A DNA stretch of 64,000 bases from the IMG/VR virus record IMGVR_UViG_3300035088_000013, positions 1 to 64,000 of that record. One strand, written 5' to 3'. Below the pieces are notes generated by a model that ran no database searches, was not told the DNA's origin, and saw only the letters and a list, made by a program, of their open reading frames with translations. Made by a program: the position numbers and the translations under genes. This DNA comes from a virus. This document shows positions 1 to 64,000 of the stretch, one piece after another (position 1 is the first letter of the stretch; every line of letters starts with the position of its first letter).

Positions 1-81
1 CGGGGCAGGTGAACGTCCGGGCCGACACGTCGGAGCGGTACCCGTACCGGTGGTCGGGGCGCATAGGGCCGAGCGGCTGGC

Positions 82-375
82 TCACGGTTGCCCTGCCGAT
101 GCGGGTGCGGTGGTGGCGGGTGGGCGGGCGACGTCGACCCGGGCGGTGCACCGGCACGGTTCGGCCCTGTCGTTGTTGTCGTGGGGGCAGCCGGAGTCGC
201 GGCGGTGGGGGGCGTCGTGGCCGCACGCGCCGCAGGTGTCCAGGGCGATGGTGGCGTGGTGGGAGCCGAACGCGATGGCCGCGGTCTGGTCGGTGTGCCG
301 CCAGCGGGGTTTCTGCCCGGTGGGGTCGTCGGGGTCCCAGATCATCGGCTGGCCGCAGGTACCGCACGTGTGCAC
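82..375 (-). CDS. small Cys/His-rich (Zn-binding) hypothetical protein
   Basis: ORF with CxxC pairs (CGTC, CGAC); start uncertain. Confidence 0.45.
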   Translation of the reverse strand: MHTCGTCGQPMIWDPDDPTGQKPRWRHTDQTAAIAFGSHHATIALDTCGACGHDAPHRRDSGCPHDNNDRAEPCRCTARVDVARPPATTAPASAGQP

Positions 376-421
376 GGCACCTGACGCTAGTCCGCTGTGG
401 GGTGCCGTGGGGCGGCAGGGG

Positions 422-718
422 TCAGTCGGGTGGCGTGATGCCGATCTGCGTGAGGCATTCCGCGAAGACCGGCGGGTCGATGCGGTCGAACAGCTTCTCC
501 GCGACGAGCAGGGCTTGCAACGGGGTTACGGACACCGTCCCGGCGAAGGCCGCCGAGATCGCGCCCTGTAGGCGCTGGAGGACGGCCGACACTTCCGGGG
601 TGAAGGTCGTGTCGTCCCGCCGGTGGAAGTCGGCATGGGCGGCGACGGCGCGTTTGAGCTGGGCGACGTCGCTCTCCAGGTGAGTGAGGCGCTGCTCGAG
701 GGTGAAGGGGTAGGACAT
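422..718 (-). CDS. hypothetical protein
   Basis: ATG at 718 (MSYPFTLEQRL...), GC3-rich codons, divergent from repeat copy 1. Confidence 0.6.
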   Translation of the reverse strand: MSYPFTLEQRLTHLESDVAQLKRAVAAHADFHRRDDTTFTPEVSAVLQRLQGAISAAFAGTVSVTPLQALLVAEKLFDRIDPPVFAECLTQIGITPPD

Positions 719-760
719 GGTGGGGCAGCCTACCGGGCGGGTGCGGGATCCCACCCCTCT

Positions 761-847
761 TCTGTTGACATCAGGTTGAGGGTCGTGTTTACTTGGTTTG
801 TGAGCGCGGGGGGCTGGAGCCCCCGCCCCGCCCGAGAGGAGCCCACC
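761..847 (+). promoter_or_regulatory. repeated promoter-hairpin-RBS element, copy 1
   Basis: CTGTTGACA-15nt-TGTTTACTT-GGTTTGTGAGCGC-GGGGGGCTGGAGCCCCCG...GAGAGGAG then ATG 848. Confidence 0.9.
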
Positions 848-1195
848 ATGGCGTACGGAGTCGTCGAGACCAACCCGATCAGCGACGCGGACCTGGCCGT
901 CCGCGACCGGATCGACTACTCGAAGCGGTACCAGCTCGCCGACCGGGACCTGGTGAAGATCACCCGGCTGCGGCTGTTGACCGAGCCCGGCACCCCGGTC
1001 CTGGACCTCTCCTACTGCTACGGGGAGCTGAAGGACGGCACCCCGGTCCTGGTCGACCTCCCCCGGCACCAGTTCGCCAAGCACCTGTGGAAGTCGCAGA
1101 TGTACGCGATGTTCACCGAGGCGGGCCGCTACGCCAAGGGCATGGGCATCGACCCGACGAACGGCTGCCCGGCGTTGTCGATCATGTGGGGGTGA
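848..1195 (+). CDS. hypothetical phage protein (cassette 1)
   Basis: ATG directly after element RBS; MAYGVVETNP... Confidence 0.85.
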   Translation: MAYGVVETNPISDADLAVRDRIDYSKRYQLADRDLVKITRLRLLTEPGTPVLDLSYCYGELKDGTPVLVDLPRHQFAKHLWKSQMYAMFTEAGRYAKGMGIDPTNGCPALSIMWG

Positions 1196-1305
1196 CCCCC
1201 CCGCCCGGCCCCCAGCGTCCACCTGGGGGGGGCCGGTGCTCCCCCGGGCAGGCCCTCGAGGTGTCGTCCTCGCCGGGCCTGCCCCCGTTGGTAGGTTGCG
1301 TGGTT

Positions 1306-1560
1306 GTGAGCTCAGCGATGTTCCACGTCAGCGGCGACTTGAACCGGATCCCCGACTACGACCCGGTGACCGGTGAGCACGCCTGGACGGTGTCGGCGTT
1401 GTTCGGGATCCGGGATCCGCAGGCCGCGTTCTCGCAAGGGTCCGCGATGCTGGACCGGGAGAACCTGTGGGGCATCTCGGGGGTGTTCTGCTACCACTGC
1501 GAGCAGGTGTGGTCCGAGCTGTTGGCCGAGGCCCCGTGTGACGGGGAGCCGGTCCGGTGA
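1306..1560 (+). CDS. small hypothetical protein with CxxC
   Basis: TAGGTT -10 just upstream of GTG; stop overlaps next start (GTGA). Confidence 0.6.
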   Translation: MSSAMFHVSGDLNRIPDYDPVTGEHAWTVSALFGIRDPQAAFSQGSAMLDRENLWGISGVFCYHCEQVWSELLAEAPCDGEPVR

Positions 1561-2393
1561 CCGGCGGCGACGAGCGTGAGCTGGGCGAGGACTGGCCGCC
1601 GAGCGAGCCCCTCACCGACCCCCACCCGGCGGATGTGGACCTGTTGTTGAGGGTGTTGCGGCGGGTGGAGGCCGACGCGCACCGCAAGGGCTGGGACTCC
1701 ACCCCGATGACGTTGTTCACCGTCTACGAGCACGGCGACGAGGACACCGACTACGTGTACCGGAAGTTGTGCGGGGCGAACCCGCGGACCCCCGTGACGG
1801 TCCGGGTCGGCGGGTACACGGCGCAGGCGATCATCCCCCCGCAGCTGCTCACCGGCACGCCGGGGGTGCCGCCGTACGAGGCGTTGCGCACCTACGCGAT
1901 GAACCTCGCCTACTGCCCGGACGACAGCGACGGATACCGGCCGGTCAACGTGATCCGGAGCGTGCTGCGGCTGCGTGGGGTGATCGCGGTCGGGTGCGTG
2001 TACGAGGCGTGGCAGCGGCTGATCGCCTCGGACCAGGCCCTCGCCGCGGAGCTGGCGGATGCGGCACCGGACTATTCGACGATGCCCGACTCGGTGGAGA
2101 TGCGGGTCGCGGCCGCGGTCGACCTCGAGGGCCGTCTGCACCAGGTGAAACGCACCCGCGGGGACCGGCCGGTCACGGTCGGCGGATACACGGTGCTGGT
2201 ACCCGGCCACGGCGAGGTGCAGCAGGCGGCCGACGTCAACGGGCACGGGGACGTGTCGAACTCGCTGCGGATCCTCGCCGACATGATCGTCGGGAAGACA
2301 CCCGCCGACCAGGAGGGGTTCGACGCCCGGTACCGCGGCTACCGGCAGATGATCCGCGAAGAACTGGACCGCGGGAGCGCCACGGGAGGGTGA
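1557..2393 (+). CDS. hypothetical protein
   Basis: 278 aa ORF with typical codon bias, coupled to upstream gene. Confidence 0.75.
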   Translation: MTGGDERELGEDWPPSEPLTDPHPADVDLLLRVLRRVEADAHRKGWDSTPMTLFTVYEHGDEDTDYVYRKLCGANPRTPVTVRVGGYTAQAIIPPQLLTGTPGVPPYEALRTYAMNLAYCPDDSDGYRPVNVIRSVLRLRGVIAVGCVYEAWQRLIASDQALAAELADAAPDYSTMPDSVEMRVAAAVDLEGRLHQVKRTRGDRPVTVGGYTVLVPGHGEVQQAADVNGHGDVSNSLRILADMIVGKTPADQEGFDARYRGYRQMIREELDRGSATGG

Positions 2394-2795
2394 ATCTGGG
2401 TGTCCCGGCGGACCTGGTGTGCGTTGATCATCGCGAGGGGTTCACCGGCTCGGCAAGCACTCTCCAGGAAGCCGGACCCCCCTTTTTGACCCTGCGTCCC
2501 TGCCCCGCCAGCCGGTCGAACAGGCCGGGCGGGGACGGAGGGGCGGGTGGCGCATGTGTCGGACGTGATCCTGTACGGCGGGTATTGCCCGTTGTGCGAT
2601 GACATCATCGATGCGTCCTCGCGGGCCGTGGTGCGCGGGCACGCGGACCGGCATTGGCGGTGGCATCTGCGGCTGGCGTTGTGGTGGTACCGGCGGCAGG
2701 ACCTCACGCATACCCGCCGGTGAGCGTGCCGGGGCCTGTCGTACGGTGCCGGGGGTTCCCGTTACCCACACCCGGCCAGCCAGGAGGCCCCGCTG

Positions 2796-3482
2796 ATGCT
2801 GATGCGCCCACGCCACTACCACGACGTGCCCGACTTCGACCGGAACAAGATCACCGGTTTGTGGGCGGTCGGGTTCCCGTCCCCTGAGGACGACCTGCGG
2901 TATGCGGTGTCGATCGTCGCGTCGATGGCTGACGACATCGACGGCCAGATCGGCCCAGGTCGCGGTGATCTGTTGTTGTGCACGCTGCGCGGATATCAGC
3001 CGATGCGGTATGCGATGGCGGTGATGACCGCCTATGCGCAGGCGAAACACGAGCAGTCGGTGTGGGCGCAGCTCCAGAAAATGAAGATATCGCTGGACGC
3101 GGCGCGGCACGTCGTCGCGGATTGCCGGGAGAAACGGGAGCCGGTAAACCATGGGCACACCCTTCCGCTGGCATTCGAACCGATCGTCTCCAGCACCACA
3201 CTCACCGGGAAGATTCACGTGCTGCTCGACGGGGTGCGGTTCGCGCAGTGGGACCTCGAGGACGCGAAGGGGCATGCCACGCACGTTTTGGAGGTGGCGG
3301 CGATGTGTCCGTGCGACCAGGCGTACTACGAGGCGATCTCCGGCACAGGCATGCAGGACAAAGGCGTGCCCACCCCGGATGAAGAACACCAGAGGGTTGC
3401 CCGTGCTGCGGTGTCGATGCTCGGCGAGCACTTCGACACGCCCGCGACCGTGGATGGTTGGGAACCCGACAAGAACCAGTGA
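2796..3482 (+). CDS. hypothetical protein
   Basis: AGGAGG RBS before ATG; 228 aa. Confidence 0.75.
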   Translation: MLMRPRHYHDVPDFDRNKITGLWAVGFPSPEDDLRYAVSIVASMADDIDGQIGPGRGDLLLCTLRGYQPMRYAMAVMTAYAQAKHEQSVWAQLQKMKISLDAARHVVADCREKREPVNHGHTLPLAFEPIVSSTTLTGKIHVLLDGVRFAQWDLEDAKGHATHVLEVAAMCPCDQAYYEAISGTGMQDKGVPTPDEEHQRVARAAVSMLGEHFDTPATVDGWEPDKNQ

Positions 3483-3663
3483 TGGGGCACACCCGGCCGC
3501 ATGTCATCCCCGCTCGGCAACGATGTGTCTGCATCGTTGCCTGCGGGGCGAGGTCACACGGCGTGTTGTGGTGTCCCCTCCTTCCGGGCAATCCAGGCAG
3601 TGAGGCAGGCTGCTGCTGAGCGTCCGATGCGGACTGCGGGTCATATGGGCTGTGACCTGCGGT

Positions 3664-3689
3664 GCATGCAAGCATGCAAGCTAGCTAGC
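3664..3689. repeat. phased GCWW tetramer tract, candidate parS/operator
   Basis: GCATGCAAGCATGCAAGCTAGCTAGC in the non-coding region upstream of parA. Confidence 0.4.
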
Positions 3690-3800
3690 CACCACACGCA
3701 CGGTGTGTATCGTTGCGTGCCTATCGGTGTGTCTGACTTCCGTTGCGGCGCGCGAGGCGGCATGATGGCCGGATTACCCCCCGACTTTGCAGGAGCAGAC

Positions 3801-4574
3801 ATGGCCGCACGGCGGCGTATCACGGTTATCAACGAGAAGGGTGGCAGTACGAAGACGACGACTGCTGTCAACTTGGCTGGCGCGCTTGTCGCCAAGGGTA
3901 AGAAGGTGCGCGTCATCGATCTTGACCCGCAGGACGGTAGCGCGACGATTTGGTTGTCACCGACAGAGAGTGTCGGTAGTGGTGTGATGCGGGTGTTTGA
4001 TGAGGAGTGCGGCATCGACGATGTCACGTCGGAAACGAAGGTGCCGGGCTTGTACATTGTGCCGTCGTATTCGTCGATGAGTGTCGTGCGGTACTCCCCG
4101 GATTATCCCGTGGTGGATGTGCAGCTAGCGGACGCGTTGGATGAGTCGGAGGCTGACATCGACTACGACATCATCGACAGTCCGCCGACTAAGGATCGGC
4201 TTGCGCGTGCCGCTTTGAATGCGGCTGGGGAGATCGTCGTCCCGATCCAGCCGTCCAAATTGGACACGGTGGGTACGGCGGAGTTGCTGCGGCTGATGGC
4301 GACGGTACGCAAGCACCGGAACCCGGATCTGCGGATCGCCGCGGTGGTGGCGTCACGGGTGAAGGCGGCGGGCTACGACACGAAGTTCGTGGAGAACCTG
4401 CAACGACAGTTCGGGGCAACCCCGGTGCTGGTGGTGTCCGACAGTGTCCGCGCCCGCGAAGCGGTCGAGGCGGGGACACCGGTCGCGCAGTACGACCCGG
4501 AGAGCCGTAACGGCAAAGAGTTCGCCGCGCTGGCGGCCGTGTGGGAACCCGACACGAAGGAGGACGCAGCATGA
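3801..4574 (+). CDS. parA: ParA-family partition ATPase
   Basis: deviant Walker A (NEKGGSTKTT), IDLDPQ, IIDSPP motifs. Confidence 0.93.
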   Translation: MAARRRITVINEKGGSTKTTTAVNLAGALVAKGKKVRVIDLDPQDGSATIWLSPTESVGSGVMRVFDEECGIDDVTSETKVPGLYIVPSYSSMSVVRYSPDYPVVDVQLADALDESEADIDYDIIDSPPTKDRLARAALNAAGEIVVPIQPSKLDTVGTAELLRLMATVRKHRNPDLRIAAVVASRVKAAGYDTKFVENLQRQFGATPVLVVSDSVRAREAVEAGTPVAQYDPESRNGKEFAALAAVWEPDTKEDAA

Positions 4575-5092
4575 GCCCGGTACCGAAGCGGCCGACACCC
4601 GGTAACGACCTCGAGCAGGCCCTGCTCGAGGAGGACCGCGCCCGGGAGCCGAAGCCACCGCAGGACCCCACCCCGGCGGCCCCGGAGGCGGCACCGGCAG
4701 CGGCACCGGCGGCAGCGGAGCGGGCGGTGTTGCCGGAGCAGCGGGAGAAACCCCGGCCGCGCCGGGCGGCGACGGTACCGGCCCCGCCGTCACGGCCGAT
4801 GCGGTGGAAGAACAACCTTCCGCCCAGCAGGGTCCCGGCCCGGATCGACATGAGCGCAACCCGGCCGTTGAACGTGCGGGTGCCGATCGAGTTCCACTAC
4901 CTGGTCAAGGTCGCCTCGGCCACGATGGGCATCGACATCCAGGAGATGATGATCGCTTTGGTCACGGTCGTCACGCAGGACCCGGAGCTGCTGGTCCGGC
5001 TGATCGACATGGCGGAGACCGACCGTAAGACCCTTGGGGAGCTGATTCATCCGGCGCTGCTGGCCGTCGCGGAAGGCGACTACGACCAGTAG
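4571..5092 (+). CDS. ParA partner, probable ribbon-helix-helix centromere-binding protein (type Ib, ParG-like)
   Basis: ATGA-coupled to parA; disordered N-terminus then PLNVRVPIEFHYLVKVASATMGIDIQEMM (RHH pattern). Confidence 0.7.
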   Translation: MSPVPKRPTPGNDLEQALLEEDRAREPKPPQDPTPAAPEAAPAAAPAAAERAVLPEQREKPRPRRAATVPAPPSRPMRWKNNLPPSRVPARIDMSATRPLNVRVPIEFHYLVKVASATMGIDIQEMMIALVTVVTQDPELLVRLIDMAETDRKTLGELIHPALLAVAEGDYDQ

Positions 5093-5123
5093 GGTGTACC
5101 CCCGGCTGGAGAGGGGGGGACGT

Positions 5124-5939
5124 ATGAGTGATGAGGACACCATGCGCACGGCGGACATGTCCGCCGTGCGGCAGCTCGTCGACCGGGCCGTGCAGGCACT
5201 GGTCCCGAAGGACCAGATGACCGTCCGCAAGTACCGGCCGGAGTCGACGTACGGGTTCCCGGAACCGAAGCCGCTGGCCGGGCTGGAGGCGGCGCTGACG
5301 GTGGCGCGGGTGGCGGAGTCGAGGGCGCACGGCTTCGCGACGGGGCTGCGCGGTGAGGGGTCGTCGTGGGCGCAGATCGCGGACCTTCTGGGGATCGGCT
5401 GGTCCGAGGACTATGTGCAGCGGGAGCGGGCGTTCGAGGTGGTCGCCGGGCCGGTCTCGAACGTCAGCTACGACCGGTATGTGTTCTTCACCTGTGGTGG
5501 GCCGTTGGGCTGCGGGGCGCGGGTCACCGACCGTGGCCCGTACAACGGGAGCCCGGACAACAACGAGGACGGCCACGGCGAGGGGTGCCGGAGGCTGGCG
5601 GCGGAGGTCGAGGCGTACCACGCCGAGCAGGATGCGCGGGAGCACCGCTACATGGTGATGGATGCGGCGATGCCGCGGGTCACCGACGCGTTCGGCCGGG
5701 AGACGGTGACCCGGGCACGGTATGTGCTGTCGCACGGCGGCCGGTATCTGGCGTGGTCGACCAGCGAGACCCTTGCCGTGGCGCTGGTGCTGCGGGATGA
5801 CGAGCGGCTGGAGGCGGTCGGGTACTCCACCCGTGAGGGGGCGCTGCGGCGGATCCTGGATGGCACGGGCACCCCGCCTGCCGATCCTGCGGGGTGGCTG
5901 GCGACGCTGCGGGCCGCCGCGACCGGGTACGAGGACTGA
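5124..5939 (+). CDS. hypothetical protein with HTH-like and Cys motifs
   Basis: RBS GGAGAGGGGG; GSSWAQIADLLG, CGGPLGC. Confidence 0.7.
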   Translation: MSDEDTMRTADMSAVRQLVDRAVQALVPKDQMTVRKYRPESTYGFPEPKPLAGLEAALTVARVAESRAHGFATGLRGEGSSWAQIADLLGIGWSEDYVQRERAFEVVAGPVSNVSYDRYVFFTCGGPLGCGARVTDRGPYNGSPDNNEDGHGEGCRRLAAEVEAYHAEQDAREHRYMVMDAAMPRVTDAFGRETVTRARYVLSHGGRYLAWSTSETLAVALVLRDDERLEAVGYSTREGALRRILDGTGTPPADPAGWLATLRAAATGYED

Positions 5940-6174
5940 CAGGCCGACGGGAGATACCGCCGGAATACGGGCGGGGGTGGCATTCTGGACGCGCGGGCGC
6001 GGGGGCCTTCCTCGAGGGGCCATCCGGGGGGTTGGAAGACGCTCGAGGGCGGTTCGGTACCGCTGCCCGTGCGGGGGGCTCGCTGTCACAAGCTGCATCC
6101 CGCGACCGAAGAGGGGGCCGGGACGGTGTCGCGGGGATGCGGACACCGACCCGGCCCCCTTTCCCCGTGCCGGG

Positions 6175-6732
6175 TCAGCCCCAGGTCACCCGCAGGTTCT
6201 TCGCGAGGCAGCGGGACGCCAGCTCCCGCAGTTCCTCCAGGCGCATGGTCAGGTGCCCGGGTGCGCGGCCGAAGTCGACGACGGTGGTACCCGGGCGGTC
6301 GGCGGTACCGGCCCGGTAGGTGATCTCCGGCAGGCCCGCGTCGACCGGCCGGTTGACGCCGAGGGCGAGTTCGACGCGGTCGAGGAACGCGCGGGCGTTG
6401 TCGTCGCCGGACATGTCGTAGACCGGCCCGCCGAGCACGCCGACACCGTCTTCGAGGGGCTCGCGGAGGTAGCCGAGGGCGGCGAGGAGGTCCTGGGCGT
6501 TGCGGTTGTGGACGTTGACCGGGACGGGGTCGCCGTCGGCGTGCAGCTCGCGGACCTCCGCGCCGTACTGCTGGCAGAGCAGGTAGGTGCACACCAGGGC
6601 GTGGGCGTCGGCCTCGCGGTGGGCGTTGGCGGTGCCGGTCCAGATGTCGCCGATCTGCTCGCCGTTGTCGCAGATCAGCTCGAACTGGGCGGTGTCGACC
6701 GCGGAGAGTTCGGGGGAGAAGGTGACGGACAT
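6175..6732 (-). CDS. hypothetical phage protein (cassette 2)
   Basis: ATG after AAGGAGG of repeat copy 2. Confidence 0.85.
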   Translation of the reverse strand: MSVTFSPELSAVDTAQFELICDNGEQIGDIWTGTANAHREADAHALVCTYLLCQQYGAEVRELHADGDPVPVNVHNRNAQDLLAALGYLREPLEDGVGVLGGPVYDMSGDDNARAFLDRVELALGVNRPVDAGLPEITYRAGTADRPGTTVVDFGRAPGHLTMRLEELRELASRCLAKNLRVTWG

Positions 6733-6816
6733 GGGGCCTCCTTGGGGTGGGGTGGGGGCTCCAGCCCCCCCACTCACACCTCAAGTAAACATGATCTCCG
6801 TCGTGATGTCAACAGG
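6733..6816 (-). promoter_or_regulatory. repeated element, copy 2
   Basis: CCTGTTGACA-15-TGTTTACTT...GTGAGTGGGGGGGCTGGAGCCCCCAC...AAGGAGG on minus strand. Confidence 0.9.
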
Positions 6817-6958
6817 TTCTCAGTCGGTGATGCTGGCGATCCAGTCGTTGACCAGCTCGGCCGGTGAGCCAGCCGGTCCGCAGCCCGAAGATCCTGCCGG
6901 GCGCGAGGGGGTGCAGGTGGACGGTCAGGGCACGGCGGTCGGTCGTGGGGTCGGTCAT
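6809..6958 (-). CDS. 49 aa peptide (cassette 3); stop lies in the TTGACA of copy 2
   Basis: ATG after AAGGAG; ends TGT-TGA within the next element. Confidence 0.55.
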   Translation of the reverse strand: MTDPTTDRRALTVHLHPLAPGRIFGLRTGWLTGRAGQRLDRQHHRLRTC

Positions 6959-7044
6959 GGTAGGGCTCCTTCGTCGGGGTGGGGGCTCCAGCCCCCCACT
7001 CACACATCCCAAGTAAACGCTATCTCCGTCGCGATGTCAACAGG
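6959..7044 (-). promoter_or_regulatory. repeated element, copy 3
   Basis: CCTGTTGACA-15-CGTTTACTT...GTGAGTGGGGGGCTGGAGCCCCCAC...AAGGAG. Confidence 0.88.
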
Positions 7045-7494
7045 CGGTGGTGAAGCGTCCTTCACGTCCGGGAGCTGGCGGCCGAGACGCCGCCATAACT
7101 CGTCCGCCGACGCCTTGGCCGTGGTGTCGAACCCGGTGCATGAGCACACCCCGAAGTCGTGGCCGATGATGCCCAGGGCCTCGCATTGGGCGTGCGTGGC
7201 GCGGGTCTTCCACGCCCAGCCCCCGGTGTCGTTGCGCAGCAGGCATTGCCGGAAGAACCCGGTGTCCCCCTCGGCGATCGGCTCACCGCAATGCAGGCAC
7301 GGCCACCCGGCCGGTACCGCCACCAGGGCGACACCCATCTCCACCAGCCACGGATCGAGGCGGGGAGCGAACGCGAACACCGCCTCGAGGGCGGCGAGTT
7401 GCCGGGTCCAGGAGTGGCACCGCCCGCAGTAGCCCTCCCGTTCGTCGTTCGGGTTGTGGGAGGTCATCGCGCAAGCGGGACAGGTGAAGCTCAC
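7000..7494 (-). CDS. Cys-rich Zn-binding hypothetical protein
   Basis: GTGA-coupled; CPAC, CGRC, CLHC; C-terminus reads through repeat copy 3. Confidence 0.7.
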   Translation of the reverse strand: MSFTCPACAMTSHNPNDEREGYCGRCHSWTRQLAALEAVFAFAPRLDPWLVEMGVALVAVPAGWPCLHCGEPIAEGDTGFFRQCLLRNDTGGWAWKTRATHAQCEALGIIGHDFGVCSCTGFDTTAKASADELWRRLGRQLPDVKDASPPPVDIATEIAFTWDV

Positions 7495-8075
7495 GGGTTC
7501 TCCCGGTGTGGTTCCCACGGCCAGTGGACGCCGTCGCAGAGCACGCACGTGCCCGCGACGCCCCCGGCCAGGTCCCGCCAGATTTGCTGCAGCTGCTCGC
7601 ATTCGGTGATGCCGGGGCAGTCGTCGTCCGGGTGGTGTTTGACGAGTTCCCGGATGTCGACCACCCGCGGATCGTCGGCCCCGCCGGGCTTCTTGGTGGG
7701 GGGTAGCACGTTCGGTTGGGGTAGGCCGACCTGGTCCAGGCCGTGGACCGGCGCGTCCCACGGCTCACCGCAGACCCGACCCCCGGCGAGGTGGATGCAC
7801 CAGCCCGTAGACCCGTCGAAGTACCCGTGCGGTCGTTGCACCGGCGTGGCGTCGGTCAATCGCCGGTCGAACTGTTCGGCGGCCGAGCGCAGGGTCCGGG
7901 CGATCACCGGCGCGCCGTCATCGTCGAGCTGCTTGGCGGCCGAGCGCAGGGTCCGGGCGATCTCGTCGCTCGTGAGGTGGACGGGGCCTTTCTGCTCGGT
8001 CTGGATCAGCACCCTGCCGCGGGTGCCGGACGGGTACACCCGGACCACGAGGGTCGCGGTCGGTTGCTGTGTCAT
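7491..8075 (-). CDS. hypothetical protein with internal duplication
   Basis: IARTLRSAA occurs twice (57-bp period at ~7878-7962). Confidence 0.7.
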   Translation of the reverse strand: MTQQPTATLVVRVYPSGTRGRVLIQTEQKGPVHLTSDEIARTLRSAAKQLDDDGAPVIARTLRSAAEQFDRRLTDATPVQRPHGYFDGSTGWCIHLAGGRVCGEPWDAPVHGLDQVGLPQPNVLPPTKKPGGADDPRVVDIRELVKHHPDDDCPGITECEQLQQIWRDLAGGVAGTCVLCDGVHWPWEPHRENP

Positions 8076-8078
8076 CGG

Positions 8079-8273
8079 TTAGCCACGCCCCTTGCGCCAT
8101 AGGCTGATCGATGTGTTCAACGCCTGAGCGAGAAGTTCGATCTCATCCCCGCGGGTGAGGTCGTGGTCGCGGCCGATGTCGGCGAGGGCCTGGCCGAGGG
8201 CGCGGCGGGCGGGCTCGAGGCGGATTTGGCGACCGGCGCGGGGCATGGGGCCGTCGTGGGCGTAGGTGGTCAC
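8079..8273 (-). CDS. small hypothetical protein
   Basis: GTGA-coupled to upstream gene. Confidence 0.55.
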   Translation of the reverse strand: MTTYAHDGPMPRAGRQIRLEPARRALGQALADIGRDHDLTRGDEIELLAQALNTSISLWRKGRG

Positions 8274-9070
8274 CGGTAGGCGACCCGGTCGCCTTGGCCG
8301 TGGGCGTCGCCGACGCCCCACACGAACGGCAGGACCGCCGCGCCGGGCACGTCGAGTTGCAGGCCGCCGATGATGATCGTGTAGTCGGTCTTGTTGCGGG
8401 CGATGTACTGGAGCCAGCCGTGGTGCTCGGCGGTGTGCAGGGCGTGCATGTTCCGCTCCCCGGCGAGGTCGTGGGCGACCTCCGGGATCGGCAAAGGCTC
8501 CGGGGATACCGATTCCCGGAAGGTGATCTGGTCGGGGCGGATCGTGTTCGGCAGCAGGAACCGCAGGTCCTCCCAGCGTTGCTGCGCGGCGGGGTCGCCG
8601 CACATGCCGTCGATCTGGTCGGCGAAGTAGTAGCGGCGGTGCCGGGCGTAGAACAAGGCACGGAGGCGGCCCGCGCGGGTGTGCGCGTTGACGGTGGGTT
8701 TGCTCATGTCGAGCAACTCCGACACCTTCGGCCGGTCGTAGAGCCGGGGCAGGCGGCCGATCCGGTCGAGGACCTGCCAGGCGTTACGGCCGAACGCCTG
8801 GCCGACGGTCCACGCGAGGGGTTCGTCGCGGCGGACCTCGATACCGCCGGGGATGCGCAGCACGGTGTCGCGGTTGAGGACGCGGACCTGCCCGGTGTTC
8901 AGGCGCACGACGTAGCGGGAGGCGACGGGGTCTCCGGCGAGGTAGTTGTACCAGCCGACGTCTTCGCCGATGCGTAGCATCCGCTGGCGTTCCCAGGATC
9001 GGGCGGGGTCGTCCGGCCGGAGGGTGAGTAGTTGTGTGGCGTTGGCGGGGGGGTGGATCGTGGTCGTCAC
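8270..9070 (-). CDS. DNA-binding protein with MerR/excisionase-like HTH
   Basis: RPKVSELLDMSKPTVNAHTRAGRLRA...RRYY pattern; GGAG RBS. Confidence 0.65.
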   Translation of the reverse strand: MTTTIHPPANATQLLTLRPDDPARSWERQRMLRIGEDVGWYNYLAGDPVASRYVVRLNTGQVRVLNRDTVLRIPGGIEVRRDEPLAWTVGQAFGRNAWQVLDRIGRLPRLYDRPKVSELLDMSKPTVNAHTRAGRLRALFYARHRRYYFADQIDGMCGDPAAQQRWEDLRFLLPNTIRPDQITFRESVSPEPLPIPEVAHDLAGERNMHALHTAEHHGWLQYIARNKTDYTIIIGGLQLDVPGAAVLPFVWGVGDAHGQGDRVAYR

Positions 9071-9100
9071 GTGGGGTCTCCAAACACTCGTTCCCACCCT

Positions 9101-9133
9101 AAGGTACAACCCGCGTCACGTTCATGTCAACGG
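9101..9133 (-). promoter_or_regulatory. SigA/HrdB-type promoter
   Basis: TTGACA-18-TACCTT upstream of the HTH gene. Confidence 0.75.
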
Positions 9134-9160
9134 GGTGGCTGGGGGGTAGAGTCCTTGGCC

Positions 9161-9367
9161 GTGGCATCACACCCGTTCACCGACCCCGAGGCGAAGGCGA
9201 TCCGGGACGCCTACGAGGCGTTGACCCGGGTCGGGAACCTCACCGCCGTGCGCGGCACCTACGAACTCGATCGGACGGTCGACGGCTGGGACGGCATCAT
9301 CGACCGGGCGCATCACGATCTGGGCCTGTTGCTGCTGAAGTTCAGGATCGACCAGGACCCCGACTGA
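9161..9367 (+). CDS. small hypothetical protein, probably leaderless
   Basis: TAGAGT -10 eight nt before GTG. Confidence 0.55.
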   Translation: MASHPFTDPEAKAIRDAYEALTRVGNLTAVRGTYELDRTVDGWDGIIDRAHHDLGLLLLKFRIDQDPD

Positions 9368-9750
9368 CCATCGGTCATCACCACGGCCACGGCCCGCGTT
9401 CACCCTCCGGTGTTGCCCGCCACGCCTCGAGGACGCTCGAGCATCGCGCGCACAACAACCGGGCATGCGCGCCGTAGAGCACGACCAAAGTCCGGCAGTC
9501 CGAACGGCCCCGGCACAAGCCCATCCGTTCCGGCCGGACCCGGGCCGGGCATGTCTGCGCGTGCGCCTGGTAGCGGACCGAACCCGGCCGCCGCGCACGG
9601 CGACACCTGCGCCGGTCCGCCGAGACTTCCCACATCCCACCCAGAACCGGAACCGGATCCAGCTGACACGTCTCCGGCGCGTCCTTGCGGCCGAGGACCG
9701 CCACCGGCGCGCGGCAATCCACACATACCCGGCCCCCGGTCTCCAGGACG

Positions 9751-10815
9751 TCATGCGACGGCGGTGAGGACACGGGCCGGGGTGCGGGCACCGGAGGCGA
9801 TCAGCCGGGCCAGCTCCCGGCCACGAGGACCGGGCACGTCACCCGCGGGCACCACCGGCTCCGGATCCACCACGGCCAAGGTCTCCGACCGGCACCTCCC
9901 GCACGTCCCTGACGGCTCCGAGGGGTGCCTACGGCACCGTTCCCGGTCCGGGTCGAGGTAGGCGATGGGTCCACGCACCCACGACGGCTCCGGGGCGCTG
10001 ACGGCCATCGTCGGCGGCCACCAGCTGATGAACCGGCGGGGGGAGCCGGTCTGGCCGTACGCGCCGGTGGCGGCGGCCCGGAGCACCTGGACGATCTCGT
10101 CGACCGCCCTACCCCGCCCGAGCAGGTCCAGCATCACGTGTTCGGTTGTCGGGGTGTCCCAACCCCCGGCCGCGGCCAGCTCGGCCGCCAGAGCCACCAG
10201 CGCGGGCGTCCGCCGGGGGTCGCCGTCGACCTCGAGGGCCGGTTGCGGTTCGGGTGCGGGTTCGGTCCCCCCCGGTTGCGGCGTGACCGGAGCGTGGGGG
10301 GTGGGGGGGGTTGGTTCTTTGGGTGGTTCAAGAACGGTTAGGCGGACGTCCACGTCCCCCCGGTCGGACGCCGACGTCCCCCCGGTTATGACGTCCACGT
10401 CCGCCCGGACGTCCACGTCCCCCCGATTTCCGGCGGCGACCGGGCGGACGTCCACGTCCCCCCGGTTCTGGGCCGGGGCCGGTTTGGCGGGGCGGCCGCT
10501 CTTGCCGGGGCGGGGCCGGGGCTCCCGTTTGAGGTGGGTGGCCAGGTTGTAGACCACGGGACGGCGGTCCGGCGGGATGTGCAGGACCATGCGCTGGTCG
10601 CCGGGCTCGATGAGTTTCAGGGCCTCGAGTTCCTCGAGGTCGCGGCGGACCGAGCGTTCGTTCTTGCGGGTGTACCAGGCGAGGGTTACCTGTGTGGGGA
10701 ACGCGCCCCGGCCGTCGTGGTCGGCGTGGTTCGCCAGGCCCATCAACGTCGCGACGAGGTGCTTGGGGAGGTCCGGGCAGTCCTCCAGTACCCACGCGAT
10801 CGCCTGGACGCTCAC
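9751..10815 (-). CDS. replication initiator-like protein with N-terminal winged HTH
   Basis: SVQAIAWV...LMGLANHAD..GRGAFPTQVTLA...RSVRRDLEELE, typical of actinophage replisome organisers; C-terminal CxxH/CxxC. Confidence 0.75.
   Translation of the reverse strand: MSVQAIAWVLEDCPDLPKHLVATLMGLANHADHDGRGAFPTQVTLAWYTRKNERSVRRDLEELEALKLIEPGDQRMVLHIPPDRRPVVYNLATHLKREPRPRPGKSGRPAKPAPAQNRGDVDVRPVAAGNRGDVDVRADVDVITGGTSASDRGDVDVRLTVLEPPKEPTPPTPHAPVTPQPGGTEPAPEPQPALEVDGDPRRTPALVALAAELAAAGGWDTPTTEHVMLDLLGRGRAVDEIVQVLRAAATGAYGQTGSPRRFISWWPPTMAVSAPEPSWVRGPIAYLDPDRERCRRHPSEPSGTCGRCRSETLAVVDPEPVVPAGDVPGPRGRELARLIASGARTPARVLTAVA
10341..10465. repeat. iteron-like repeats within the initiator gene (candidate ori)
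   Basis: several GGACGTCCACGTCCCCC copies (encoding RGDVDVR). Confidence 0.65.
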
Positions 10816-11182
10816 GCGCCCACGGCCGGGTGAGGGGCCGTGGTGACGGCCATTCTGACGTATATTTGTCGCATTTCGGACACCTTGATTCGGGTCAATG
10901 CCCCCTGTGCGTAAACACACGTGATCGGCGCGCCGTATGTCGCGAGTCGGATCCGGCACGGATCAGCTACACTCGAGGGCAAGCGCCGACCCCCGGTGTC
11001 ATCTGCTAGCCGGGAGCGTTTGTTCTCAACTGGATATTTGGCAGGGGCATCGAGCCCGCGCGCAGTAACGATTTCCTTTCCTTCGGGGTCGGATATTGAG
11101 TTGGTTAATCTCCTGCGCCACGGGTCGCCCACAACTGCCGTGCGGATAGCCGTTGAGAACGACGTGACCGGCCTTCGTAGAT

Positions 11183-11209
11183 CGGCCCCCCGCTAGCAAC
11201 GGGGGGCCG
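11183..11209. terminator. GC-rich hairpin
   Basis: CGGCCCCCCG-ctagcaa-CGGGGGGCCG. Confidence 0.5.
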
Positions 11210-11439
11210 GTTCTCGTTAGAGGACCGGATGTAGCGCTTGTTGCTCCCTCTCGTTGCTGGCCAGGGGCTTCGGTTCGCAAACTGGCCACGAGCGGGTTAC
11301 TTCCGTGTGGATATTACCTCTACCGGTGAGCCTCACCGCGTTGGTCCCTCCGGCGTGTTCGGACCCATTCAAGCAGCCCAACCGGACCAATACGGTCATA
11401 TCACGTTATATCAATACGCGGGGGTTGAGGTGCCCGGTA

Positions 11440-11868
11440 TTAGTCAATGGAACCGCGCGGCGCGATCCATTCCTGGCGCTGGCCGGTGACCGAGGCGATG
11501 TGCTCGAAGTCGGCGTCGTAATGCAGCACGATCGCACGGTGGATCTCGGCGACCGCCGCGGTGAGCAGGTCGAAGGATCCGGCGGCCCGATGCAGCCCCC
11601 GGTCGGCCATCAATCCCTGCACCTCGCGGGCCCGGTCGGCGACCTCCTGCGTGACGGGTAGCTCGATCATGAACTTGGCGCGTGTCGCGAGAACGTGGGC
11701 CACCTCTTGCGGCCGGGCGGAGAACCCGGCCTCCAGGTCCACGGTCAGGCACGTGGCGGCCACGCCCCGGTCGATCAGGTTCTCGATCAAGGCCCGGATC
11801 CGCGTGTCGGCCGTGACCCGTGCCGCTGCCGAGGTATCGATCAGAAACATGGTGCCGGGCAGCAGCAT
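11440..11868 (-). CDS. vapC: VapC PIN-domain toxin
   Basis: FLIDTSA, DLLTAAVA, VLHYDADF motifs. Confidence 0.92.
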   Translation of the reverse strand: MLLPGTMFLIDTSAAARVTADTRIRALIENLIDRGVAATCLTVDLEAGFSARPQEVAHVLATRAKFMIELPVTQEVADRAREVQGLMADRGLHRAAGSFDLLTAAVAEIHRAIVLHYDADFEHIASVTGQRQEWIAPRGSID

Positions 11869-12080
11869 CACCGGCGGGCCTGCTTCATGATCTCGGGGTT
11901 GCCGATGTCCTCACCCCAGAAGTCGAACATGCTGCGGACTTCCCGCTGGGCTTCCTGGCCGCGCCGGGCAGCGAGACCCAAGGCGGCATCGATGGTGTCG
12001 GTCTTGGTGGTGGTGCCCAGCTCACGCGCTGCGGCTGCCAGTTTGTCGTCGTCGATCTCGACGGTGGTCCGCGTCTTCAT
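11868..12080 (-). CDS. vapB: VapB antitoxin
   Basis: RTTVEIDDDKLAAAARELGTTTKTDTIDAAL; TGATG-coupled to vapC. Confidence 0.92.
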   Translation of the reverse strand: MKTRTTVEIDDDKLAAAARELGTTTKTDTIDAALGLAARRGQEAQREVRSMFDFWGEDIGNPEIMKQARR

Positions 12081-12129
12081 GCATACACTTTAACACACTC
12101 TATGTACCGGAACCCGCCCGGGTGTGGGG

Positions 12130-12729
12130 TCAGAACGGCGGGTCGCCAGCAGCCTCGCCCGGCGGTTGGCGGCGGGCGACCGCGGCCCACCCGGCACAGA
12201 ACAGGCCCGGCTGGCCGTCCATCCGGAACGGCACACCCCGGATGATCGGCGGCCGGTAGTCGTCCGGGGACCCGGCCACCTCCCGGCCGTCGGGGTGAAC
12301 CCACCGGGCCGGGCGGCGCATGCCTTGGTGGCACCAGAACACACTGCCGGACGACGGCAGCCCGAGCAGGGCCTCCTCCGTCCACCGTTCCGACCGTTCG
12401 GGGCTCCGCGGCCGGTACGCGCAGTCGTCACACATCCCGCCGGGGCGGACCTCGATCGCGGTCGCCGCGGTCAGCTCGACCGGGTCGGTTTGGGCGTCGT
12501 CGAACACCGGCTCCCAGCAGGTGCAGTACGCCGGGCCGGAGATCGTCTCACCCCAGCAGCAGCCGCGGAACTCGTCGTCGTCGGGGTGCTCGCGGGCCCA
12601 GATGATCGCCCCGCCGCAACCCTTGCCGTGCTCGACGAGGGACGCCACCTCCCGGGGTATGTCCACGCCCAGCCCCTTGGCGCGTTCGACCACCCGTGCC
12701 ACGGCCATCCGCTCGAAGTCACCAGCCAT
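12130..12729 (-). CDS. Cys-rich protein, DUF6283-like
   Basis: CDDCAYR...FWCH...CAGW pattern. Confidence 0.55.
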   Translation of the reverse strand: MAGDFERMAVARVVERAKGLGVDIPREVASLVEHGKGCGGAIIWAREHPDDDEFRGCCWGETISGPAYCTCWEPVFDDAQTDPVELTAATAIEVRPGGMCDDCAYRPRSPERSERWTEEALLGLPSSGSVFWCHQGMRRPARWVHPDGREVAGSPDDYRPPIIRGVPFRMDGQPGLFCAGWAAVARRQPPGEAAGDPPF

Positions 12730-12874
12730 ACCGCCACGTTAGGGGAGGATTACGGTCGTACGGCGGCAAGGCGGGGCGTACCGGGAGGCGTGGTGTGCGG
12801 GGATGTCCCGCACCCCCTTGTTCGAGTAGGGCATGAATCACGCCGGTACGCCCCCGTCCGTCTGCGCGATCGGG

Positions 12875-14152
12875 TCACGCGATGGTGTCCAGGTGCTCGT
12901 CGACCGCGGCCGCGGTGATGGGTTGCTGGCGTTGCGCGGCGCGGACCCGGTTGACCTGGACCCACTTGTCGACGCGCACTTCGGGTTGTGCGACGACGTC
13001 GTACGAGGGCCGGTGCTCCGGGTCCAAAGTCCAGTAGCCGAGGTTCCGGTTGTGGGTCGCCTTGTACTCCGGCATCCGGCGCTGCCGGGAAGCGACCTCG
13101 TACTCCCCGTACGTGCCGGTCGGCACCCCCTCGAGCAGCAGCTTCGACTGTTCGTAGGCGGCCTTCGCACCGGCGGACGCCTTCTGCAGCTCCCACACCG
13201 TCCCGGCGGCCCACGCGATCGTCACGGTGTCAGGGTCCTCACCGAGCGCCACCCACGACTCCGGCGACCGCCCGGCCGCCGCCGCCTCCTCGGTCTGCCA
13301 GCAGTGGTTCAGCGCCGGGCACGACGTGCACCGCCAGTCCGACGGCCCGGCCCCGTCCCGGGGCGGGGTGACCCCGAGCTCGAGCGAGTCGGCGAGGGCC
13401 AGCAGCGGCTCGAGGGCGCGCTGGGCGCGGGCGGGGTCGTACAGGTACCAGAACGACTCCTCGTCGCCGGGGGCACGGCGGACGCCGAGGATGCACACCC
13501 GGTTCACCGGCCAGCCTGCCGCTTCCAACGCGAGGCCGTAGATCATCGCCTGGTCGACGGCCTCGTCGGGGGGGCCGTAGTCGCCGACCTGTTCCCACTT
13601 CCACTCGCCGAACGTCTTGTAGTCGATGACGGTGCCGGTGATCGGGTCGTACTCGTCCAGGTACGCGGACCCCTCGAGGCCGGGTACTTCGAGGCGCATG
13701 TCGTAGTGCCGCCACGGGTACCGCCACGCCCGCGCGCGGGCGGCCTTGTCGTGGAACGCGGTCCCCATCGTCGCCGCCCGGCGGGGGATGCCGGTCCGGG
13801 GGGTGTAGTCGCCGGGTGGGGTCTCCCGGTACCACACCTGGCGTCGGCACTTGCCGACATCCGACACCCGCGGGCCCGGGGGCCGGTCCCCGGCCCCGGC
13901 CCGGCGTAGGGCGTACAGATGGTCGTCGTAGGCGGCCATGTCCTCCAACAGCGACGCGTGGTCGGCCTCAGCGGCCTGCTGGGCGAGCAGATCGGCCGGA
14001 TCGTGGGTGTACCCGGCACACCCGTCCGGTGGCCCGTCCTGGTGCGAATGCCAGGCTTGGCCGCACACGCACGGGCACTCGCGGGGGCCGATCGGCCACC
14101 CGGCGGCGGCGATGTTCGCCGCGGCCACCTGCACGTCGGTCATGCCGGTCAC
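12875..14152 (-). CDS. Cas4-like / RecE-type PD-(D/E)XK exonuclease
   Basis: SDVGKCRRQ, GTAFH, D...IDYKT, QxxxY, C-terminal CxxCxxxxxC; coupled to RecT. Confidence 0.85.
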   Translation of the reverse strand: MTGMTDVQVAAANIAAAGWPIGPRECPCVCGQAWHSHQDGPPDGCAGYTHDPADLLAQQAAEADHASLLEDMAAYDDHLYALRRAGAGDRPPGPRVSDVGKCRRQVWYRETPPGDYTPRTGIPRRAATMGTAFHDKAARARAWRYPWRHYDMRLEVPGLEGSAYLDEYDPITGTVIDYKTFGEWKWEQVGDYGPPDEAVDQAMIYGLALEAAGWPVNRVCILGVRRAPGDEESFWYLYDPARAQRALEPLLALADSLELGVTPPRDGAGPSDWRCTSCPALNHCWQTEEAAAAGRSPESWVALGEDPDTVTIAWAAGTVWELQKASAGAKAAYEQSKLLLEGVPTGTYGEYEVASRQRRMPEYKATHNRNLGYWTLDPEHRPSYDVVAQPEVRVDKWVQVNRVRAAQRQQPITAAAVDEHLDTIA

Positions 14153-15282
14153 GACCCGGCCCCCAACAGCTCGTCGAGGGCTACGATCCGGTCCCCGGCC
14201 GCGGTGTACCGGTCGGCCTGCTCATCCTGCCCGGCCTTACGCAGCGCCTCGGCGACCACCGGCCGGTACCGCAGCATGAGTTCGATGACCTCTTGCGGGG
14301 TGGCGGTGGTGAAGTCCTGGCCGCCGCGGGCGGCCCGCCACCGCCGGGTGATCCAGTCGAGATCCTTCCCGAGGACCCCGGCCTGCCACGCCAGCTCCGC
14401 CCGGGCCAGCTCCCCCCGCACATCATCGGCGGTGGTGTCGACGGCGGTGCCGTCGATGACCCGTTCCCGGGTGGCCGGGGGGTTCGCCTTGGTGTAGGCG
14501 GCCCGGCGTCGCTCGGCGGCGGCGTCGCGTTCCGCTTCGGCCTGTTTGCTGGCCTCGGACTCCTGCTCCGCGTCGGCGCGCATCTTGGCGGTCTCCTCCG
14601 GCACGTAGTAGCCGGAGAACGTGTTCGGCCACGCCGCCCGCAGGGACGCCGCCTCGGCGCACTTGACCAGCATCACCAAAGGTTTGCCGCCCCGGGAGGC
14701 GGGTTTCCAGTTCGCGATCGGGACCCGCTTGCCGGTGGCCACCCACCGGCCACGGTCGTCTTGGGTCTTCTCGGCCTGCATCGGGCAGTACTCGTCCCAG
14801 AACACCGGCCGGGACACGGCTTCGACGAACCCGGCCCGGTACACGCCGACCTTCGCGGCCAGGGGTGGTTCGGGGCTGGTCCACACGTCTTTCCAGACGC
14901 CGTCGGGGCCGCAGAACATCGGGGGTGCCTGGCCACGGTACTCCTTGGTCTCCTCAGCCTTACGGCGCAGGCCCTCGATCCCGACGTGCCGGATGTACTT
15001 CCCGGCGATGCGGTAGAGCATCGCCTCTTTCGCGTAGGGGTCGAAGCCGCGTTTACGGCAGTCGACCAGAAACGCGATCACCTCGCCGAGGTCGTAGTCG
15101 GCTTCGATGCCGAGGGGGCCGAGCAGCCGCATCTGGTCGGCGTCGAGGTGTTTCTGGGCGCGGGCGAACCGCAGCGGCAGGCCGTCGACGTGGGTGGGGA
15201 TGACGATGGTGTCGCCGTCCAGGGTCGCCACCGATTCGCGGCGGGCGACCGTGGTGGTGTCGGTTGGGGTGGTCTCGGTCAC
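14149..15282 (-). CDS. RecT/Bet single-strand annealing recombinase
   Basis: CRKRGFDPYAKE, GIEGLRRKA, MLVKCAEAASLRAAWP...YVPEE. Confidence 0.9.
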   Translation of the reverse strand: MTETTPTDTTTVARRESVATLDGDTIVIPTHVDGLPLRFARAQKHLDADQMRLLGPLGIEADYDLGEVIAFLVDCRKRGFDPYAKEAMLYRIAGKYIRHVGIEGLRRKAEETKEYRGQAPPMFCGPDGVWKDVWTSPEPPLAAKVGVYRAGFVEAVSRPVFWDEYCPMQAEKTQDDRGRWVATGKRVPIANWKPASRGGKPLVMLVKCAEAASLRAAWPNTFSGYYVPEETAKMRADAEQESEASKQAEAERDAAAERRRAAYTKANPPATRERVIDGTAVDTTADDVRGELARAELAWQAGVLGKDLDWITRRWRAARGGQDFTTATPQEVIELMLRYRPVVAEALRKAGQDEQADRYTAAGDRIVALDELLGAGS

Positions 15283-15488
15283 GGGCGTATTGTCTCGCTC
15301 AGGCATGACATGTCCATAAATGTCAACGTCCCGTGTGGACCCCTCGGACGTGACGGTGCTACCGTCACGCACGACGAGAGTCCCTTGCACGGCACTCGTC
15401 GGGCAACAACACCGATGCCTCGCCGGACCGTCACGCAAGTACCTGGGCAGGTACGTGACGACCCCCTGGCGGGGCATCGCTCATTTCT

Positions 15489-15884
15489 TCAGGCGGCCTT
15501 ACGCGCCCGGTCCTTGTTCCGGTCGCGGTAGTACAGCGGGGTGACACCGTCGGCGGCCAGCTTGCCGGTCTGCATCGCCCACCTCACGATCTCGTTGAGC
15601 GGCCACCACGGTTCCTCGAACGCCTCGCCCCCGGTGCCCGCGGTCACGGGCCTGCCCATGATGCGGTCCTCGGTGGTGCGGTAGCCGGACGGCTCCGGGA
15701 TGTCCGACGGGCGGGCGTGGCCGGTGTCCCGGATCCGGCGGCGGCGGCGGGCCAGGGCCACCCGCAGCGATTGCCGGTCACGGTCGATCATCCGGCTGAT
15801 CCGGTGGTAGGAGACCGGGGTGGTGTCGGCGAGCAGGGCCGCCAGACGCTTCGTGTCCGCCGTCGTCGGCGGGGTAGGGGTCAT
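15489..15884 (-). CDS. putative DNA-binding regulator (AlpA/Xis-like)
   Basis: HTH-like N-terminus and PWWPLNEIVRWA; own promoter and RBS. Confidence 0.55.
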   Translation of the reverse strand: MTPTPPTTADTKRLAALLADTTPVSYHRISRMIDRDRQSLRVALARRRRRIRDTGHARPSDIPEPSGYRTTEDRIMGRPVTAGTGGEAFEEPWWPLNEIVRWAMQTGKLAADGVTPLYYRDRNKDRARKAA

Positions 15885-15922
15885 CGTTCTCGTGTCCTCT
15901 CTCCGTCACGGGTGACACCACA

Positions 15923-15957
15923 ACCATACGTCCCTATCCCCCGTACATGTCAACAGG
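15923..15957 (-). promoter_or_regulatory. SigA-type promoter
   Basis: CCTGTTGACA-19-TATGGT. Confidence 0.65.
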
Positions 15958-15962
15958 GGTTT

Positions 15963-16331
15963 TCAGGTGGTGGCCGGTTCCTCCAGGCCCGGCAGCATCG
16001 CCCGTGCCTCGTCGGCCGGGAGGTGCCGCCACCGGGGATGCAGCGCCCCGTCCAGAGCCACCGTGGAGTACCGGTTGCCCTCGGGGTTGTCCGGGTAGTG
16101 CTCGATCACCCCCAGCACGTCATCCGGGTAGGCGCGTTCCAGCTCCAGCAGGATCGCCTGGGCGGCGTTCGTGATAGACGTACCAGGGTCGTCCTGGCGT
16201 TCGGTGAGCACCGCCACGACCGACCCGGGGGCGGCCCGCCACACCCGCAGGCGGCGGCGGGCCACCCCGTGGTAGCCGGGGTACGTCCACAGCTCGTCGC
16301 GCTCGAGCACGAATCCGCTGTCCTCTGCCAT
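15963..16331 (-). CDS. hypothetical protein
   Basis: GAGAGG RBS; VVAVLTERQDDPGTSITNAA motif. Confidence 0.75.
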   Translation of the reverse strand: MAEDSGFVLERDELWTYPGYHGVARRRLRVWRAAPGSVVAVLTERQDDPGTSITNAAQAILLELERAYPDDVLGVIEHYPDNPEGNRYSTVALDGALHPRWRHLPADEARAMLPGLEEPATT

Positions 16332-16396
16332 GGCGTTTCCTCTCGTCGCGCGGCGGGTCCGTCCCGTTTAGCGGCGGGACCTCTCCCACCATACAT

Positions 16397-16430
16397 AAGC
16401 TAACATCTTCACCCCGTGTAAGTCAACAGG
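16397..16430 (-). promoter_or_regulatory. SigA-type extended -10 promoter, back-to-back with repeat copy 4
   Basis: CCTGTTGACT-18-(TGT)TAGCTT. Confidence 0.75.
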
Positions 16431-16458
16431 ATGTGGCGTGGCGCACACGCCTGGAATC

Positions 16459-16526
16459 CCTGTTGACATCACGCGGGAAGTGGTGTTTACTTGTCTTGTA
16501 AGCGAGGGAACGAGGGAGGCACCGAG
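16459..16526 (+). promoter_or_regulatory. repeated element, copy 4 (no hairpin)
   Basis: CCTGTTGACA-15-TGTTTACTTGTCTTGTAAGCG...GGGAGG. Confidence 0.85.
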
Positions 16527-16844
16527 ATGATCTACTACCGGACCGCTAAGGGAAGCCACAAGCACACGAACTACTCCTGCGCGAACCTGCGTCGCCAGAT
16601 CCAAACCGGCCCGGTCACCGAGATCCCCGCGAACGAGGTCACGGAATGGACCCCCTGCGAGCACTGCTGCCCCACCGGCGAGGTCGCGGAAGCGGCGGCG
16701 AAGGCGGCGGCGAAGACCGCGGCGATGTGCGCGAACGTCGGGGTCGTCAAGCCCCGGCACATCGAGTCGGAGTGCCGGTCCTGCGGCAAGCGGGGCAAGG
16801 TCGACCGGCGGACCGGCAAGCTGCGGGCGCACAAGGCGGCGTGA
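16527..16844 (+). CDS. small Cys-rich basic protein
   Basis: ATG after element; CEHCC, CRSC. Confidence 0.8.
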   Translation: MIYYRTAKGSHKHTNYSCANLRRQIQTGPVTEIPANEVTEWTPCEHCCPTGEVAEAAAKAAAKTAAMCANVGVVKPRHIESECRSCGKRGKVDRRTGKLRAHKAA

Positions 16845-16848
16845 CCCG

Positions 16849-16868
16849 GTGCCGGGGAAACCCGGCAC
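16849..16868 (+). terminator. hairpin insulating the next cassette
   Basis: GTGCCGGG-GAAA-CCCGGCAC between stop and copy 5. Confidence 0.65.
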
Positions 16869-16872
16869 GGTA

Positions 16873-16960
16873 CCTGTTGACATCACGTAGGTTCTGGTGT
16901 TTACTTGTCTTGTGAGCGCGGGGGGCTGGAGCCCCCGCCCCGATCCCCCTGGGAGCCATC
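16873..16960 (+). promoter_or_regulatory. repeated element, copy 5
   Basis: full consensus. Confidence 0.9.
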
Positions 16961-17182
16961 ATGATCCAGCACCACCGCGCGAACGTGATCGTCAAGCAGA
17001 TCCGCGCGAACGGCTACGCCGACCTGGTCCTCAACGGGCAGGTCATCCGGACCGGCTTCCAAGGCTCCGGGCACGCCGAGCTGGTCATGGTGGGCGGCGG
17101 CTACTACTCGGTGCGCACCCTGGATGGTCACCGGATCGAGATCGGCAAGGGTGAGCTGATCGCGGTGCAGCACGCCGAGTGA
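16961..17182 (+). CDS. small hypothetical protein
   Basis: ATG after element. Confidence 0.8.
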   Translation: MIQHHRANVIVKQIRANGYADLVLNGQVIRTGFQGSGHAELVMVGGGYYSVRTLDGHRIEIGKGELIAVQHAE

Positions 17183-17196
17183 CACCGCGGCGGCGG

Positions 17197-17220
17197 GAAG
17201 CCTCGGAACCTCGAGGCTTC
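17197..17220 (+). terminator. hairpin
   Basis: GAAGCCTCG-gaacct-CGAGGCTTC. Confidence 0.6.
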
Positions 17221-17305
17221 CTGTTGACGTCACGTGCGGCATGGTGTTTACTTGTCTTGTGAGCGCGGGGGGCTGGAGCCCCCGCCCGACCCGAGAGGCA
17301 ACCCG
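17220..17305 (+). promoter_or_regulatory. repeated element, copy 6
   Basis: CCTGTTGACG-15-TGTTTACTT plus hairpin plus GAGAGG. Confidence 0.9.
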
Positions 17306-17950
17306 ATGATCGAGAACCTGACCACCGCGACCCCCACCGAGATCGACACCGCGATCGCCGCCCTGCACCACTCCCTGGCGAAGGCCGACCACAAGCGGAC
17401 CTCGTCGATCGGCTACCTGCACGACATCGCCAAGACCCGCAAGTACCGGCCCTCGACCTGGACCAACCGGAAGTCCGGCTACGACTACACCGCCACCGAC
17501 GCCGAGGCGATCGCGATCCTGACCGACGCGATCGAGGCGGCCGACGCGGGTACCTACACCGGCCCGATCTCCACCTACGACCTGAAGTACGGAAGCGCCA
17601 AGAAGCACCTGGAGGCCATCCCCGCACTGGAAGCGGAGATCGCGAAGATCAAAACGGAGATCAACCGGCTCGAGGGCGAATGGTCGGCCCGGCCGTGGTC
17701 GCGGTTCTTCCTGGTCACCTCGAGCACCGGCCACATCCACTCGTCGATGGGGTGCTCGACCTGCCGGATCACCACCACCTACGGATGGCTGCCGGAGATG
17801 TCCGGCAAGAGCGAGGCGGACGCGATGGAGCACCTGGACACCATCGGCGCGGGCCGCTCGACCCTGTGCTCGGTGTGCTTCCCGGACGCCCCGGTCGGGG
17901 ACACCCGGACCAAGGTCACCAAGGCGAAGGCGGCGAAGCTGGCCGCCTGA
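17306..17950 (+). CDS. conserved actinophage hypothetical protein
   Basis: WSRFFLV..GHIHSSMGCSTC...LCSVCFPDAP. Confidence 0.85.
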   Translation: MIENLTTATPTEIDTAIAALHHSLAKADHKRTSSIGYLHDIAKTRKYRPSTWTNRKSGYDYTATDAEAIAILTDAIEAADAGTYTGPISTYDLKYGSAKKHLEAIPALEAEIAKIKTEINRLEGEWSARPWSRFFLVTSSTGHIHSSMGCSTCRITTTYGWLPEMSGKSEADAMEHLDTIGAGRSTLCSVCFPDAPVGDTRTKVTKAKAAKLAA

Positions 17951-17960
17951 CCCCGCCGGG

Positions 17961-17986
17961 GGGTGGCCGGGGAAACCCGGCCACCC
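17961..17986 (+). terminator. hairpin
   Basis: GGGTGGCCGGG-GAAA-CCCGGCCACCC. Confidence 0.65.
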
Positions 17987-17988
17987 AG

Positions 17989-18069
17989 CCTGTTGACATG
18001 ACTCGTGGTTTGATGTTTACTAATTACGGCGGGGAAGGACCCCAGCCCCCGACCCCGGAGGAGCAACCG
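17989..18069 (+). promoter_or_regulatory. repeated element, copy 7 (divergent hairpin)
   Basis: CCTGTTGACA-15-TGTTTACTAA; GGAGGAG RBS. Confidence 0.8.
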
Positions 18070-18378
18070 ATGACCGACACCACCTGCCGCCATTCTTGGG
18101 TGGCCGGGATGATGTACGTCCACGACGAAGACCTGGCGACTGTCGCCGCCGTCCGCACCGTCGAGTGCGAGCACTGCGACGTCACCGTCGGACCCGGCAC
18201 CAGCTCCCTCGAGCTGGATCACCTGCGCGGACTCGCCGGACGGGAACCCGACGTCATCGTCTCCCAGCGGGAGCACGAGTCACTGCGGGAAACCGCGCAC
18301 CTGCTGTCCACGCCCGCCAACGCGCGCCGCCTGCTCGCCGCCGTAGAACGGCTCGACGACGGAAAGGCGCAGCGGTGA
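18070..18378 (+). CDS. Zn-finger-like N-terminus fused to a YefM/Phd antitoxin C-terminal domain
   Basis: AGREPDVIVSQREHESLRETAHLLSTPANARRLLAAVERL matches the YefM C-terminal half. Confidence 0.75.
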   Translation: MTDTTCRHSWVAGMMYVHDEDLATVAAVRTVECEHCDVTVGPGTSSLELDHLRGLAGREPDVIVSQREHESLRETAHLLSTPANARRLLAAVERLDDGKAQR

Positions 18379-18560
18379 AGACGGCCGAGCAGATCCGCGC
18401 ACGGATGGCGACGTTGGAACAGATGACGGGGAACGCCCGGGCGACCAAGACGGCGCGGGTGATCTGGACGTCCCAGGCGGAGGCGTTGCGCTGGGCGCTG
18501 GGGGAGGTCGACCGCGAGGACATGAGTTTGATGGCCGACCTGGACCGGCAGGGAAAGTAA
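18375..18560 (+). CDS. small hypothetical protein
   Basis: GTGA-coupled. Confidence 0.65.
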   Translation: MKTAEQIRARMATLEQMTGNARATKTARVIWTSQAEALRWALGEVDREDMSLMADLDRQGK

Positions 18561-18566
18561 CCGGAT

Positions 18567-18656
18567 CCTGTTGACATCCCGTGAGTGATCGTGTTTACTT
18601 GACTTGTGAGCGCGGGGGGCTGGAGTCCCCGCCCCGACCCCGGAGAGGCAATCCCC
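18567..18656 (+). promoter_or_regulatory. repeated element, copy 8
   Basis: full consensus, hairpin with one G-U pair (GGAGTCCCC). Confidence 0.9.
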
Positions 18657-18866
18657 ATGATCAGCACCCTCGACCAGCTCCGCCACACCGCCGCCGAGAA
18701 GCGGGTGCGGATCATCGCCCGCCCGAACGAGACGTTCATCCTGCGCGACGCCCACACCGGCGACCACATCGCCACGGCCCACGGTTTCGACCAGCTCACC
18801 GAATCCCTCAACTGGGTCGACCACCCCGGCCAGGTCGACCCGGACGCGATGGGAACGGGCGCGTGA
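18657..18866 (+). CDS. small hypothetical protein
   Basis: ATG after element. Confidence 0.75.
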   Translation: MISTLDQLRHTAAEKRVRIIARPNETFILRDAHTGDHIATAHGFDQLTESLNWVDHPGQVDPDAMGTGA

Positions 18867-19963
18867 GCTACACCGGCAGCGCCAGCGCGGTGCAAGGCGT
18901 CCTGGACGTCCTCACCGCGCAGCAGCGCGAGGCGACCACCGGCCCGTGGGGCGGCCTCGCCCGGACCCTGGTCGACAACACCGTGCACGAGGTCCTGAAC
19001 CCGGACAAGCCCGCCCCGCCCGCCCCGCCCACCCACACCGTCCGTAAGGATGCGCTGCGGGAGCTGCTCTACATCGCGGAGGACGCCGGAACCCGACGGC
19101 TATGGCAGCGGCACCGGATCGTCTACGACCTCGACCCCGGCCTGTGGGCCGAACTCGGCGACACCGAACCCGACACGATCGTCCCCGACGCCTTGTTCGC
19201 GTCCCTGCCGCACCCGGACCCGTTCGTGGCCTTGCCGGAGCCGCTGGTCATCCCGATCAACAACAGCGAACGCCAGCGTATCCACGGGTTCTTCGTCCAC
19301 GGCCGCACCTCCGGCGCGACCCGGACCGGCGGGGTCGGCCTCTCCACGCAATGTTCCACCCACCACGAGCGGGCCGTCCCCGGGCTGGTCGGGCTGGTCA
19401 TCCCCGGCTACATCGAGGACAACGCCGGGAAACCCCGCATGGCGGACCCCACCTACCAGGACATGATGATCAACCGGGTCACCTTGCGCCCCGGCACCGG
19501 CGACGGCATCACCGTCGGCGAGATGGTCGACGCGATCCGCGCGAACTTCGACCTCTACGAGAAAGGAGAACCCGGCCACTTCGAGCTTTCGGTGGCCCCG
19601 GCGATCACCCGGGCCGTGTCCGCCCTGGTGTACTTGTGCTCGGTGAACCGGGACCTGCGGCCGTTGCCCGCCCGGCCGTCCGGCCGCACCCGCGGCCCCG
19701 GCACACCCAAGCCGGTCAAGGTGATCGGGGTCGGCTACCAGGTCGGTGCGGCGTTACGCGCGTGGCGGCGCACCGAAGCCGACGGCACCGGCCAGCCGGG
19801 CGGGCGACCCCGGCGGCCCCACGTCCGGCGGGCGCACTTCCACACCTACAAGGTCGGCCCCGGCCGGGCGGAGTCCATCGTGAAGTGGCTGGCCCCGATC
19901 CCGATCAACATGACCGCGGACGCCGACACGACCACCATCGTCCCGGTGAGGAGCCCGCGATGA
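18863..19963 (+). CDS. AcrVA2/FinQ-like protein
   Basis: VYDLDPGLWAELGDT...VPDALFASLP...GFFVH and C-terminal RRPHVRRAHFHTY...KWLAPI. Confidence 0.65.
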   Translation: MSYTGSASAVQGVLDVLTAQQREATTGPWGGLARTLVDNTVHEVLNPDKPAPPAPPTHTVRKDALRELLYIAEDAGTRRLWQRHRIVYDLDPGLWAELGDTEPDTIVPDALFASLPHPDPFVALPEPLVIPINNSERQRIHGFFVHGRTSGATRTGGVGLSTQCSTHHERAVPGLVGLVIPGYIEDNAGKPRMADPTYQDMMINRVTLRPGTGDGITVGEMVDAIRANFDLYEKGEPGHFELSVAPAITRAVSALVYLCSVNRDLRPLPARPSGRTRGPGTPKPVKVIGVGYQVGAALRAWRRTEADGTGQPGGRPRRPHVRRAHFHTYKVGPGRAESIVKWLAPIPINMTADADTTTIVPVRSPR

Positions 19964-20039
19964 CCCGGACGATACGCAGGCCCAAGGGTGTAGGCGCAAA
20001 GGCCACGATCACCTACACTTGTTCCCGGAGGTGGCCTAT

Positions 20040-20249
20040 ATGAGCACAAATATCGATCTTGACCGGGACCTGCTCGACCGGGCACGGACGGCACTGTCCG
20101 GCGCGGGAATCAAGGAGACCGTGGAGGAAGGGCTGCGCCGCATTGTGGCGGAGCGGTCGCTGCACGACCTGGCCGCGCTGGTCGGCGAAATGGCGGAAGA
20201 CCCGCAGCAGCAGGACCTGATGCATCACGTGCGAGATCGCGCGTGGTGA
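20040..20249 (+). CDS. vapB: VapB antitoxin
   Basis: TNIDLDRDLLDRARTAL...IKETVEEGLR; upstream inverted repeat GTGTAGG..CCTACAC. Confidence 0.88.
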   Translation: MSTNIDLDRDLLDRARTALSGAGIKETVEEGLRRIVAERSLHDLAALVGEMAEDPQQQDLMHHVRDRAW

Positions 20250-20662
20250 CCTACGTGGTCGACACCAGCGTCCTCACCCGGCTGGGGCAGGAGCCGGTAC
20301 TCACCCGCCTGACGGCGATCGGCACCTACAACTGCCGGGTCACCATCGCCAGCGTCCTGGAGATGGGCTACACCGCCCGTACCGCAGAGGAGCATCGCCA
20401 GATCGTCGATACCCTTCACTCGACGTTCACCGTGGTCATTACCTCCCCATGGGCGCAGGAACACGCCGTGGAGATGCAGCAAATCATGGCCGTCGGCGGG
20501 GAACACCGCTCCGCCCGGTTGGCGGATCTTCTGATCGCGGCCACAGCCCTCCAGCTGGACGCGACCGTGCTGCACTACGACCACGACTTCGACACGGTCG
20601 CCAAACACACCGGCCAGCCATGCGAATGGATTGCGCTTCCCGGCAGCCTCGATCGATCGTGA
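20246..20662 (+). CDS. vapC: VapC PIN-domain toxin
   Basis: YVVDTSV, ADLLIAATA, VLHYDHDF. Confidence 0.92.
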   Translation: MTYVVDTSVLTRLGQEPVLTRLTAIGTYNCRVTIASVLEMGYTARTAEEHRQIVDTLHSTFTVVITSPWAQEHAVEMQQIMAVGGEHRSARLADLLIAATALQLDATVLHYDHDFDTVAKHTGQPCEWIALPGSLDRS

Positions 20663-21420
20663 GTGAACTGCCCGCCCAACGGCGGGCAGTTCTTTACGAT
20701 CATGCGGTGCGTGGTGACCTCGCGGTGCTGGTGCCCTCCCGTGGCCGTCCGGACGCTGTCGCGGGCCTTGCGCGCCGGATCGCGGAGACCGCGGCCGGGG
20801 TCCGCGCGCGGACGGCGTTGATCGTGGCGGTCGACCTGGACGATCCGTCCAGCATCGACTATCCGGCGGCGGCGGCGGGGTCGCCGAACCTGCCCGGCCT
20901 GCTGGTGCTCGAGCGGACCACCGGGGCGGCGCAGGCGTTGAACCTGATCGCGTGCCGGTACGCGCCGGGGGTGCGGAACGTGATGTTCCTGCCGGACGGG
21001 TGGCGGCCGGTCGCACCCGGCTGGGACAAGGCCCTGGTGGACGCCCTGGACGCGGGGGCGGGGCTCGCACACGGGCAGGAGATCGGCCACGAGCGGGTGC
21101 TACCCCGGCATATGGCGGTGCGCTCGGAGGTGGTCGAGACCCTCGGCTACCTGGTGCCCGACGGGATGCCGTGCGGGGCGTGGCCGGACGTATGGGCCGG
21201 ATGGGGCCGGGCATGCGGGATCACGCAGGTACCGGGCGCGGTGTTCGAACGCGACCCGCGCGTGCCCCGGCGTGGGCCGTGCCTCGAGGACCGGGTCGCC
21301 GCCGAGGTGGAGGCGGTTGCCCGCTACCGGCGCTCCGGGCAAGCCGAACGCGACGAGCAGGCTCTGGCCGCACTGTCGGCCGGGACCGACGCTGCTGCGC
21401 GCCACCCGGCGGGCTGGTAA
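20659..21420 (+). CDS. GT2-like glycosyltransferase fold protein (possibly degenerate)
   Basis: LAVLVPSRGRP...IVAVDLDDP...GWD; DxD motif not evident. Confidence 0.55.
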   Translation: MSELPAQRRAVLYDHAVRGDLAVLVPSRGRPDAVAGLARRIAETAAGVRARTALIVAVDLDDPSSIDYPAAAAGSPNLPGLLVLERTTGAAQALNLIACRYAPGVRNVMFLPDGWRPVAPGWDKALVDALDAGAGLAHGQEIGHERVLPRHMAVRSEVVETLGYLVPDGMPCGAWPDVWAGWGRACGITQVPGAVFERDPRVPRRGPCLEDRVAAEVEAVARYRRSGQAERDEQALAALSAGTDAAARHPAGW

Positions 21421-21632
21421 GCACGCGCACCCGCACGGAACGCGCCGATCTGCTCGGCGATCTCCGGCTGGGCGCAGTAGGCCGCGTATGCATGCGCCTC
21501 ATCGCGGCGACGGCGCATGTCGGCGGCTTTGGTCAGGTAGGTGGCCAGGGACTCACCCGCGTTGGCGGCGACCTCGTTGAGCCGGTCGTAGACGTGGGCG
21601 GGAAGCGAGACGTTGCGCTGTCCGGGAGCCAT
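21324..21632 (-). CDS. orphan RHH antitoxin-like protein
   Basis: RNVSLPAHVYDRLNEVAANAGESLATYL; no toxin follows. Confidence 0.55.
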   Translation of the reverse strand: MAPGQRNVSLPAHVYDRLNEVAANAGESLATYLTKAADMRRRRDEAHAYAAYCAQPEIAEQIGAFRAGARAYQPAGWRAAASVPADSAARACSSRSACPERR

Positions 21633-21962
21633 GCCCGGCACGCTACCTGCGTTGGGCAAGATACCGCTCGACCTGGACCACGAGCATGATCCCCATGCGT
21701 GTCACCTCGAGCGACAGCGGATGGCGGGCGGCGTCGATCCATTGCCGGTGCAGGATGCCGTCGTCGTCCTCGCCGAGGTCGTCGAGCATGTCGTCGTAGA
21801 AGGCATCGTCGTCTTGGGTGCTCACATACTTAAGGCCCGGCTGGGAGCCGTTTCGTGAGGTCCCAGCCGGAAATGTGACCCAGGTCACTGGGGGTGGCCG
21901 GGTTGCGTGCACTTACGACCGGGGGAGGGCACCGGTCTGCGATCGACGGGAACGGCCGTCGG

Positions 21963-22541
21963 TCACATGCAGCACCCGCAGCACTCGCCGTCCCGGCCGC
22001 AGTCGCAGTCGATGGTGATCCACGCCGGGGCGGACCCGCACCGGGTGCACGGGACCGGGCCGGGGTCGACGCAGATCAGGTGCTCGAGGTCGCACCGGGG
22101 GCGGTCCCGCGGGTCGGTGGCCAGCTCGGCGGCGGTCCCGGGGCGGGGGTCCGCGGGGACGCAATCGGTGCAGCCGTCGACGTGCAGGTAGCCCCGGCCG
22201 TCGGGGGTGTCGGTGAGCAGCCCGCCGCATCCGCACCGGTACCGGGCGGGGGTGCGGTGGGAGGCGAGGCGGCGGGTGCGGATGGCCGCGTTCCGGGCGT
22301 TGAAGTGCAGGACCTCCCGCAGGTCGGTGGCGGCGGCCCGGCGGGCGGCCAGCAGGCTGGTGAAGGTCGCGAACAGGTGGGTGTCGGTGGCCTCGGCGTA
22401 CCAGGGGGTGCCGGGTTCCTCGGTGCGGATGAACACCCAGCCGGGTGTTTTGGCTTCCCATACCTCGAGGCGGCCGGTCCGCAGGTTCGGGTGGCGGGCG
22501 GTGATGGTCACGGGGGGGAGGGTGCGGGTGGCGGTGGTCAT
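21963..22541 (-). CDS. Cys-rich hypothetical protein
   Basis: ATG after repeat copy 9; many CxC/CxxC. Confidence 0.8.
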   Translation of the reverse strand: MTTATRTLPPVTITARHPNLRTGRLEVWEAKTPGWVFIRTEEPGTPWYAEATDTHLFATFTSLLAARRAAATDLREVLHFNARNAAIRTRRLASHRTPARYRCGCGGLLTDTPDGRGYLHVDGCTDCVPADPRPGTAAELATDPRDRPRCDLEHLICVDPGPVPCTRCGSAPAWITIDCDCGRDGECCGCCM

Positions 22542-22632
22542 GGGGTGCCTCTCTCTCGCGGTGTCGTGGCCCCGCTCCAGCCGGGAGGACGACCACATAA
22601 GTAAACCACGCCACCCCATTCATGTCAACAGG
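22542..22632 (-). promoter_or_regulatory. repeated element, copy 9 (stem arms swapped)
   Basis: CCTGTTGACA-15-GGTTTACTT; CCCGGCTGGAGCGGG hairpin; GAGAGG. Confidence 0.85.
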
Positions 22633-22659
22633 TATCGCAACACGGAGGTCCAGCCGAAA

Positions 22660-22750
22660 CCTGTTGACATCACGGTGTCGGTCGTGTTTACTTGGTTTGT
22701 GAGCGGCGGGGGGCTGGAGCCCCCGCCCCAACCCCCGAGAGGCGGCCCCC
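22660..22750 (+). promoter_or_regulatory. repeated element, copy 10
   Basis: full consensus, back-to-back with copy 9. Confidence 0.9.
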
Positions 22751-22984
22751 ATGAACACCTACACCGTGACCCTCCGCAAGGACGGCGGCCTGCGGATGCC
22801 CTACACCATGGCCGCCCCCGACACGGCAACCCTGTTCGCCGCGATCGACCCGAAGGACGAGGTCGTCTCGATCGTCCGGATCGACGACGACACCCCCGAC
22901 TACCTGCTGGACTACCTGCCGCTGAGCGTCGCGTCCCGGGTCGCCGCGAACTCCGCGTTCTACGTCGGCGACCCGAACTCCTGA
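22751..22984 (+). CDS. small hypothetical protein
   Basis: ATG after element. Confidence 0.8.
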   Translation: MNTYTVTLRKDGGLRMPYTMAAPDTATLFAAIDPKDEVVSIVRIDDDTPDYLLDYLPLSVASRVAANSAFYVGDPNS

Positions 22985-23014
22985 CCACCCCACCCCGAGA
23001 AAGCGAGCACCGCC

Positions 23015-23386
23015 ATGACGTCCCTTTTCGAGCTCCAGGTCGACCTCGAGCGCTGGGAGTTGGACCCGGCGACCATGCGGGTCGCCCAAGCGATGATCGA
23101 CGCCGCGTCCCCCGACCCCGACCAGGACCACGTAGCGGTCTACGTGGGGATCGCCCTGCCGGGCAAGCGGCGCGGTGTGTGGACCCTGGGCCAGCCCCTC
23201 GAGGTCGCTGACGGGTTCTTCCTGGCCCGTACGGACGCGGAGGTGTCCCGGGCGCGTGAGTTCGCCGACCGGGCCGCGGAGACCCAGCTCGCGGGGCGGG
23301 CGGGGACGACCTCCTATGCGGCGGTCCGGCGCGGCGGGGGATCGGTGTTCGAGGGCATCTTCGGCGTCGAGGTGGCCGGGCCGTGA
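23015..23386 (+). CDS. hypothetical protein
   Basis: 123 aa ORF within cassette. Confidence 0.7.
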   Translation: MTSLFELQVDLERWELDPATMRVAQAMIDAASPDPDQDHVAVYVGIALPGKRRGVWTLGQPLEVADGFFLARTDAEVSRAREFADRAAETQLAGRAGTTSYAAVRRGGGSVFEGIFGVEVAGP

Positions 23387-23574
23387 TCGGCCGGATGCTG
23401 TTGCGCGGGCCGCGATATCCGCTGTTGTGGGCGGTCGCGGTGATCGTGCTGCTGCTGGTGGTGCTGCCCGTCTGGGTGGCGGTGCTGCTGGCGGTGGTGA
23501 TGGTCGTGGCGGTGGTGGGCCTGGTCCGGCGGGGGGTTCGGCGGGTCCGGAGGCCCAAACAGAAACCCTGTTGA
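23383..23574 (+). CDS. small membrane protein; stop in the TTGACA of copy 11
   Basis: long hydrophobic stretch; GTGA-coupled. Confidence 0.65.
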   Translation: MIGRMLLRGPRYPLLWAVAVIVLLLVVLPVWVAVLLAVVMVVAVVGLVRRGVRRVRRPKQKPC

Positions 23575-23657
23575 CATCCTGATGCCGGTCGTGTTTACTT
23601 GTCTTGTGAGCGCGGGGGGCTGGAGCCCCCGCCCCGACCCCCGAGAGGCGGCCCCCG
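23567..23657 (+). promoter_or_regulatory. repeated element, copy 11
   Basis: full consensus. Confidence 0.9.
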
Positions 23658-23861
23658 ATGAGCATCTACGAGTACCGCGACGGCGTGAAGATGGCCAGCG
23701 ACGAGCTGGTGGAGTTCTGGAACAGCCGTGACCTGTGCTGGGCCTGCGACCAGATCCACACCCCGCAGCACACCACGGACGGCTTCCACCACTACCGGTG
23801 CCCGCGCAACAGCACCCACCCGTTCGACGAGCTGACCTGGAAGCGGCCCGTCACCGCCTGA
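23658..23861 (+). CDS. small Zn-ribbon protein
   Basis: CWAC...CP; ATG after element. Confidence 0.8.
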   Translation: MSIYEYRDGVKMASDELVEFWNSRDLCWACDQIHTPQHTTDGFHHYRCPRNSTHPFDELTWKRPVTA

Positions 23862-23884
23862 ACCCCCGAGAGGACCCCCGACCC

Positions 23885-24124
23885 ATGACGCCTGAGACGT
23901 TCGTGATCCTCGGATCGATGCAATGGGGCTACGGCCCCACCCTGGACGCCGCGAAGCGGCGGTGGCGCACGCAAGGCCGCGGGAAACTCTCCGACGGCTA
24001 CGGCGTCTACACCTTCGGCGAGGGGTCGACCTTCGAGGGGGTCGACAACCTCGGCCGGGTGCACTGGTCCGGCGAGCGGCCCGCGTTCACCGAGGTCCCG
24101 GCCCGGACCCGGAAAGCCTGTTGA
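23885..24124 (+). CDS. small hypothetical protein; stop in the TTGACA of copy 12
   Basis: GAGAGG RBS; MTPETFVILG... Confidence 0.7.
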   Translation: MTPETFVILGSMQWGYGPTLDAAKRRWRTQGRGKLSDGYGVYTFGEGSTFEGVDNLGRVHWSGERPAFTEVPARTRKAC

Positions 24125-24201
24125 CATCGCACGGGTGATCGTGTTTACTTGGTTTGTGAGCGGGGGGCTGGAGCCCCCGCCCCAACCCCGAGGAGGCCCC
24201 C
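24117..24201 (+). promoter_or_regulatory. repeated element, copy 12
   Basis: full consensus. Confidence 0.9.
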
Positions 24202-24423
24202 ATGACCACCATCACCCGGTTCCCGTGCCCCCACCCGGTGCAGGACGCCGACGAGGACGGCATCTACACCACCGACTGCGAGGCCCCGGCCGCGACCTAC
24301 GCCGACGGCACCGGCTGGGCGTGCGTGAACGGCCACCACGACGCCGACGACTCCTACCGGGTCGAGGACCCGGCCGAGAACTTCCGCGAGCGGTACATCG
24401 AGCGGATGTACGCCACCGCGTGA
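24202..24423 (+). CDS. small acidic Cys/His protein
   Basis: ATG after element. Confidence 0.8.
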   Translation: MTTITRFPCPHPVQDADEDGIYTTDCEAPAATYADGTGWACVNGHHDADDSYRVEDPAENFRERYIERMYATA

Positions 24424-24479
24424 CCCCCCCCGGGCCGGGGGAGGCGACCCCCCGGCCCCCCGAGAGAGGCAGCACACCC

Positions 24480-25226
24480 ATGAGCACCCACGCGATCATC
24501 GGCACCCCCACCCCCGGCGGCGGATTCCGGGGCCGCTACGTCCACTACGACGGCGCGCCGCACGGCGTCGGCACAACCCTCGCGGCGATCATCGCTCGCG
24601 ACGGCCTCGAGCACGCCCTGCGGGTTCTCACCGAGGACCACACCTCCTGGGCAATGCTGGACGAGGACCTGCCCGAGCACCCCGACGACATCCCGTTCAC
24701 CGTGCGCCACAACCGGCAGGTCGCCGGATACGGGATGGCGCACCACCCGGACGAGCCGACCGCTGCCGAGTGGTACTCCGACACCGGCACCACCGAGGCC
24801 GGGGCGGAGTGGGCGTACGCGGCCACCCCCGACGGCATCCAGGTGTGGCGGCGGCCGATCGGCGGGAGCTGGGGGCGGCGGCCCGACCTGGACATCACCT
24901 ACCCGGTCCGGGAGACCGTGTGGTGCGGCGCGGCGCACGGCGGCCCCGGGAAGCCGCACTTCGACCGGCCGGACTGCGTCGGCCCGCACTACACCGACCA
25001 GCGGACCCGTGAGCGGCTGAACGCCGAGCACATCCGGGCCGGGCGGCCGGACACCCCCGGCCACGGCGGCGGTGGACGTGCGGAGCTGCTGGACCTGCTG
25101 GCCGGGCGGATCGAGCTGGCCTACGCGAAATCCCGGACCGGGCATGTCGGCGAGCACGCACGGGAGATAGCGGAACTGATCCTGGACACCCCCGGCATCA
25201 CCATCACGAAGGAGCAGCAGGCATGA
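24480..25226 (+). CDS. conserved phage protein (YxHxDGxP family)
   Basis: MSTHAIIG...RYVHYDGAPHGVG...EWAY. Confidence 0.75.
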   Translation: MSTHAIIGTPTPGGGFRGRYVHYDGAPHGVGTTLAAIIARDGLEHALRVLTEDHTSWAMLDEDLPEHPDDIPFTVRHNRQVAGYGMAHHPDEPTAAEWYSDTGTTEAGAEWAYAATPDGIQVWRRPIGGSWGRRPDLDITYPVRETVWCGAAHGGPGKPHFDRPDCVGPHYTDQRTRERLNAEHIRAGRPDTPGHGGGGRAELLDLLAGRIELAYAKSRTGHVGEHAREIAELILDTPGITITKEQQA

Positions 25227-25522
25227 GTCTCGACGGGTTCTGGGCGGCGATCGACCACCAGCTCGAGCAGCTGCGGACGGCCACGACGGTCGACGAGGTG
25301 ATCGGCATCCTCGGCGGCAAGCACCCCGACTCGTCCGGGGATGCGTTCTTCGCCGGGGGCGGCGGCGACGGCTCGGTCTACGAGTCGCTGCGCGAGGCGG
25401 GCTGGGAGGTGGCCTGGTTCGACGCCGGGTACTACTGGGCGATGCGGACCCCCGACGGCCGGGACGGCATCACGTACGTCGAGGGCGACATCATGCGGGG
25501 GGTGCGCAAGCCGGTGTTCTGA
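25223..25522 (+). CDS. hypothetical protein
   Basis: AAGGAG RBS, ATGA-coupled. Confidence 0.75.
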   Translation: MSLDGFWAAIDHQLEQLRTATTVDEVIGILGGKHPDSSGDAFFAGGGGDGSVYESLREAGWEVAWFDAGYYWAMRTPDGRDGITYVEGDIMRGVRKPVF

Positions 25523-25801
25523 GCCCGGGGTCCCCGGGGGCGTCCCGAACAGGCACCCCCGGGGGTAGGACATACGCAGCAGTGAGCATAACCGGCCGGT
25601 TCGCCCGGCCGGGGCGGGACACGCGCGGCGGGGCCTCCAGAACCCCGCTGGGCGGCCCGGCGGCCGGACGGGTACCCACGGGGTCCCCGCTGGCCGTGAC
25701 GGGCCAGGGCGGGCGTCGTAGCGAGCCCCCCGGGTGGAGTTGCCTCTCCTCCCCGGGGCGCGGCCGGTACGACGCCCGCCTTGTCGTATCCACCACCCAA
25801 G

Positions 25802-25892
25802 CCTGTTGACATCACGCGGTGCATCGTGTTTACTCAGTTTGTGAGCGGCGGAGGGGCTGGAGCCCCCGCCCGAACCCGAAGGGGAGGCCGAC
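25802..25892 (+). promoter_or_regulatory. repeated element, copy 13
   Basis: CCTGTTGACA-15-TGTTTACTC plus hairpin plus GGGGAGG. Confidence 0.9.
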
Positions 25893-26162
25893 ATGTTCCG
25901 CACCGAACGTGAGCGGGAGTGCTACCGGGCGTTGCACACCGGCGGAGAGGCGGCGCTGGAGGCGCTGGTCGGGGACGTGATCTCCACCGATCTGATCAAC
26001 CGCTGGGCGGACGCGGGGATGCTCCGGGTGAAGAACCTCGACCCCGGACGCGCACCGAAGCCCCTGGTCCTGATGAACGCGGACGAGCGTGCCGCGTGGA
26101 ACGCCCACGTCATCGCGAACACCGGCTACACGATCAAGACGTTCGCGAAGTACGCCCACTGA
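25893..26162 (+). CDS. small hypothetical protein
   Basis: ATG after element. Confidence 0.8.
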   Translation: MFRTERERECYRALHTGGEAALEALVGDVISTDLINRWADAGMLRVKNLDPGRAPKPLVLMNADERAAWNAHVIANTGYTIKTFAKYAH

Positions 26163-26163
26163 T

Positions 26164-26250
26164 CCTGTTGACATGACGCAGGAGATGGTGTTTACTTTGT
26201 TTGTGAGCGCGGGGGGCTGGAGCCCCCGCCCCGCGAGAGAGGCCACCGAC
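26164..26250 (+). promoter_or_regulatory. repeated element, copy 14
   Basis: full consensus, starts right after the upstream stop. Confidence 0.9.
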
Positions 26251-27153
26251 ATGATGACCACCGCGAACACCACCGCCACCGCCGGGACCTGCCTGGCCTG
26301 CGGATTCGTCAACGCCACCACCGACCCCGCCACCGTCACCGCCTGCACCGGATGCGGGGAGCGGGTCGTGCTGACCTGGGTCCGGGGCGTCACCAACAAG
26401 CGGGTCCCCTGCGACGACCGGTGCCAATACGCCATCGGCTCCTACTGCTCCTGCGCCTGCGGCGGCCGCAACCACCGGGCCGGATACATCCACGTCGACC
26501 TGGTCCCCGCCTACATCCGGGAGCGCGACGCGAAACGGCACGCCGACCGGCTGGCCCGGGCCGCCAGCAAGGCCGCCGCGACCCGGGCCGCGCACGCCAC
26601 CGCGATGGCCGAGCTGCTGGCCGAGCACCCCACCCTGGAGGCCCTGCTGGGCGACCGGTACGACGGCGCGTACGGCTTCATGGCCGACATGCGGGCCGCG
26701 CTGGAGCGGGGCGACATGACCCCCCGGCAGATCGAGGCCGCGACCGACGCCGTCGAGCGCGACGCCGCCCGGGACCGGGCACGCGACGAGCGGGACGCGG
26801 CGCGGGCCGCGCTGGCCGCCGCGGGGGTCAAGGTCACCGAGGGCCGCCGGGTCCTCGAGGGCGAGATCGTCCGGGTGTCCAGCAAGGAGAGCTACTTCGG
26901 CTACCAGGAGCGGACCGTGTGGCAGATCATGGTCAAGCTGGCCGACGGGTGCACGGTGATGGGCACCCTGCCCGAGGGGATCCGGCCCACCTCCTACACC
27001 GGCGGCGAGGCCACCGACGAGGGCTCCTGGGCGTGGCACATGGCCCAGCTGGTCGGCAAGACCGTCCGGTTCACCGGCACCGTGAAGCCCTCCGACCGGG
27101 ACGAGACCTTCGGGTTCTACACCCGGCCCACCAAGGCCGCACTGGTCGACTGA
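26251..27153 (+). CDS. Cys-rich N-terminus plus C-terminal OB-fold-like nucleic-acid-binding protein
   Basis: CDDRC...CSCACGGRNH; C-terminal VRFTGTVK...FGFYTRPTKA. Confidence 0.7.
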   Translation: MMTTANTTATAGTCLACGFVNATTDPATVTACTGCGERVVLTWVRGVTNKRVPCDDRCQYAIGSYCSCACGGRNHRAGYIHVDLVPAYIRERDAKRHADRLARAASKAAATRAAHATAMAELLAEHPTLEALLGDRYDGAYGFMADMRAALERGDMTPRQIEAATDAVERDAARDRARDERDAARAALAAAGVKVTEGRRVLEGEIVRVSSKESYFGYQERTVWQIMVKLADGCTVMGTLPEGIRPTSYTGGEATDEGSWAWHMAQLVGKTVRFTGTVKPSDRDETFGFYTRPTKAALVD

Positions 27154-27214
27154 GACTGGGCGCGGCGGGACGCCCGGGGCTGACCGGCCCCGGGCGGACC
27201 CGGTATCGTCTCCA

Positions 27215-27372
27215 GGCACAAGCACGGGCGCGGTCCACCCCGGCGGGCGTTGGTCACATGGGCCTCTCCGCCCGCCGTACCCCGGACCCCCGTGCTTGAG
27301 CGGCCTGCAAGTCGTCTCCAGCGCGCGCAGGTCGTGACTGAAAGCCCCCCGTGATCACCGGGGGGCTTTCGG
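27215..27372 (+). ncRNA. candidate structured small RNA
   Basis: TATCGT -10 at 27204; rod-like stem 27219-27298, second stem 27300-27335, terminator 27340-27370. Confidence 0.45.
27340..27370. terminator. intrinsic (possibly bidirectional) terminator
   Basis: GAAAGCCCCCC-gtgatcacc-GGGGGGCTTTC. Confidence 0.8.
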
Positions 27373-27430
27373 CGTTCACCGGTCCGGCTCGGGGTTACTC
27401 ATCCTTCCTTCCACGTGTAAGATGATCAGT

Positions 27431-27712
27431 ATGGCAAAGGACAAGGTCACCGTCACACTGGATCCCGAAATCATCGCCTACACCGACGCGGACGCGGCCA
27501 GCGAAGGCCTGAACCGCTCCGAATACGTCGAGCGGACCCTCCGCGACGTCCACAACCGGCTACGCGCCCGCCGCGCGGTGGAGGGGACCGCCGCACTGCT
27601 GGCCGATCCGGACTTCGCCGCCCAGCTGGCCGCCGCCCGCGCATGGACCGCCCCGTTCCGCGAAGCCCGCAGCCAGCACCTCAACGAGTTGAACGCCACG
27701 GCCGCCGCGTGA
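27431..27712 (+). CDS. RHH antitoxin (MazE-position), probably leaderless
   Basis: KVTVTLDPEII...GLNRSEYVE; TAAGAT -10 seven nt upstream. Confidence 0.8.
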   Translation: MAKDKVTVTLDPEIIAYTDADAASEGLNRSEYVERTLRDVHNRLRARRAVEGTAALLADPDFAAQLAAARAWTAPFREARSQHLNELNATAAA

Positions 27713-28008
27713 AACACGCCGAGATCCACTCGCCGGACCGGCAGACCAACGCCAAGTTCGTGGTCCTCACCAGCGACAGCTGGAACAGCTCCGGCCAAGA
27801 CCCGGTGATCGCCCATATCATCCGCAGCCACGGCGCGGGCAACGACCTCGTGATCGAGCTGAGCGAATTCGACCCGGTCAGCGGAGTCGTGCTCACGCCC
27901 TGGCCGGAGAGCATCCCGGCCAACGAACCTACCGAGCTGCTCGGCATGCTCACCGGCGCGACCATGGCCCGCCTCAAAGACGCGCTGCGCCTGCTGTACG
28001 ACCTGTGA
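27709..28008 (+). CDS. PemK/MazF-like toxin
   Basis: FVVLTSDSWN...VIAHI...GMLTGATMARLKDALRLLYDL; GTGA-coupled to RHH gene. Confidence 0.7.
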   Translation: MKHAEIHSPDRQTNAKFVVLTSDSWNSSGQDPVIAHIIRSHGAGNDLVIELSEFDPVSGVVLTPWPESIPANEPTELLGMLTGATMARLKDALRLLYDL

Positions 28009-28106
28009 AAACAGCCTCACCCGGGCGGTCTCCGAATCCGGCCCCAGCGTTCCGTTCGCCCCCCTTCCGGCCCTGGCCGCCGAGGGGGGCGATTTCTTTT
28101 CCCCTA

Positions 28107-28195
28107 CCTGTTGACATCCTGGCTGTGTCCGTGTTTACTTAGTTTATGAGCGGCGGGGGGGCTGGAGCCCCCCGCCCCGCCCGAGAGGAGCCCCC
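28107..28195 (+). promoter_or_regulatory. repeated element, copy 15
   Basis: full consensus. Confidence 0.9.
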
Positions 28196-28429
28196 ATGAC
28201 CACCACGATCGACACCCCCCGCGGCCCGATCTCCGTCGGCGCGCGGATCGGCTACAAGCCCTTCCTGGGCGGCCTGCGCATGGTCACCGTGACCCTGGTC
28301 GACCCCGACATCAGGAACGGCCGTCCCGGGTTCGAGGGCGTCGTCGACGGCGTCACCGACCCCGACGACGCCGGGGTGTGGGGTTACGCCGACCAGATCA
28401 TCCGGATCTACGACCGGGGGCTGGCGTGA
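28196..28429 (+). CDS. small SH3-like hypothetical protein
   Basis: ATG after element; NGRPGF...WGYADQI. Confidence 0.8.
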   Translation: MTTTIDTPRGPISVGARIGYKPFLGGLRMVTVTLVDPDIRNGRPGFEGVVDGVTDPDDAGVWGYADQIIRIYDRGLA

Positions 28430-28701
28430 TGAGCGCGCTCACCGTGCGGGAGCTGCTGGACGGCCTCGCGGACGGCCGGTTCACCCTCGAGCAGGTGGCG
28501 GCGGACTTCGCCGCCCGGCCGTGGCCGCCGTTGCCGCCGCGGCCGACTCTGGCCCAGGCGTACGGGGTGAACGATGACGAGCTGGTCGGCGACCCGGACT
28601 CGTGGAAGCAGGTGCAGACCGATCCGCGGTTGACCGGCGTCCAGTACGAGGTCCTGTTCCACGCGGCCGGGCCGCAGACCCGACAGGAGGGTCCGGCGTG
28701 A
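28429..28701 (+). CDS. paralog of the gene downstream of the zeta toxin (53237-53494)
   Basis: shared WPPLPPRPTLAQxYGVxDDE...DPxSWKQVxxDPR...QY..LFxAAGPQTR. Confidence 0.85.
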   Translation: MSALTVRELLDGLADGRFTLEQVAADFAARPWPPLPPRPTLAQAYGVNDDELVGDPDSWKQVQTDPRLTGVQYEVLFHAAGPQTRQEGPA

Positions 28702-28967
28702 GCGAGATCTACCGGCCGGGGGAGGTGGTCGCGGTGAGCGTCGACGGCGGGGTGCGGCCGATGTACGTGCACCGGGTGGTGCAGCTGCTGGTCGTGGGGA
28801 CGTCGCCGGAGGGCGGCCGGACGTGCAAGGTGGGGGAGCGGGAGGTGGTCGCGGTCGGGCTCCCGGCGGTCTCCGAGGCGGTCGCGCGGGCGTCGGGGTT
28901 CGACGTGCAGCAGGTGGCCGAGAGCATCGCGGAGGACTACGCCGATTGGGTCGCGGACCAAAACTAG
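28698..28967 (+). CDS. hypothetical protein
   Basis: AGGAGG RBS, GTGA-coupled. Confidence 0.7.
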   Translation: MSEIYRPGEVVAVSVDGGVRPMYVHRVVQLLVVGTSPEGGRTCKVGEREVVAVGLPAVSEAVARASGFDVQQVAESIAEDYADWVADQN

Positions 28968-28971
28968 CCCG

Positions 28972-29068
28972 CCTGTTGACATCACGTGCCAGATCGTGTT
29001 TACTTGGTTTGTGAGCGGCGGGGGGCTGGAGCCCCCGCCCCCGACCCCGACCCCCCGAGGAGGCCCCC
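28972..29068 (+). promoter_or_regulatory. repeated element, copy 16
   Basis: full consensus. Confidence 0.9.
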
Positions 29069-29251
29069 ATGTACGACGTCCACCCCGCCTACGCCGACGC
29101 GAACGGCACCTACGCCTGGTGCGACCGGCACGACCTGACCACCGTGGTCGCCGAGCACACCGCGGTCGGCTACGCGGGCGGCACCGTCTGGTCCCTGGAG
29201 CTGGCCTGCGGGTGCACCGAGACCAGCGAGACCATCGGGGACATCCGGTGA
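29069..29251 (+). CDS. small Cys/His protein
   Basis: ATG after element. Confidence 0.75.
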   Translation: MYDVHPAYADANGTYAWCDRHDLTTVVAEHTAVGYAGGTVWSLELACGCTETSETIGDIR

Positions 29252-29688
29252 CCGGCCACCGGTGGCGGCCGGTGCCGCTGTGGCCGTCCGCGCGGCGGTG
29301 CTCGGCGTGCCGCCTGGTCGCGGCCCGGTTCGGCGGCGAGAAGCCGGGATCGTTCACCGCGTGGATGTCCGGCGGGGTCCTGTTGGGCACCAGCCAGCGG
29401 GACACCGAGCCGGGGTGCCCGACCCCGTACGCCCCGAACGCGGGATCCGGCCCGAAGCGGGGCTGGCAGGCCGTCTACGGCGACGCCTCGAGGCAGGCGG
29501 TCCCCACCCCCGCGCAGGTCCGCGTCCTCGCCCAGGGCCTCGCCAGCGGCGACACGGTCCTCGAGGGCGGGCACCGTCCGGCGACCGTGGCCCGGATGCG
29601 CACGTACGGGTGGCTCGACAACCGGTACCGGGTCACCCCGGCCGGGGCGGCGGCGTTCGGGCGGCGCGGCGGCCGGGTGCCCGCCTAG
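29248..29688 (+). CDS. hypothetical protein
   Basis: GTGA-coupled. Confidence 0.55.
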   Translation: MTGHRWRPVPLWPSARRCSACRLVAARFGGEKPGSFTAWMSGGVLLGTSQRDTEPGCPTPYAPNAGSGPKRGWQAVYGDASRQAVPTPAQVRVLAQGLASGDTVLEGGHRPATVARMRTYGWLDNRYRVTPAGAAAFGRRGGRVPA

Positions 29689-29963
29689 GCCGTGGGTGGC
29701 GGGGCGGGCGGGACGGCGATCCGGTTCACCTCGAGGACGAACGTCTGCGCGTCTACGTTGATGGCGAGGGTGTTGCCGGTGAGCCGGTCGACCGCGGCCA
29801 CGTGCTCCCCGCCGTCGATCAGGGCGGCGAGGTAGGACACGAACCTTTCCACGCCCATCGGGGGCGGCTCGTGGACGGCCGCTTCGCGGCGCAGCCCGCA
29901 GAACCGGCCGCCGACGTCGTACATGCACGTTCCGGCCGCGCTGATCAGGAATGGGTGGCCCAT
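29685..29963 (-). CDS. small hypothetical protein, probably leaderless
   Basis: TACACT -10 seven nt before ATG on minus strand. Confidence 0.55.
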   Translation of the reverse strand: MGHPFLISAAGTCMYDVGGRFCGLRREAAVHEPPPMGVERFVSYLAALIDGGEHVAAVDRLTGNTLAINVDAQTFVLEVNRIAVPPAPPPTA

Positions 29964-30000
29964 CCCGGGGAGTGTACGGGGCCGGGAAACCCCCGCATCG

Positions 30001-30086
30001 CCTGTTGACATCGCGTGCGGGATGGTGTTTACTTGGTTTGTGAGCGGGGGGCTGGAGCCCCCGCCCCGAGCGCCCGGGAGGCCCCC
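30001..30086 (+). promoter_or_regulatory. repeated element, copy 17
   Basis: full consensus. Confidence 0.9.
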
Positions 30087-30446
30087 ATGTTCACCACCTA
30101 CGAGATCCTCACCGCCCGCATCGGCGCGACGTTCGACGGCCTGATCGTCGCGGACCGGTCCTGGCCCGCGGACGCGCCGAAGCCCGGCCCGGAGCTGGAG
30201 CCCGGCTCGGACGCCTGGTACGAGGCCATCGGCCCGGCGGGCACGGTGTACCTGACCTCCGACGGCCGCGGAGCGAACACCTACGGGTGGTGCGAGTGTG
30301 GCGGACAGACCGGCCAGGTGTGGTTCGACTCGCCCGGCATCGGCGAGGGCCAGGTGTGGGTGCGCTACGAGCGGTACACGCCCGCGGGGCGGGAGGCGCA
30401 CGGGTGGGTGCACCAGGGCTGCCGGATGCTGCTGCAGGTCGGCTGA
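30087..30446 (+). CDS. hypothetical protein
   Basis: ATG after element. Confidence 0.8.
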   Translation: MFTTYEILTARIGATFDGLIVADRSWPADAPKPGPELEPGSDAWYEAIGPAGTVYLTSDGRGANTYGWCECGGQTGQVWFDSPGIGEGQVWVRYERYTPAGREAHGWVHQGCRMLLQVG

Positions 30447-30453
30447 GCGGGCC

Positions 30454-30481
30454 GGGGGTGTTGGCGATCGCCAACACCCCC
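30454..30481. terminator. perfect 28-bp palindrome/hairpin
   Basis: GGGGGTGTTGGCGATCGCCAACACCCCC between stop and copy 18. Confidence 0.7.
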
Positions 30482-30499
30482 CGGATCGGTTACCGAAAC

Positions 30500-30582
30500 C
30501 CTGTTGACATGACGCGGTTCATCGTGTTTACTTGACTTGTGCGGGGGGCTGGAGCCCCCGCCCCGCCCCAAGGAGGCCCCCG
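30500..30582 (+). promoter_or_regulatory. repeated element, copy 18
   Basis: full consensus. Confidence 0.9.
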
Positions 30583-30900
30583 ATGGCGACGATGATCCGC
30601 TGCGGCACCTGCATCAACCGGCACGCGACCGTCGCGGATGTTCGCGAGTGCGCCGCGGAGTTCTACGACTACCAGGCCCAAAGCGAGGGTGAGATCTACG
30701 CCGAAGCGGTCATGTCCTGGGTGATGGGCGGCGGGAACCCCGAGGATGCCTCCCTCTACGCGGGAGTGATCGCCCGCGGCGGCGTCTGGAACGGCGGCAT
30801 CGCACCCCCCGGCGACGACGACGGCGACGACGAGCTGTGCGAGCACGGCTTGTCCGCCCGGCTGTGCGTCGGCCCCTCCCACTACCCCCTGGACATGTGA
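30583..30900 (+). CDS. small Zn-binding protein
   Basis: IRCGTC..RH....VREC; CEHG...C...HY. Confidence 0.8.
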   Translation: MATMIRCGTCINRHATVADVRECAAEFYDYQAQSEGEIYAEAVMSWVMGGGNPEDASLYAGVIARGGVWNGGIAPPGDDDGDDELCEHGLSARLCVGPSHYPLDM

Positions 30901-30969
30901 CCACCACCCCCCCCGGCCCCCGGGCGATCCCGCCCGGGGGGAACGTCAACGTTCCGGAAAGGACACACC

Positions 30970-31263
30970 ATGGCGACTCTCTCCCGCGACCAGTGGGAAA
31001 AGCTGCTCGACGCACTGGCCGACCTCGAGGCCATCGACGAGGGCCACCAGCCCCACCCCGACGACACCGACTGCGCCGCGTTCGTCCTCGCCAGCACCGG
31101 CCAGATCGTGCGGTTCGGCGGGTTCCTCGCCCAGGCGTTGACCAACGCCGGGCTCGGCGACTTCGACCGGGACCTGTTCTACGACGATGCCCGCACGGAG
31201 ATCATCGACCGCGGCCGGGTGCTGCTGTACTTCCGGTCCGTCACGATCGCGAAGGGAGAGTGA
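30970..31263 (+). CDS. hypothetical protein
   Basis: GAAAGGA RBS. Confidence 0.75.
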   Translation: MATLSRDQWEKLLDALADLEAIDEGHQPHPDDTDCAAFVLASTGQIVRFGGFLAQALTNAGLGDFDRDLFYDDARTEIIDRGRVLLYFRSVTIAKGE

Positions 31264-31265
31264 GC

Positions 31266-31511
31266 ATGGATTGGACGATGCCCGCGGAGTTGGAGCCGTA
31301 CCGGGAGCTGATCACCAACACCGGCGGCAACACCGTGGAAAGGCTGATGAGCATCTATCTGGCCGGGGGTGAGGCCGGTGCCCGGATGATGCAGACGAAC
31401 CTTCCGGTGTATCTGATGGCGTGCATGTGCGGCGCGCAGATCGCATTGCTGCGGGTGCTGGTGCGGGAGGGGAAGCTCCCCGCGCGCGGCCCGGCCGCTG
31501 GAGCGCGGTGA
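31266..31511 (+). CDS. hypothetical protein
   Basis: follows upstream gene; MDWTMPAEL... Confidence 0.65.
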   Translation: MDWTMPAELEPYRELITNTGGNTVERLMSIYLAGGEAGARMMQTNLPVYLMACMCGAQIALLRVLVREGKLPARGPAAGAR

Positions 31512-31750
31512 TGGGCCGCGCGTACGAGAAGCGGATGGCCCGGTTGCAGGCCGCGCAGGAAGCAACCGGCCGCGCCCCGGCTCCGGCGGGGCCGATGCAC
31601 CGGGCCAGCCGGGAGGCGTTCGTGCGCGGTTTCGGCCTGTCGGCGGCGGCCGTCAAGCAGTTGGTCGACCGGTGGGAGGCTGACGCGGTGGCCTGTTACG
31701 ACAAGGGGTTCGACGACGGGCGGGAGTGGCAGGAGGAGCAGCAGGGGTGA
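31511..31750 (+). CDS. hypothetical protein
   Basis: TGATG-coupled. Confidence 0.6.
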   Translation: MGRAYEKRMARLQAAQEATGRAPAPAGPMHRASREAFVRGFGLSAAAVKQLVDRWEADAVACYDKGFDDGREWQEEQQG

Positions 31751-31971
31751 AGCGGCGGGGGTGGCTGGAGCGGCTGAGAGCCGATCTGCCGGGCTGGTAC
31801 GTGTGGGCGACCGGGTACGGGAGGCAGTGGCATGCGGTGCCGCTGGCGGGCGGCTGGCGGGTCGGCCGGGCTCCCCGGGGGGCTCCGGGGCGGATCGACG
31901 CGCCGTCGCCGATCGTGTTGCGCAGTCTGGTGCGTCAGAAAGAACGAGACAACCCCACTCCACCCTGTTGA
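31747..31971 (+). CDS. hypothetical protein; stop in the TTGACA of copy 19
   Basis: GTGA-coupled; LRADLPGWYVW...WHA motif. Confidence 0.6.
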   Translation: MKRRGWLERLRADLPGWYVWATGYGRQWHAVPLAGGWRVGRAPRGAPGRIDAPSPIVLRSLVRQKERDNPTPPC

Positions 31972-32050
31972 CATCCGAACGGGTGACGTGTTTACTTGGT
32001 TTGTGAGCGGGGGGCTGGAGCCCCCGCCCCAACCCGGAGAGGCAACCACC
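31964..32050 (+). promoter_or_regulatory. repeated element, copy 19
   Basis: full consensus. Confidence 0.9.
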
Positions 32051-32437
32051 ATGAGCCGTGAACTCACCCCCTGGGCCGCGACCGCGAAGGCCACCCGCAC
32101 CGCGATCAAGGCCCGCCGTGACGAGCTGGGCATCCCGGCCACCGCCACGATCAAGGTCACCTCCGACTCCTTCGCCGGGGGCGCGTCGGTGGACGTGTGG
32201 ATCGGCGACGCCGACTCATGGGCGTGGCGGACCGCGACCGACCTCGATCGCGCCCGGAACACCTGGCTGACCCCGGGGGAGCGGGTCCTCACCGCACAGG
32301 CCAAGGCCACGGGGGACGCGATCGAGGCCGTCCTCCGGGAGGTTCGCACGGCCGGTTACATCTGGGGATCGGTCACCTACGAGGGCACCGTCATCGGATC
32401 GCTGGCCCGTGCGGGCTGGCAGCCGGGCCAGGACTGA
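32051..32437 (+). CDS. hypothetical protein
   Basis: ATG after element; IKVTSDSFAGGASVDV. Confidence 0.8.
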   Translation: MSRELTPWAATAKATRTAIKARRDELGIPATATIKVTSDSFAGGASVDVWIGDADSWAWRTATDLDRARNTWLTPGERVLTAQAKATGDAIEAVLREVRTAGYIWGSVTYEGTVIGSLARAGWQPGQD

Positions 32438-32454
32438 GAGAGAGGTCTACGGTC

Positions 32455-32709
32455 ATGTATTTGTTCGCGGACCCCGAGGCGATCATCTGCGCGGCGCGCA
32501 TGATCACCCGGGACTGGGGGTCGACCGGCTACGCGGTCTCGGCCGTCACCGGCGGCCCCCGCCGGTCGGTTGTCCTCGAGGTGACCTGCTCCGACGGGGG
32601 CCGGTTCCACGTCGGATCCACCCGGCACGGCAACACCACCCACGCCGACACCTTCACCCAGGTGCTCGACTGGCTCACCGCCCGAACCGAGGAGGAAGCA
32701 CGACCATGA
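32455..32709 (+). CDS. small hypothetical protein
   Basis: GAGAGG RBS. Confidence 0.7.
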   Translation: MYLFADPEAIICAARMITRDWGSTGYAVSAVTGGPRRSVVLEVTCSDGGRFHVGSTRHGNTTHADTFTQVLDWLTARTEEEARP

Positions 32710-35198
32710 GCGCCGACAACCCGGAAACGGTGCGCGCACTGCTGGTGCGGCCGGGCGAGGAGCCGCGGATCGCGAAGATCCCGACCGGCGACCAACCAGC
32801 ATACGAGGCCGTCCGCGGCATGGTCGGCGGCACCCTCGAGGTGTTCGGCGGCGGCGACTGGCACGCCTACTCCGATGAGGACTACATCGCGAAGGACCTG
32901 CCCGTGAACGTGTTCGCGGCGCGCCTGCTCGAGGAGCTGGAGCCGGGGCGCGGCCGGGCGCACATCCGGGGGCCGGTGGTGTTCCTCGGCACCGGCGAGC
33001 ACGGCAAAGAGTACGACGTACCGTCCCGGATCGAGGATTTGGCCCGGCGGATGACCGCGGGATCCCTGCTCGCCGAGTGGACCGACGACGGGGCGATCCC
33101 CCTCGCCCCGGCGGCCGGGAAGGACGCGCAACTGTTGCAGGTCGCCGCGTCGATCATCCGGCAGACGGTGATCTCCCACGGCTGGAAAGACGTCGCGAAC
33201 GCGGTCCCGTGCGTCCGGGTCGGGCAACAGGTCCTCGAACGGCTCGGGCACACCGCCGTGCCGGTGCCGGTGGGGTTCATGGCGTTGTCGGAGCTGTGCG
33301 CGCAAACCGGCGGCCGCCAAGGCCATTGCATCGGCGTCCTCGGCACCGGGCAGACCGACCCGCACGGCCCGAACGGGGGCAGCTGGGACGGGCATCTGGT
33401 GCTGCTGGTCGACGGGGTGTGGCTGCTGGACATCGCCGCACCCATGTTCGACCGCCCCGCGCAAGGGATCCGCATGCCGGAGGCGTTTCTGGCCCGGCTC
33501 CCCGAACCCCGGCCGGGCGGGCTGGCCGCGGGGGCGCGGCTGGCGATCACCCGCCGGGACGGGTCGGTGGTGCGGTACACGGTGAACGCCTTGACCTCCT
33601 GGCGGGACATGATCGACTGGGCGGGCCGCTCCGACCGGGTCGAGGCCGCGACCATGGAGGCGCTGCGGCTGCTCGGCCCGTACACGCGGATGGACGACGA
33701 CGCGTACGGCGGCGAGCAGTGGCTGAAGCGGCCGTGGTATTGCGCCACCTGCCATCAAGGGGTGCGGCGGATGAACCTCCCCGACGGGACGGTCCAATAC
33801 GCGCACGCCCGCCCGTGGGAGGTCACCGACGGCCACCCGGTCATGCCCGAGCAGATCGACGACATCACCAAGGTCAAGCTGGTCTGCGACTTCTGCCTGG
33901 ACCCGGACCCCGTATGGGCGTACACCGGCCCGAACATCATCAAAAAGTCGATCGTCTCCCCCCTCACCGGCCAAGTGGTTGCCCCGGGCAAGGAGGGCCT
34001 GGAGGGGCTGGGCACCCTCTGGTCGGGCTGCAACATCTGCGACCGGTACGTCCTCGAGGGCGACCTCGAGGGCCTCGCCGCGTCGGTGCTGCGGTCGAAA
34101 GCGAACCGCGGCACCCGCGACCCGCACGTCATCGCGGAATGGCGGCGCACCAACATGGCCCGATGGCAGCAGTTCATCCCGAACATCACCCGACGCCGGT
34201 TGATCAACCCCCCGGCCCTGGACCCGATCAACCCGCGGAACATGCCGCGGATCCGTAACCGGCTGATCCGGTTCCTGTCCGACGAGAACTTCTCCGCGTT
34301 CGGCTCACCCAAGGTCATGATCCTGCCCGGGCCGGACGCGGGATTCCCCGACGACCTGACCGTCATGACGACCAACCCCGCCGAGGACGTGGGTGAGGCG
34401 TACTGCGCCCGGATCGTGCGGGGGCTGGAGCTGGCGGAGCTGTACCACGTGTCGGAGGACTTCACCGGGCTGGCCTTGTCGTCCGGCGCGGACCTGACCG
34501 ACCTGTCGGTCACCCCGGAGGAATTGCCGTCCCCGCACGGCATGATCATGTGGCAGGTGCCGATCATGACCGCCGACGCCCGGCACACCCCCGGCGCGGA
34601 CGAGGCGCAGATCATCTGCGCGTCGTGGACGACGATCTCCGGGCTCGGCGTGTGGATCAACTGGTACGTGCGCACCGACCAGATCAACCCCGGCAACACC
34701 CTCATGCGGGAGGCGGCGGGGTTGCTGCTGCCGTGGGCGAACGGGTCCGGCCTCCGATTCGGCGAACCCGTCAAGGGCACCGTGGGTGAGCCGGAGGACG
34801 GGCACCCCGCCCACGACCCGGACGGCATGGGCAGCTTCCGGACGCTTTTGGCGACGTGGTTTTTGATCAACCAGCCGGGCGTCGCGCAGCAGCAGGTCGA
34901 GGTGACCAACGACAAGCAGCTGATCAAACGCGCCCGGCGGGAAGGCCGTCAACCGCCGACGGTGCGGCTGGTCGACCTGCGGCACGCGAAGGCGCACCGG
35001 GCGGCGGCGGTCGACGGCGGCCCGACCGGCCGCCAGGTCACCGTCCGGTTCCCGGTCCGCGGGCACTGGCGTCGGCAGGCGTACGGGCCGAAGCGGGGGC
35101 TGCGCCGGTCGATGTATATCGCCCCGTTCATGAAGGGGCCGGAGGGTGCCCCCCTGAAATCCGGTGGCACGGTCCCGGTCGTGCGGGTCCTCCAGTAG
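32706..35198 (+). CDS. multidomain polyvalent-type protein (DUF3846-like, papain/transglutaminase-like, Zn, VRGHWR domains)
   Basis: VGGTLEV...LPVN...IRGPVVF; C...GHLV...LLD; CDFC/CNIC; VRGHWRRQAYGP...IAPFMKGP. Confidence 0.7.
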   Translation: MSADNPETVRALLVRPGEEPRIAKIPTGDQPAYEAVRGMVGGTLEVFGGGDWHAYSDEDYIAKDLPVNVFAARLLEELEPGRGRAHIRGPVVFLGTGEHGKEYDVPSRIEDLARRMTAGSLLAEWTDDGAIPLAPAAGKDAQLLQVAASIIRQTVISHGWKDVANAVPCVRVGQQVLERLGHTAVPVPVGFMALSELCAQTGGRQGHCIGVLGTGQTDPHGPNGGSWDGHLVLLVDGVWLLDIAAPMFDRPAQGIRMPEAFLARLPEPRPGGLAAGARLAITRRDGSVVRYTVNALTSWRDMIDWAGRSDRVEAATMEALRLLGPYTRMDDDAYGGEQWLKRPWYCATCHQGVRRMNLPDGTVQYAHARPWEVTDGHPVMPEQIDDITKVKLVCDFCLDPDPVWAYTGPNIIKKSIVSPLTGQVVAPGKEGLEGLGTLWSGCNICDRYVLEGDLEGLAASVLRSKANRGTRDPHVIAEWRRTNMARWQQFIPNITRRRLINPPALDPINPRNMPRIRNRLIRFLSDENFSAFGSPKVMILPGPDAGFPDDLTVMTTNPAEDVGEAYCARIVRGLELAELYHVSEDFTGLALSSGADLTDLSVTPEELPSPHGMIMWQVPIMTADARHTPGADEAQIICASWTTISGLGVWINWYVRTDQINPGNTLMREAAGLLLPWANGSGLRFGEPVKGTVGEPEDGHPAHDPDGMGSFRTLLATWFLINQPGVAQQQVEVTNDKQLIKRARREGRQPPTVRLVDLRHAKAHRAAAVDGGPTGRQVTVRFPVRGHWRRQAYGPKRGLRRSMYIAPFMKGPEGAPLKSGGTVPVVRVLQ

Positions 35199-35357
35199 CC
35201 ACACCCCCGCGGGAACGGCCCTCAGCGCGACGCTGGGGGCTTTTCCCGTTGCGGCCCCGGCGTGGGGTGACCGGCCGGGGCGGCGGGGTGTGGCTGGTCG
35301 CTGGGGGATGTTGGTAAACGACCACGGGGCCGCCCGGGTTGTGCCTACGGTCCGGAT

Positions 35358-35906
35358 ATGACCGATACGGGGGACACGGCGGCGCTCGAGGGCGACAACC
35401 CAGAGCTGGACACGGAGGACGACGACCCGGAACTGGACACGGAGGACGACGACCCGGAACTGGATCTGGGTTCGGACCTGGCCGCCGAGCTGGACGACGA
35501 ACCGGACCCGGCCCTGGTCGACGGCGACCCGGGCGAGCCGGAGGAGCCTTTGCCGGTCTACACCGGCACCTGCCATGACGGGCCGTGGGACGGGCTGAAG
35601 CTGTCGATCCGGTACCCGAAGGGGTTCCTGCTGATCGACAGGCCGAGCGTCCAGGTGTGGATCTACGACCGGCACGAGGACACCGGGGACTTCTACGCGC
35701 GTACCCCGGACCCGAAGGCACTTCTCGAGGACGGGGAGCGCAACCGGTGGCGGGCCGCGGAGGAACCGAACTACGACCTGCTGGTGCTGGGGTCGCAGAT
35801 CGCCGAGGACGACCCCGGCGACGACGGCACCTTCGACGACGGCACCTCCGACGACGACGACGGCACCTTCGACGACGACGGCACCGGCACCCCGGGGGAG
35901 GCGTAA
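35358..35906 (+). CDS. highly acidic protein with tandem repeats
   Basis: (DDDPELDTE)n 27-bp repeats at 35394-35465; Asp-rich tail. Confidence 0.75.
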   Translation: MTDTGDTAALEGDNPELDTEDDDPELDTEDDDPELDLGSDLAAELDDEPDPALVDGDPGEPEEPLPVYTGTCHDGPWDGLKLSIRYPKGFLLIDRPSVQVWIYDRHEDTGDFYARTPDPKALLEDGERNRWRAAEEPNYDLLVLGSQIAEDDPGDDGTFDDGTSDDDDGTFDDDGTGTPGEA

Positions 35907-35909
35907 GCG

Positions 35910-36758
35910 ATGGCGACGGTCGCGTACCAGCAGATGAAGGACTTCGCCAAGGGCTGGGAGAGGATCTTCCGGTCGGCGGTGTGCTCAGGAATCGCAGGTG
36001 ACAAACGCCACCAAAGGGCCGGAGGCTACCATATCGGCCGTAAGTATCAGAGCAGGTCGAACTACTCGGTGATCCGGCCCGACGACCGGCGCGGGCAAGG
36101 CCCCGACGACGGATCGTCCGCCGTGGACATCACCATGAACCGCTCCGACATGATCTTGTGCACCAACCGGTTGCGGGCCTGCTACAACAACCCGAACGAC
36201 CCCCGCCGCAAGTACCTCAACGGCTTCAACGGCTGGATCGGGCGCGGCGCGGCGACCCGCTACGACGTCTACGCCCGGCGCACCAAGGCCGCCACTTCGG
36301 ACCATAAATGGCACGTTCACCTCGAGCAGCGCAGGCGCTGGATCCGGGACGCCACCAGCAACGCCGCGATCCTGTCGATCCTGCGCGGCGAGTCGGTGCA
36401 AACCTGGCTCAAATCACGGGGGGTCAAACCGGCCGCCAAGCCCGCCCCGAAACCCGTCAAGCCCGCCCCGGGCAAGCCCGCCCCGAAGCCGAAACCGGCC
36501 GGGATCAAGGCCCCCCCATACCCGGGGCGCGTGCTGAAACGCAACGACCGGCAGGCCAAACCCGACGGGGCCGTCAAGCAGTGGCAGCAGCGGATGCGTG
36601 AGCGGGGCTGGACGTCGATCGGCCCGGCGGACGGCTTCGCCGGACGGAAGTTCGAGACCGTCGTCAAAGCATGGCAGAAGCAATGCCGACTCCCGGCGGA
36701 CGGGCAGGTCGGCCCGAAGACGTGGCCGACCCCGTGGACCCGACCGCTGGGGGGCTGA
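35910..36758 (+). CDS. endolysin: M15-like peptidase domain plus peptidoglycan-binding domain
   Basis: GYH...AVD...HxWHVH; C-terminal VKQWQQ...ADG..G......VKAWQ...L.ADGQVGPKTW. Confidence 0.82.
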   Translation: MATVAYQQMKDFAKGWERIFRSAVCSGIAGDKRHQRAGGYHIGRKYQSRSNYSVIRPDDRRGQGPDDGSSAVDITMNRSDMILCTNRLRACYNNPNDPRRKYLNGFNGWIGRGAATRYDVYARRTKAATSDHKWHVHLEQRRRWIRDATSNAAILSILRGESVQTWLKSRGVKPAAKPAPKPVKPAPGKPAPKPKPAGIKAPPYPGRVLKRNDRQAKPDGAVKQWQQRMRERGWTSIGPADGFAGRKFETVVKAWQKQCRLPADGQVGPKTWPTPWTRPLGG

Positions 36759-37014
36759 AGCTCGGCTGGCCACCCCGGCACCGACGCCCGCCGGGGTCCT
36801 TTCGGCCAGCCGCCGCCGATCCTGTCACCCGCCCTTTCCGCCGAGCGCCAAATGGACCGGGGGAGCTGCCAGCAGGAGCGGACGGCACCCGATGAATCAA
36901 GCGGCGTCACATAGATGGGGTGGACGCCCGGGGGGATAGAGGCCCCGGCACCGCGAAGCACCGGGGACGAATCACCGGGCGTCCACCCCCACCACGACAG
37001 ACGAGGTGCACACC

Positions 37015-37854
37015 ATGGCATCGACCGCACCGAACCCGAAGCTCGCCAAGCTGGAGATCGGCCCCCTCGAGGTCGGGGTCAACGTGACCCCGGCCGAATA
37101 CTCGAAATGGTTCCCGAAGTTCACCACCCCGCCCGCGTTCACCCGCGTGTTCTTCCCCTCCGGCAAGGGCCTCTACCCGGTCAACAGCAAAGTCATCACC
37201 AACCTGCCCGCGGGGACACTGCCGTGGTGCTCCCACAAGGACGAGGTGCCCGTCAAACAGGTCGGCGACTTCTGGACCAGGTTGCTGCTACAGGAAAAAC
37301 CCGCCCCCGGCCGGAAGATCCAATGGACCTTCCGCCACGAGGGCGAAGACTACGACCGGGAGAAATTCATCAAATACTGGCGCGACCTCCGTTTGATGTG
37401 GAACGACCACCCCCAACGCGAGAAGGTGGAGCTCGTCAACATTCACACCCTGTATCCGTCGCGGTGGAAATCGATGAACACCGACTGGCGGAAATGGATG
37501 CTGCCGGGGGTGACACACATCGACGGATGGGACTGCTACCCGCCGCAGGCGTTCGACGTGTACGAGCCACCCGGCAGCATCTTCGGCATGGCCGTCGCCG
37601 GTTCACGCGAGTTCGGCATGCCCTACTGCATCCCCGAATGGGGGGTCGGTTTGCGCGGCGGCGACAAGGGCGAGAAACGGGCCTCGTACTTCAAAGACGG
37701 CTTCAAATATTTGGCGGCGACCGGCTGCCGGTACCTCGGATTGTGGTGCTCGTCGGAAACCCTCGGCGGGAAATTCGTCGACTACCGGCCCCACGACAAA
37801 CCGACCCTGGACGTGTGGAACAACGCCTTCAGCACACACCGAGCCAAATACTAA
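37015..37854 (+). CDS. GH26-like (clan GH-A) glycoside hydrolase
   Basis: TFRHEGE, IDGWDCY, PYCIPEWG motifs. Confidence 0.65.
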   Translation: MASTAPNPKLAKLEIGPLEVGVNVTPAEYSKWFPKFTTPPAFTRVFFPSGKGLYPVNSKVITNLPAGTLPWCSHKDEVPVKQVGDFWTRLLLQEKPAPGRKIQWTFRHEGEDYDREKFIKYWRDLRLMWNDHPQREKVELVNIHTLYPSRWKSMNTDWRKWMLPGVTHIDGWDCYPPQAFDVYEPPGSIFGMAVAGSREFGMPYCIPEWGVGLRGGDKGEKRASYFKDGFKYLAATGCRYLGLWCSSETLGGKFVDYRPHDKPTLDVWNNAFSTHRAKY

Positions 37855-37870
37855 CGGGGGGCTGGTCACC

Positions 37871-38278
37871 ATGCTGGATATGCTGCTCGCTCAAGACACG
37901 ACGGCCGAGGGAACCGAAAACGCGGACGACCTCGCCTGGAATCTGACCTTCGCGATCCTGGTTCTACCGCCGGTCATTTCCATCATCAACCAAAAGCATT
38001 GGCGGCAGGAATACAAGGCGCTGACGGCGGTCGCGGTGTGCATCGTCTACTCGATGATCGTCACCGTCTTCCGGCCCGGCGCGGACTTGAAGGACTGGCG
38101 TAACACGATCGCGGAGACACTCATCGGAACGTGCGCGGTGTACAAGATTTTTTGGAATCCGTCCACGCTGGGGCCGAAACTCGAGGCGGCGACCTCGTTC
38201 CGCCGTGCCGGTGTCGACGACACCGCGGTCACGGCGACCCTGGACGACCAGACGTTCACCCAACGCCTCTCCTCGTGA
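37871..38278 (+). CDS. holin
   Basis: TM helices, LPPVISIINQKHW...K motif, next to lysins. Confidence 0.75.
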   Translation: MLDMLLAQDTTAEGTENADDLAWNLTFAILVLPPVISIINQKHWRQEYKALTAVAVCIVYSMIVTVFRPGADLKDWRNTIAETLIGTCAVYKIFWNPSTLGPKLEAATSFRRAGVDDTAVTATLDDQTFTQRLSS

Positions 38279-38514
38279 GCGGCCTGCGGGTCGAACAATA
38301 CGAGCAATGGTGGTCCGACAACACCGGCGACGACGGCGCACCGCTGGCGGAGCTGGGGCCGGTCGTGGTGACCCTCGCCCGCCACGTGCAGGCCCTCCGC
38401 GCGCGGATCGACCTGCTGCCCGACCCCGGCTTCGCCCCGGGAAGCAACGCGACCAGCTGCGCATGCGCATACGACCACCCGGACGCGGTATGCATGCAGC
38501 ACCTGATCCGCTGA
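38275..38514 (+). CDS. small hypothetical protein
   Basis: GTGA-coupled to holin. Confidence 0.5.
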   Translation: MSGLRVEQYEQWWSDNTGDDGAPLAELGPVVVTLARHVQALRARIDLLPDPGFAPGSNATSCACAYDHPDAVCMQHLIR

Positions 38515-38540
38515 ACCCCGGGCCCGGCCGCAACCAGAGG

Positions 38541-41500
38541 TCAGGAGCGGGTGGCGTACGTGAGGCGGACCAGACCCCCCGCGCCCTTCCCGCCGTCCTG
38601 GTTCGCCGTCGACGAGATACCGCCGCCGCCCCCGCCGCCGTAGGATTGCCCGTCGTGCGCGGTCCCGATGTAGGAGTCGCCGCCGAGACTCCCCGGGCTC
38701 ATGTGCGATGCCCCGCCGCCGCCGTTGAGCAGATAGGTGGCCAGGTTACTGGAGCCGTTGAGGATGGTACGACCGTGCTGGCCGTCTTCCCCGGCGATAC
38801 CGAGCCCGCCGGTAGGCAGCGCCGCCACGGCCCCGCCGCCACCGTTGGTGTTGATCTGAACACCCGTGGCCGCCGTCATTCCTTGACCGCCGGTGCCGCC
38901 GCCGCACAAGATGTACCACGGGTCACCCGACGCCCCGAAGTAGGAGTTGCCGCCGGTGCCGCCGGTACCCGCACCCGCACCCGTACCGGCCGCCCCGCCG
39001 CCGCCGGTGAATACGGTGATGCTGGAGCCGACCCGGGACGCGAACACCGACCCGGACAGCCATATCTCCGCGTACGCGCCGCCGCCGCCGCCCGCGCCTT
39101 GCGCGACACCCGACGCCGCCCCGGCGGTGCCGCCGCCGCCGCCACCACCGGCGACGAGCATGATCTTCACCCATTCCAGGTTGGCCGGAACCGGCCACGT
39201 GGTGGAGCCGGGGCCGAGGAAATTCTGGTTGGTGACCGCGAGCGTGCCGGGCGATCCCGCCGCACCCGGGTCGCCTTTGTCGGCCACACGCTTCCACACC
39301 GCGGTGTCCGAGCCGACCGTGGGCGCGGTCCCGGTCGTCGCCGTCGCCGCGGCGAACCCGTAGCCGTTGTAGTTGACGACATCACCCGGGTTATAGGCGG
39401 TCACCGCGGAGTACGCGCCCCGCGGCACCAGGCCTTGCGTGAGCTGCGTCCACCACGTGTTGTTCCCCGACGCCGGGGGTGCCGTACCCGAGCCGGTACA
39501 CGACGCCGTGTAGGTTTGCACGAACGTGTGCGACCCGGACATGACCGCATCACCCGGGTAGTACGTCGACCCCGACGACCACGCCGCCAGCCGCGGGTTG
39601 ATGCCCCCCGACATGAGCGCGAACGGGGTCGTCGTGACCGTCGTCGGCGCGGTCGTCGTGGAGGTCGCCGCGACGCACACGTAGGTGTGCGACTGGAACG
39701 TCACCACGTCGTTGACCGCGTACGCGGTGCCGGACACCCACACCCCGCGCCACGTGTATCCGGCACCCCGGGGGATGGTGAACTGCAAGATCGCCGCGCT
39801 CGTAGTGCCGGTGTTCACCACCGTCGCGCTGCTACCGGCCGCGCCGGTGGTGGTGGTGCCGACCGTGACCGTCGCCGCCGTGCCGTTGGTGCCGTTGGTG
39901 CCGGGAGTGCCTTGCGCACCCTGGGGGATGGTGAAGTTCAAGACCGCCGCGCTGGTGGTGCCGACGTTGGTCACCGCGGCGTTGCTTCCGGCCGCGCCGG
40001 TCGCCGTGGTGCCGACCGCGACCGTCGCCGCCGTACCGGGGGAGCCGTTGGTGCCGGGAGTGCCGGGGTCGCCTTTCGCGCCCTGGGGGATGGTGAAGTT
40101 CAAGACCGCCGCGGTGGCGGTGCCGGAGTTCGTCACCGACGCGGAGGATCCGGCTGCTCCGGTGGTGGTCGTCCCGACCGTGACGCTGGCCGCTGTCACC
40201 ACCCAGCCCGTAGCCCCGGTCCCGGACTCTTTGACATACGCGGAGCTGGCGGCCCCCCCGTCGGACCGTAGGTAGATCGACCCGACCGGGGCCGCGACGT
40301 TCCCCTCAGGAGTGCCCGTGCCGCATTGGATTCTCACACCCGAGGGGGCGAACTCATACGACCCGTTCGAGTCGACGTACGAGACCGGTGATGCGTGAGT
40401 AACCGGGGTATCGCGGCAGAAACCAGCGATCCGGCGATCCGTGCCGGGCGTAAGTGTGGTGCCATTTCCTAGCCACACACCTACCACGGAAGCGGCGTCA
40501 GCCGCATTACCCCGTAGGTACAGCGGGGCGGCCGTGGCCGACGACATGGTTGAGGTGTTAGTCCCAAGAGTGACCGATCCTCCGGACACAAATTGCCACC
40601 CGGTATCCATCCTCAAAATTGAATTAATTGTCTGCGCCCATAAATACAGATTCGCCCGGCGAGTTGTTGTTCCGACGTCATTAATCGGGGTGGTGGTTGA
40701 GCCGTCGACCCACATCCCTTCAATCACCGTATTGGCAACGTTGCTGGACGCCACGCTCACACCGATGGTGTTATGTTCCGAGCGCACGTTAGAGAGTCGG
40801 TTCCAGTTGGCCGTGGCGGGCGCAGTGGCATTTATCTGGAAACCCGTACCACAATTCTCAGCCTGAGACGACGTAATAGAGTTGTCGTTTCCATCTTGGA
40901 TATCCCACCCGGCGATGGAACATACATTTGCGCGACAACCATGCCACGCGTTCGCATTACTGCTATTCCCGCGCAGTCGGTACCCTGTAGGAGTCGATGC
41001 AACCGTGCAGTTGTACCAGCGGTTGTAGACCGACCCACCCGGGTTGGTGCTGTGCAGATAGAAGCCAACATCAGAGAAGCCCGACACAGCGATGTCCCGG
41101 AAAACACTGGTGGACAGACTGTCACAGTCGAATGCAATGGAGGCCGTACTCGTGGTTACTGTGACGCCCGACAGATTCCAGTCGAATACACGGGTGCCGG
41201 GGGTGGCTGTGGCAAACGCGGTGCCAGTGCCAGCAACACTGATAAGGGTGACGTCTCGCCCCGCGCCGAACATGGTGAAACGCTGCGGGATGGTGATAGC
41301 GCCAGAATTGATCGCCCACACACCGCCCGTCAGGAACACGGGCATTTTCACCGTGTTTGCCTGCGTGATGGCGGCTTGCAATGCCGTGGTGTTGGTCGCG
41401 GCGCTGGCCCCCGGAGATCCGCCGTAGTCGCGGACATCGATGAAGGCCGCGGCTCCTCTCGGAATGGTGAAGTCCAGGACCGCGGCGCTGCTGGTGCCGG

Positions 41501-41687
41501 AGTTGGTCACCGCGGCGTTCGACCCGGCCGCACCGGTGGTGGTGGTGCCGACGGTGACCGTGGCCGCCGTGCCGGGGGTGCCGTTCCCGGACGAGCCCCG
41601 GTCGCCGCCCGGCCCGGGATGCGCCTTGTCGCGCTCGAGGTTGCGGAGCCGGTCGCTGATCGACGCTAAGCGACGCACGGTCGTCAT
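38541..41687 (-). CDS. tail fibre/spike: beta-helix (pectate-lyase-like), collagen-like repeats, CBM-like and Gly-rich domains
   Basis: IDVRDYG...NTTALQAAI; WVSGTAYAVNDVV repeats; last gene of tail operon. Confidence 0.85.
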   Translation of the reverse strand: MTTVRRLASISDRLRNLERDKAHPGPGGDRGSSGNGTPGTAATVTVGTTTTGAAGSNAAVTNSGTSSAAVLDFTIPRGAAAFIDVRDYGGSPGASAATNTTALQAAITQANTVKMPVFLTGGVWAINSGAITIPQRFTMFGAGRDVTLISVAGTGTAFATATPGTRVFDWNLSGVTVTTSTASIAFDCDSLSTSVFRDIAVSGFSDVGFYLHSTNPGGSVYNRWYNCTVASTPTGYRLRGNSSNANAWHGCRANVCSIAGWDIQDGNDNSITSSQAENCGTGFQINATAPATANWNRLSNVRSEHNTIGVSVASSNVANTVIEGMWVDGSTTTPINDVGTTTRRANLYLWAQTINSILRMDTGWQFVSGGSVTLGTNTSTMSSATAAPLYLRGNAADAASVVGVWLGNGTTLTPGTDRRIAGFCRDTPVTHASPVSYVDSNGSYEFAPSGVRIQCGTGTPEGNVAAPVGSIYLRSDGGAASSAYVKESGTGATGWVVTAASVTVGTTTTGAAGSSASVTNSGTATAAVLNFTIPQGAKGDPGTPGTNGSPGTAATVAVGTTATGAAGSNAAVTNVGTTSAAVLNFTIPQGAQGTPGTNGTNGTAATVTVGTTTTGAAGSSATVVNTGTTSAAILQFTIPRGAGYTWRGVWVSGTAYAVNDVVTFQSHTYVCVAATSTTTAPTTVTTTPFALMSGGINPRLAAWSSGSTYYPGDAVMSGSHTFVQTYTASCTGSGTAPPASGNNTWWTQLTQGLVPRGAYSAVTAYNPGDVVNYNGYGFAAATATTGTAPTVGSDTAVWKRVADKGDPGAAGSPGTLAVTNQNFLGPGSTTWPVPANLEWVKIMLVAGGGGGGGTAGAASGVAQGAGGGGGAYAEIWLSGSVFASRVGSSITVFTGGGGAAGTGAGAGTGGTGGNSYFGASGDPWYILCGGGTGGQGMTAATGVQINTNGGGGAVAALPTGGLGIAGEDGQHGRTILNGSSNLATYLLNGGGGASHMSPGSLGGDSYIGTAHDGQSYGGGGGGGISSTANQDGGKGAGGLVRLTYATRS

Positions 41688-42856
41688 GGGTTGTCCTCGT
41701 CGACGGGGTTGACGGCGATTTCCGCGGTGTCCGTGCTCACCGACGCCGCGACGTCGGTGATCTTCACTGGAATGTCGATCCCGTTACGGAAGTAGTCGTC
41801 CTGGATGATCAGCCGGGCGGCGTCGCCCGGCCCGAACCTCAGATGCGGGGGCATGTCGGTCCGCACGGTCAACGTCGGCACGATCACGGTGTGCCGGTTG
41901 CTTTGCGCGTCGGACACGGCCTGGACCTGGAGCTGCTGCCATTGGGTGCCTTGGGTGACGGCGTCGTAGGTGTTCTTGGCCTCCAGCAGCGGCCAGCCGA
42001 AGTCGTCGATCATGTCGGGGGAGTCGACGCGGGACATCATGGTGGAGATGTTGTCGCTCTGCCCCAACGCCCAGGTGCGGGTGGCGATGTTGGTGCCGTC
42101 GCTCGGCCACGTGTAGTCGAGCAGATTCGCCCCGTAGGTGAACACCACTTGTCCCGGCGCGAACACCAGCTCGGGGTCGCCGATCCACAGGCATCGCTGC
42201 GGTGCGCCGGTCGTGTCCCAGCCGTTCACCCCGAACAGCAGGTCGGGCCCGTCAGCCAGGTTCGCCAGATCGGCGAGGGCCTTCGCGTAGGAGACCAGCT
42301 CGAAGTTCGGGTACATCACCTGCCGGGTGTGGCCCGGGTGGGTGGGCGCATACAGCTGCAGCCGGATGTCGCCGCCGCGGTAGTTGCCGTAGCTGTCGGC
42401 GAGCAGGTTCTTGACGATGTCGAACTGCCCCATCATGGGGCCGGTGTAGCCGTACTGGAGGGTGCCGTGCGCGGTCGTTCCCGGATCGGCGGCACCGACG
42501 CGCGCGTCGGCCGGGGTGAAGTCGGTGGCACCGTAGTAGCCGAGGATGAACCGGTGGTCGAAGTACGACCACCAGTCGCCCGCCTGGATCTCCACCAGCC
42601 CGGTAGCGGCCGAATACTTGCGGGTCCAGATGATCCCCCCCCACCACGGCACCCCGTCCCGCAGGGCGTATATGACGGTCCGCGCGGGGGTGGTGTACCG
42701 GTAGGGGTCGCCGGGTACGGACCGCACCGGGATCGACCCGGACAGGCTGCCCGTGGTGTTGAGGCGCATGGTGGGCGGTTGCACACTCACCAAAGGCACC
42801 TGGGCGAGGATGTTGTTGGTGCGCAGGTCCGCAAGCAGATACGTCCACGTGGCCAT
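41684..42856 (-). CDS. minor tail protein
   Basis: WTYLLADL...RDGVPWWGGIIW; position after Dit. Confidence 0.8.
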   Translation of the reverse strand: MATWTYLLADLRTNNILAQVPLVSVQPPTMRLNTTGSLSGSIPVRSVPGDPYRYTTPARTVIYALRDGVPWWGGIIWTRKYSAATGLVEIQAGDWWSYFDHRFILGYYGATDFTPADARVGAADPGTTAHGTLQYGYTGPMMGQFDIVKNLLADSYGNYRGGDIRLQLYAPTHPGHTRQVMYPNFELVSYAKALADLANLADGPDLLFGVNGWDTTGAPQRCLWIGDPELVFAPGQVVFTYGANLLDYTWPSDGTNIATRTWALGQSDNISTMMSRVDSPDMIDDFGWPLLEAKNTYDAVTQGTQWQQLQVQAVSDAQSNRHTVIVPTLTVRTDMPPHLRFGPGDAARLIIQDDYFRNGIDIPVKITDVAASVSTDTAEIAVNPVDEDNP

Positions 42857-42872
42857 CAGCGATCCCACGCCA

Positions 42873-44132
42873 TCAGAGGTGGAACCGCCCGAAGTCGGGG
42901 TTGGAAAGCGAGTAGATGATGCCCTGCAAACTCGCCCACGCGCTGTTGTTGTCACCCGCGTAGAACCTGATCTGTCCGGCGGTGGCACCGTCGGAGACCG
43001 GCGCGATGGACACATACCCGGTGATGTAGGTGTGCGGCGGCGACGCCGTCACGGGGCTGGCCGCGCACGGAATGTACTGCATCTGCTGGGGCCGGTGCGC
43101 CGCGGTGACCGTCCCCAGGACGGTCCCGCTGGGGACCTTTCCACCGGCAATGTGGTTGTGGAACAGGCCGGTCATCTGCACGATGTCGGGCCCGATCAGC
43201 CTCGTCGCGGCGTTCCAGCTGTCGTCGTCGTAGCCGCTGACATAGGTGGAGAGCGGCTGCCAGTCGTCGACCAGGCCGTTCACCCACGTCAAACGTTTGA
43301 GCGCGCCCGAAGTCCACACCCACAGATCATCCTGGTAGCGGTAGAGCTGCCCTTCGACCTTGTTCGGCACGTTCGCCGCGGCCGTGCCGGTGAGGTTGGT
43401 GGCGAGTTGCATCAGCGCCGTCAGCTGCGTGAGTTGCGCCCCGGTGGTCCAGGTCGTGCTGCCCTGGTACGTCTCCAAAGCTTGCGTCGCCTGGTTGTAG
43501 ACGGTCATGCCCGGCCACGCCCCGACGTTGAGCCGGTCCCGGGCGGCCGTGTCCGGCACCGGCAGCACACCGCCGGATGCGACGGTCCACCGGTCGGTGC
43601 CGCGCATGTCGACCAGGGATGTCTTGGTCAAATCGGTGGTGTTCGCGGTGAGGGTGTAGCGGGCCAACTCCACCCACGGCCCGCCGTCCGGGTCGTCGGG
43701 GGGCTGCGGTGTGGCGGAGGGGGTGCCCACCAGCAGCAGCAGTTGCACGTTGCTGGTGGTGTCGCCGTAGAACTCGTCGGTCTGCTGGACGATGATCCGG
43801 TCGATGCGCGAGTAGGTGCCGTCGGCGGCCTGCACGTTCAACGGCTGGATCAGCTCGGCCTCGTCGCTGGTGATCAAATATGCGCCGCCGTTGATGGAGC
43901 GCCGCACCGGCATCACGTACTGGAACGGGGCGACGCTGAGGGTGCTGCCGTCTTTGACGGTGACCCTGCCGGGGTCGGTGGTGTAGAAGCCGGGCCGGAA
44001 CCCGGCCCGGGCCCCCGGCTGATCACGGTAGGTCGCCGGGTCGCGCATGCCGGGGGTGAGCAGTGAGGTCATCGCGATGCGCGCGTCCTCGAGGTCGATG
44101 GCGTCCTGCACGGCCCACGACGAACGAATCAC
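42873..44132 (-). CDS. minor tail protein
   Basis: SRIDRIIV...GTPSATPQPP...ELAR motif. Confidence 0.75.
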   Translation of the reverse strand: MIRSSWAVQDAIDLEDARIAMTSLLTPGMRDPATYRDQPGARAGFRPGFYTTDPGRVTVKDGSTLSVAPFQYVMPVRRSINGGAYLITSDEAELIQPLNVQAADGTYSRIDRIIVQQTDEFYGDTTSNVQLLLLVGTPSATPQPPDDPDGGPWVELARYTLTANTTDLTKTSLVDMRGTDRWTVASGGVLPVPDTAARDRLNVGAWPGMTVYNQATQALETYQGSTTWTTGAQLTQLTALMQLATNLTGTAAANVPNKVEGQLYRYQDDLWVWTSGALKRLTWVNGLVDDWQPLSTYVSGYDDDSWNAATRLIGPDIVQMTGLFHNHIAGGKVPSGTVLGTVTAAHRPQQMQYIPCAASPVTASPPHTYITGYVSIAPVSDGATAGQIRFYAGDNNSAWASLQGIIYSLSNPDFGRFHL

Positions 44133-44165
44133 CGTGCAGCCCCCCTTTCCGGGTCGGGAAATTTC

Positions 44166-45101
44166 TCAGAGGATCGACGCGGTGCGCCAGTACACGTTGA
44201 GCACCGCATCCGGGTTGACTCCACCGGAGGTGAACAGCAGCTGCGATTGGCCCGGGGGCAGCGCGAACCAGTCCCGGTCGACGAGTTTGTCGTTGCGGTT
44301 CACCCATGACGGGTCGGTCAGCGGGTCGGTGCCGGTGATGCCTTCGGCCGGGTACCGGTTGTTGGTGTCGAACATCAGCGAGTGCCCGGCGGGGACGCTG
44401 TAGTCGGCGACGGTGGAGAGCCTCCCCCCGCCGATCAGTTGCACCGCGGGCGCGTCGACCGGCCCGTCGATGATGATCGTGGGCCACACGGCGAGCGGGC
44501 CGTCGTTGACGACGACGGCGACACCGCCGCCGTGGGTCTCCCCGAACTCCAGCGGGAAGTGCAGCGCCGGGTCGGCCGGGTCGTCTTTGAAGTGCAACCC
44601 GGAGGCGGGATCGAGGTACGGCAGCTTCACCGGCGGCACCACCTGCTGCTGGGTGAGGCCGTACCGCAGCGGGTCCGTGGCCAGCCACGACACGGTGACC
44701 TGGTGCAGGCCGTTGGAGAACTCGAACGTCGAGGGCACGGCGGCCTTGTCGACCCGCGCGTACACGAGTTCCGGGCCGACCGTGCCCGCCCACACGACGA
44801 GCGGCTGCTCCCGGGGGTCCTCTATCGGGGCGAACGCGGCCCGTACCGGCTCGAGCACGGCCGGGTCACCGTAGCCGGTGTAGGTGAAGGTGGCTTCGAT
44901 GCTGCGGGTGCCGAAGGTTTGCAGCCCCGCGTACGCACCCCACCGGCCTTCCCGGTTGACGTTCGTGGTCACCGAGTCCGGCAAAGTCAGCCACCCGGAC
45001 AGCCCGGTCAGCGACCACGGTGTAGCGGGCCAGCCGAACAGCATCCCCGCCCACTCGGCATGCCACTCGCCCGCCACTTTTACGAGGTCGCCAGCCGCCA
45101 T
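44166..45101 (-). CDS. distal tail (Dit)-like protein
   Basis: immediately after tape measure; ATDPLRYG, NDGP..VWP, WFALPPG. Confidence 0.8.
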   Translation of the reverse strand: MAAGDLVKVAGEWHAEWAGMLFGWPATPWSLTGLSGWLTLPDSVTTNVNREGRWGAYAGLQTFGTRSIEATFTYTGYGDPAVLEPVRAAFAPIEDPREQPLVVWAGTVGPELVYARVDKAAVPSTFEFSNGLHQVTVSWLATDPLRYGLTQQQVVPPVKLPYLDPASGLHFKDDPADPALHFPLEFGETHGGGVAVVVNDGPLAVWPTIIIDGPVDAPAVQLIGGGRLSTVADYSVPAGHSLMFDTNNRYPAEGITGTDPLTDPSWVNRNDKLVDRDWFALPPGQSQLLFTSGGVNPDAVLNVYWRTASIL

Positions 45102-45103
45102 GG

Positions 45104-48100
45104 TTAGCCGAGCCCCCTTGCCAGCCAGTCGAGGTCACGCGCGACCACGGACGGGTCGGCCCCGTGTTCGTGGTAGTTCTCGATGTTCAACCCGCCCCGC
45201 GCACCCCAACCGGCAGCAGCACGCGCGAGGGTGTGCATGTCGGTCCACTGCTGGTCGGTGAGTACCGCGTCCGGGGTGGCCGACCCGTGATAGACGGGCA
45301 TCACCTGGCCGGGGTAGCGGCGCGTGTCGGGCAGCAGCCCGCCCCGGTCGAACGAGGGGATACCGATGCCGGGCTCCGGCCACCCGAACCTCAGGAACGC
45401 CTTGAGCCGCTCATCGTAGGGGGCGTTGAGGATCGACGGCGACACCTGCCCGCCGGACGCCAGCCCGGGCAAATGCAGGATGTCGTCGTAGTACGACAAC
45501 CGGGTGCCCACGTGCCCGATAGCCAAGGGTGTGCCGTTGCCGTGGTAGGCCTCCGCGTGCAACCCGTCGATGTTCGCCGCGGTATGCGACCCCTTCTTCA
45601 AATAAATGGTGAACCGGCCCGGCCCTTTCTCCATTCCGTAACGCCCGGCACCCATTCCCGCGGTGGTCATGTAACGACGGTAGAGGGAATTGCCGGTGGC
45701 CAGAGCCCAAAGATTTCCAACAAGGCCACTGCAATCGTATCTGTCGGGGCCGACAGCGGACCACAAATACGTTTTGCCGCGCTGCCCGAGCGCCCATTCC
45801 TGCATTGATTTCAGCATCGGATCCGGCGACAGCGTACCGGTCCACGGTTTCGTGTCGCCGGGCTGGGTGTAGGAGCCGGTGATCTTCTTCAGCCACGTCA
45901 CGGCCACATCGGTGATGCGTTTCGGGATCCCCGCAAGCAGTTTGAACCATTCGGAGTCCTGGAAGGGGATCTGCGCCATGAGCTTGTCGGCCAAATTGGT
46001 GAGGAACTTTCTCGGGTCCTTCACCGCGTCCAGGGCCGCCCCGGCGAAGTCGGAGACGACCTTCCCGACGGTTTTGGCTTTGTCACCGATCCAGCCGAAC
46101 ACGCCGCCGCCGCCCGCATACCCGGGCAGGCCGTCCGCGCCGATCCTCGGCCGCACGTTGACGGCACCTCCGGCGGCGAACCCGGCCAGCTCGGAGAGGC
46201 GTCCGGCGAGGGCCGCGCGGCGCAGCTTGAGCATGTTGTCATGGCCGCCGATCGCGGCGACCTCCGCGGCGGTCCACACGTGCTCGTCGTCGGACAGCCG
46301 CGCGAGGATGCTGTCACTGGTGCCGGTGCCCGGCCCGCGGACCGGGCCGCCGACGGCGAACCCTTTCGGCAGCTTGATCGGGGTGATCTGGAAATCCGGG
46401 ACGTGCAGCGCCGTACCGACGTCGTTGAGGGTGCCGATGATGCCTTTATTGATCACCGTTTCGATGACGAATCGCACCGGCTCTTTCATGATGTCCTGCA
46501 ATTTCGACCAGGCCGTTTTTATCGCCTCTACGCCTTGCCCGAACAATGGGGCGACTTTCGTCTGGATGTACGTCGAAATAATGTCGAAGACGATCTTGAC
46601 TTTGTCCCAGATTTCCGAGATCTTGGCGTGCACCGCATCCCACACCGGCGTGATGACGTGATCCCGGAACCACGTGAAAATTGGTCCCAAAACGGTCGAC
46701 ACGTACGTTTTTACGGCGTCGAAGATGAACTTGATGAGGCCCCACGCCCATTTGATCACTGTCCAGATGCCCGTGAAAACCGGCTCGATGACGCCGTGCC
46801 ACAACGCCATGAACATCGGCGCGATGATGCCTTCGACCCACAGCCGGATGATCCCGAAGATGATGCGGATGATGCCCCACGCGACGCTGATGGCGAGCTG
46901 GATGCCCTGCCAGGCGCGCAGGATGATGGTCTGCCAGAACCACAGGAAGATCGGCGCGAGCACGTTGGAGATGAACCACCAGATCGCTTGCAGCACGACC
47001 TGGATGACCGACCAGGCGGCCTGGATCGCGGCCCAGATCCCGGCGAAGGCGGGGACGATGACCGATTGCCACAGCCACACGAAGATCGGTGCGAGGGTGC
47101 CGGTGATGAACCCCCAGATCGCTTGCAGCACCGGCTGGATGACCGCCCACGCGGCCTGGATCGCCGCCCAGATCCCCGCGAACGCGGGGACGATGACGTT
47201 CTGCCACAGCCACACGAACACGGGGGCGAGGACCTGCGACATGAAGGCCCACCAGATCTTGAACAGGATCTGGAGGTAGCCCCAGTAGAGTTTCACCGCG
47301 GCCCAGATGCCCTGGAACGCGGGGATGACGACGTTCTGCCACAGCCACAGCAGGACCGGGACGAGCTTGGTCATGATGAAGTCGCCGACGGCCTTCAACG
47401 CGGGCAGGATGTAGTTCTGCCAGGCCATGACGATGAACCCGGAGATCGCTTTCCAGGTGCGGTCGACGAAGTCGCGGAACGCCTGGTTCTTCTTGTAGAG
47501 CACCACCAGGCCGACCCCGATGGCCACCACCGCGGCGATGATCAACCCGATCGGGCCGAGCGCGGCGGTGAACGCGGCCCCCATCCCCTCGGCCCCGGCC
47601 GCCGCTGCGCCTTCCGCCGCGACCGCGGCAGTGCCCGCACCTTCCACGCTTGCTGCTGCTGCGCCCGCGGCCGGGGGTACCAAGCCCAGGAACGTGGCGA
47701 TCCCTTTGATCGCCCCGCCCACGGTGTTCAGCACCGTGATGACCTTCGCTACCGACGCGAGCCCGGCGATCGCGGCGGCACCACCGATGAGGAACCCGAG
47801 GATCGTCGTGAGGGTGCCGGTGTCGATACCGGCGATGTAGTCGAACAGCTTGGTGAAGAACCCGAGCGCCCAGTCACCGATCGGGGCGAGCGCGATGATG
47901 AGGTTCTTCACCGCACCGAACATCGATTTGAGCAGCGCACCCACCTTGGGCAGCTCCGCCATCGCGTAGGCGAGGAAGTCCTGGAAGCCTTTGCTCTGGC
48001 CGAGGTTGTCAGCCCAGACGGCGATCTTCTGCAGGATGTCGAGGAAGCCCTTACCGATGGGTCCGGCAACCGGGGCGAACGCCTTCAGCAGCCCGGCGAC

Positions 48101-50416
48101 GGTCCGCGCTACCGCGATCATCGCCTTGGCGAAGTACGGCAGGGCCTGCGCGGTGATCCCGGCCAGCCATTTGAGGAAGTCTTGCCAGTAAGGGGAGGAG
48201 AACTCGGTCAGCAAGATACTCATCGCGCCGCCGATGGCCGCGGACACCTGCTGCGCGAACTGGATCAACGTCGGCATCATCGCGCCGAAGAACCGCTTCA
48301 GCCCCTGCTCGAGCGGCCCGGCGAACCCCTGCGCGGCTTTCAACAGCCCGGAGAAATCCAGCGACCGCAAGTACTTGACCAGCGACGCGGCGGCGGGGGT
48401 GAGCTTGGCGAGTTTCTTCGCCGCGTCGTCGGCGGCGGTCCCGGTCCCGGCGAGGGCGACGTTCTGCTGCTGCTGGGCGCGGGTGACCGCGCGTTCCGCG
48501 TCGGCGACCGATTGGGCGGCCTGCACACGCTGGTAGGCGGCGTCGGACTCGGCCTTCGCCAAGGCCTTACGCGCGTCGGCGATCTTGGTAGCGCCGTCCT
48601 GCTCGACCTGGACCTGGTCTTTGATGGCCTTCGCGTACACGGCGCGCCGGTCGGCCAGCTCCTTCTCCGCCTTCAGCTCGGCTTGCTTCGCGGCGACGAC
48701 CCGGTCCGAGCCTTCGATGCCTTGCTTGTCCTGCTTGGCTTTCTCCTCGCCGAGCCGTTTCGCCTGGGTCTGGAGATCGTCGTTCTGCGTGGACAGCCGG
48801 TCGTAGTTGAGTTGCGCCTGGTCGCGTTGGGCTTTCGTCGACGCCGGGTTCGCCAGAACCTCGTTGAGGTTCTGTTGCGCGGCGGCCAGATCGAGGGCGT
48901 TCTGCCGCTGGTCCTCACTGTTGTGGGCGATCTGGGAGGCGAGGTCTTCCTCATCGCGGCGGGCCTGCTCGCGGGCGTCGTTGACGGCCTGCTGGGCGGC
49001 GGCGACGTCGAGGGTGGCCTGTTTGACCGCGTTGTAGGCGTCGCGGGTGCGCGCGGCGGCGGCCTGCTCGTCGGCGGCGACCTGCTTGGCGACGGTGCCC
49101 ACATTTTTGCGGGCGTCGGCGACCTGCTGGTCGGCGGCCTGGGCCTGCCGGGCGGCGGACACCTTGGTCCGGGCCAAATTCCGTTCGGCGTCGGCGGCGG
49201 CGTTGGTGTCCTGGACCGATTTCGCCGCGGTGCGGCCTTGCTGGGTTTGCGCTTTCCCGACCGCCATGTAGGCGGCGATGATCGGGGTGAGTCCGGCGAG
49301 CAGCACCCCGAACGCCCCGGCGGCCACGGCGATACCGATCCCGATCGCGCCGAGGATCGGCACGACCGCGGCGAGGGCCGGGACGAGGACGGCGGCGATC
49401 AGCCCGCCGACGGCGATCATGGCTCCGAACTTGATCGCCACCCCCGATGCGGCGAAGTCGAGGACTTTCATCGCCCCGGCGGCCAGCAGCGCCGACGCTG
49501 TGACGCCGGTGAGCTGGGTCTCGACCTCGGCGAGTTTCGCGGAGGCCGCGCCGACGTCGGCGTCGATGTTGACGTGCCCGGACCGCTTGAGCAGCTCCAG
49601 CTCCGCGATCAGCTCCGCGACCTTCGCCTTCGCGGCGGCGGCGTCGATGTCGACCCCGATCCGCTGGGACGAGAGGGTCGCGAGGGATGCTTTGATCTCG
49701 GCGATCTTCTCTTCGGCCGGGGACGCGTCGACGCCGGGCCGGATGTCGGGCAGCGTCTTGTTCGCGGCCTCGAGGGCGGCGCGCAGCTTCGTCGCGAACG
49801 CGCCCTCGTCGACCTGTGGTTCGACCTGCGGGGTGGCGTGCTCGCGGCCGAGGGCCTTCAGCTCGGCGTGCAACGCGGTCAGCTCCGCCATCGTCTTGAC
49901 CGCGTTGGTGTCGATCCGGATGTCGGGGTGCTCGGTTTTGAGTTTCTCGATCTCCCGGGCGAGGGCGGAGGACTGCTGCCGCAACAGCTGCAGTTTCGCG
50001 ACGGCCTCGTCGGTGTCGATGTCGACGCCGATCTGTTTGTTGGCCAACTCCAGCAGCTCTTTACGGATGTGGGCGGCCTTCTTGTCGACGTCGCTGGAGT
50101 CGGCGGTCAAGGTGACCTGGGGGAGGCCCTTGACCGCCTTGGCGACACCCGCCTTGAGCTTGGCGGCGAAGTGGTCGCCGAAGTCGTGCCCGGCTCCGTC
50201 GGCCTCGGCGGCGATGCCCCGGCGGGTGTCGCGGACGCCCCGGATGATGCTGGAGGACACCTGGCGGCCGATCGGCGCGGCGATGCGGCGGCCGAGCTGC
50301 TCGCCGGTGGTGGCGGCCTGGGCGTCGAGCTGGCGGCGGACGGCTTCGCCGAAGCCGCGGGCGTTGGGTACGACATCGACTTCGACCTGGCCGATGTGCT
50401 CGTCGGGGGAGGTCAC
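45104..50416 (-). CDS. tape measure protein with C-terminal NlpC/P60-like domain
   Basis: 1770 aa, Ala-rich coiled coil, W/F periodic repeats, YLWSAVGPDRYDCSGLV. Confidence 0.93.
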   Translation of the reverse strand: MTSPDEHIGQVEVDVVPNARGFGEAVRRQLDAQAATTGEQLGRRIAAPIGRQVSSSIIRGVRDTRRGIAAEADGAGHDFGDHFAAKLKAGVAKAVKGLPQVTLTADSSDVDKKAAHIRKELLELANKQIGVDIDTDEAVAKLQLLRQQSSALAREIEKLKTEHPDIRIDTNAVKTMAELTALHAELKALGREHATPQVEPQVDEGAFATKLRAALEAANKTLPDIRPGVDASPAEEKIAEIKASLATLSSQRIGVDIDAAAAKAKVAELIAELELLKRSGHVNIDADVGAASAKLAEVETQLTGVTASALLAAGAMKVLDFAASGVAIKFGAMIAVGGLIAAVLVPALAAVVPILGAIGIGIAVAAGAFGVLLAGLTPIIAAYMAVGKAQTQQGRTAAKSVQDTNAAADAERNLARTKVSAARQAQAADQQVADARKNVGTVAKQVAADEQAAAARTRDAYNAVKQATLDVAAAQQAVNDAREQARRDEEDLASQIAHNSEDQRQNALDLAAAQQNLNEVLANPASTKAQRDQAQLNYDRLSTQNDDLQTQAKRLGEEKAKQDKQGIEGSDRVVAAKQAELKAEKELADRRAVYAKAIKDQVQVEQDGATKIADARKALAKAESDAAYQRVQAAQSVADAERAVTRAQQQQNVALAGTGTAADDAAKKLAKLTPAAASLVKYLRSLDFSGLLKAAQGFAGPLEQGLKRFFGAMMPTLIQFAQQVSAAIGGAMSILLTEFSSPYWQDFLKWLAGITAQALPYFAKAMIAVARTVAGLLKAFAPVAGPIGKGFLDILQKIAVWADNLGQSKGFQDFLAYAMAELPKVGALLKSMFGAVKNLIIALAPIGDWALGFFTKLFDYIAGIDTGTLTTILGFLIGGAAAIAGLASVAKVITVLNTVGGAIKGIATFLGLVPPAAGAAAASVEGAGTAAVAAEGAAAAGAEGMGAAFTAALGPIGLIIAAVVAIGVGLVVLYKKNQAFRDFVDRTWKAISGFIVMAWQNYILPALKAVGDFIMTKLVPVLLWLWQNVVIPAFQGIWAAVKLYWGYLQILFKIWWAFMSQVLAPVFVWLWQNVIVPAFAGIWAAIQAAWAVIQPVLQAIWGFITGTLAPIFVWLWQSVIVPAFAGIWAAIQAAWSVIQVVLQAIWWFISNVLAPIFLWFWQTIILRAWQGIQLAISVAWGIIRIIFGIIRLWVEGIIAPMFMALWHGVIEPVFTGIWTVIKWAWGLIKFIFDAVKTYVSTVLGPIFTWFRDHVITPVWDAVHAKISEIWDKVKIVFDIISTYIQTKVAPLFGQGVEAIKTAWSKLQDIMKEPVRFVIETVINKGIIGTLNDVGTALHVPDFQITPIKLPKGFAVGGPVRGPGTGTSDSILARLSDDEHVWTAAEVAAIGGHDNMLKLRRAALAGRLSELAGFAAGGAVNVRPRIGADGLPGYAGGGGVFGWIGDKAKTVGKVVSDFAGAALDAVKDPRKFLTNLADKLMAQIPFQDSEWFKLLAGIPKRITDVAVTWLKKITGSYTQPGDTKPWTGTLSPDPMLKSMQEWALGQRGKTYLWSAVGPDRYDCSGLVGNLWALATGNSLYRRYMTTAGMGAGRYGMEKGPGRFTIYLKKGSHTAANIDGLHAEAYHGNGTPLAIGHVGTRLSYYDDILHLPGLASGGQVSPSILNAPYDERLKAFLRFGWPEPGIGIPSFDRGGLLPDTRRYPGQVMPVYHGSATPDAVLTDQQWTDMHTLARAAAGWGARGGLNIENYHEHGADPSVVARDLDWLARGLG

Positions 50417-50443
50417 GGCGGGTGATCCCCTCCCCTCGGGTCG

Positions 50444-51483
50444 CTATTCAGGTGGTGGTGGGTGTTGCGGGCCGCCGCGCAGCTGCTGGCGTAGCCAGTT
50501 CCGTTCGGCGGGGCCGAGCTGTTTCGGGGGTGCGGCGGCGATGTGCGCGGGCATGTCCGGCCCGTCTGAGACGGCGCTGGCGGCTGCGGCGCGGCGCAGC
50601 CGCATGGTGGTGAGGAAGTCCCGCCCGGCCGGGCTCAGGCGGCGTTTCGCGGACGGGGCGACCCCGGGGCGCGGGTATTGGGCGGGGCGTGCGGGTTTAC
50701 CGCCTTGGGCGTGGTAGACGGCATACCGCAGCCAGCGGATCTCGTCGACGATCATGCCCAAATGCATGTCGGTGTTGGAGTACGGCCCGTACCCGGCCCA
50801 CTCGCCGTCCTCGTCGTCGTCGGGTTGGCCTTGGGGGGTGGGGCCGAGGCTGTCGCGGATGGCGGTCTTCATGGCCGACTCCACCGGCAGCCGGTCCAGC
50901 AGCACCCCGAGGCGTCGCCACGTCAGCCGGGACTCACCACCGCAGGGCCGCCACAGATCACGCAGATCGATGCCGTAGTGGAAGGCGAGGTCGCCTTCTA
51001 CCTCCGTCGGCCATTGCGTAAGGAGCCGCGTTGTACGTCGGCTTTTCCCAGGTCCTCACCGGTGAGTTTCTGCCAGACCTCGAGCATTTCCATGACCTCG
51101 TCGACCGTGGGGTCGACCCCGATCCAGATCTTGTAGTCCGGCTCGAACAGGCACAGCTGCGCCCACGCGTCCAGGTTCCCCTCATGCAGCGACGAGAGCG
51201 CGGAGGCCCGCCATTGGCCGCGGGGGATGACGTGGACGAGGTCGCCGTGCGGGCCGAGCGGGACGGCGACGGCCCCGTCGGGGATGTCCTCGAGGACGGT
51301 TTCGGCCTGTGCCGCGGGGACATCCCCGCCGTTGGCGAGGGCGGTCTGCTCTTCGATCCATTTACGGTCACCGTCGGTGAGCGGCGGCCCTTCGACCTTC
51401 GGCTCGGCAGCGGGCGTGGACGGTGGCCGCCGGGCAGGCTGACGCTTCGCGGGTGTGCTCTTACGCGCCGGTGACGTAGCCAT
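50444..51483 (-). CDS. tail assembly chaperone G/GT pair with -1 frameshift (G = 50998-51483)
   Basis: GGGAAAA slippery site at 51043-51049; -1 frame open (EVEGDLAFHYGIDLRDLW...) to 50444. Confidence 0.85.
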
Positions 51484-51557
51484 GCATTTTCCCCCTCGAA
51501 ACGGGCCGATCTTCACGATAGGGATCGGGAGGGCCGCCGGTGGGGTTTTCCCCCGGT

Positions 51558-52196
51558 CTACGGCACCACCAGCGCGTCGAGGACGTAGAACCAGTGGATC
51601 GCTACGCCGTCGGTGCCGGGGTAGGCGGTGAACGTGACCCCGTAGGTGAGCGGCGCGCCCGGCGCGGCGGCGAAGTCTTCCTGGCCGGTGACCTCCAATT
51701 GCGGGACGAGCGCGCGCACATGGTTCTTGCCGTCGACGATGTCGAAGTACGCCGCGTACAGCTGGCTGCGGGCGGACCCTTCTTGGATGTCGAACGATCC
51801 GTCGGAGTCGTCGACGGTGATACCGGGGTCGGTCGGTTGTGCCGGGGGGCCGAGCGGCAGCTCGTGGTAGATCGCCAGCGACACCGGGTTGCTCTCGAGG
51901 AACTTGATCGAGAAGGTGGTCGTGCGGGACGTCTTGATGATCCGCACCGGAACGGACGACCCGTACGCGTTGACCTCGTTGGTGTTCACGTTGACGGCGC
52001 GGGTGAGGCCGTCCTCGGTGATCCAGCCGGGGTCGAACCACGGCGGGGTCGGGGCGGCCGGGGCTACGGGCTGCACCGGGTCGGTCAACGCGTCGACGGG
52101 CATGGTGGCTCCGACGTTGGCGAACATCGCCAGGGCGGTACCGGCAGCACCGCCACCACTTATTCCGGCCAGGATCAGATTTCGGTTGGCGGTCAT
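51558..52196 (-). CDS. major tail (tube) protein
   Basis: GWITEDGL...AYG...VR...LESN...YGVTFTAYP. Confidence 0.85.
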   Translation of the reverse strand: MTANRNLILAGISGGGAAGTALAMFANVGATMPVDALTDPVQPVAPAAPTPPWFDPGWITEDGLTRAVNVNTNEVNAYGSSVPVRIIKTSRTTTFSIKFLESNPVSLAIYHELPLGPPAQPTDPGITVDDSDGSFDIQEGSARSQLYAAYFDIVDGKNHVRALVPQLEVTGQEDFAAAPGAPLTYGVTFTAYPGTDGVAIHWFYVLDALVVP

Positions 52197-52291
52197 CCCA
52201 CTGGGTCCTTCCATCGTGGACATGCGGAGGACCCCGACACCGGCACGGTGCGGGGTGGTGAACGCGGCGAGGAGAACTGCTCATGCAGTGG

Positions 52292-52837
52292 TCACGGCGT
52301 GGGGTTGCGGTAGCGGACGTTGAGCCGCACCGCCCCACCGAAGCGACGCACGTCGGAGGCGTCGTCGTAGAACAGCAGCGTCGGGCGGCGCACCTCGGTG
52401 ACCCGGTTGACCCACATGGAGCCGTCGGCGGTGATGTAGCCGCTCGAGTCGAGCAGCGCGGCGCGGGTCTGCGCGGCGATCTGCTTGGCGGTGGTCCGGG
52501 ATCCGGCGTAGCCGTCGTAGTCGATGACGGCGGTGTCATGGGCAGGGACCAGCTGCCCGCCGCCGGGGGTCTCCTGGATCTGCACGATCGGCAGGTGCCG
52601 TTCGATGTCGGCGGGCAGCTCGGTAACCACCCGCACCGTCAAAGCCGGGCCGAGCAGCTCCACAACGAGCCGTTCCACGTCCGAGACGACAGTGTCCGGG
52701 GGAGCCCACCATGATCCGTCGCCGGGGCTCAGCGCGACGGAGACGGACAAACCCCCGGCACCGGTATGACCGGCTACCCCGGTGGGTGCGCCGCCCGCTA
52801 CGCCCGCACTAACGGCCAGCAGCAGGTCGGCGGTCAC
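52292..52837 (-). CDS. tail terminator
   Basis: DVERLVVELL...RVVTELP; position before tube gene. Confidence 0.7.
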   Translation of the reverse strand: MTADLLLAVSAGVAGGAPTGVAGHTGAGGLSVSVALSPGDGSWWAPPDTVVSDVERLVVELLGPALTVRVVTELPADIERHLPIVQIQETPGGGQLVPAHDTAVIDYDGYAGSRTTAKQIAAQTRAALLDSSGYITADGSMWVNRVTEVRRPTLLFYDDASDVRRFGGAVRLNVRYRNPTP

Positions 52838-53193
52838 GGCCGCAAGACCCAGCCCGGGTCTAGGGCTTCACCGTCACCGGCGGCCACGACAGCGGGATCC
52901 CCGACGCCGTCCCCCCTTGGCAGCCCGCCACCTTCGCATTCGAGGCCGGGGCCGCCGGGCACGGGCGGGGGACCAGGTGGAACGGGGTAGGGGTGGGGGC
53001 CAGGCTCAGGGTGGGGAGTGGGTACAGGCTTCGGGCCAGGTACCGGCGGCACCGTCGGTGCCGACTTGTCGGTGTATCGGACGCGGCCTTCCCGCACGAG
53101 TACAGAAGCCTCATAGCGTGGCATCTCCTTGGTGGTGCCGATCTCGGCGAGGTTCGGCGAGTAGACGACCAGCACCGTCACGTTCTCGTCCAC
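52834..53193 (-). CDS. hypothetical protein
   Basis: co-oriented, stop overlaps the start of the next gene. Confidence 0.55.
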   Translation of the reverse strand: MDENVTVLVVYSPNLAEIGTTKEMPRYEASVLVREGRVRYTDKSAPTVPPVPGPKPVPTPHPEPGPHPYPVPPGPPPVPGGPGLECEGGGLPRGDGVGDPAVVAAGDGEALDPGWVLRP

Positions 53194-53236
53194 GAGTGGA
53201 CCCCCGTTCGTGGGTTGCTGTGGTTGAGGACTCTTG

Positions 53237-53494
53237 CTAGGTGGAGCGGGTTTGTGGACCGGCGGCCTCGAACAACGCCTTGTACTGGTCGCTGGTGATC
53301 CGCGGGTCGATCTCCACCTGTTTCCACGAGTTCGGGTCGACGTCCGGCTCGTCGTCGTGGACGCCGTACTGTTGGGCCAGGGTCGGCCGCGGCGGCAACG
53401 GCGGCCACGAGCGGGCGGTGAAGTCGTCGCACACCTGCTGAAGGGTGAGCCGCCGGTTGGCCAGATCGTCGAGCAGCTGCTTCACCGTCGCCAC
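53237..53494 (-). CDS. small protein downstream of zeta toxin, candidate antitoxin/immunity protein
   Basis: AAGGGAG RBS; paralog at 28429-28701. Confidence 0.75.
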   Translation of the reverse strand: MATVKQLLDDLANRRLTLQQVCDDFTARSWPPLPPRPTLAQQYGVHDDEPDVDPNSWKQVEIDPRITSDQYKALFEAAGPQTRST

Positions 53495-53507
53495 CGTTTG
53501 TGCTCCC

Positions 53508-54467
53508 TTACTGGCCGATGCGGCCGTTGTTCGCGACCAGGACCGGATCCCTGCCGTCGACCGAGTTGTCGTAGTGCGCCCAATTCGAGAAGCCACTCTT
53601 GAGTCCCTCGAACACGTCCATGTTCACCGTTCTACCGGAGGAGGTCTTCTGCGCGCGGATGATCCGCGGGTCGACATACCGGCCGCCGTGCCCTTCGCCT
53701 TTGAGCCACTTGTTCACGCCCCTCTTGTACCGGCCCATGGCCCGCTGGACACTCTTCTCCACCGGAATGTCCACGAACAGGCCGTCGACCTGGCCGTAGC
53801 CTGCTGCCTTGAGCGCCTTGACCCGGCCGCGTACGGAGCTGTCGGAGCTCATGGTGATGTCCCAGATGACGTTCTTGTGGTCGGCGTACGCCCTCGCCGC
53901 GAGCGCCTTCGCGATGTCGGAGGACTCCTCGTGCACGAGTCCGGCGCGTTCCATCGGGGAGAACTCTTCACCCCCGGGCACCTCGGGCATCAGGCCACGC
54001 TTGGCCAATTCCTCCTTGATGTCATCCGGGTTGATCGTCAGGAACCGGGACTTGTCCACGCCCGCGTGCTTATTGAGCACGCTGCTTTTCCCGGCCCCGC
54101 CCAATCCTCCGGCGATGATCGCCTTGCCCTCGTTCGGCACGTGAGCGGCCTTCGCGTACAGGTCGTCGACGATCTGCCGGTGCACGTCGGCCCGCTCGGC
54201 CGACCACCGGCCGCCATCCATGTGAGTGACGTCGGTCGAGAGGGTCGGCGACACTTCCTTGGCGAGCTTGCCGACCTTCTCGCCGCGCACCGTCAACTGT
54301 TCGTCGGTGAACTGGCCGGTGAGCGGGGTCAGGTGGGTCGTGGTGCCGGTGCTGCCCCGGGTGATGACCTTGATATCCGGGCCGCCCCGGCCGCCGCCGC
54401 CGTGGCCGTGGGAGAACTTCCCCGTCAGATCCCGCGGGTGCAGCGACTCTTCCCAGCGTCTGTTCAT
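53508..54467 (-). CDS. zeta-toxin-like P-loop kinase with HPRD leader
   Basis: GGLGGAGKS, INPDDIKEEL, HEES, NVIWDIT; ATGA-coupled to the gp10-like gene. Confidence 0.85.
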   Translation of the reverse strand: MNRRWEESLHPRDLTGKFSHGHGGGGRGGPDIKVITRGSTGTTTHLTPLTGQFTDEQLTVRGEKVGKLAKEVSPTLSTDVTHMDGGRWSAERADVHRQIVDDLYAKAAHVPNEGKAIIAGGLGGAGKSSVLNKHAGVDKSRFLTINPDDIKEELAKRGLMPEVPGGEEFSPMERAGLVHEESSDIAKALAARAYADHKNVIWDITMSSDSSVRGRVKALKAAGYGQVDGLFVDIPVEKSVQRAMGRYKRGVNKWLKGEGHGGRYVDPRIIRAQKTSSGRTVNMDVFEGLKSGFSNWAHYDNSVDGRDPVLVANNGRIGQ

Positions 54468-54763
54468 CGACGCACCTCCGCGACGGCCCGGGCCAGAACG
54501 CGCCGGGCATGCATGTACCGCGTCCCAAACTCCAGATATGCCGCATATGGGGCGGTATTGAAGACGGTGGCGGAGGCGTAGCCCTTGCTGTTGAGGCCCG
54601 CCCGGTAGTGCCACGACCGGCGGTAGCGGCCGGTCCGCACCGGGGAGAGGTCTTGGGCGCGTTCCTTCACGCGGGCGGCGCGGACCCGCATCGCCTCGAT
54701 CATGTAGGGGGCGCGCAGCATCGCCTGGACACCACCGGGGTAGAGCGTCGTATGGGTAGGCAC
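54464..54763 (-). CDS. HK97 gp10-like head-tail component
   Basis: SPVRTGRYRRS...NTAPYAAYLEFGT. Confidence 0.88.
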   Translation of the reverse strand: MPTHTTLYPGGVQAMLRAPYMIEAMRVRAARVKERAQDLSPVRTGRYRRSWHYRAGLNSKGYASATVFNTAPYAAYLEFGTRYMHARRVLARAVAEVRR

Positions 54764-54785
54764 CCCGGTCCCCTTTCCGTTCCGC

Positions 54786-55487
54786 TCAGCCGGTGGTGTG
54801 CACGGCGCGGACGACGACCCCGGCGGTGACACCCAAAACCGGCTCGGTGATCACGGTGGGTTCTCCGTCGATCGACCAGCGGGCCCCGCCGATCAGCAGC
54901 CGGTCGATGGCCTTCACCTTCGTGCCGGGCGGGAACACCACGGTGCGGGACCGGGTGACCCTCGAGTCGCCGGTGGCGGTCGAGGTGGCCGATTGGTCGA
55001 GTTGGCCGAGGGTCACCCCGCGGACCTTGACCGGGGTCTCCCCGTACACGTCGTTGCCGTAGGCGTCCCGGCCGGTCACGACCCGCCGCAAGACGGTGAC
55101 CGTGACCCCGCCGATCGGGGTCGGCGCGTTCCCGCCGACCCGGATCTGGGCTTCGAGGTGCGCGGGGACGGGGAACACGGTCGTGGGGCCGCGTTCGGCG
55201 ACGGCCTGGATCGACCCGGACCGGCCGTCGGCGAGGGTGACTTTCGACCCGGTCGGCACATCCGACCCGAGCAGGCAGAACAACCGGATCGTGGTGTCGG
55301 TGACGGTGTCGCGTCCTTGACGGCCGCTCGAGGGGGCCTCGTCGAGCAGGCACCGCAACGGGTAGGCGGGGTCCCACGTGTCGACGTCCCGGTACGGCTG
55401 GACCTGGACGGTGTCGGTGAGCAGCACCAGCGGCACCCGGCCTGCGGTGTGCCTGCCTCGCCCGTTCGTCCGGGCCCGGCCGATCAT
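54786..55487 (-). CDS. head closure/stopper-like protein (two domains)
   Basis: TVTVLRR...DAYGN...WSIDGEP; position. Confidence 0.7.
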   Translation of the reverse strand: MIGRARTNGRGRHTAGRVPLVLLTDTVQVQPYRDVDTWDPAYPLRCLLDEAPSSGRQGRDTVTDTTIRLFCLLGSDVPTGSKVTLADGRSGSIQAVAERGPTTVFPVPAHLEAQIRVGGNAPTPIGGVTVTVLRRVVTGRDAYGNDVYGETPVKVRGVTLGQLDQSATSTATGDSRVTRSRTVVFPPGTKVKAIDRLLIGGARWSIDGEPTVITEPVLGVTAGVVVRAVHTTG

Positions 55488-56260
55488 CAGCGCACCCACG
55501 GGGGTTGCGGGTTCAGCCCGGCAGCGCGCAGGATGTCGGCGGCCTGCGACGGGAGGCGGGTCGATTGGCCTTTCGCTTGACCGGCGGTGGCGCGGCCGAC
55601 GGAGATCGACCCCGCCGACAAGCTCCCGTACACCGCGAGGGAACCGGCGGGGTCGCCGGTGTCGTTCCACCACGACACGATTTCGCAAACAGCGTCACGG
55701 ACCGCTGCGCGTTGTTCCGGGTCGGAGGGGAAGCCGTTGTCGTCGACGTTGTACCGGGCCGTGAGCAGCATCAAATCGACTTCGCGGGTGGCGTCGGCGA
55801 GCATCCGCTCACAATCCGGGGGCGGGCTGTCCCGCAGGTACGCGGCCAGATCCGCGCTGGTGGCGTACGAGTAGCCGACCGGGTCGGCCAGCCGATCCGG
55901 GGCGACCGTGACCTCGTGGACGATGCGGCCGTTGCCGGTGCCGGTGACGGTCCACACGTGATACCACAAGCCGCCGACGTCGTAGGGGGCGACGACCGCC
56001 GTCCATATCTTGCCGCCTTGGGAGCTGGTCGCGGTCATCGGCAGCACCCGCCGGGTCATGCTGTCCGGCAGCGGCGGAATCGGCGGCCCGGGCGGCGGCG
56101 TAGGCGGGATCGGCGGTGCCGGTGCCGGGGGGAACGGTGACACGGGCGGGCCGGGGGGTGCCTGCACCGGCGGGGAGTACACGACCAGCGACGCAACCGT
56201 CGAACCGTCGAACCGGTCCAGCTCGAGCCGGGCGACCTGCGCGATACCGACCTCGGGCAT
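55487..56260 (-). CDS. head-to-tail adaptor
   Basis: YATSADLAAYL...ATREVD...AVRDAVC...ILRAAGL. Confidence 0.78.
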   Translation of the reverse strand: MPEVGIAQVARLELDRFDGSTVASLVVYSPPVQAPPGPPVSPFPPAPAPPIPPTPPPGPPIPPLPDSMTRRVLPMTATSSQGGKIWTAVVAPYDVGGLWYHVWTVTGTGNGRIVHEVTVAPDRLADPVGYSYATSADLAAYLRDSPPPDCERMLADATREVDLMLLTARYNVDDNGFPSDPEQRAAVRDAVCEIVSWWNDTGDPAGSLAVYGSLSAGSISVGRATAGQAKGQSTRLPSQAADILRAAGLNPQPPWVR

Positions 56261-56826
56261 GGTCGCCTCCTTCTCGGCTTTGTCAGATGGTGTGGGCGCG
56301 GGTGGCGGCCTGGTCCGCGGTCACGGCGGCGGCGGTGTCGGCCGCGGCGGCGGACGGCCCGGCCGCGACGGAGACAGCGGTGGTGATGTCGTCGCGGGAG
56401 GTCGCGGCCGGACCGTGCGGGGCCGGGGCGGCGGGGTTCACGGCCGGTCCGGCAGGCCACGGCGGGGGGTCTTGCGCGCGGCCGGTCACCGCCGCCTGGA
56501 CGGTGAGGACGGCTTGCGGGCGGGCCGCGGGCGGCCCACCGATGTCGATGCCGGAGGGAAGCAGCAGGACCAGCAGCACGCCCGACCACCCCGCCCCTTT
56601 TTTTGTCAGGTCACCCGAAGCCACACCGCGGGTGGGCCGATCGCGCCTCCACCCCAGGTGGCGAGGTTGTATGGCGGGAAGACCGTCAGCGACGGGACGC
56701 TGATGTTGAAGTTTGTTCCCGGGTTGGTGTTCACCCCCGGGTTGAACATTCCGACGGTTGGGCGCTGCGAGGTCGAGCCGAGAGAGGCGGGGCTGAACGC
56801 GGTAGCACCGATCCTCGCCTCCGGTT

Positions 56827-58188
56827 TCAGGCGACCTGGAAAATGATGACAATGGCAGAGGTCAGCGTCGGGCTGATTCCCGAGAGAACCGGATTGGACG
56901 GCAACGCACCGGTGACGCTGTCGGCGATTTCCATCGATGCTTGCCCTGTGGTACTCCAGTTGGTTGTGCCGCGATATCCGGCGAAAACGTTGCCCCCGTT
57001 GAGCGCCGAAACCGTCGGGGCCGACGTCTGCGGAACGTAGCCGAAAAAATATTGACCGGCAGGCAGCGCCAGTGACAGGCCGGTGACCCCGGCGAGCCCG
57101 AGCGCTGTCGTCGAGAACTGCGCCGACCCGTACACAAGGGTGCCAGGTGTTCCGGTTGCCGGGTTGACGTTCCACACCCCGACGCGACCGAAACCGCCGG
57201 TTGATACCGCTGTCACGTTGATGAACAGGCCTGCGATAGTCACCGGCGCATAAATGACAGTAGGTGTGAGGTACAGCCGGTTGACGGCGTTGGTGGTGGT
57301 GGTGGTAGCACCGTTGGTAACCCGGCTGTCGTAGTAGCGGCCGGACACATAGTACTGCTGGTAGGCGACGGCAGGTGTACCCGACGGGCCTTGCGGGCCG
57401 GGGTCACCTTGGACGCCGGGGATGCCTTGCTGGCCTTGGGGGATGGTGAACGCGAGCACCGCCGCACTGGAGGTGCCGGAGTTGGTGACGGCCGCGTTCG
57501 ACCCGGGCGTGCCGGTGGCGGTGGTACCGACCGTGACGGTGGCCGCCGCCCCCGGGGTGCCGGGGGTGCCCGGTGTTCCGGGGTCGCCCTTGTCCCCCTT
57601 GGGGATGGTGAACGCGAGCACCGCCGCGCTGGAGGTGCCGGTGTTGGTGACGGCGGCGTTCGACCCGGGCGTGCCGGTGGTTGTCGACCCGACGGCGACG
57701 GTGGCCGCCGCCCCGGGCGCGCCCGGGGTGCCGGGATCACCCTTGCCGCCTGCCGGTCCGGCCGGGCCGACCATCTGGTGAAACAGCGTGATCGACTGGT
57801 TACTTTTCCCGACGCCGGTGCCGCCGGTGTAGACGACAGGCACTTCGACGTAGGAGCCGCCCGGGTAGTCGACGGCGTCGGCCGCTACGGCGTACTCCGC
57901 GTATTTCGTCGCGTCGGTGCGGTCCTGGATCGTGATCGAGTCCCCGGCGGTGATCATCCGCAGCAGCGGCGCGACGTTGTCGCCGTTCGCGACCCGGTAA
58001 TTCAGCCACAACGTCGCGGACACGTCCGGGGTGGCCCCGTCGGAGCGGACCTGGCCGCTGGTGGGCGGCGGGGTCGACGTGTTCGACCACGAGTAGGCGT
58101 ACGCCGACGATGACGCGCCAGGGGGGCCCTGCACGCCGGGAAGGCCGGGTGTACCGGCGGGGCCGCGGACGGCCATGCCGGTTCTCAC
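56827..58188 (-). CDS. collagen-like head fibre/decoration protein
   Basis: Gly-X-Y runs and the same ATVxVGTTxTGxPGSNAAVTNxGTSSAAVLxFTIP repeat as the tail fibre. Confidence 0.75.
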   Translation of the reverse strand: MRTGMAVRGPAGTPGLPGVQGPPGASSSAYAYSWSNTSTPPPTSGQVRSDGATPDVSATLWLNYRVANGDNVAPLLRMITAGDSITIQDRTDATKYAEYAVAADAVDYPGGSYVEVPVVYTGGTGVGKSNQSITLFHQMVGPAGPAGGKGDPGTPGAPGAAATVAVGSTTTGTPGSNAAVTNTGTSSAAVLAFTIPKGDKGDPGTPGTPGTPGAAATVTVGTTATGTPGSNAAVTNSGTSSAAVLAFTIPQGQQGIPGVQGDPGPQGPSGTPAVAYQQYYVSGRYYDSRVTNGATTTTTNAVNRLYLTPTVIYAPVTIAGLFINVTAVSTGGFGRVGVWNVNPATGTPGTLVYGSAQFSTTALGLAGVTGLSLALPAGQYFFGYVPQTSAPTVSALNGGNVFAGYRGTTNWSTTGQASMEIADSVTGALPSNPVLSGISPTLTSAIVIIFQVA

Positions 58189-58622
58189 GTGCTCACCCAC
58201 ACCAGCGCGACCGCGTCCCCGGCGTCTTGGGCGTCGAGGTAGACGGCGTTGCTGTTGTTCACATCCAGCGACATGGCTTCCCCGGCAGCGAGGGGGAACC
58301 CGGACAGGAACGTCACCGTCGGGCCGCCGATGTAGATGAGGCCCTGGTTGCCGGGCATCGCCCGCAGGGTGAGGCCGTAGATGCCCGCGTGGGCGGGGAG
58401 CCGGGTGGGGGTGCCGGGGGTGGTGACGGCGGCCCGGTCCGCGCCGACGGTGCCGCCGGGCTGGACCTGCGTGGGTAGCGGGCTGGCGGGTGACACGTCG
58501 ACCAGGCTGCCGTCGGGGCCGTACCCGACTTTCACCCTTTGGGCTTTGACCCCGGAGCCGATGTCGTCGGCGGCGATCGTCGCACCACCGGACCCGGGGT
58601 TGATCACGACGTTATCCGGCAT
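58185..58622 (-). CDS. virion structural protein (hypothetical)
   Basis: MPDNVVINPGSGG...NQGLIYIGG. Confidence 0.7.
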   Translation of the reverse strand: MPDNVVINPGSGGATIAADDIGSGVKAQRVKVGYGPDGSLVDVSPASPLPTQVQPGGTVGADRAAVTTPGTPTRLPAHAGIYGLTLRAMPGNQGLIYIGGPTVTFLSGFPLAAGEAMSLDVNNSNAVYLDAQDAGDAVALVWVST

Positions 58623-58650
58623 CGACCCTGGCCCTTCGCGTGCGGTGTCG

Positions 58651-59013
58651 TCAGGTGGCGGTGAGTTCGGCGTTCGTGACGGTGTAGGTGCCTTGACCGG
58701 CGAACGTTTCGATGGTGGGGTCACCGTTGGCGTCCCGCAGCGGGTCACCCCCGAGGAACCGGCCGTCATCGGTCCAGGTGCCGAAGTGCGACACGGCGGT
58801 ACCGGGTGGGACGTCGAACGTGGCCGGGCTGGCCAGGTCGCGGATGCCGGGGCCGGTGACCCCCCAGGACACGGCCTGCCGGGTGTAGACGGGGGTACCA
58901 CCGGTCAACTCGTTCGCACCGTCGGTGCCGGGGTCGTCGTCGTGCAGGCTCAGCATGGTGGCCGCGTCCGCGAGACCTTCCACGGCGGCGTCGCGCCCGT
59001 TGTCGGATAGCAT
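58651..59013 (-). CDS. virion structural protein
   Basis: LSLHDDDPGTDGANELTGG..YTRQ motif. Confidence 0.75.
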   Translation of the reverse strand: MLSDNGRDAAVEGLADAATMLSLHDDDPGTDGANELTGGTPVYTRQAVSWGVTGPGIRDLASPATFDVPPGTAVSHFGTWTDDGRFLGGDPLRDANGDPTIETFAGQGTYTVTNAELTAT

Positions 59014-59129
59014 TCTCGGCCCCTTTGAACACGGCACGGTTCGGGTTGGGGGTGGCGGGCGCACGGCGGTGGTCCCTCGCCGCGAGTTGACCTTGCCGCG
59101 CGCCCGTCACGACATCAGGCGGTGCGCCA

Positions 59130-59780
59130 TCAGCGGTGATGCTGCTGCTTGGCGGCAGGGGCCTCGGCTGTTGCAGCCCCGGCGGACGGGGTCTGCTGCT
59201 TGTCGGCGGCCTTGTCCGCGGATGCCTTGGCCGCGGTCTTGTTCCGGTCAGCGGCCCTGGTGGTGGCCTTCTTGACGGCTTCGGCCTGTTTCTTGGCCCC
59301 GGACTTGTCCGGGTCTCCGACCGGCGGCGCGTTGACGATGTCCGCGTTCAGGTAGTCGGAGCGCACCCGGGTTTGGGAGCCGTCGAGGTTGCTGGCCAGC
59401 ACGCCGTGCATGGCGATCGCGTCGGCGTCGGCGGCGGCCTTCGCCCTGAGCACCTCGGGCGGGATACCGTCGATGATGTTGCGCGACAGCACTCCGCCGA
59501 CACCGTGGCCGGGCTGCCTCGCCACAACGTCCGCCGGTGAAGGGGTGATGGCGACCGCGCCGAGGCCGTTGCCGCTGGCGTCCGGGTCGGACGGCTTGGC
59601 GGGCTCGCCGATCATCCGGGAGGTGTGCGACTGCTTCGCGACCTCATCCACCACCAGGTCCGGAATGTCGGAGGAGTCGACGCGCTCCCAGTTGGGGCGC
59701 ACCTCCAGGTCGGGGCGCTCACCGCCGAACGCGAACGTTTCCCCGGTGAGCACATTCTTGTAAGCGAACACTTCAGTCAT
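59130..59780 (-). CDS. hypothetical protein after capsid
   Basis: GGAG RBS; 216 aa. Confidence 0.7.
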   Translation of the reverse strand: MTEVFAYKNVLTGETFAFGGERPDLEVRPNWERVDSSDIPDLVVDEVAKQSHTSRMIGEPAKPSDPDASGNGLGAVAITPSPADVVARQPGHGVGGVLSRNIIDGIPPEVLRAKAAADADAIAMHGVLASNLDGSQTRVRSDYLNADIVNAPPVGDPDKSGAKKQAEAVKKATTRAADRNKTAAKASADKAADKQQTPSAGAATAEAPAAKQQHHR

Positions 59781-59832
59781 GGTCGATCTCCACTCGTTGG
59801 TGGCGGACTCTGTTCGCGCCTCGTGCGGCCCG

Positions 59833-60744
59833 TTACGGCAGCGGGGCGGCGTGGATGAGGATGGCCTTCTGCGCGTCGACGACGGTCATGCCGTAGAGGA
59901 TGTCGAAGGAGATCAGGTCCACCTTCATCTTGATGTCGTAGCCGTAGGTGACGCGGATCCCCAGGCCGTTGTAGGAGGCGATCGCGGACTGCCCGGGGGC
60001 GACCCCCATCGGGATCGCCAGGGGTCGCACCGCGACGGCGAACGCATCTTTGTGGAACGCGAGCGATACCTCACTGCCGGGGTTGCCGGTGGTCTGCGGC
60101 GGCAGCCCGACCCCGTTGTGCTCGTAGGCGTCGAACGAGAACAGCCGGTTGCCGAGGCTGGCCTCCCGCAGGCCCTGGGTGTCGCCGCGGGCGTCGGCCC
60201 GCTTGAGGAGGTCGTTCTTCAGCCACTTGCTGGTGGTGATCGACCCGACGACCGCGTACCGGTCGGAGATCGGCACGCCACGCAGCGACAGTTCCCGGCG
60301 GGCTGCGATCAGCGCCTCCGGCGTATCCCACATCTCAGTCGCGACATTGCCGACGTAGGTGGGGATGCCGTTGCGCAGTGCGAGCAGGTCGGTCTCGAGG
60401 GCCTGGATGATGGCCTGCACGGCGGGCTGGATGAACTTGCCGGAGAAGTCGTCCAGTTTGAGGGTGAGTTCCTCGGTGGAGATCGCGAAGCTGACGTCCT
60501 TGAACTTGTTCAAGGTCATCGGGACGCCGGTCTCCTGGTAGTTCTGGATCCGGGTGCCGTTCACACGGTCGAAGTCGTCGGCGACGAACGCCTGCGGCTT
60601 ACGGATGGTGATGGTGTCACCGATCTTGTTTGCGAACTCGTCCTCGTAGTCACGGTGTACGAGCTGCGACATCACGGTGTCGCGGTACATGATCGCGATC
60701 GCCCGGCGGGCGATGACGGATGGGGTAAGGATCGTGTTTGCCAC
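59833..60744 (-). CDS. major capsid protein (P22 coat-like family)
   Basis: ANTILTP...RDYEDEF..KIGDTITIRKP...LAFHKDAF...DILYG. Confidence 0.9.
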   Translation of the reverse strand: MANTILTPSVIARRAIAIMYRDTVMSQLVHRDYEDEFANKIGDTITIRKPQAFVADDFDRVNGTRIQNYQETGVPMTLNKFKDVSFAISTEELTLKLDDFSGKFIQPAVQAIIQALETDLLALRNGIPTYVGNVATEMWDTPEALIAARRELSLRGVPISDRYAVVGSITTSKWLKNDLLKRADARGDTQGLREASLGNRLFSFDAYEHNGVGLPPQTTGNPGSEVSLAFHKDAFAVAVRPLAIPMGVAPGQSAIASYNGLGIRVTYGYDIKMKVDLISFDILYGMTVVDAQKAILIHAAPLP

Positions 60745-60805
60745 GGTGTCGGTCTCCCTCGGCGGAAGTGCCTGGAGGACCCACCCCGGCGGAAACGGGC
60801 GCGGG

Positions 60806-61690
60806 TCAGCGCTGCACGGCAGCGCTCACGGGGTCGATCTGCCGGATGTGGTCCTCAATGGACATGTCGGCGTCGGTAACTCGTCCGCCGGGCCCGCCGG
60901 TGAACTCGCCTCCGCTCTGTTTCGGCGCAGCCGCAGGCGGCTGCACCTTGAATCGGGTGGGGTTCGATGAGACCTGGGCGCGGATCAGCTCGGCGAGCTG
61001 CTCGGCGAACCCGTCGGCGGCCGGATCGAGGCCCTTGATCTTGGCGAGGAACCCCGCGGAGTCCATGAGTTCCGGGGTGTTCGCTCCCTGACCGGTGGCT
61101 GACTGCCACACCGCGAGCTGGACCTGAAGCTCCCGGTGTTTATCGGTCCAGTCCTGCACGGCCCCTTGCGTCTGCTCGAGGCGTTGCATCGCCTCGTCGA
61201 TCGTCTTGGGGCGCTGGGGTTCGGCCTGCTCGTCGGTGTCGTCGACCAGGCCCATCACCTTCGCGAAGCCGTCGACGAAGCCCTGGAGCTTGTCGGCGTT
61301 CGCCTTGACCCGCTCGTCGGCCTTGTCCTCGGCGGTCTTCGCCTTGACCCGGTTGTCGCCGTTCTCCTTCTCGAGGGCGCGGATGCGTTTCTGCGCCCAT
61401 CCGGGGAGCTGCTCGAACTCTTCGGTCACCTGGCCCCCGCCGGTGCCCGCCTCGGGCGGGTCGGACGGCTTCGGGGCCGGTTTCACCGGGGGCGTGGTGG
61501 TGGTGTCACCGGCTGCACTGGTCTGCTTCCCCTTGCCCGCGGTGGTCTCACCGGTGACGCCGTCGTGGCCGTCGACCGACTGCTCGATCTGCTCGACCGT
61601 CAAAGGCTCAGGGATGCTGCTGGTTTCGCCGGTCCCGCCGGTCGATCCCGCGTCGCTGGACCCGCCCGGGGTCTCTGTCACGTCGCTCAT
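60806..61690 (-). CDS. capsid scaffolding protein
   Basis: acidic/coiled coil, LPGWAQKRIRALEKEN, DSAGF; directly before capsid. Confidence 0.82.
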   Translation of the reverse strand: MSDVTETPGGSSDAGSTGGTGETSSIPEPLTVEQIEQSVDGHDGVTGETTAGKGKQTSAAGDTTTTPPVKPAPKPSDPPEAGTGGGQVTEEFEQLPGWAQKRIRALEKENGDNRVKAKTAEDKADERVKANADKLQGFVDGFAKVMGLVDDTDEQAEPQRPKTIDEAMQRLEQTQGAVQDWTDKHRELQVQLAVWQSATGQGANTPELMDSAGFLAKIKGLDPAADGFAEQLAELIRAQVSSNPTRFKVQPPAAAPKQSGGEFTGGPGGRVTDADMSIEDHIRQIDPVSAAVQR

Positions 61691-61835
61691 GTGCAGGTTC
61701 GCCCTTTCATGGGGAGAGCCGGTCGCACCCGGCGACCGGCTCCCGTTGGAGGTGGAACACGTGCTTCTCTTGTCACCCCACCCCCGGCAAGGGGCGGGAC
61801 GTCGTTTCAAGGGGGGGTGCCGGTACGCTCCCGGC

Positions 61836-62018
61836 ATGGATGAGGCCGAAGAGCTGGCCACATTGCGGTCGGCGCTGGAGCGCGACAAGACGTGGTGTCT
61901 GCGGGTCTACCGGGCAGCAGCGTGGGTGCAGCGGACGGTGCATCCGTCGGTGGCCCGGGATCAGGGCTGGTGCCAGCGGATCGCCCTGTTGCAGCGGGTG
62001 CTACGCGAACGAGCGTGA
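61836..62018 (+). CDS. small protein opposing the late operon, probably leaderless
   Basis: TACGCT -10 six nt before ATG. Confidence 0.45.
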   Translation: MDEAEELATLRSALERDKTWCLRVYRAAAWVQRTVHPSVARDQGWCQRIALLQRVLRERA

Positions 62019-62251
62019 GTGAACCGCCGTGACCGGAGGTGCCGGTCGTACCGTCGAGGGGCGGGGCGCGCCCAACCCGCCCTTGCCGCCGGGGGCAGAG
62101 CCAGCGGCCCTTCGTCTGCTCCCGGCAGCTCCGAGCGCGTCCCGCGCCCACGTCTCAGCGCGGTTTACGGGCGGCGTTGGTGAGGATGACCGGCGGGTAG
62201 TCGACCTGCTGGCGGGCCTGCACCCTTTGGGCGTCGGACAGCTGTCGCGCG

Positions 62252-63022
62252 CTACGTACCGCTTCCGGGACGGGTGACGGTGACGTCGACGAGCCGGGTT
62301 CCTTCGGCGTCGGTGCCATGGTCTTTGACCACCTTCCACACCAGGTCGTGCTCCAGCGTCAGTTCGGCCTGGGGGCCGTTGTGTTTGCTGCCCCGGGTGT
62401 GGGTGGAGGTCCCGAGGGCGTGGACGCCAGCGGCGACGTGGACCCGCATCTTGACCGCGCCGACGGCGGGGGTGGCGTCGGGGTGCGGTGATCCGTGGGT
62501 GAACGTGCGGACGACGTCCTCGTTCGTGGTCATCGACCCGTAGCCCTTCTCATGCCACGAGAAGCCGGACAGGTCGCCGTCGAGTTGGTCGCCGAACAGG
62601 TTGCGCGCCAAAAACAGGCCGCGCCAGCCTTGGACCGGTTGTGGTAGTGGACTGTCGGCCATGGCGGTGTCGATCCGGTTGACGTCTTGTTCCTCGCGGC
62701 TCTTGCCGGGGTTGCCCCACATGTCTTTGCGCAGGAACTGGTTGATGGCCATGAACCAGCCGGTCTCGTACTCCGTCAGGGATTCACGTTGTTCGGGGGT
62801 CATGGTGCCGCGTTTGTAGAGGCCCTTGGGGACGGCGTCGTGGGCGGCCTGCCCGGTGAGGACGGCCCCGGAGGCGTGCAGGCCGCCGTCGCCGCCGCGG
62901 GTGATGACCTGGATGTCGGGGTGATCCGCCACGTCGGTGAACCGGCCGTTTTTGTCGCGGGGGTGCAGCAGCTCTTCCCAGTTGGCGAGGTTGGCCCGCC
63001 AGTCGGAGCCAAGGTGGGTCAC
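62252..63022 (-). CDS. ADP-ribosyltransferase (VIP2/C3-like, QxE) with HPRD leader
   Basis: INQFLR, GWRG, GYGSMT, PQAE. Confidence 0.78.
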   Translation of the reverse strand: MTHLGSDWRANLANWEELLHPRDKNGRFTDVADHPDIQVITRGGDGGLHASGAVLTGQAAHDAVPKGLYKRGTMTPEQRESLTEYETGWFMAINQFLRKDMWGNPGKSREEQDVNRIDTAMADSPLPQPVQGWRGLFLARNLFGDQLDGDLSGFSWHEKGYGSMTTNEDVVRTFTHGSPHPDATPAVGAVKMRVHVAAGVHALGTSTHTRGSKHNGPQAELTLEHDLVWKVVKDHGTDAEGTRLVDVTVTRPGSGT

Positions 63023-63061
63023 GACCGGTCTCCCTTCCGGCGGCGGGAGGCTCCCTGAACG

Positions 63062-63241
63062 TCAGCGCGGGGTGTCGTCCACCTGTGGTGGTCGCGGCTT
63101 TTCCCCGCCGCGTTGCATGCTGCCCGGCGGGTACTCGGCCAGGTAGCCGCCCAGGCCGGGCCACGTCTGATCGGTCAGCAGCAGCACCTCGTCGTCGGCG
63201 TGCCGCTTGGCGAGCCGGTCACCGGCGGGGTCGGGTTTCAT
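63062..63241 (-). CDS. small protein coupled to the upstream ART, candidate immunity protein
   Basis: ATGA overlap with the stop at 63238. Confidence 0.5.
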   Translation of the reverse strand: MKPDPAGDRLAKRHADDEVLLLTDQTWPGLGGYLAEYPPGSMQRGGEKPRPPQVDDTPR

Positions 63242-64000
63242 CGCTGGTATTCCTTCCAGGCGTCGCCGTTCGGGTTCGGCTGCCAGCCGGGCGGGTAGGT
63301 CCAGTCGGCGGGCACGACTTCCGCTTCGATGTAGATCCGGTACCCGTCGGCCGGGTCGCGGTAGGCGGCGTGGATGACCCGCTTGGTGCCCCGCGGCAGC
63401 AGGATCTCCCCCTCGGACTGCCACGCCGAGTGCTCATTGACGGCGAGGCCGTGCTGCCCGGCGGGGGTGCGGATCAGCCAGGTTACGTGGCCTCCGGCGG
63501 TACCCGCCCCACCCGGGCGGCGGCCGATGCTGGTGGACCAGAACGCATCGTCGTGGATGACCCGCCCGGTCAGCGAGGCGAGGCTGTCGGGGTCGTCGGG
63601 GTTGATACCGAGGGAGCGGATACCGCCCTCGTCCTCACCCCGGTGCAACAGCAGCGGCTCCGGCAGGGTGTGCGCGGCGATCGCGGCGTCGATCTCTTTG
63701 ATCGCGGTGTCGACCTGGTCGGCCCACTCGGGGTCCTTCTGGTCGAACCGCAACGCTTTGTTGATGTGCGTCGACGAGGGGCCTTTCATGCCGCCGGTGT
63801 AGTCGTGGACGGCCTTGGCCTGGGCGGGGGTCAGGTGCGCGGGCATGTGTTGCGCCGCCCATTCGCGGCCCTGTTGGTTGGAGGAGAATTGCGGGCCGCC
63901 GGGCATGCCGACGGTGCGCCGGTTGTAGGCGTTCTCCGCCAAAACTTCGTCGAGCCGTTCCGCGAGCGCGGCATGGTGTTCGGGGGTGCCGCCGTACTTG
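63238..64000 (-). CDS. C-terminal ADP-ribosyltransferase (VIP2-like, ExE); gene runs off the window, possibly a MuF/minor capsid fusion
   Basis: INKALR, LHRG, FWSTS, QSEGEILLPRG; frame open to 64000. Confidence 0.85.
   Translation of the reverse strand, partial: KYGGTPEHHAALAERLDEVLAENAYNRRTVGMPGGPQFSSNQQGREWAAQHMPAHLTPAQAKAVHDYTGGMKGPSSTHINKALRFDQKDPEWADQVDTAIKEIDAAIAAHTLPEPLLLHRGEDEGGIRSLGINPDDPDSLASLTGRVIHDDAFWSTSIGRRPGGAGTAGGHVTWLIRTPAGQHGLAVNEHSAWQSEGEILLPRGTKRVIHAAYRDPADGYRIYIEAEVVPADWTYPPGWQPNPNGDAWKEYQR

Follow-up and report, generated by a model that had tools for sequence, protein, structure and literature searches.

The window analysed here, a stretch of 64,000 nt, comprises positions 1 to 64,000 of an 86,302-bp (86.3 kb) record with 69% GC from an uncultured soil siphovirus that infects high-GC bacteria; its tyrosine integrase indicates that it is temperate. 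The initial annotation had described 19 copies of a repeated element in front of genes in this region, and all were borne out at the positions given: the pattern TGTTGACA-N16-GTTTACT, with at most one mismatch, had 19 matches in the window (16 on the + strand, 3 on the - strand) against 0.00 expected from 100 shuffles. The copies, named below by position and strand, were all located within the first 32 kb of the record, and a scan of the whole 86,302 bp gave no additional copies of the pattern. The element consisted of TTGACA, a spacer, an invariant TTTACT and a hairpin, with a C-rich linker leading to the ribosome site and start codon; the ribosome-site region was its least conserved part. 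A search that had been proposed beforehand, with a covariance model of the 19 copies (R1), recovered a 20th, degenerate copy in the window (16329-16440(-), 29.9 bits) and two promoters with only the -35 part in common, at 15849-15967(-) and 9056-9144(-) (Table 1); outside the window it gave weak matches in mycobacteriophage PG1 but none in phiC31.

Table 1. Element copies and associated features in the window; bit scores refer to R1.
Position	Strand	Feature	Evidence
751..850	+	Element, canonical hairpin, SD, ATG at 848; heads 8-gene rightward block	R1 104.0 bits
6730..6826	-	Element, outer stem pair C-G to T-A; heads 185-aa gene	R1 88.3 bits
6956..7054	-	Element, in tandem with 6730..6826 copy, T-A outer pair; weak 49-codon frame follows	R1 88.6 bits
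9056..9144	-	Related promoter: CCGTTGACA box, 18 nt, TACCTT, no hairpin	R1 14.1 bits
12875..15282	-	Recombination pair: Cas4-like exonuclease and RecT	Pfam RecT 6.2e-9; PHROG exonuclease and RecT-like families
15849..15967	-	Related promoter: CCTGTTGACA box, 19 nt, TATGGT, no hairpin; heads L093-conserved 131-aa gene	R1 14 bits
16329..16440	-	Degenerate 20th copy: TTGACT, 18-nt spacer, TAGCTT, different leader hairpin; divergent from 16459 copy	R1 29.9 bits, E 2e-5
16449..16529	+	Element: promoter, short leader, without hairpin	R1 54.6 bits
16849..16868	+	Terminator-like hairpin directly 5' of 16873 element	Perfect-stem scan; folds
16863..16963	+	Element, canonical	R1 99.5 bits
17210..17308	+	Element, canonical; -35 is TTGACG	R1 93.4 bits
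17979..18072	+	Element: promoter and variant hairpin (AAGGA loop)	R1 53.6 bits
18557..18659	+	Element, one sense-strand G-U stem pair	R1 100 bits; one hairpin mismatch
22539..22642	-	Element, swapped arms, GC-TGGA-GC apex kept, extra outer helix	R1 48.6 bits
22650..22753	+	Element, canonical	R1 101.8 bits
23557..23660	+	Element, canonical; upstream gene ends at TGA within TTGACA (23574)	R1 97.1 bits
24107..24204	+	Element, canonical; upstream gene ends within TTGACA (24124)	R1 104.3 bits
25792..25895	+	Element, 5' arm with additional A	R1 88.8 bits
26154..26253	+	Element, canonical	R1 101.6 bits
28097..28198	+	Element, each arm longer by one base	R1 88.9 bits
28962..29071	+	Element, longest C-rich linker of all	R1 94.8 bits
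29991..30089	+	Element, canonical	R1 96 bits
30490..30585	+	Element, without GAGC block 5' of hairpin	R1 90.8 bits
31954..32053	+	Last element; heads 9-gene, ~8-kb rightward block including endolysin-like gene	R1 90.3 bits
17196-17221, 17961-17986, 30454-30481, ~28056-28100		Similar terminator-like hairpins	Perfect-stem scan; folds

The -35 box, (C)CTGTTGACA, was separated from the -10 by a spacer that was identical in length but variable in sequence in 19/19 copies, as had been claimed. Box spacing was also identical in both canonical copies found in a metagenome relative, L093 (~76% identical), which carries the element module. The -10 block GTTTACT was invariant and non-canonical, lacking the A at hexamer position 2 in all 19 window copies and both L093 copies. 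This A is normally needed by housekeeping sigma factors, and a consensus promoter scan called none of the element copies a promoter, so that unaided recognition by the host is doubtful. Neither sigma r2/r4 domains nor a single-subunit RNA polymerase nor WhiB could be detected in the record, which leaves host polymerase as the default reader.

The invariant -10 block would also suit promoters read by a phage-specified specificity factor, either a divergent sigma factor or an activator that appropriates sigma, and not by the unmodified host holoenzyme. Consistent with this, the TGTTGAC and TGTTTAC boxes formed a direct repeat, 23 bp apart, and the conserved 131-aa gene was headed by an element-type -35 together with an ordinary -10. 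The language-model clusters nearest to its product carry Sigma70_r4/HTH_17 (score 0.85, a weak lead only), but the protein had no match in Pfam, PHROG, PDB or a fold search (model pLDDT 69.6). With a perfect host-type TTGACA and no detectable sigma domain, this reading in place of the host holoenzyme seems unlikely. The bases of the lineage-specific consensus near the -35 box could equally be the mark of a DNA-binding regulator instead.

A GGGGGC-TGGA-GCCCCC hairpin had been reported in each unit. In this canonical form (0-1 mismatch, sense strand) it was present in 16/19 copies, the exceptions being 16459(+), which had none, 17989(+), with another hairpin and an AAGGA loop, and 22632(-), in which the arms were swapped and the loop was kept. 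With up to two mismatches on both strands, the hairpin pattern had 30 matches against 0.32 expected, and the hairpin did not occur outside the promoter copies. Its 6-bp G/C stem, with a bulged G and two outer pairs, carried a UGGA loop; it had no T run and began ~5 nt downstream of the predicted 5' end. The degenerate copy 16440(-) had a different hairpin at the equivalent position. The hairpin lay 10-16 nt from the -10 and 14-33 nt from the ATG. As these distances vary while the box spacing is fixed, the boxes constitute one unit and the hairpin a separate part. Folds revealed no systematic sequestration of the ribosome site.

In the alignment of the copies 95.8% of hairpin cells were paired, compared with 47-66% in slid controls, and 6/8 hairpin pairs had changes on both sides, a number reached by 0/500 shuffles, in an alignment that was model-fitted to the structure and with most double changes coming from 3-4 divergent copies. 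Two independent G-U pairs occurred on the sense strand, in window copy 18567 and in the L093 copy at 8982-9080, and copies 6816 and 7044 shared a C-G to T-A change in the outer pair. These observations bear on whether the hairpin might be a double-stranded DNA operator, with the inverted repeat GGGGGC/GCCCCC, shortly after each start, as the target of a phage repressor or regulator that would act as a dimer and silence ~16 promoters in the lysogen. A temperate phage with a tyrosine integrase would have to silence many strong -35 boxes as a lysogen, and in the phiC31 sequence an 18-bp palindrome recurs ~10 times among ~9 copies of a repeated early-promoter motif. An operator is nevertheless improbable: the 4-nt centre is asymmetric and constantly oriented to transcription, its distance from the -10 differs by up to 6 nt between copies, the outer pair is altered in two copies, and both G-U changes would be C-A mismatches on the opposite strand. 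The G-U pairs, the compensatory changes and the copy with swapped arms, which keeps both pairing and loop, favour a hairpin acting as RNA.

Downstream of every copy a ribosome site and start codon were found, 68-97 nt from the first base of the copy. The copies were co-oriented with their genes and occurred throughout the non-structural arm, with none in the virion arm; each headed a unit of 1-9 genes, and almost all early gene groups started with one. The 19 first products were mutually dissimilar (best pairwise blastp E-value 0.008), in agreement with the view that each copy precedes a different, unrelated gene; with lengths of 49-300 aa, not all of these genes are small. The 49-codon frame after 7044(-) had a weak coding signal, with a third-position GC of 0.76. 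The initial annotation had supposed a payload of host-takeover and anti-defence genes; a Pfam scan of 20 cassette proteins gave one PIN domain, one sub-threshold YefM-like match, and no match for the other 18.

Terminator hairpins, said to lie often just before the next copy, preceded only some. Perfect stems of at least 8 bp preceded 16873, 17220, 17989 and 30500, and imperfect stems lay before 25802 and, with a T run, before 28107, whereas copies 18567, 23567, 24117, 26164 and 28972 abut the upstream gene and leave no space for a terminator. This arrangement matters for a possible nut-like or attenuator role of the GTGAGCG block and hairpin, through which early-to-delayed timing might be set. 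As a nut-like site, a phage protein on the nascent hairpin would let polymerase resist the terminator-like hairpins closing many of the cassettes; as an attenuator, the U-less hairpin would by itself attenuate when the factor is absent. In 16 units the start is indeed directly followed by a linear block that is conserved and by a short GC hairpin whose loop is rich in purines, the apex is kept though the arms change, and several units end in terminator-like hairpins. However, every unit has its own promoter, so that read-through is unnecessary for expression, and five units have no terminator ahead of the next element. There was no Rfam family match, nor was an N-like or Q-like protein found, the lambda Q rows of the fold search being noise (E >2, TM 0.15), and we regard this role as doubtful.

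The initial annotation further proposed that the elements let the phage swap genes, and suggested checking whether relatives differ by whole element-to-element units. In the comparison with one relative (L093, 9.6 kb), similarity started at the -35 box in 3/3 shared cassette heads, with unrelated DNA upstream. Three whole cassettes were found in the window only, one cassette lying between two elements was replaced, and one was inverted together with its element; the 22632(-) copy stands back to back with the 22660 copy, and its cassette is oppositely oriented in L093. Only 3/6 rearrangements corresponded to whole cassettes; two had no element at either end, and one had an element at a single end. 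Module swapping is therefore supported only in part, and a much similar pattern would result from ordinary mosaicism at gene boundaries.

Alternatively, the elements could be primarily joints for cassette shuffling, in the style of PeSL mini-circles or integron sites, with expression being secondary. In favour of this, similarity to L093 starts at the -35 box in the shared cassette heads, elements bound half of the rearrangements, an inverted cassette among them, upstream genes terminate inside or flush with an element, the L093 copy at 8982-9080 has an 8-nt tandem duplication at its -35 box, and genes for RecT and an exonuclease are nearby. Against a primary recombination function stand the two differences without elements, the absence of a dedicated recombinase near the array, the narrow comparison, and the fact that the strongly conserved blocks are those expected for a promoter and leader; it is very unlikely.

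The preferred reading, to which we assign a probability of about 0.55, is that the elements are modules for transcription start and leader that belong to a single regulatory class in a temperate actinophage. The co-regulating expression module of the initial annotation fits this anatomy of invariant boxes, fixed spacing, leader, RBS and co-orientation. The perfect -35 box would be read by the host RNA polymerase holoenzyme, and the common odd -10 would place the ~19 units in one class, probably dependent on or modulated by a phage factor, while the few promoters with an element-type -35 but an ordinary -10, located at the head of the replication and recombination genes, would need no such help. 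In the mRNA is where the hairpin would work, not as a DNA operator, serving as a regulator binding site and/or a 5'-proximal stabiliser, the stabilising role being suggested by analogy. As a side effect, the near-identical 85-95-bp units would offer portable homology, and we infer that the phage RecT and exonuclease could recombine these repeats; they, or host recombination, may delete, insert or invert whole cassettes.

The likeness to PeSL and SAS/ESAS motifs noted initially held as an analogy but not as membership. PeSL are promoter-early stem-loop elements of T4-type phages (Comeau et al. 2014, PMC4122927; Arbiol et al. 2010 cited therein). As described there, they resemble the window element in that each is a compact, conserved combination of a stem-loop with an early promoter of host type, repeated among small genes that vary, and both are linked to indels between relatives. 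However, PeSL are presented as terminator/promoter composites (PMC4122927), whereas the conserved stem-loop of the window lies downstream of the -10, without a T run, and its upstream terminator-like hairpins are not conserved; host, phage type and sequences are also unrelated. The SAS/ESAS of Cluster K mycobacteriophages (Pope et al. 2011, PMC3203893) share with the element a location at the starts of non-structural genes, mostly in one orientation, and, as reported there, consensus bases that vary among related lineages. In that account SAS is a short conserved motif at the translation start and ESAS an imperfect 17-bp inverted repeat pair, for which the authors state little support for an RNA hairpin; the window element, in contrast, has its least conserved part at the ribosome site, a covarying hairpin and a full promoter. 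The 50-bp promoter motif of Gordonia phage Vardy is likewise intergenic, in the non-structural arm, and holds a -10 box, but is described with 5 copies, leaderless starts and no hairpin (PMC9671010). Cluster O phages have an intergenic 17-bp palindrome in the non-structural arm, with deletions between repeats described; in that description it is a bare dyad, mostly away from promoters, unlike the window element (PMC4351075).

Like the window phage, phiC31 is temperate, infects high-GC actinobacterial hosts, and has an early arm that about 9-10 copies of one promoter-like motif divide into many units, a second motif, a dyad, being repeated close by. Papers by Ingham, Wilson and Smith reportedly deal with its early region and the roles of the repeated early-promoter motif and conserved inverted repeats, and the repeated palindromes are said to be repressor or regulator sites that silence promoters in the lysogen. 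Neither CCGGGTTGCCGACTCCCTTAC nor the 18-bp perfect palindrome of phiC31 is similar to the window element, the palindrome is apart from the promoter and perfectly symmetric, unlike the window hairpin, and the phage annotation includes a sigma-like protein of its own, gp12.

A layout like that of the window was found in PG1 (NC_005259), a cultured Cluster B1 mycobacteriophage of another lineage and another host, with at least 7 co-oriented 80-90-bp units; a literature search found no published description of these repeated modules. In each PG1 unit, 17 nt separate GTGTTGACA from a -10 box; a short leader, then a GC hairpin and the ribosome site come before the ATG. The units precede different genes of the non-structural arm, as in the window. 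R1 matched two PG1 copies weakly (17 bits). Unlike GTTTACT, the PG1 -10 is ordinary (TAACTT or TAAGTT), the spacer has its own small palindrome, and the hairpin differs in sequence and loop. By its sequence organisation, the window element is similar in layout to the repeated promoter modules of other phages.

The pattern TGTTGACA-N16-GTTTACT, allowing at most one mismatch, occurred 19 times in the window against 0.00 occurrences expected. These matches coincided with the nineteen copies of a promoter–hairpin–RBS element listed in the initial annotation, and no further match was found elsewhere in the record. The element is a real, highly non-random repeat. The -35 box was a perfect TTGACA in 18 of the 19 copies and TTTACT followed 17 nt downstream in all of them, the spacer being, as first described, constant in length (19/19) and free in sequence. 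Built from the 19 copies, a covariance model (R1) was run over the whole record with filters off and scored them at 48–104 bits. It also recovered a degenerate 20th copy (see table), as well as two promoters that shared only the -35 box and combined an ordinary -10 of the TAnnnT type, the actinobacterial consensus, with the absence of the canonical hairpin. A start codon lay 68–97 nt past the first base of each copy, preceded by a ribosome site. The 19 first products were mutually dissimilar (best pairwise E-value 0.008), in agreement with the proposal that every copy precedes a different, unrelated gene.

The hairpin was less uniform than the promoter. The sense-strand motif GGGGGC-TGGA-GCCCCC, with 0–1 mismatch, was present in 16 copies, so that a hairpin common to all copies, as originally claimed, holds for 16/19: copy 16459 had none, 17989 carried another hairpin, and 22632(-) had arms of swapped composition with an unchanged apex. 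On both strands and with up to two mismatches, the hairpin pattern gave 30 matches vs. 0.32 expected, and the canonical form never occurred away from the promoter. Between the -10 block and the hairpin lay 10 to 16 nt, and between the hairpin and the ATG 14 to 33 nt. Exact spacing between the boxes together with variable hairpin distances would be expected of a -35/-10 pair with a distinct leader element downstream, and the variable distance argues against the G run being part of the promoter; a SigF/SigB-type promoter made of GTTT and the G run was ruled out, as that spacing varies over 10–16 nt. The linker and ribosome-site columns were the least conserved part of the alignment of the copies, and the conserved stem-loop was trailed by C-rich sequence with no T run. 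The hairpin was also rejected as an opposite-strand terminator, since neither strand has a T run after it. An Rfam search of the element at gathering thresholds returned 0 matches.

To judge whether the hairpin acts as RNA or DNA, 23 copies (20 of the window and three of L093, a related metagenome locus) were aligned by fitting them to the model. Pairing was maintained in 95.8% of cells and changes on both sides affected six of the eight pairs, to be read with the upward bias that model fitting gives covariation and with double changes coming mostly from divergent copies. None of 500 shuffles reached this, and slid controls paired at 47–66%. Individual cases carry more weight: two independent G-U pairs were found on the sense strand (window copy 18567 and L093 8982-9080), the outer pair changed from C-G to T-A in 6816/7044, and one swapped-arm copy with an added outer helix still kept GC-UGGA-GC. 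The loop was asymmetric and always oriented with transcription. Taken together, the G-U, compensatory and swapped-arm cases and the oriented loop favor an RNA leader hairpin over a DNA operator, and the predicted structure would serve as a 5′ stabilizer and/or a protein-binding site. Assuming a transcription start ∼7 nt after the -10, it would lie ∼5 nt from the 5′ end, with the ribosome site not systematically sequestered. Such a leader could possibly also be a nut-like antitermination site; the lambda-type nut consists of a linear box and a short leader hairpin bound by an N-like antiterminator, and a conserved linear block and a hairpin are both present here. No N-like or Q-like protein was recognised in Pfam, PHROG and fold searches of candidates, nor was there an Rfam match.

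Plus-strand copies headed units of 1–9 genes, 347–9036 bp in length. A terminator hairpin was said to stand often just before a copy; this was true of part of the set, with four perfect (≥8 bp) and two imperfect hairpins, one of the latter with a T run, while five copies directly abutted the preceding gene. The upstream hairpins were not conserved, and a common GAAA-loop terminator family was dismissed (4 matches vs. 3.2 expected, not significant). Several upstream frames stopped on the TGA within TTGACA itself, namely at 23572-23574 and 24122-24124 (copies 23567 and 24117), 31969-31971 and 6809-6811(-), and the frame 7467-7000(-) read through the entire promoter of copy 7044 before stopping. 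Eighteen of 20 cassette proteins had no Pfam match, the others being a PIN-domain protein and one with a sub-threshold YefM-like match. The PIN-domain gene (20019-20662; Pfam 1.4e-9) and an overlapping 76-aa frame before it form a VapBC-like pair in the 18567 cassette, with a 12-bp perfect hairpin behind it at 20665-20692. The first gene of the 17989 cassette (18070-18378) has a C-terminal part resembling the YefM antitoxin (21.4 bits, below the cut-off of 29.8), and its L093 homologue, of 62 aa, is without that part.

The virus record is 86,302 bp long with a GC content of 69.4% and an estimated completeness of 95%, the window being its first 64 kb. It encodes a tape measure protein, minor tail and head proteins, RecT, a Cas4-like exonuclease, a replication initiator with an HTH, an endolysin-like protein and a tyrosine integrase. 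This set of structural, replication and integrase genes marks the phage as temperate and siphovirus-like, with a high-GC (actinobacterial) host. The integrase gene is located at genome position 81535-82707(-), close to the right end of the record, which is possibly a prophage flanked by short stretches of host DNA. A zeta-toxin-like kinase domain was observed among the virion genes (window 53508-54467(-); Pfam 1.9e-16).

Neither the window nor the element matched the phage or the plasmid collection by megablast/blastn. Tblastn gave only distant matches for the tape measure protein, all below 60% protein identity, and for RecT and an 830-aa protein, at ≤42% identity among the matches listed. 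By these sequence comparisons, none of the cultured phages appears close to the record. Exact-pattern scans of viral contigs returned nothing or single chance matches; one contig with two pattern matches was excluded as a relative, being an unrelated small circular virus with a terminal repeat. A pattern scan of genome contigs gave 47 single matches and zero multi-copy loci, and no related locus turned up in viral contigs when these were searched with the 830-aa protein, with RecT and with a two-row RecT alignment. Four other soil or root metagenome DNA runs, from four studies, contained contigs of the phage, 151–344 nt long and mostly with 0 differences over window positions 14001-34000, which indicates that the phage or its lysogen recurs in such samples. 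Three of these contigs spanned an upstream gene and an element (23430-23636, 25741-25891, and 28894-29119); they support the assembly and say nothing on swapping. Joints listed in the run contigs had sides of 20–27 letters at 80% likeness and were treated as noise.

The only relative came from a metagenome hairpin scan, in which one of eight loci, L093, was related. It covers 9,568 bp of a 30-kb contig and is colinear with the window from the exonuclease to the equivalent of ∼25.4 kb, with ∼72–81% identity in shared genes. R1 detected three elements in it (70.7, 66.5, and 38.8 bits) and one promoter with the -35 box only. The six differences between the two loci (see table) bear on the prediction that relatives differ by whole element-to-element units: three of them were bounded by elements, one had an element at one end, and two were without any. 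In the cassette heads common to both (3/3), similarity began at the -35 box and the DNA upstream was unrelated. Elements therefore appear to be frequent, not exclusive, joints, as supported by one relative over 9,568 bp.

Differences between the window and the relative L093, and the degenerate element copy
Feature	Window position	Description	Element at ends	R1 score
E1	16459-17988	three whole cassettes, window only	both ends
E2	18226-20817	replaced block, left end within a gene	neither end
E3		192-aa gene and its element, inverted in L093 relative to the window
E4		replaced block	one end, window only
E5		unit at 23567; two leftward genes instead in L093	both ends
E6		248-aa gene, window only	neither end
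20th copy	16329-16440(-)	degenerate copy		29.9 bits

Promoter and hairpin were also seen to vary separately. At one orthologous head, the window had a canonical promoter with a variant hairpin, whereas L093 had a variant promoter with a canonical hairpin, and the head of the inverted cassette mixed them the other way round. The dinucleotide 5′ of TGTTGACA was CC in 18/19 window copies vs. AC in 3/3 L093 copies, and TTTACTT, found in 17/19 window copies, contrasted with TTTACTA in the canonical L093 copies (2/2). Lineage-specific bases of this kind are as expected if the copies are homogenized, or if they co-evolve with a binding factor. One L093 element has AACTGTTG twice at its -35 box (8982-9001), an 8-nt tandem duplication that may be a recombination or slippage scar.

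Recognition of the element promoter was examined with a scan for host sigma-70/SigA-type sites (TTGACA-like -35; -10 with A at position 2 and T at position 6; gap of 16–18 nt), which found 0 sites in 16000-33000. Sigma-70-type -10 boxes are expected to carry A at position 2, and the copies were missed because TTTACT has T there. Searches for sigma r2/r4, WhiB and serine recombinase domains detected none, and neither did a search for a single-subunit RNA polymerase, a weak blank given that the family control also matched nowhere. Candidate regulators and the right-arm genes near the integrase had no match in Pfam or PHROG scans, and an Atlas search with a 122-aa protein gave no usable match. 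The sister promoters, whose -10 is ordinary, stand before leftward genes, including one for a 131-aa protein (15489-15884(-)) kept in L093 as a 127-aa protein (1953-2336(-)) with 54% identity. A language model linked the 131-aa protein to HTH/sigma-r4-like phage clusters (score 0.85), a weak lead only; its predicted model had a pLDDT of 69.6, Foldseek returned nothing at E ≤ 0.001, and with VIA-align (best Z 3.0) no solved fold was matched. In L093, divergent promoters at 2334-2417(-) and 3648-3736(+) share CTGTTGACATGTATGTAT, and the leftward one has a TGACAT...ATGTCA dyad; this region may be an immunity operator region.

A two-tier scheme, in which ordinary promoters act first and one of their products turns on the A-less class, is attractive but unproven. 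A more novel reading is a two-key switch, of a kind undescribed in actinophages, that joins the A-less -10, a UGGA-hairpin address and RecT-dependent joints; we consider this combination unlikely as a whole, with a probability of about 0.15. As the first key, the invariant A-less -10 would keep the ∼19 promoters silent initially, until a small phage HTH/sigma-region-4-like protein, made from the few ordinary-(-10) sister promoters, re-tooled the host holoenzyme and unlocked them. As the second, another phage protein would recognise the bulged UGGA hairpin as its address on the RNA and control how every early message is elongated, stabilized or translated. The elements would double as RecT-dependent joints for cassette exchange.

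The most fitting reading of the element is a module of promoter plus RNA leader, co-regulated across its copies and also marking the boundaries of cassettes, its function being inferred. On this reading, a temperate phage of high-GC bacteria can bring at least 16 early operons under one control via a compact 90-base unit, which offers a concrete, mutable design for dissecting atypical -10 recognition and the role of leader hairpins in actinobacteria. If the repeats are also recombination joints, they would help to account for single-gene mosaicism in the early regions of actinophages. The element may also serve actinobacterial engineering as a portable expression part.

Repeated early-promoter modules are an already known kind; what is distinctive here is the A-less -10 and the apex-conserved, bulged hairpin. 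A literature search found no published description of the window element or of the PG1 module discussed below, and searches for the motif strings in print gave chance primer matches only. In the excerpted text available for them, the PeSLs of T4-type phages combine a terminator with a promoter and are linked to indels (PMC4122927). The element resembles them in repeating a host-type early promoter joined to a stem-loop, with 19 promoter copies of which 16 share the stem-loop. Mini-circle excision between tandem elements is a further mark of PeSLs. Unlike the PeSL of that excerpt, its stem-loop lies 10–16 nt downstream of the -10 and is not a terminator half; being in the leader, it makes the element an analogue and not a member of the group. 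Cluster K SAS/ESAS are start-associated motifs, and excerpts of their description present ESAS as imperfect 17-bp inverted repeats with a 4–13-bp spacer and report little support for an RNA hairpin (PMC3203893). In contrast to SAS, no conserved short motif was present just upstream of the start codon, and in contrast to ESAS as excerpted, the arms measured 6 bp plus two outer pairs around a 4-nt loop, with covariation supporting pairing. The motif thus differs from both systems, as far as these excerpts describe them, in stem-loop position, motif site and repeat length, as the first reading of the DNA had held.

Among temperate phages of high-GC hosts, phiC31 has the published architecture nearest to this one: its early arm repeats a promoter-like motif ∼9–10 times and an 18-bp palindrome ∼10 times, and it carries an annotated sigma-like gene. 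Repressor binding to the dyad repeats is counted among the features of the phiC31 system; no repressor was identified in the window phage. R1 did not match phiC31 at E up to 1, and the phiC31 repeats are different sequences. The Cluster B1 mycobacteriophage PG1 (NC_005259) has at least seven copies of a module, at record positions 40500-68963 on the minus strand, composed of GTGTTGACA, 17 nt holding a small palindrome, TAACTT/TAAGTT, a short leader, a GC hairpin, a ribosome site and ATG. This layout matches that of the element part for part, likewise in many co-oriented copies, and R1 weakly recognised two of the PG1 modules (17 bits). With no homology beyond the boxes, the PG1 module is of the same kind and not of the same family by descent. 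The layout is therefore not unique to the window phage, and its presence in the cultured PG1 makes the question testable in Mycolicibacterium smegmatis.

Follow-up and report, generated by a model that had tools for sequence, protein, structure and literature searches.

A leader hairpin with a retained GCUGGAG loop in a repeated promoter-like cassette of a temperate siphovirus-like phage

The window analyzed here, i.e., the whole stretch of 64,000 nucleotides, comprises bases 1-64000 of a linear virus record of 86,302 bp, which originates from a rhizosphere metagenome, features a GC content of 69% and is 95% complete according to CheckV. Based on rough gene calls as well as Pfam and PHROG scans, the record represents a temperate siphovirus-like phage. 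Its structural genes run leftward from approximately 41 kb, and the structural set includes a P22-type coat protein, an SPP1-type portal, the terminase, a 1770-aa tape measure protein and a tail tube protein. The integrase, encoded at approximately 81.5 kb, is of the tyrosine type; other genes encode a ParA-like ATPase, RecT and two VapBC pairs. The region from 16 to 37 kb represents a rightward block of small genes, to most of which Pfam and PHROG assigned no function. Relatives of the encoded proteins are distant and belong to phages and plasmids of Actinobacteria, among them Corynebacterium, Propionibacterium, Streptomyces, Mycobacterium and Arthrobacter. Furthermore, homologues of the early gene at 17306-17950 are present in several phages, such as Kratio and Aminay, both listed as Cluster K phages in the available text of PMC12699233. 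The phage carrying the cassettes described below is probably a temperate actinophage.

Within the block of small genes, two divergent copies of one cassette lie close together. Cassette 9 (22539..22628, minus strand) starts with TTGACA at 22628-22623, followed by GTTTACT at 22606-22600, a hairpin at 22593-22563 with its loop at 22581-22575 and a Shine-Dalgarno (SD) motif. The gene behind it occupies 21963-22541 on the minus strand and begins with ATG at 22541. Cassette 10 (22664..22753, plus strand) is divergent from cassette 9 and has the canonical form, with an 8-bp hairpin at 22705-22727 (loop 22713-22719; -19.6 kcal/mol). Such a promoter-like cassette stands at the beginning of approximately 19 early gene blocks. 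With at most one mismatch allowed, the 86,302-bp record contains 19 instances of TTGACA-N16-GTTTACT, 16 in forward and three in reverse orientation and all within 765-32,000, whereas the reversed control pattern does not occur at all. Between 32 and 86 kb no cassette was observed. The consensus of the 19 copies is CTGTTGAC(A/G)T-N15-GTTTACT. Invariant positions of the alignment are CTGTTGAC, the T two bases beyond it and GTTTACT; at the (A/G) position between CTGTTGAC and this T, copy 6 has G. The -35 hexamer TTGACA is perfect apart from copy 6, and the gap of 17 nt to TTTACT as well as TTTACT itself are unchanged in 19/19 copies. The gap between TTGACA and GTTTACT has a fixed length of 16 nt and a variable sequence.

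Downstream of GTTTACT, the order of elements is a short leader, the hairpin, a C-rich spacer, the SD motif and ATG. The leader contains the conserved segment (U)GUGAGCG, located 6-7 nt past GTTTACT, and the stem starts approximately 12-16 nt past GTTTACT. Between loop and ATG, a distance of 26-37 nt, lies the separate SD motif. All 19 cassettes are located directly upstream of an ORF of 49-300 aa on their own strand, the ATG of which is preceded by an SD-like motif. The units head blocks of 0-8 called genes (none for copy 3, though the 49-aa ORF 6809-6958 follows it), and most of the downstream proteins have no Pfam or PHROG function. A hairpin is present at the equivalent position in 18 of 19 copies, and three stem versions can be distinguished: the canonical one, that of copy 7 and that of copy 9. 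In 17 of 19 copies the stem is built of G5-7...C5-6 or, in copy 9, of the reverse order. Moreover, a separate strong GC hairpin is situated just 5' of the -35 hexamer in at least five copies, one of them with a T-run. Pairwise identity between cassettes amounts to 60-86% over 80-94 nt, flanks included. The copies are paralogues, and gene conversion may homogenize them, which would conserve everything, the loop included.

On the plus strand, cassette 1 (765..850) carries its GCTGGAG loop at 813-819. Cassette 4 (16463..16529) consists of the promoter-like motif and the SD motif and has no hairpin. It is followed by cassette 5 (16877..16963, loop 16925-16931), which features a GC hairpin just 5' of the -35 hexamer, and by cassette 6 (17224..17308, loop 17272-17278), the -35 hexamer of which is TTGACG. 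Cassette 7 (17993..18072) contains a variant hairpin at 18028-18047 with the sequence GCGGGG-AAGGA-CCCC-A-GC (-11.7 kcal/mol). Cassette 8 (18571..18659, loop 18619-18625) reads GGAGTCCCC, and its closing pair is G·U (GGAGUCCCC). Beyond cassettes 9 and 10, the series continues with cassettes 11 (23571..23660, loop 23619-23625), 12 (24121..24204, loop 24167-24173) and 13 (25806..25895, loop 25856-25862), the latter having A for G in its 5' arm and hence an A·C mismatch or a bulge. Cassette 14 (26168..26253, loop 26216-26222) precedes cassette 15 (28111..28198, loop 28161-28167), in which an extra G in the 5' arm and an extra C in the 3' arm give a stem of 9 bp and upstream of which a terminator with a T-run is located. 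The remaining plus-strand copies are cassettes 16 (28976..29071, loop 29025-29031), 17 (30005..30089, loop 30051-30057), 18 (30504..30585, loop 30548-30554; strong GC hairpin upstream) and 19 (31968..32053, loop 32014-32020), the last of which heads a block encoding an 830-aa DUF3846 protein. Besides cassette 9, the minus strand carries cassettes 2 (6730..6812, loop 6759-6765) and 3 (6956..7040, loop 6986-6992). In both, U-A replaces C-G; cassette 2 has one extra unpaired G, and the change in cassette 3 is a clean compensatory one.

For the hairpin, RNAfold and RNAalifold favoured a stem of 7-9 bp closing the seven-base loop GCUGGAG; a near-isoenergetic alternative presents a UGGA tetraloop and a bulged G. 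Pairing was evaluated for a 7-bp stem and a 7-nt loop in 21 sequences, namely 17 copies of the window and four metagenomic relatives. In this set, 94.6% of the stem cells pair, versus 86.3% in shuffles, of which 0/500 reach the observed value. When the 3' arm was slid to other registers, pairing amounted to 43-69%, and RNAalifold predicted the same helix independently. The sequence-only reading of this DNA had described a hairpin that covaries while its apex is retained, and the changes on which it relied are present in the sequence: copies 2 and 3 read GTGGGGG...CCCCCAC, a compensatory replacement of the outer C-G by U-A (T-A in the DNA), and copy 9 has swapped arms with the extension GTCGT/ACGAC. 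Furthermore, the extra G of copy 15 is matched by its extra C, representing a paired insertion. In the arm swap of copy 9, four G-C pairs became C-G and a fifth became U·G, and an outer helix of 5 bp was added. Pairing is therefore kept through a pair replacement, a paired insertion and an arm swap.

The number of events behind this pattern is small. Copies 2 and 3 are adjacent, so that their U-A change is probably one event, and the evidence for pairing comes down to two or three independent events; nearly all double-sided changes originate from copy 9 alone. Single-sided changes comprise three G·U (copy 8 and the relatives L182 and L184) versus two A·C (copy 13 and the relative L185). This ratio of 3:2 indicates no RNA-specific wobble bias; consequently, the G-U-compatible change proposed earlier for copy 8 is present in the sequence but carries no weight as evidence. 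Compared with GC-matched shuffles, z-scores were -1.86 for copy 10, -0.04 for copy 8 and +1.31 for copy 9, none of them significant, i.e., the hairpin folds no better than shuffled sequence of the same GC-rich composition. Minimum-energy folds of the whole leader vary among copies. A covariance model of the hairpin recovered the 17 copies used to train it and, in addition, a weak match at 78074-78107 of the record (21.3 bits, rough E-value 0.008). The loop of this match is another one and the promoter motif is missing, and it was judged to represent chance or a remnant.

The seven-base loop GCUGGAG is present in 17 of the 18 hairpins and unchanged in all 17 copies that have it. The count of 17 among 19 cassettes given previously was confirmed, the exceptions being copy 4, which has no hairpin, and copy 7 (GGGG-AAGGA-CCCC). 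Among the 16 canonical copies, 0/112 loop cells and 13/224 stem cells differ, the stem count and its associated probability of 0.005 being inflated by register shifts due to indels. A hand count identified six clear substitutions in these copies, and the chance that all of them hit the stem is approximately 0.09. The word GCTGGAG occurs 43 times in the window, versus 8.9 expected (standard deviation 3.0), and 0/100 shuffles reach 43. Its excess outside the cassettes was dismissed as a signal, as it reflects CTG-GAG codon usage, mostly for Leu-Glu. At 31 sites of the record outside cassettes, GCTGGAG is in no case flanked by four or more consecutive pairs.

Copy 9 provides the most informative case. 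It reads GUCGU-CC-UCCCG-GCUGGAG-CGGGG-CC-ACGAC and is composed of an inner stem (UCCCG/CGGGG), a 2x2 internal loop and an outer stem (GUCGU/ACGAC). Relative to the consensus, it differs at 10/14 stem, 5/9 leader and 6/9 tail positions and at 0/7 loop positions. Five or more consecutive pairs around a 7-nt loop were found in 1.17% of 20,000 random genomic windows, and the constrained energy of copy 9 (-14.2 kcal/mol) is reached by approximately 1.2% of random windows. A simple inversion was rejected as the origin of copy 9, since it would flip the loop and leave the arms. The metagenomic relative L183 is the orthologue of copy 9, with a similar promoter spacer and a gene that is 83% identical at the nucleotide level, and its stem is canonical. 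This finding indicates that the swap in copy 9 is derived and that the loop was retained while the arms were replaced. Pairing kept through changes, together with the loop kept in copy 9, speaks for selection on a structure formed by a single strand, the apex of which is sequence-specific. To this extent the interpretation given in the sequence-only reading appears to hold, also in view of the ordinary stem of the relative, but the binding partner that it suggested for the loop, a protein of the CsrA/RsmA type, finds no support (see below).

The metagenome scan yielded six stretches, of which four (L182-L185) are true relatives, located on two contigs (30.2 and 10.0 kb) of one sample. They were retrieved with a pattern requiring GCTGGAGC and therefore cannot count towards loop conservation. 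The leader segment (U)GUGAGCG is exact in three of the four and reads TGGAGCG in L185. L182, the orthologue of cassette 3, has C-G where cassette 3 has U-A, and L184, the orthologue of cassette 12, represents a G·U variant. In the 650-bp relative loci compared, the downstream gene is different in L182, the upstream gene is different in L184, L183 is inverted relative to its neighbour, and L185 carries a cassette and a gene that are missing next to the VapB homologue of the window. Changes in gene content or orientation thus coincide with the cassette in all four loci.

Further databases were screened for the cassette and its parts. In IMG/VR, the promoter motif matched 40 stretches, with single chance matches only, and the hairpin 16-mer matched 15 unrelated stretches. 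The combination of -10 motif and loop gave only single chance matches among the matches listed. A 15-mer of the copy-9 type was found in at least 118 stretches and represents a common coding word; its two loose matches are not cassettes. No IMG/VR locus matched the 830-aa DUF3846 protein. Among species genomes, the composite pattern had zero matches and the promoter pattern 53 single matches, none with a hairpin. Four soil or root DNA runs contained short contigs of an identical or near-identical phage, none of them with a variant of the hairpin. An 11-mer shared with palindromes of Agromyces and Microbacterium genomes (L187, L234, L239) was set aside as probably belonging to unrelated operators. 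Rfam returned no family at gathering score for the whole window and none at E-values up to 1 for 22500-24300. Moreover, megablast of 22000-30000 against sequenced phages produced zero matches, as did blastn searches of phages and of plasmids with a single cassette as the query. These blast searches link the hairpin to no element known from sequenced phages or plasmids.

Regarding the transcriptional context, the second hexamer (TTTACT, or TTACTT after TG) has no A at position 2, and the conserved A of this hexamer is needed by sigma-70-type promoters. A strict sigma-70 scan of 16-33 kb accordingly listed zero promoters, and a Pfam scan recognized no sigma factor among the predicted proteins. 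Nevertheless, we infer promoter activity, a start site and hence a 5'-terminal position of the hairpin, because of the perfect -35 hexamer, the fixed spacing, the co-orientation of 19 genes and the conserved (U)GUGAGCG, in which transcription probably starts. Two other identities were considered and rejected. The hairpin is not an intrinsic terminator, since CCCCGCCCC (sense strand) or CTCACAAACC (antisense strand) comes after its stem, neither of them being a U-run; none of five terminator-like sites in 16-33 kb corresponds to a cassette hairpin. Likewise, the conserved boxes are direct and not inverted repeats with a fixed, promoter-like gap of 16 nt, which speaks against an integron attC-like site.

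The interpretation that we favour, with somewhat better than even confidence, is that the hairpin forms part of the leader of a repeated expression cassette and acts as a 5'-leader RNA hairpin, both as stabilizer and as shared handle. The cassette would then represent a self-contained expression unit, the hairpin of which works as sense-strand RNA a few nucleotides from the 5' end. In this position, it may shield each short early mRNA from decay that depends on the 5' end and may give each swapped-in gene a uniform context for translation start. The GGAG within the invariant loop would serve as a common handle by which one factor treats approximately 17 units alike. This factor could be the 30S subunit, by stabilization of the STAB-SD type, or an RNA-binding protein of phage or host. 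GGAG in GCUGGAG and the AAGGA loop of copy 7 are both, as we take them, parts of the SD consensus, and their SD-like character makes a common reader plausible. By Pfam, PHROG and a list of Arg-rich proteins, no candidate for a protein binding the hairpin was recognized among the phage proteins, and the list of basic, Arg-rich small proteins contained no convincing N-like candidate.

Known RNA elements provide analogies for both proposed roles. Stabilizers at the 5' end of mRNAs include the hairpin of the ompA leader and STAB-SD of Bacillus cryIIIA, each of which belongs to a single gene whose 5' end has been mapped and whose mRNA half-life has been measured. Similarly, a stable hairpin and/or an SD-like sequence near the 5' end that is not used for initiation would protect the mRNA here; unlike these cases, the present element is a family of 17 copies known from sequence alone. 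RNA signals of early phage transcripts are represented by boxB of the lambda nut sites, recognized with the N protein, and by the GGAG target of T4 RegB. The hairpin may likewise be a phage RNA signal that early transcripts share just behind their promoters and whose specificity lies in the sequence of a loop or tetranucleotide. In contrast to boxB, its loop is not a GNRA-like pentaloop, and neither an N-like nor a RegB-like protein was found in the phage.

The main rival explanation is recognition at the level of double-stranded DNA. The inverted repeat GCGGGGG-N7-CCCCCGC, the centre of which is asymmetric, would then be an operator bound by a phage repressor or another DNA-binding regulator that silences or blocks all cassettes in the lysogen, comparable to Cluster A mycobacteriophage stoperators or to the inverted repeats conserved in phiC31. 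A temperate phage with integrase, ParA-like protein and toxin-antitoxin pairs fits this idea, 19 near-identical promoters would need a common off-switch, and the site lies just past the presumed start, the classic position of a roadblock, in a fixed orientation relative to transcription. The single-sided changes without G·U bias are in line with it as well, and copy 9, which has different arms and heads a leftward unit divergent from copy 10, could be regulated differently. However, the symmetric changes in copies 2, 3, 9 and 15 keep pairing and not the half-site sequence, and copy 7 keeps a hairpin of unrelated sequence. Furthermore, a dimeric helix-turn-helix protein would not usually bind half-sites with centres spaced by approximately 14 bp, and no repressor was found, the only indications being weak matches to HTH_17 and HTH_36 far from the cassettes. 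Putative helix-turn-helix proteins of the phage are encoded at 8270-8980 and 9751-10815. We therefore regard an operator of this kind as unlikely.

Descent and mobility offer a further explanation, in which the hairpin is a passenger or a module acting at the DNA level, spread by duplication or gene conversion and representing at most a recombination or shuffling site or a leftover attenuator, as has been proposed for the PeSL cassettes of T4-type phages, with the identity of the loops due to recent descent. The similarity of the cassettes, which extends into their flanks, is compatible with this proposal, as are their position in front of small ORFans and their coincidence with changes of neighbour or orientation in the four relative loci. 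Moreover, in the available text of PMC2839356, crossovers of the comparable PeSL cassettes were mapped in or beside the stem-loop. Descent alone provides no explanation for copy 9, where the loop was kept despite the changes in leader, stem and tail, and a hairpin persists in three versions of the stem. The missing T-run leaves an attenuator role unsupported; shuffling and a function in the leader are, in any case, mutually compatible. As the sole explanation, the passenger proposal is considered quite improbable. Finally, the CsrA/RsmA-type target of the sequence-only reading, i.e., a GGA loop bound by a CsrA-family protein of host or phage that represses or activates translation, is very improbable: GGA is present in the loops of 18/18 hairpins, a second GGA lies within many SD motifs, and a sample of 301 genomes from the phylum of one Streptomyces genome contains 51 with a CsrA domain, but no such domain was detected in the phage in six frames at E-values up to 1 or by Pfam among 121 predicted proteins (ORF 63238-64431, spanning the window end, lay outside the protein scan), the one Streptomyces genome tested has none, and the canonical loop contains CUGGA and not the A(N)GGA of the CsrA consensus.

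Returning to the leader hairpin of an expression cassette, the closest described system is that of the PeSL cassettes of T4-type phages. According to the available text of PMC2839356 (see also PMC4122927), each of these places the ATG of an ORFan behind a strong promoter together with a polyG/polyC stem-loop and an SD motif; they are located in variable regions, and recombination between them shuffles genes (PMC2839356). As far as these sources describe them, PeSL cassettes and the present family share a repeated intergenic unit of approximately 100 bp that unites a promoter motif, strong and of host type in PeSL and putative here, with a polyG-then-polyC stem-loop, and that ends in the SD motif and start codon of a small ORFan. 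Both are concentrated in a variable non-structural region, and in both the cassette sites match differences in gene content between relatives. Within the same limits, several differences are apparent. The stem-loop analyzed here lies in the leader past the -10 motif, whereas that of PeSL is mostly placed between -35 and -10 or overlaps -10. In addition, the present cassette has no terminator tail, and its loop is invariant and was kept through a stem swap. Its -10 motif is non-canonical, and it resides in a temperate siphovirus-like, probable actinophage and not in a T4-type myovirus.

A second point of comparison is the SAS of Cluster K mycobacteriophages, a 13-mer (GGGATAGGAGCCC) for which the authors noted a GGG-N7-CCC symmetry, the conservation of the outer bases being unexplained (PMC3203893, available text). 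It is defined by at most two departures from the 13-mer and by a position 3-7 bp upstream of the start codon (PMC3203893), and the text available from PMC12699233 still described it in 2025 as functionally untested. The associated ESAS, as given in the accessible parts of PMC3203893 and PMC12699233, consists of two 17-bp repeats, the sequence of which differs from that of the hairpin. Compared on the basis of these partial descriptions, SAS (11-19 copies per genome, in intergenic gaps of >50 bp) and the hairpin both occur in many copies, in one orientation and in the non-structural half of the genome. Moreover, the core GGGGCTGGAGCCC matches GGGATAGGAGCCC at 10/13 positions, with GGAG at the 3' side of N7. 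On the other hand, GGGGCTGGAGCCC has three departures, at positions 4-6, versus the two allowed, and its loop is followed by a separate SD motif, whereas SAS as described is itself the ribosome site. The stems of 7-9 bp also exceed the 3-bp stem of SAS, and the hairpin, unlike SAS in these sources, is tied to a promoter-like motif.

A bolder version of the preferred reading, which we advance as a doubtful proposal, is that the heptaloop hairpin is an RNA operator for a whole regulon: one phage or host factor, or the 30S subunit by way of the GGAG in the loop, would read approximately 17 leaders and thereby switch the early programme on or off post-transcriptionally, and SAS would be its short-stem relative. 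If this were true, a function found for the hairpin would also explain SAS. Should the hairpin be only a stabilizer or a passenger, the family would be an ordinary PeSL-like array. Arrays of small early genes behind identical cassettes are common in phages, and the role of a hairpin in them is rarely known. In this respect, the copies described here constitute a natural experiment, with three stem versions and one retained loop, and they point to a leader signal in which structure and sequence are combined. If the loop is the handle of a factor, the family would represent a post-transcriptional switch for early genes in actinophages, and the cassette may possibly provide a compact expression part for high-GC hosts.

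Cassettes 9 (22539-22628, minus strand) and 10 (22664-22753, plus strand), two of the 19 copies of the promoter-like unit, are arranged back to back, with their -35 hexamers just 35 bp apart. Together they form one large inverted repeat, ATGTCAACAGG...CCTGTTGACAT (window 22600-22692), an arrangement reminiscent of divergent genetic switches. Behind cassette 9, the leftward gene (21963-22541) encodes a Cys-rich product of 192 aa, for which no match to any family was obtained. Within several leaders, including that of cassette 10 (window 22720-22750), three to four C-runs were noticed by eye between the loop and the ATG; cassette 10 reads C5-G-C4-AA-C5-N9-C5. The template strand therefore carries matching G-runs, which could form a quadruplex.

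Sequences sharing part of the cassette were also encountered elsewhere. The covariance model built from the hairpins of 17 cassette copies yielded a weak match (21.3 bits) at positions 78074-78107 of the phage record, located between leftward genes. This match has the leader-like start GTGAGCGGGG in common with the cassettes, its loop differs, and the promoter motif is absent at this site. Furthermore, the 11-mer CCTGTTGACAT of the cassette -35 region was also found in Agromyces and Microbacterium genomes (three loci). There, it represents one half of a near-perfect palindrome directly upstream of a gene start, and this palindrome is probably a host operator unrelated to the phage cassette.

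The 268-nt gap downstream of gene 26251-27153 contains a strong GC hairpin, AAAGCCCCCCG...CGGGGGGCUUU (window 27330-27380), which is bordered by A/T-rich sequence on either side. It looks like a bidirectional terminator. The two genes following it (27422-28008) are devoid of a cassette.

Among the virion-region genes, the tape measure gene (1770 aa) contains five tandem repeats of 135 nt, corresponding to 45 aa (window 46757-47365, repeat family D6). Repeats with a period of 153-162 nt (families D3 and D4) were observed at 39726-40211, 41450-41585 and 57394-57726, and are common to a 1048-aa protein and a second locus at approximately 57.4 kb. The 1048-aa protein features a glycine-rich domain and a weak carbohydrate-binding match. 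Also encoded among the virion genes are a zeta-toxin/AAA-like domain protein (window 53508-54467) and an ADP-ribosyltransferase-domain protein (window 62252-63022).

Near the terminase genes, a QueD-like 6-pyruvoyl-tetrahydropterin synthase and a TET-associated glycosyltransferase-family protein are encoded by adjoining genes (record 72621-73984, beyond the window); these predicted functions hint at DNA base hypermodification. Moreover, three direct repeats of 31 nt, spaced by 39-41 nt and 74-87% identical to each other, were detected at window 10360-10470, inside the HTH_36 gene (9751-10815, minus strand) or at its 5' part. A ParA-like gene is located at 3987-4574. The 31-nt repeats look like iterons and may mark a site for the replication or partitioning of a plasmid-like prophage.
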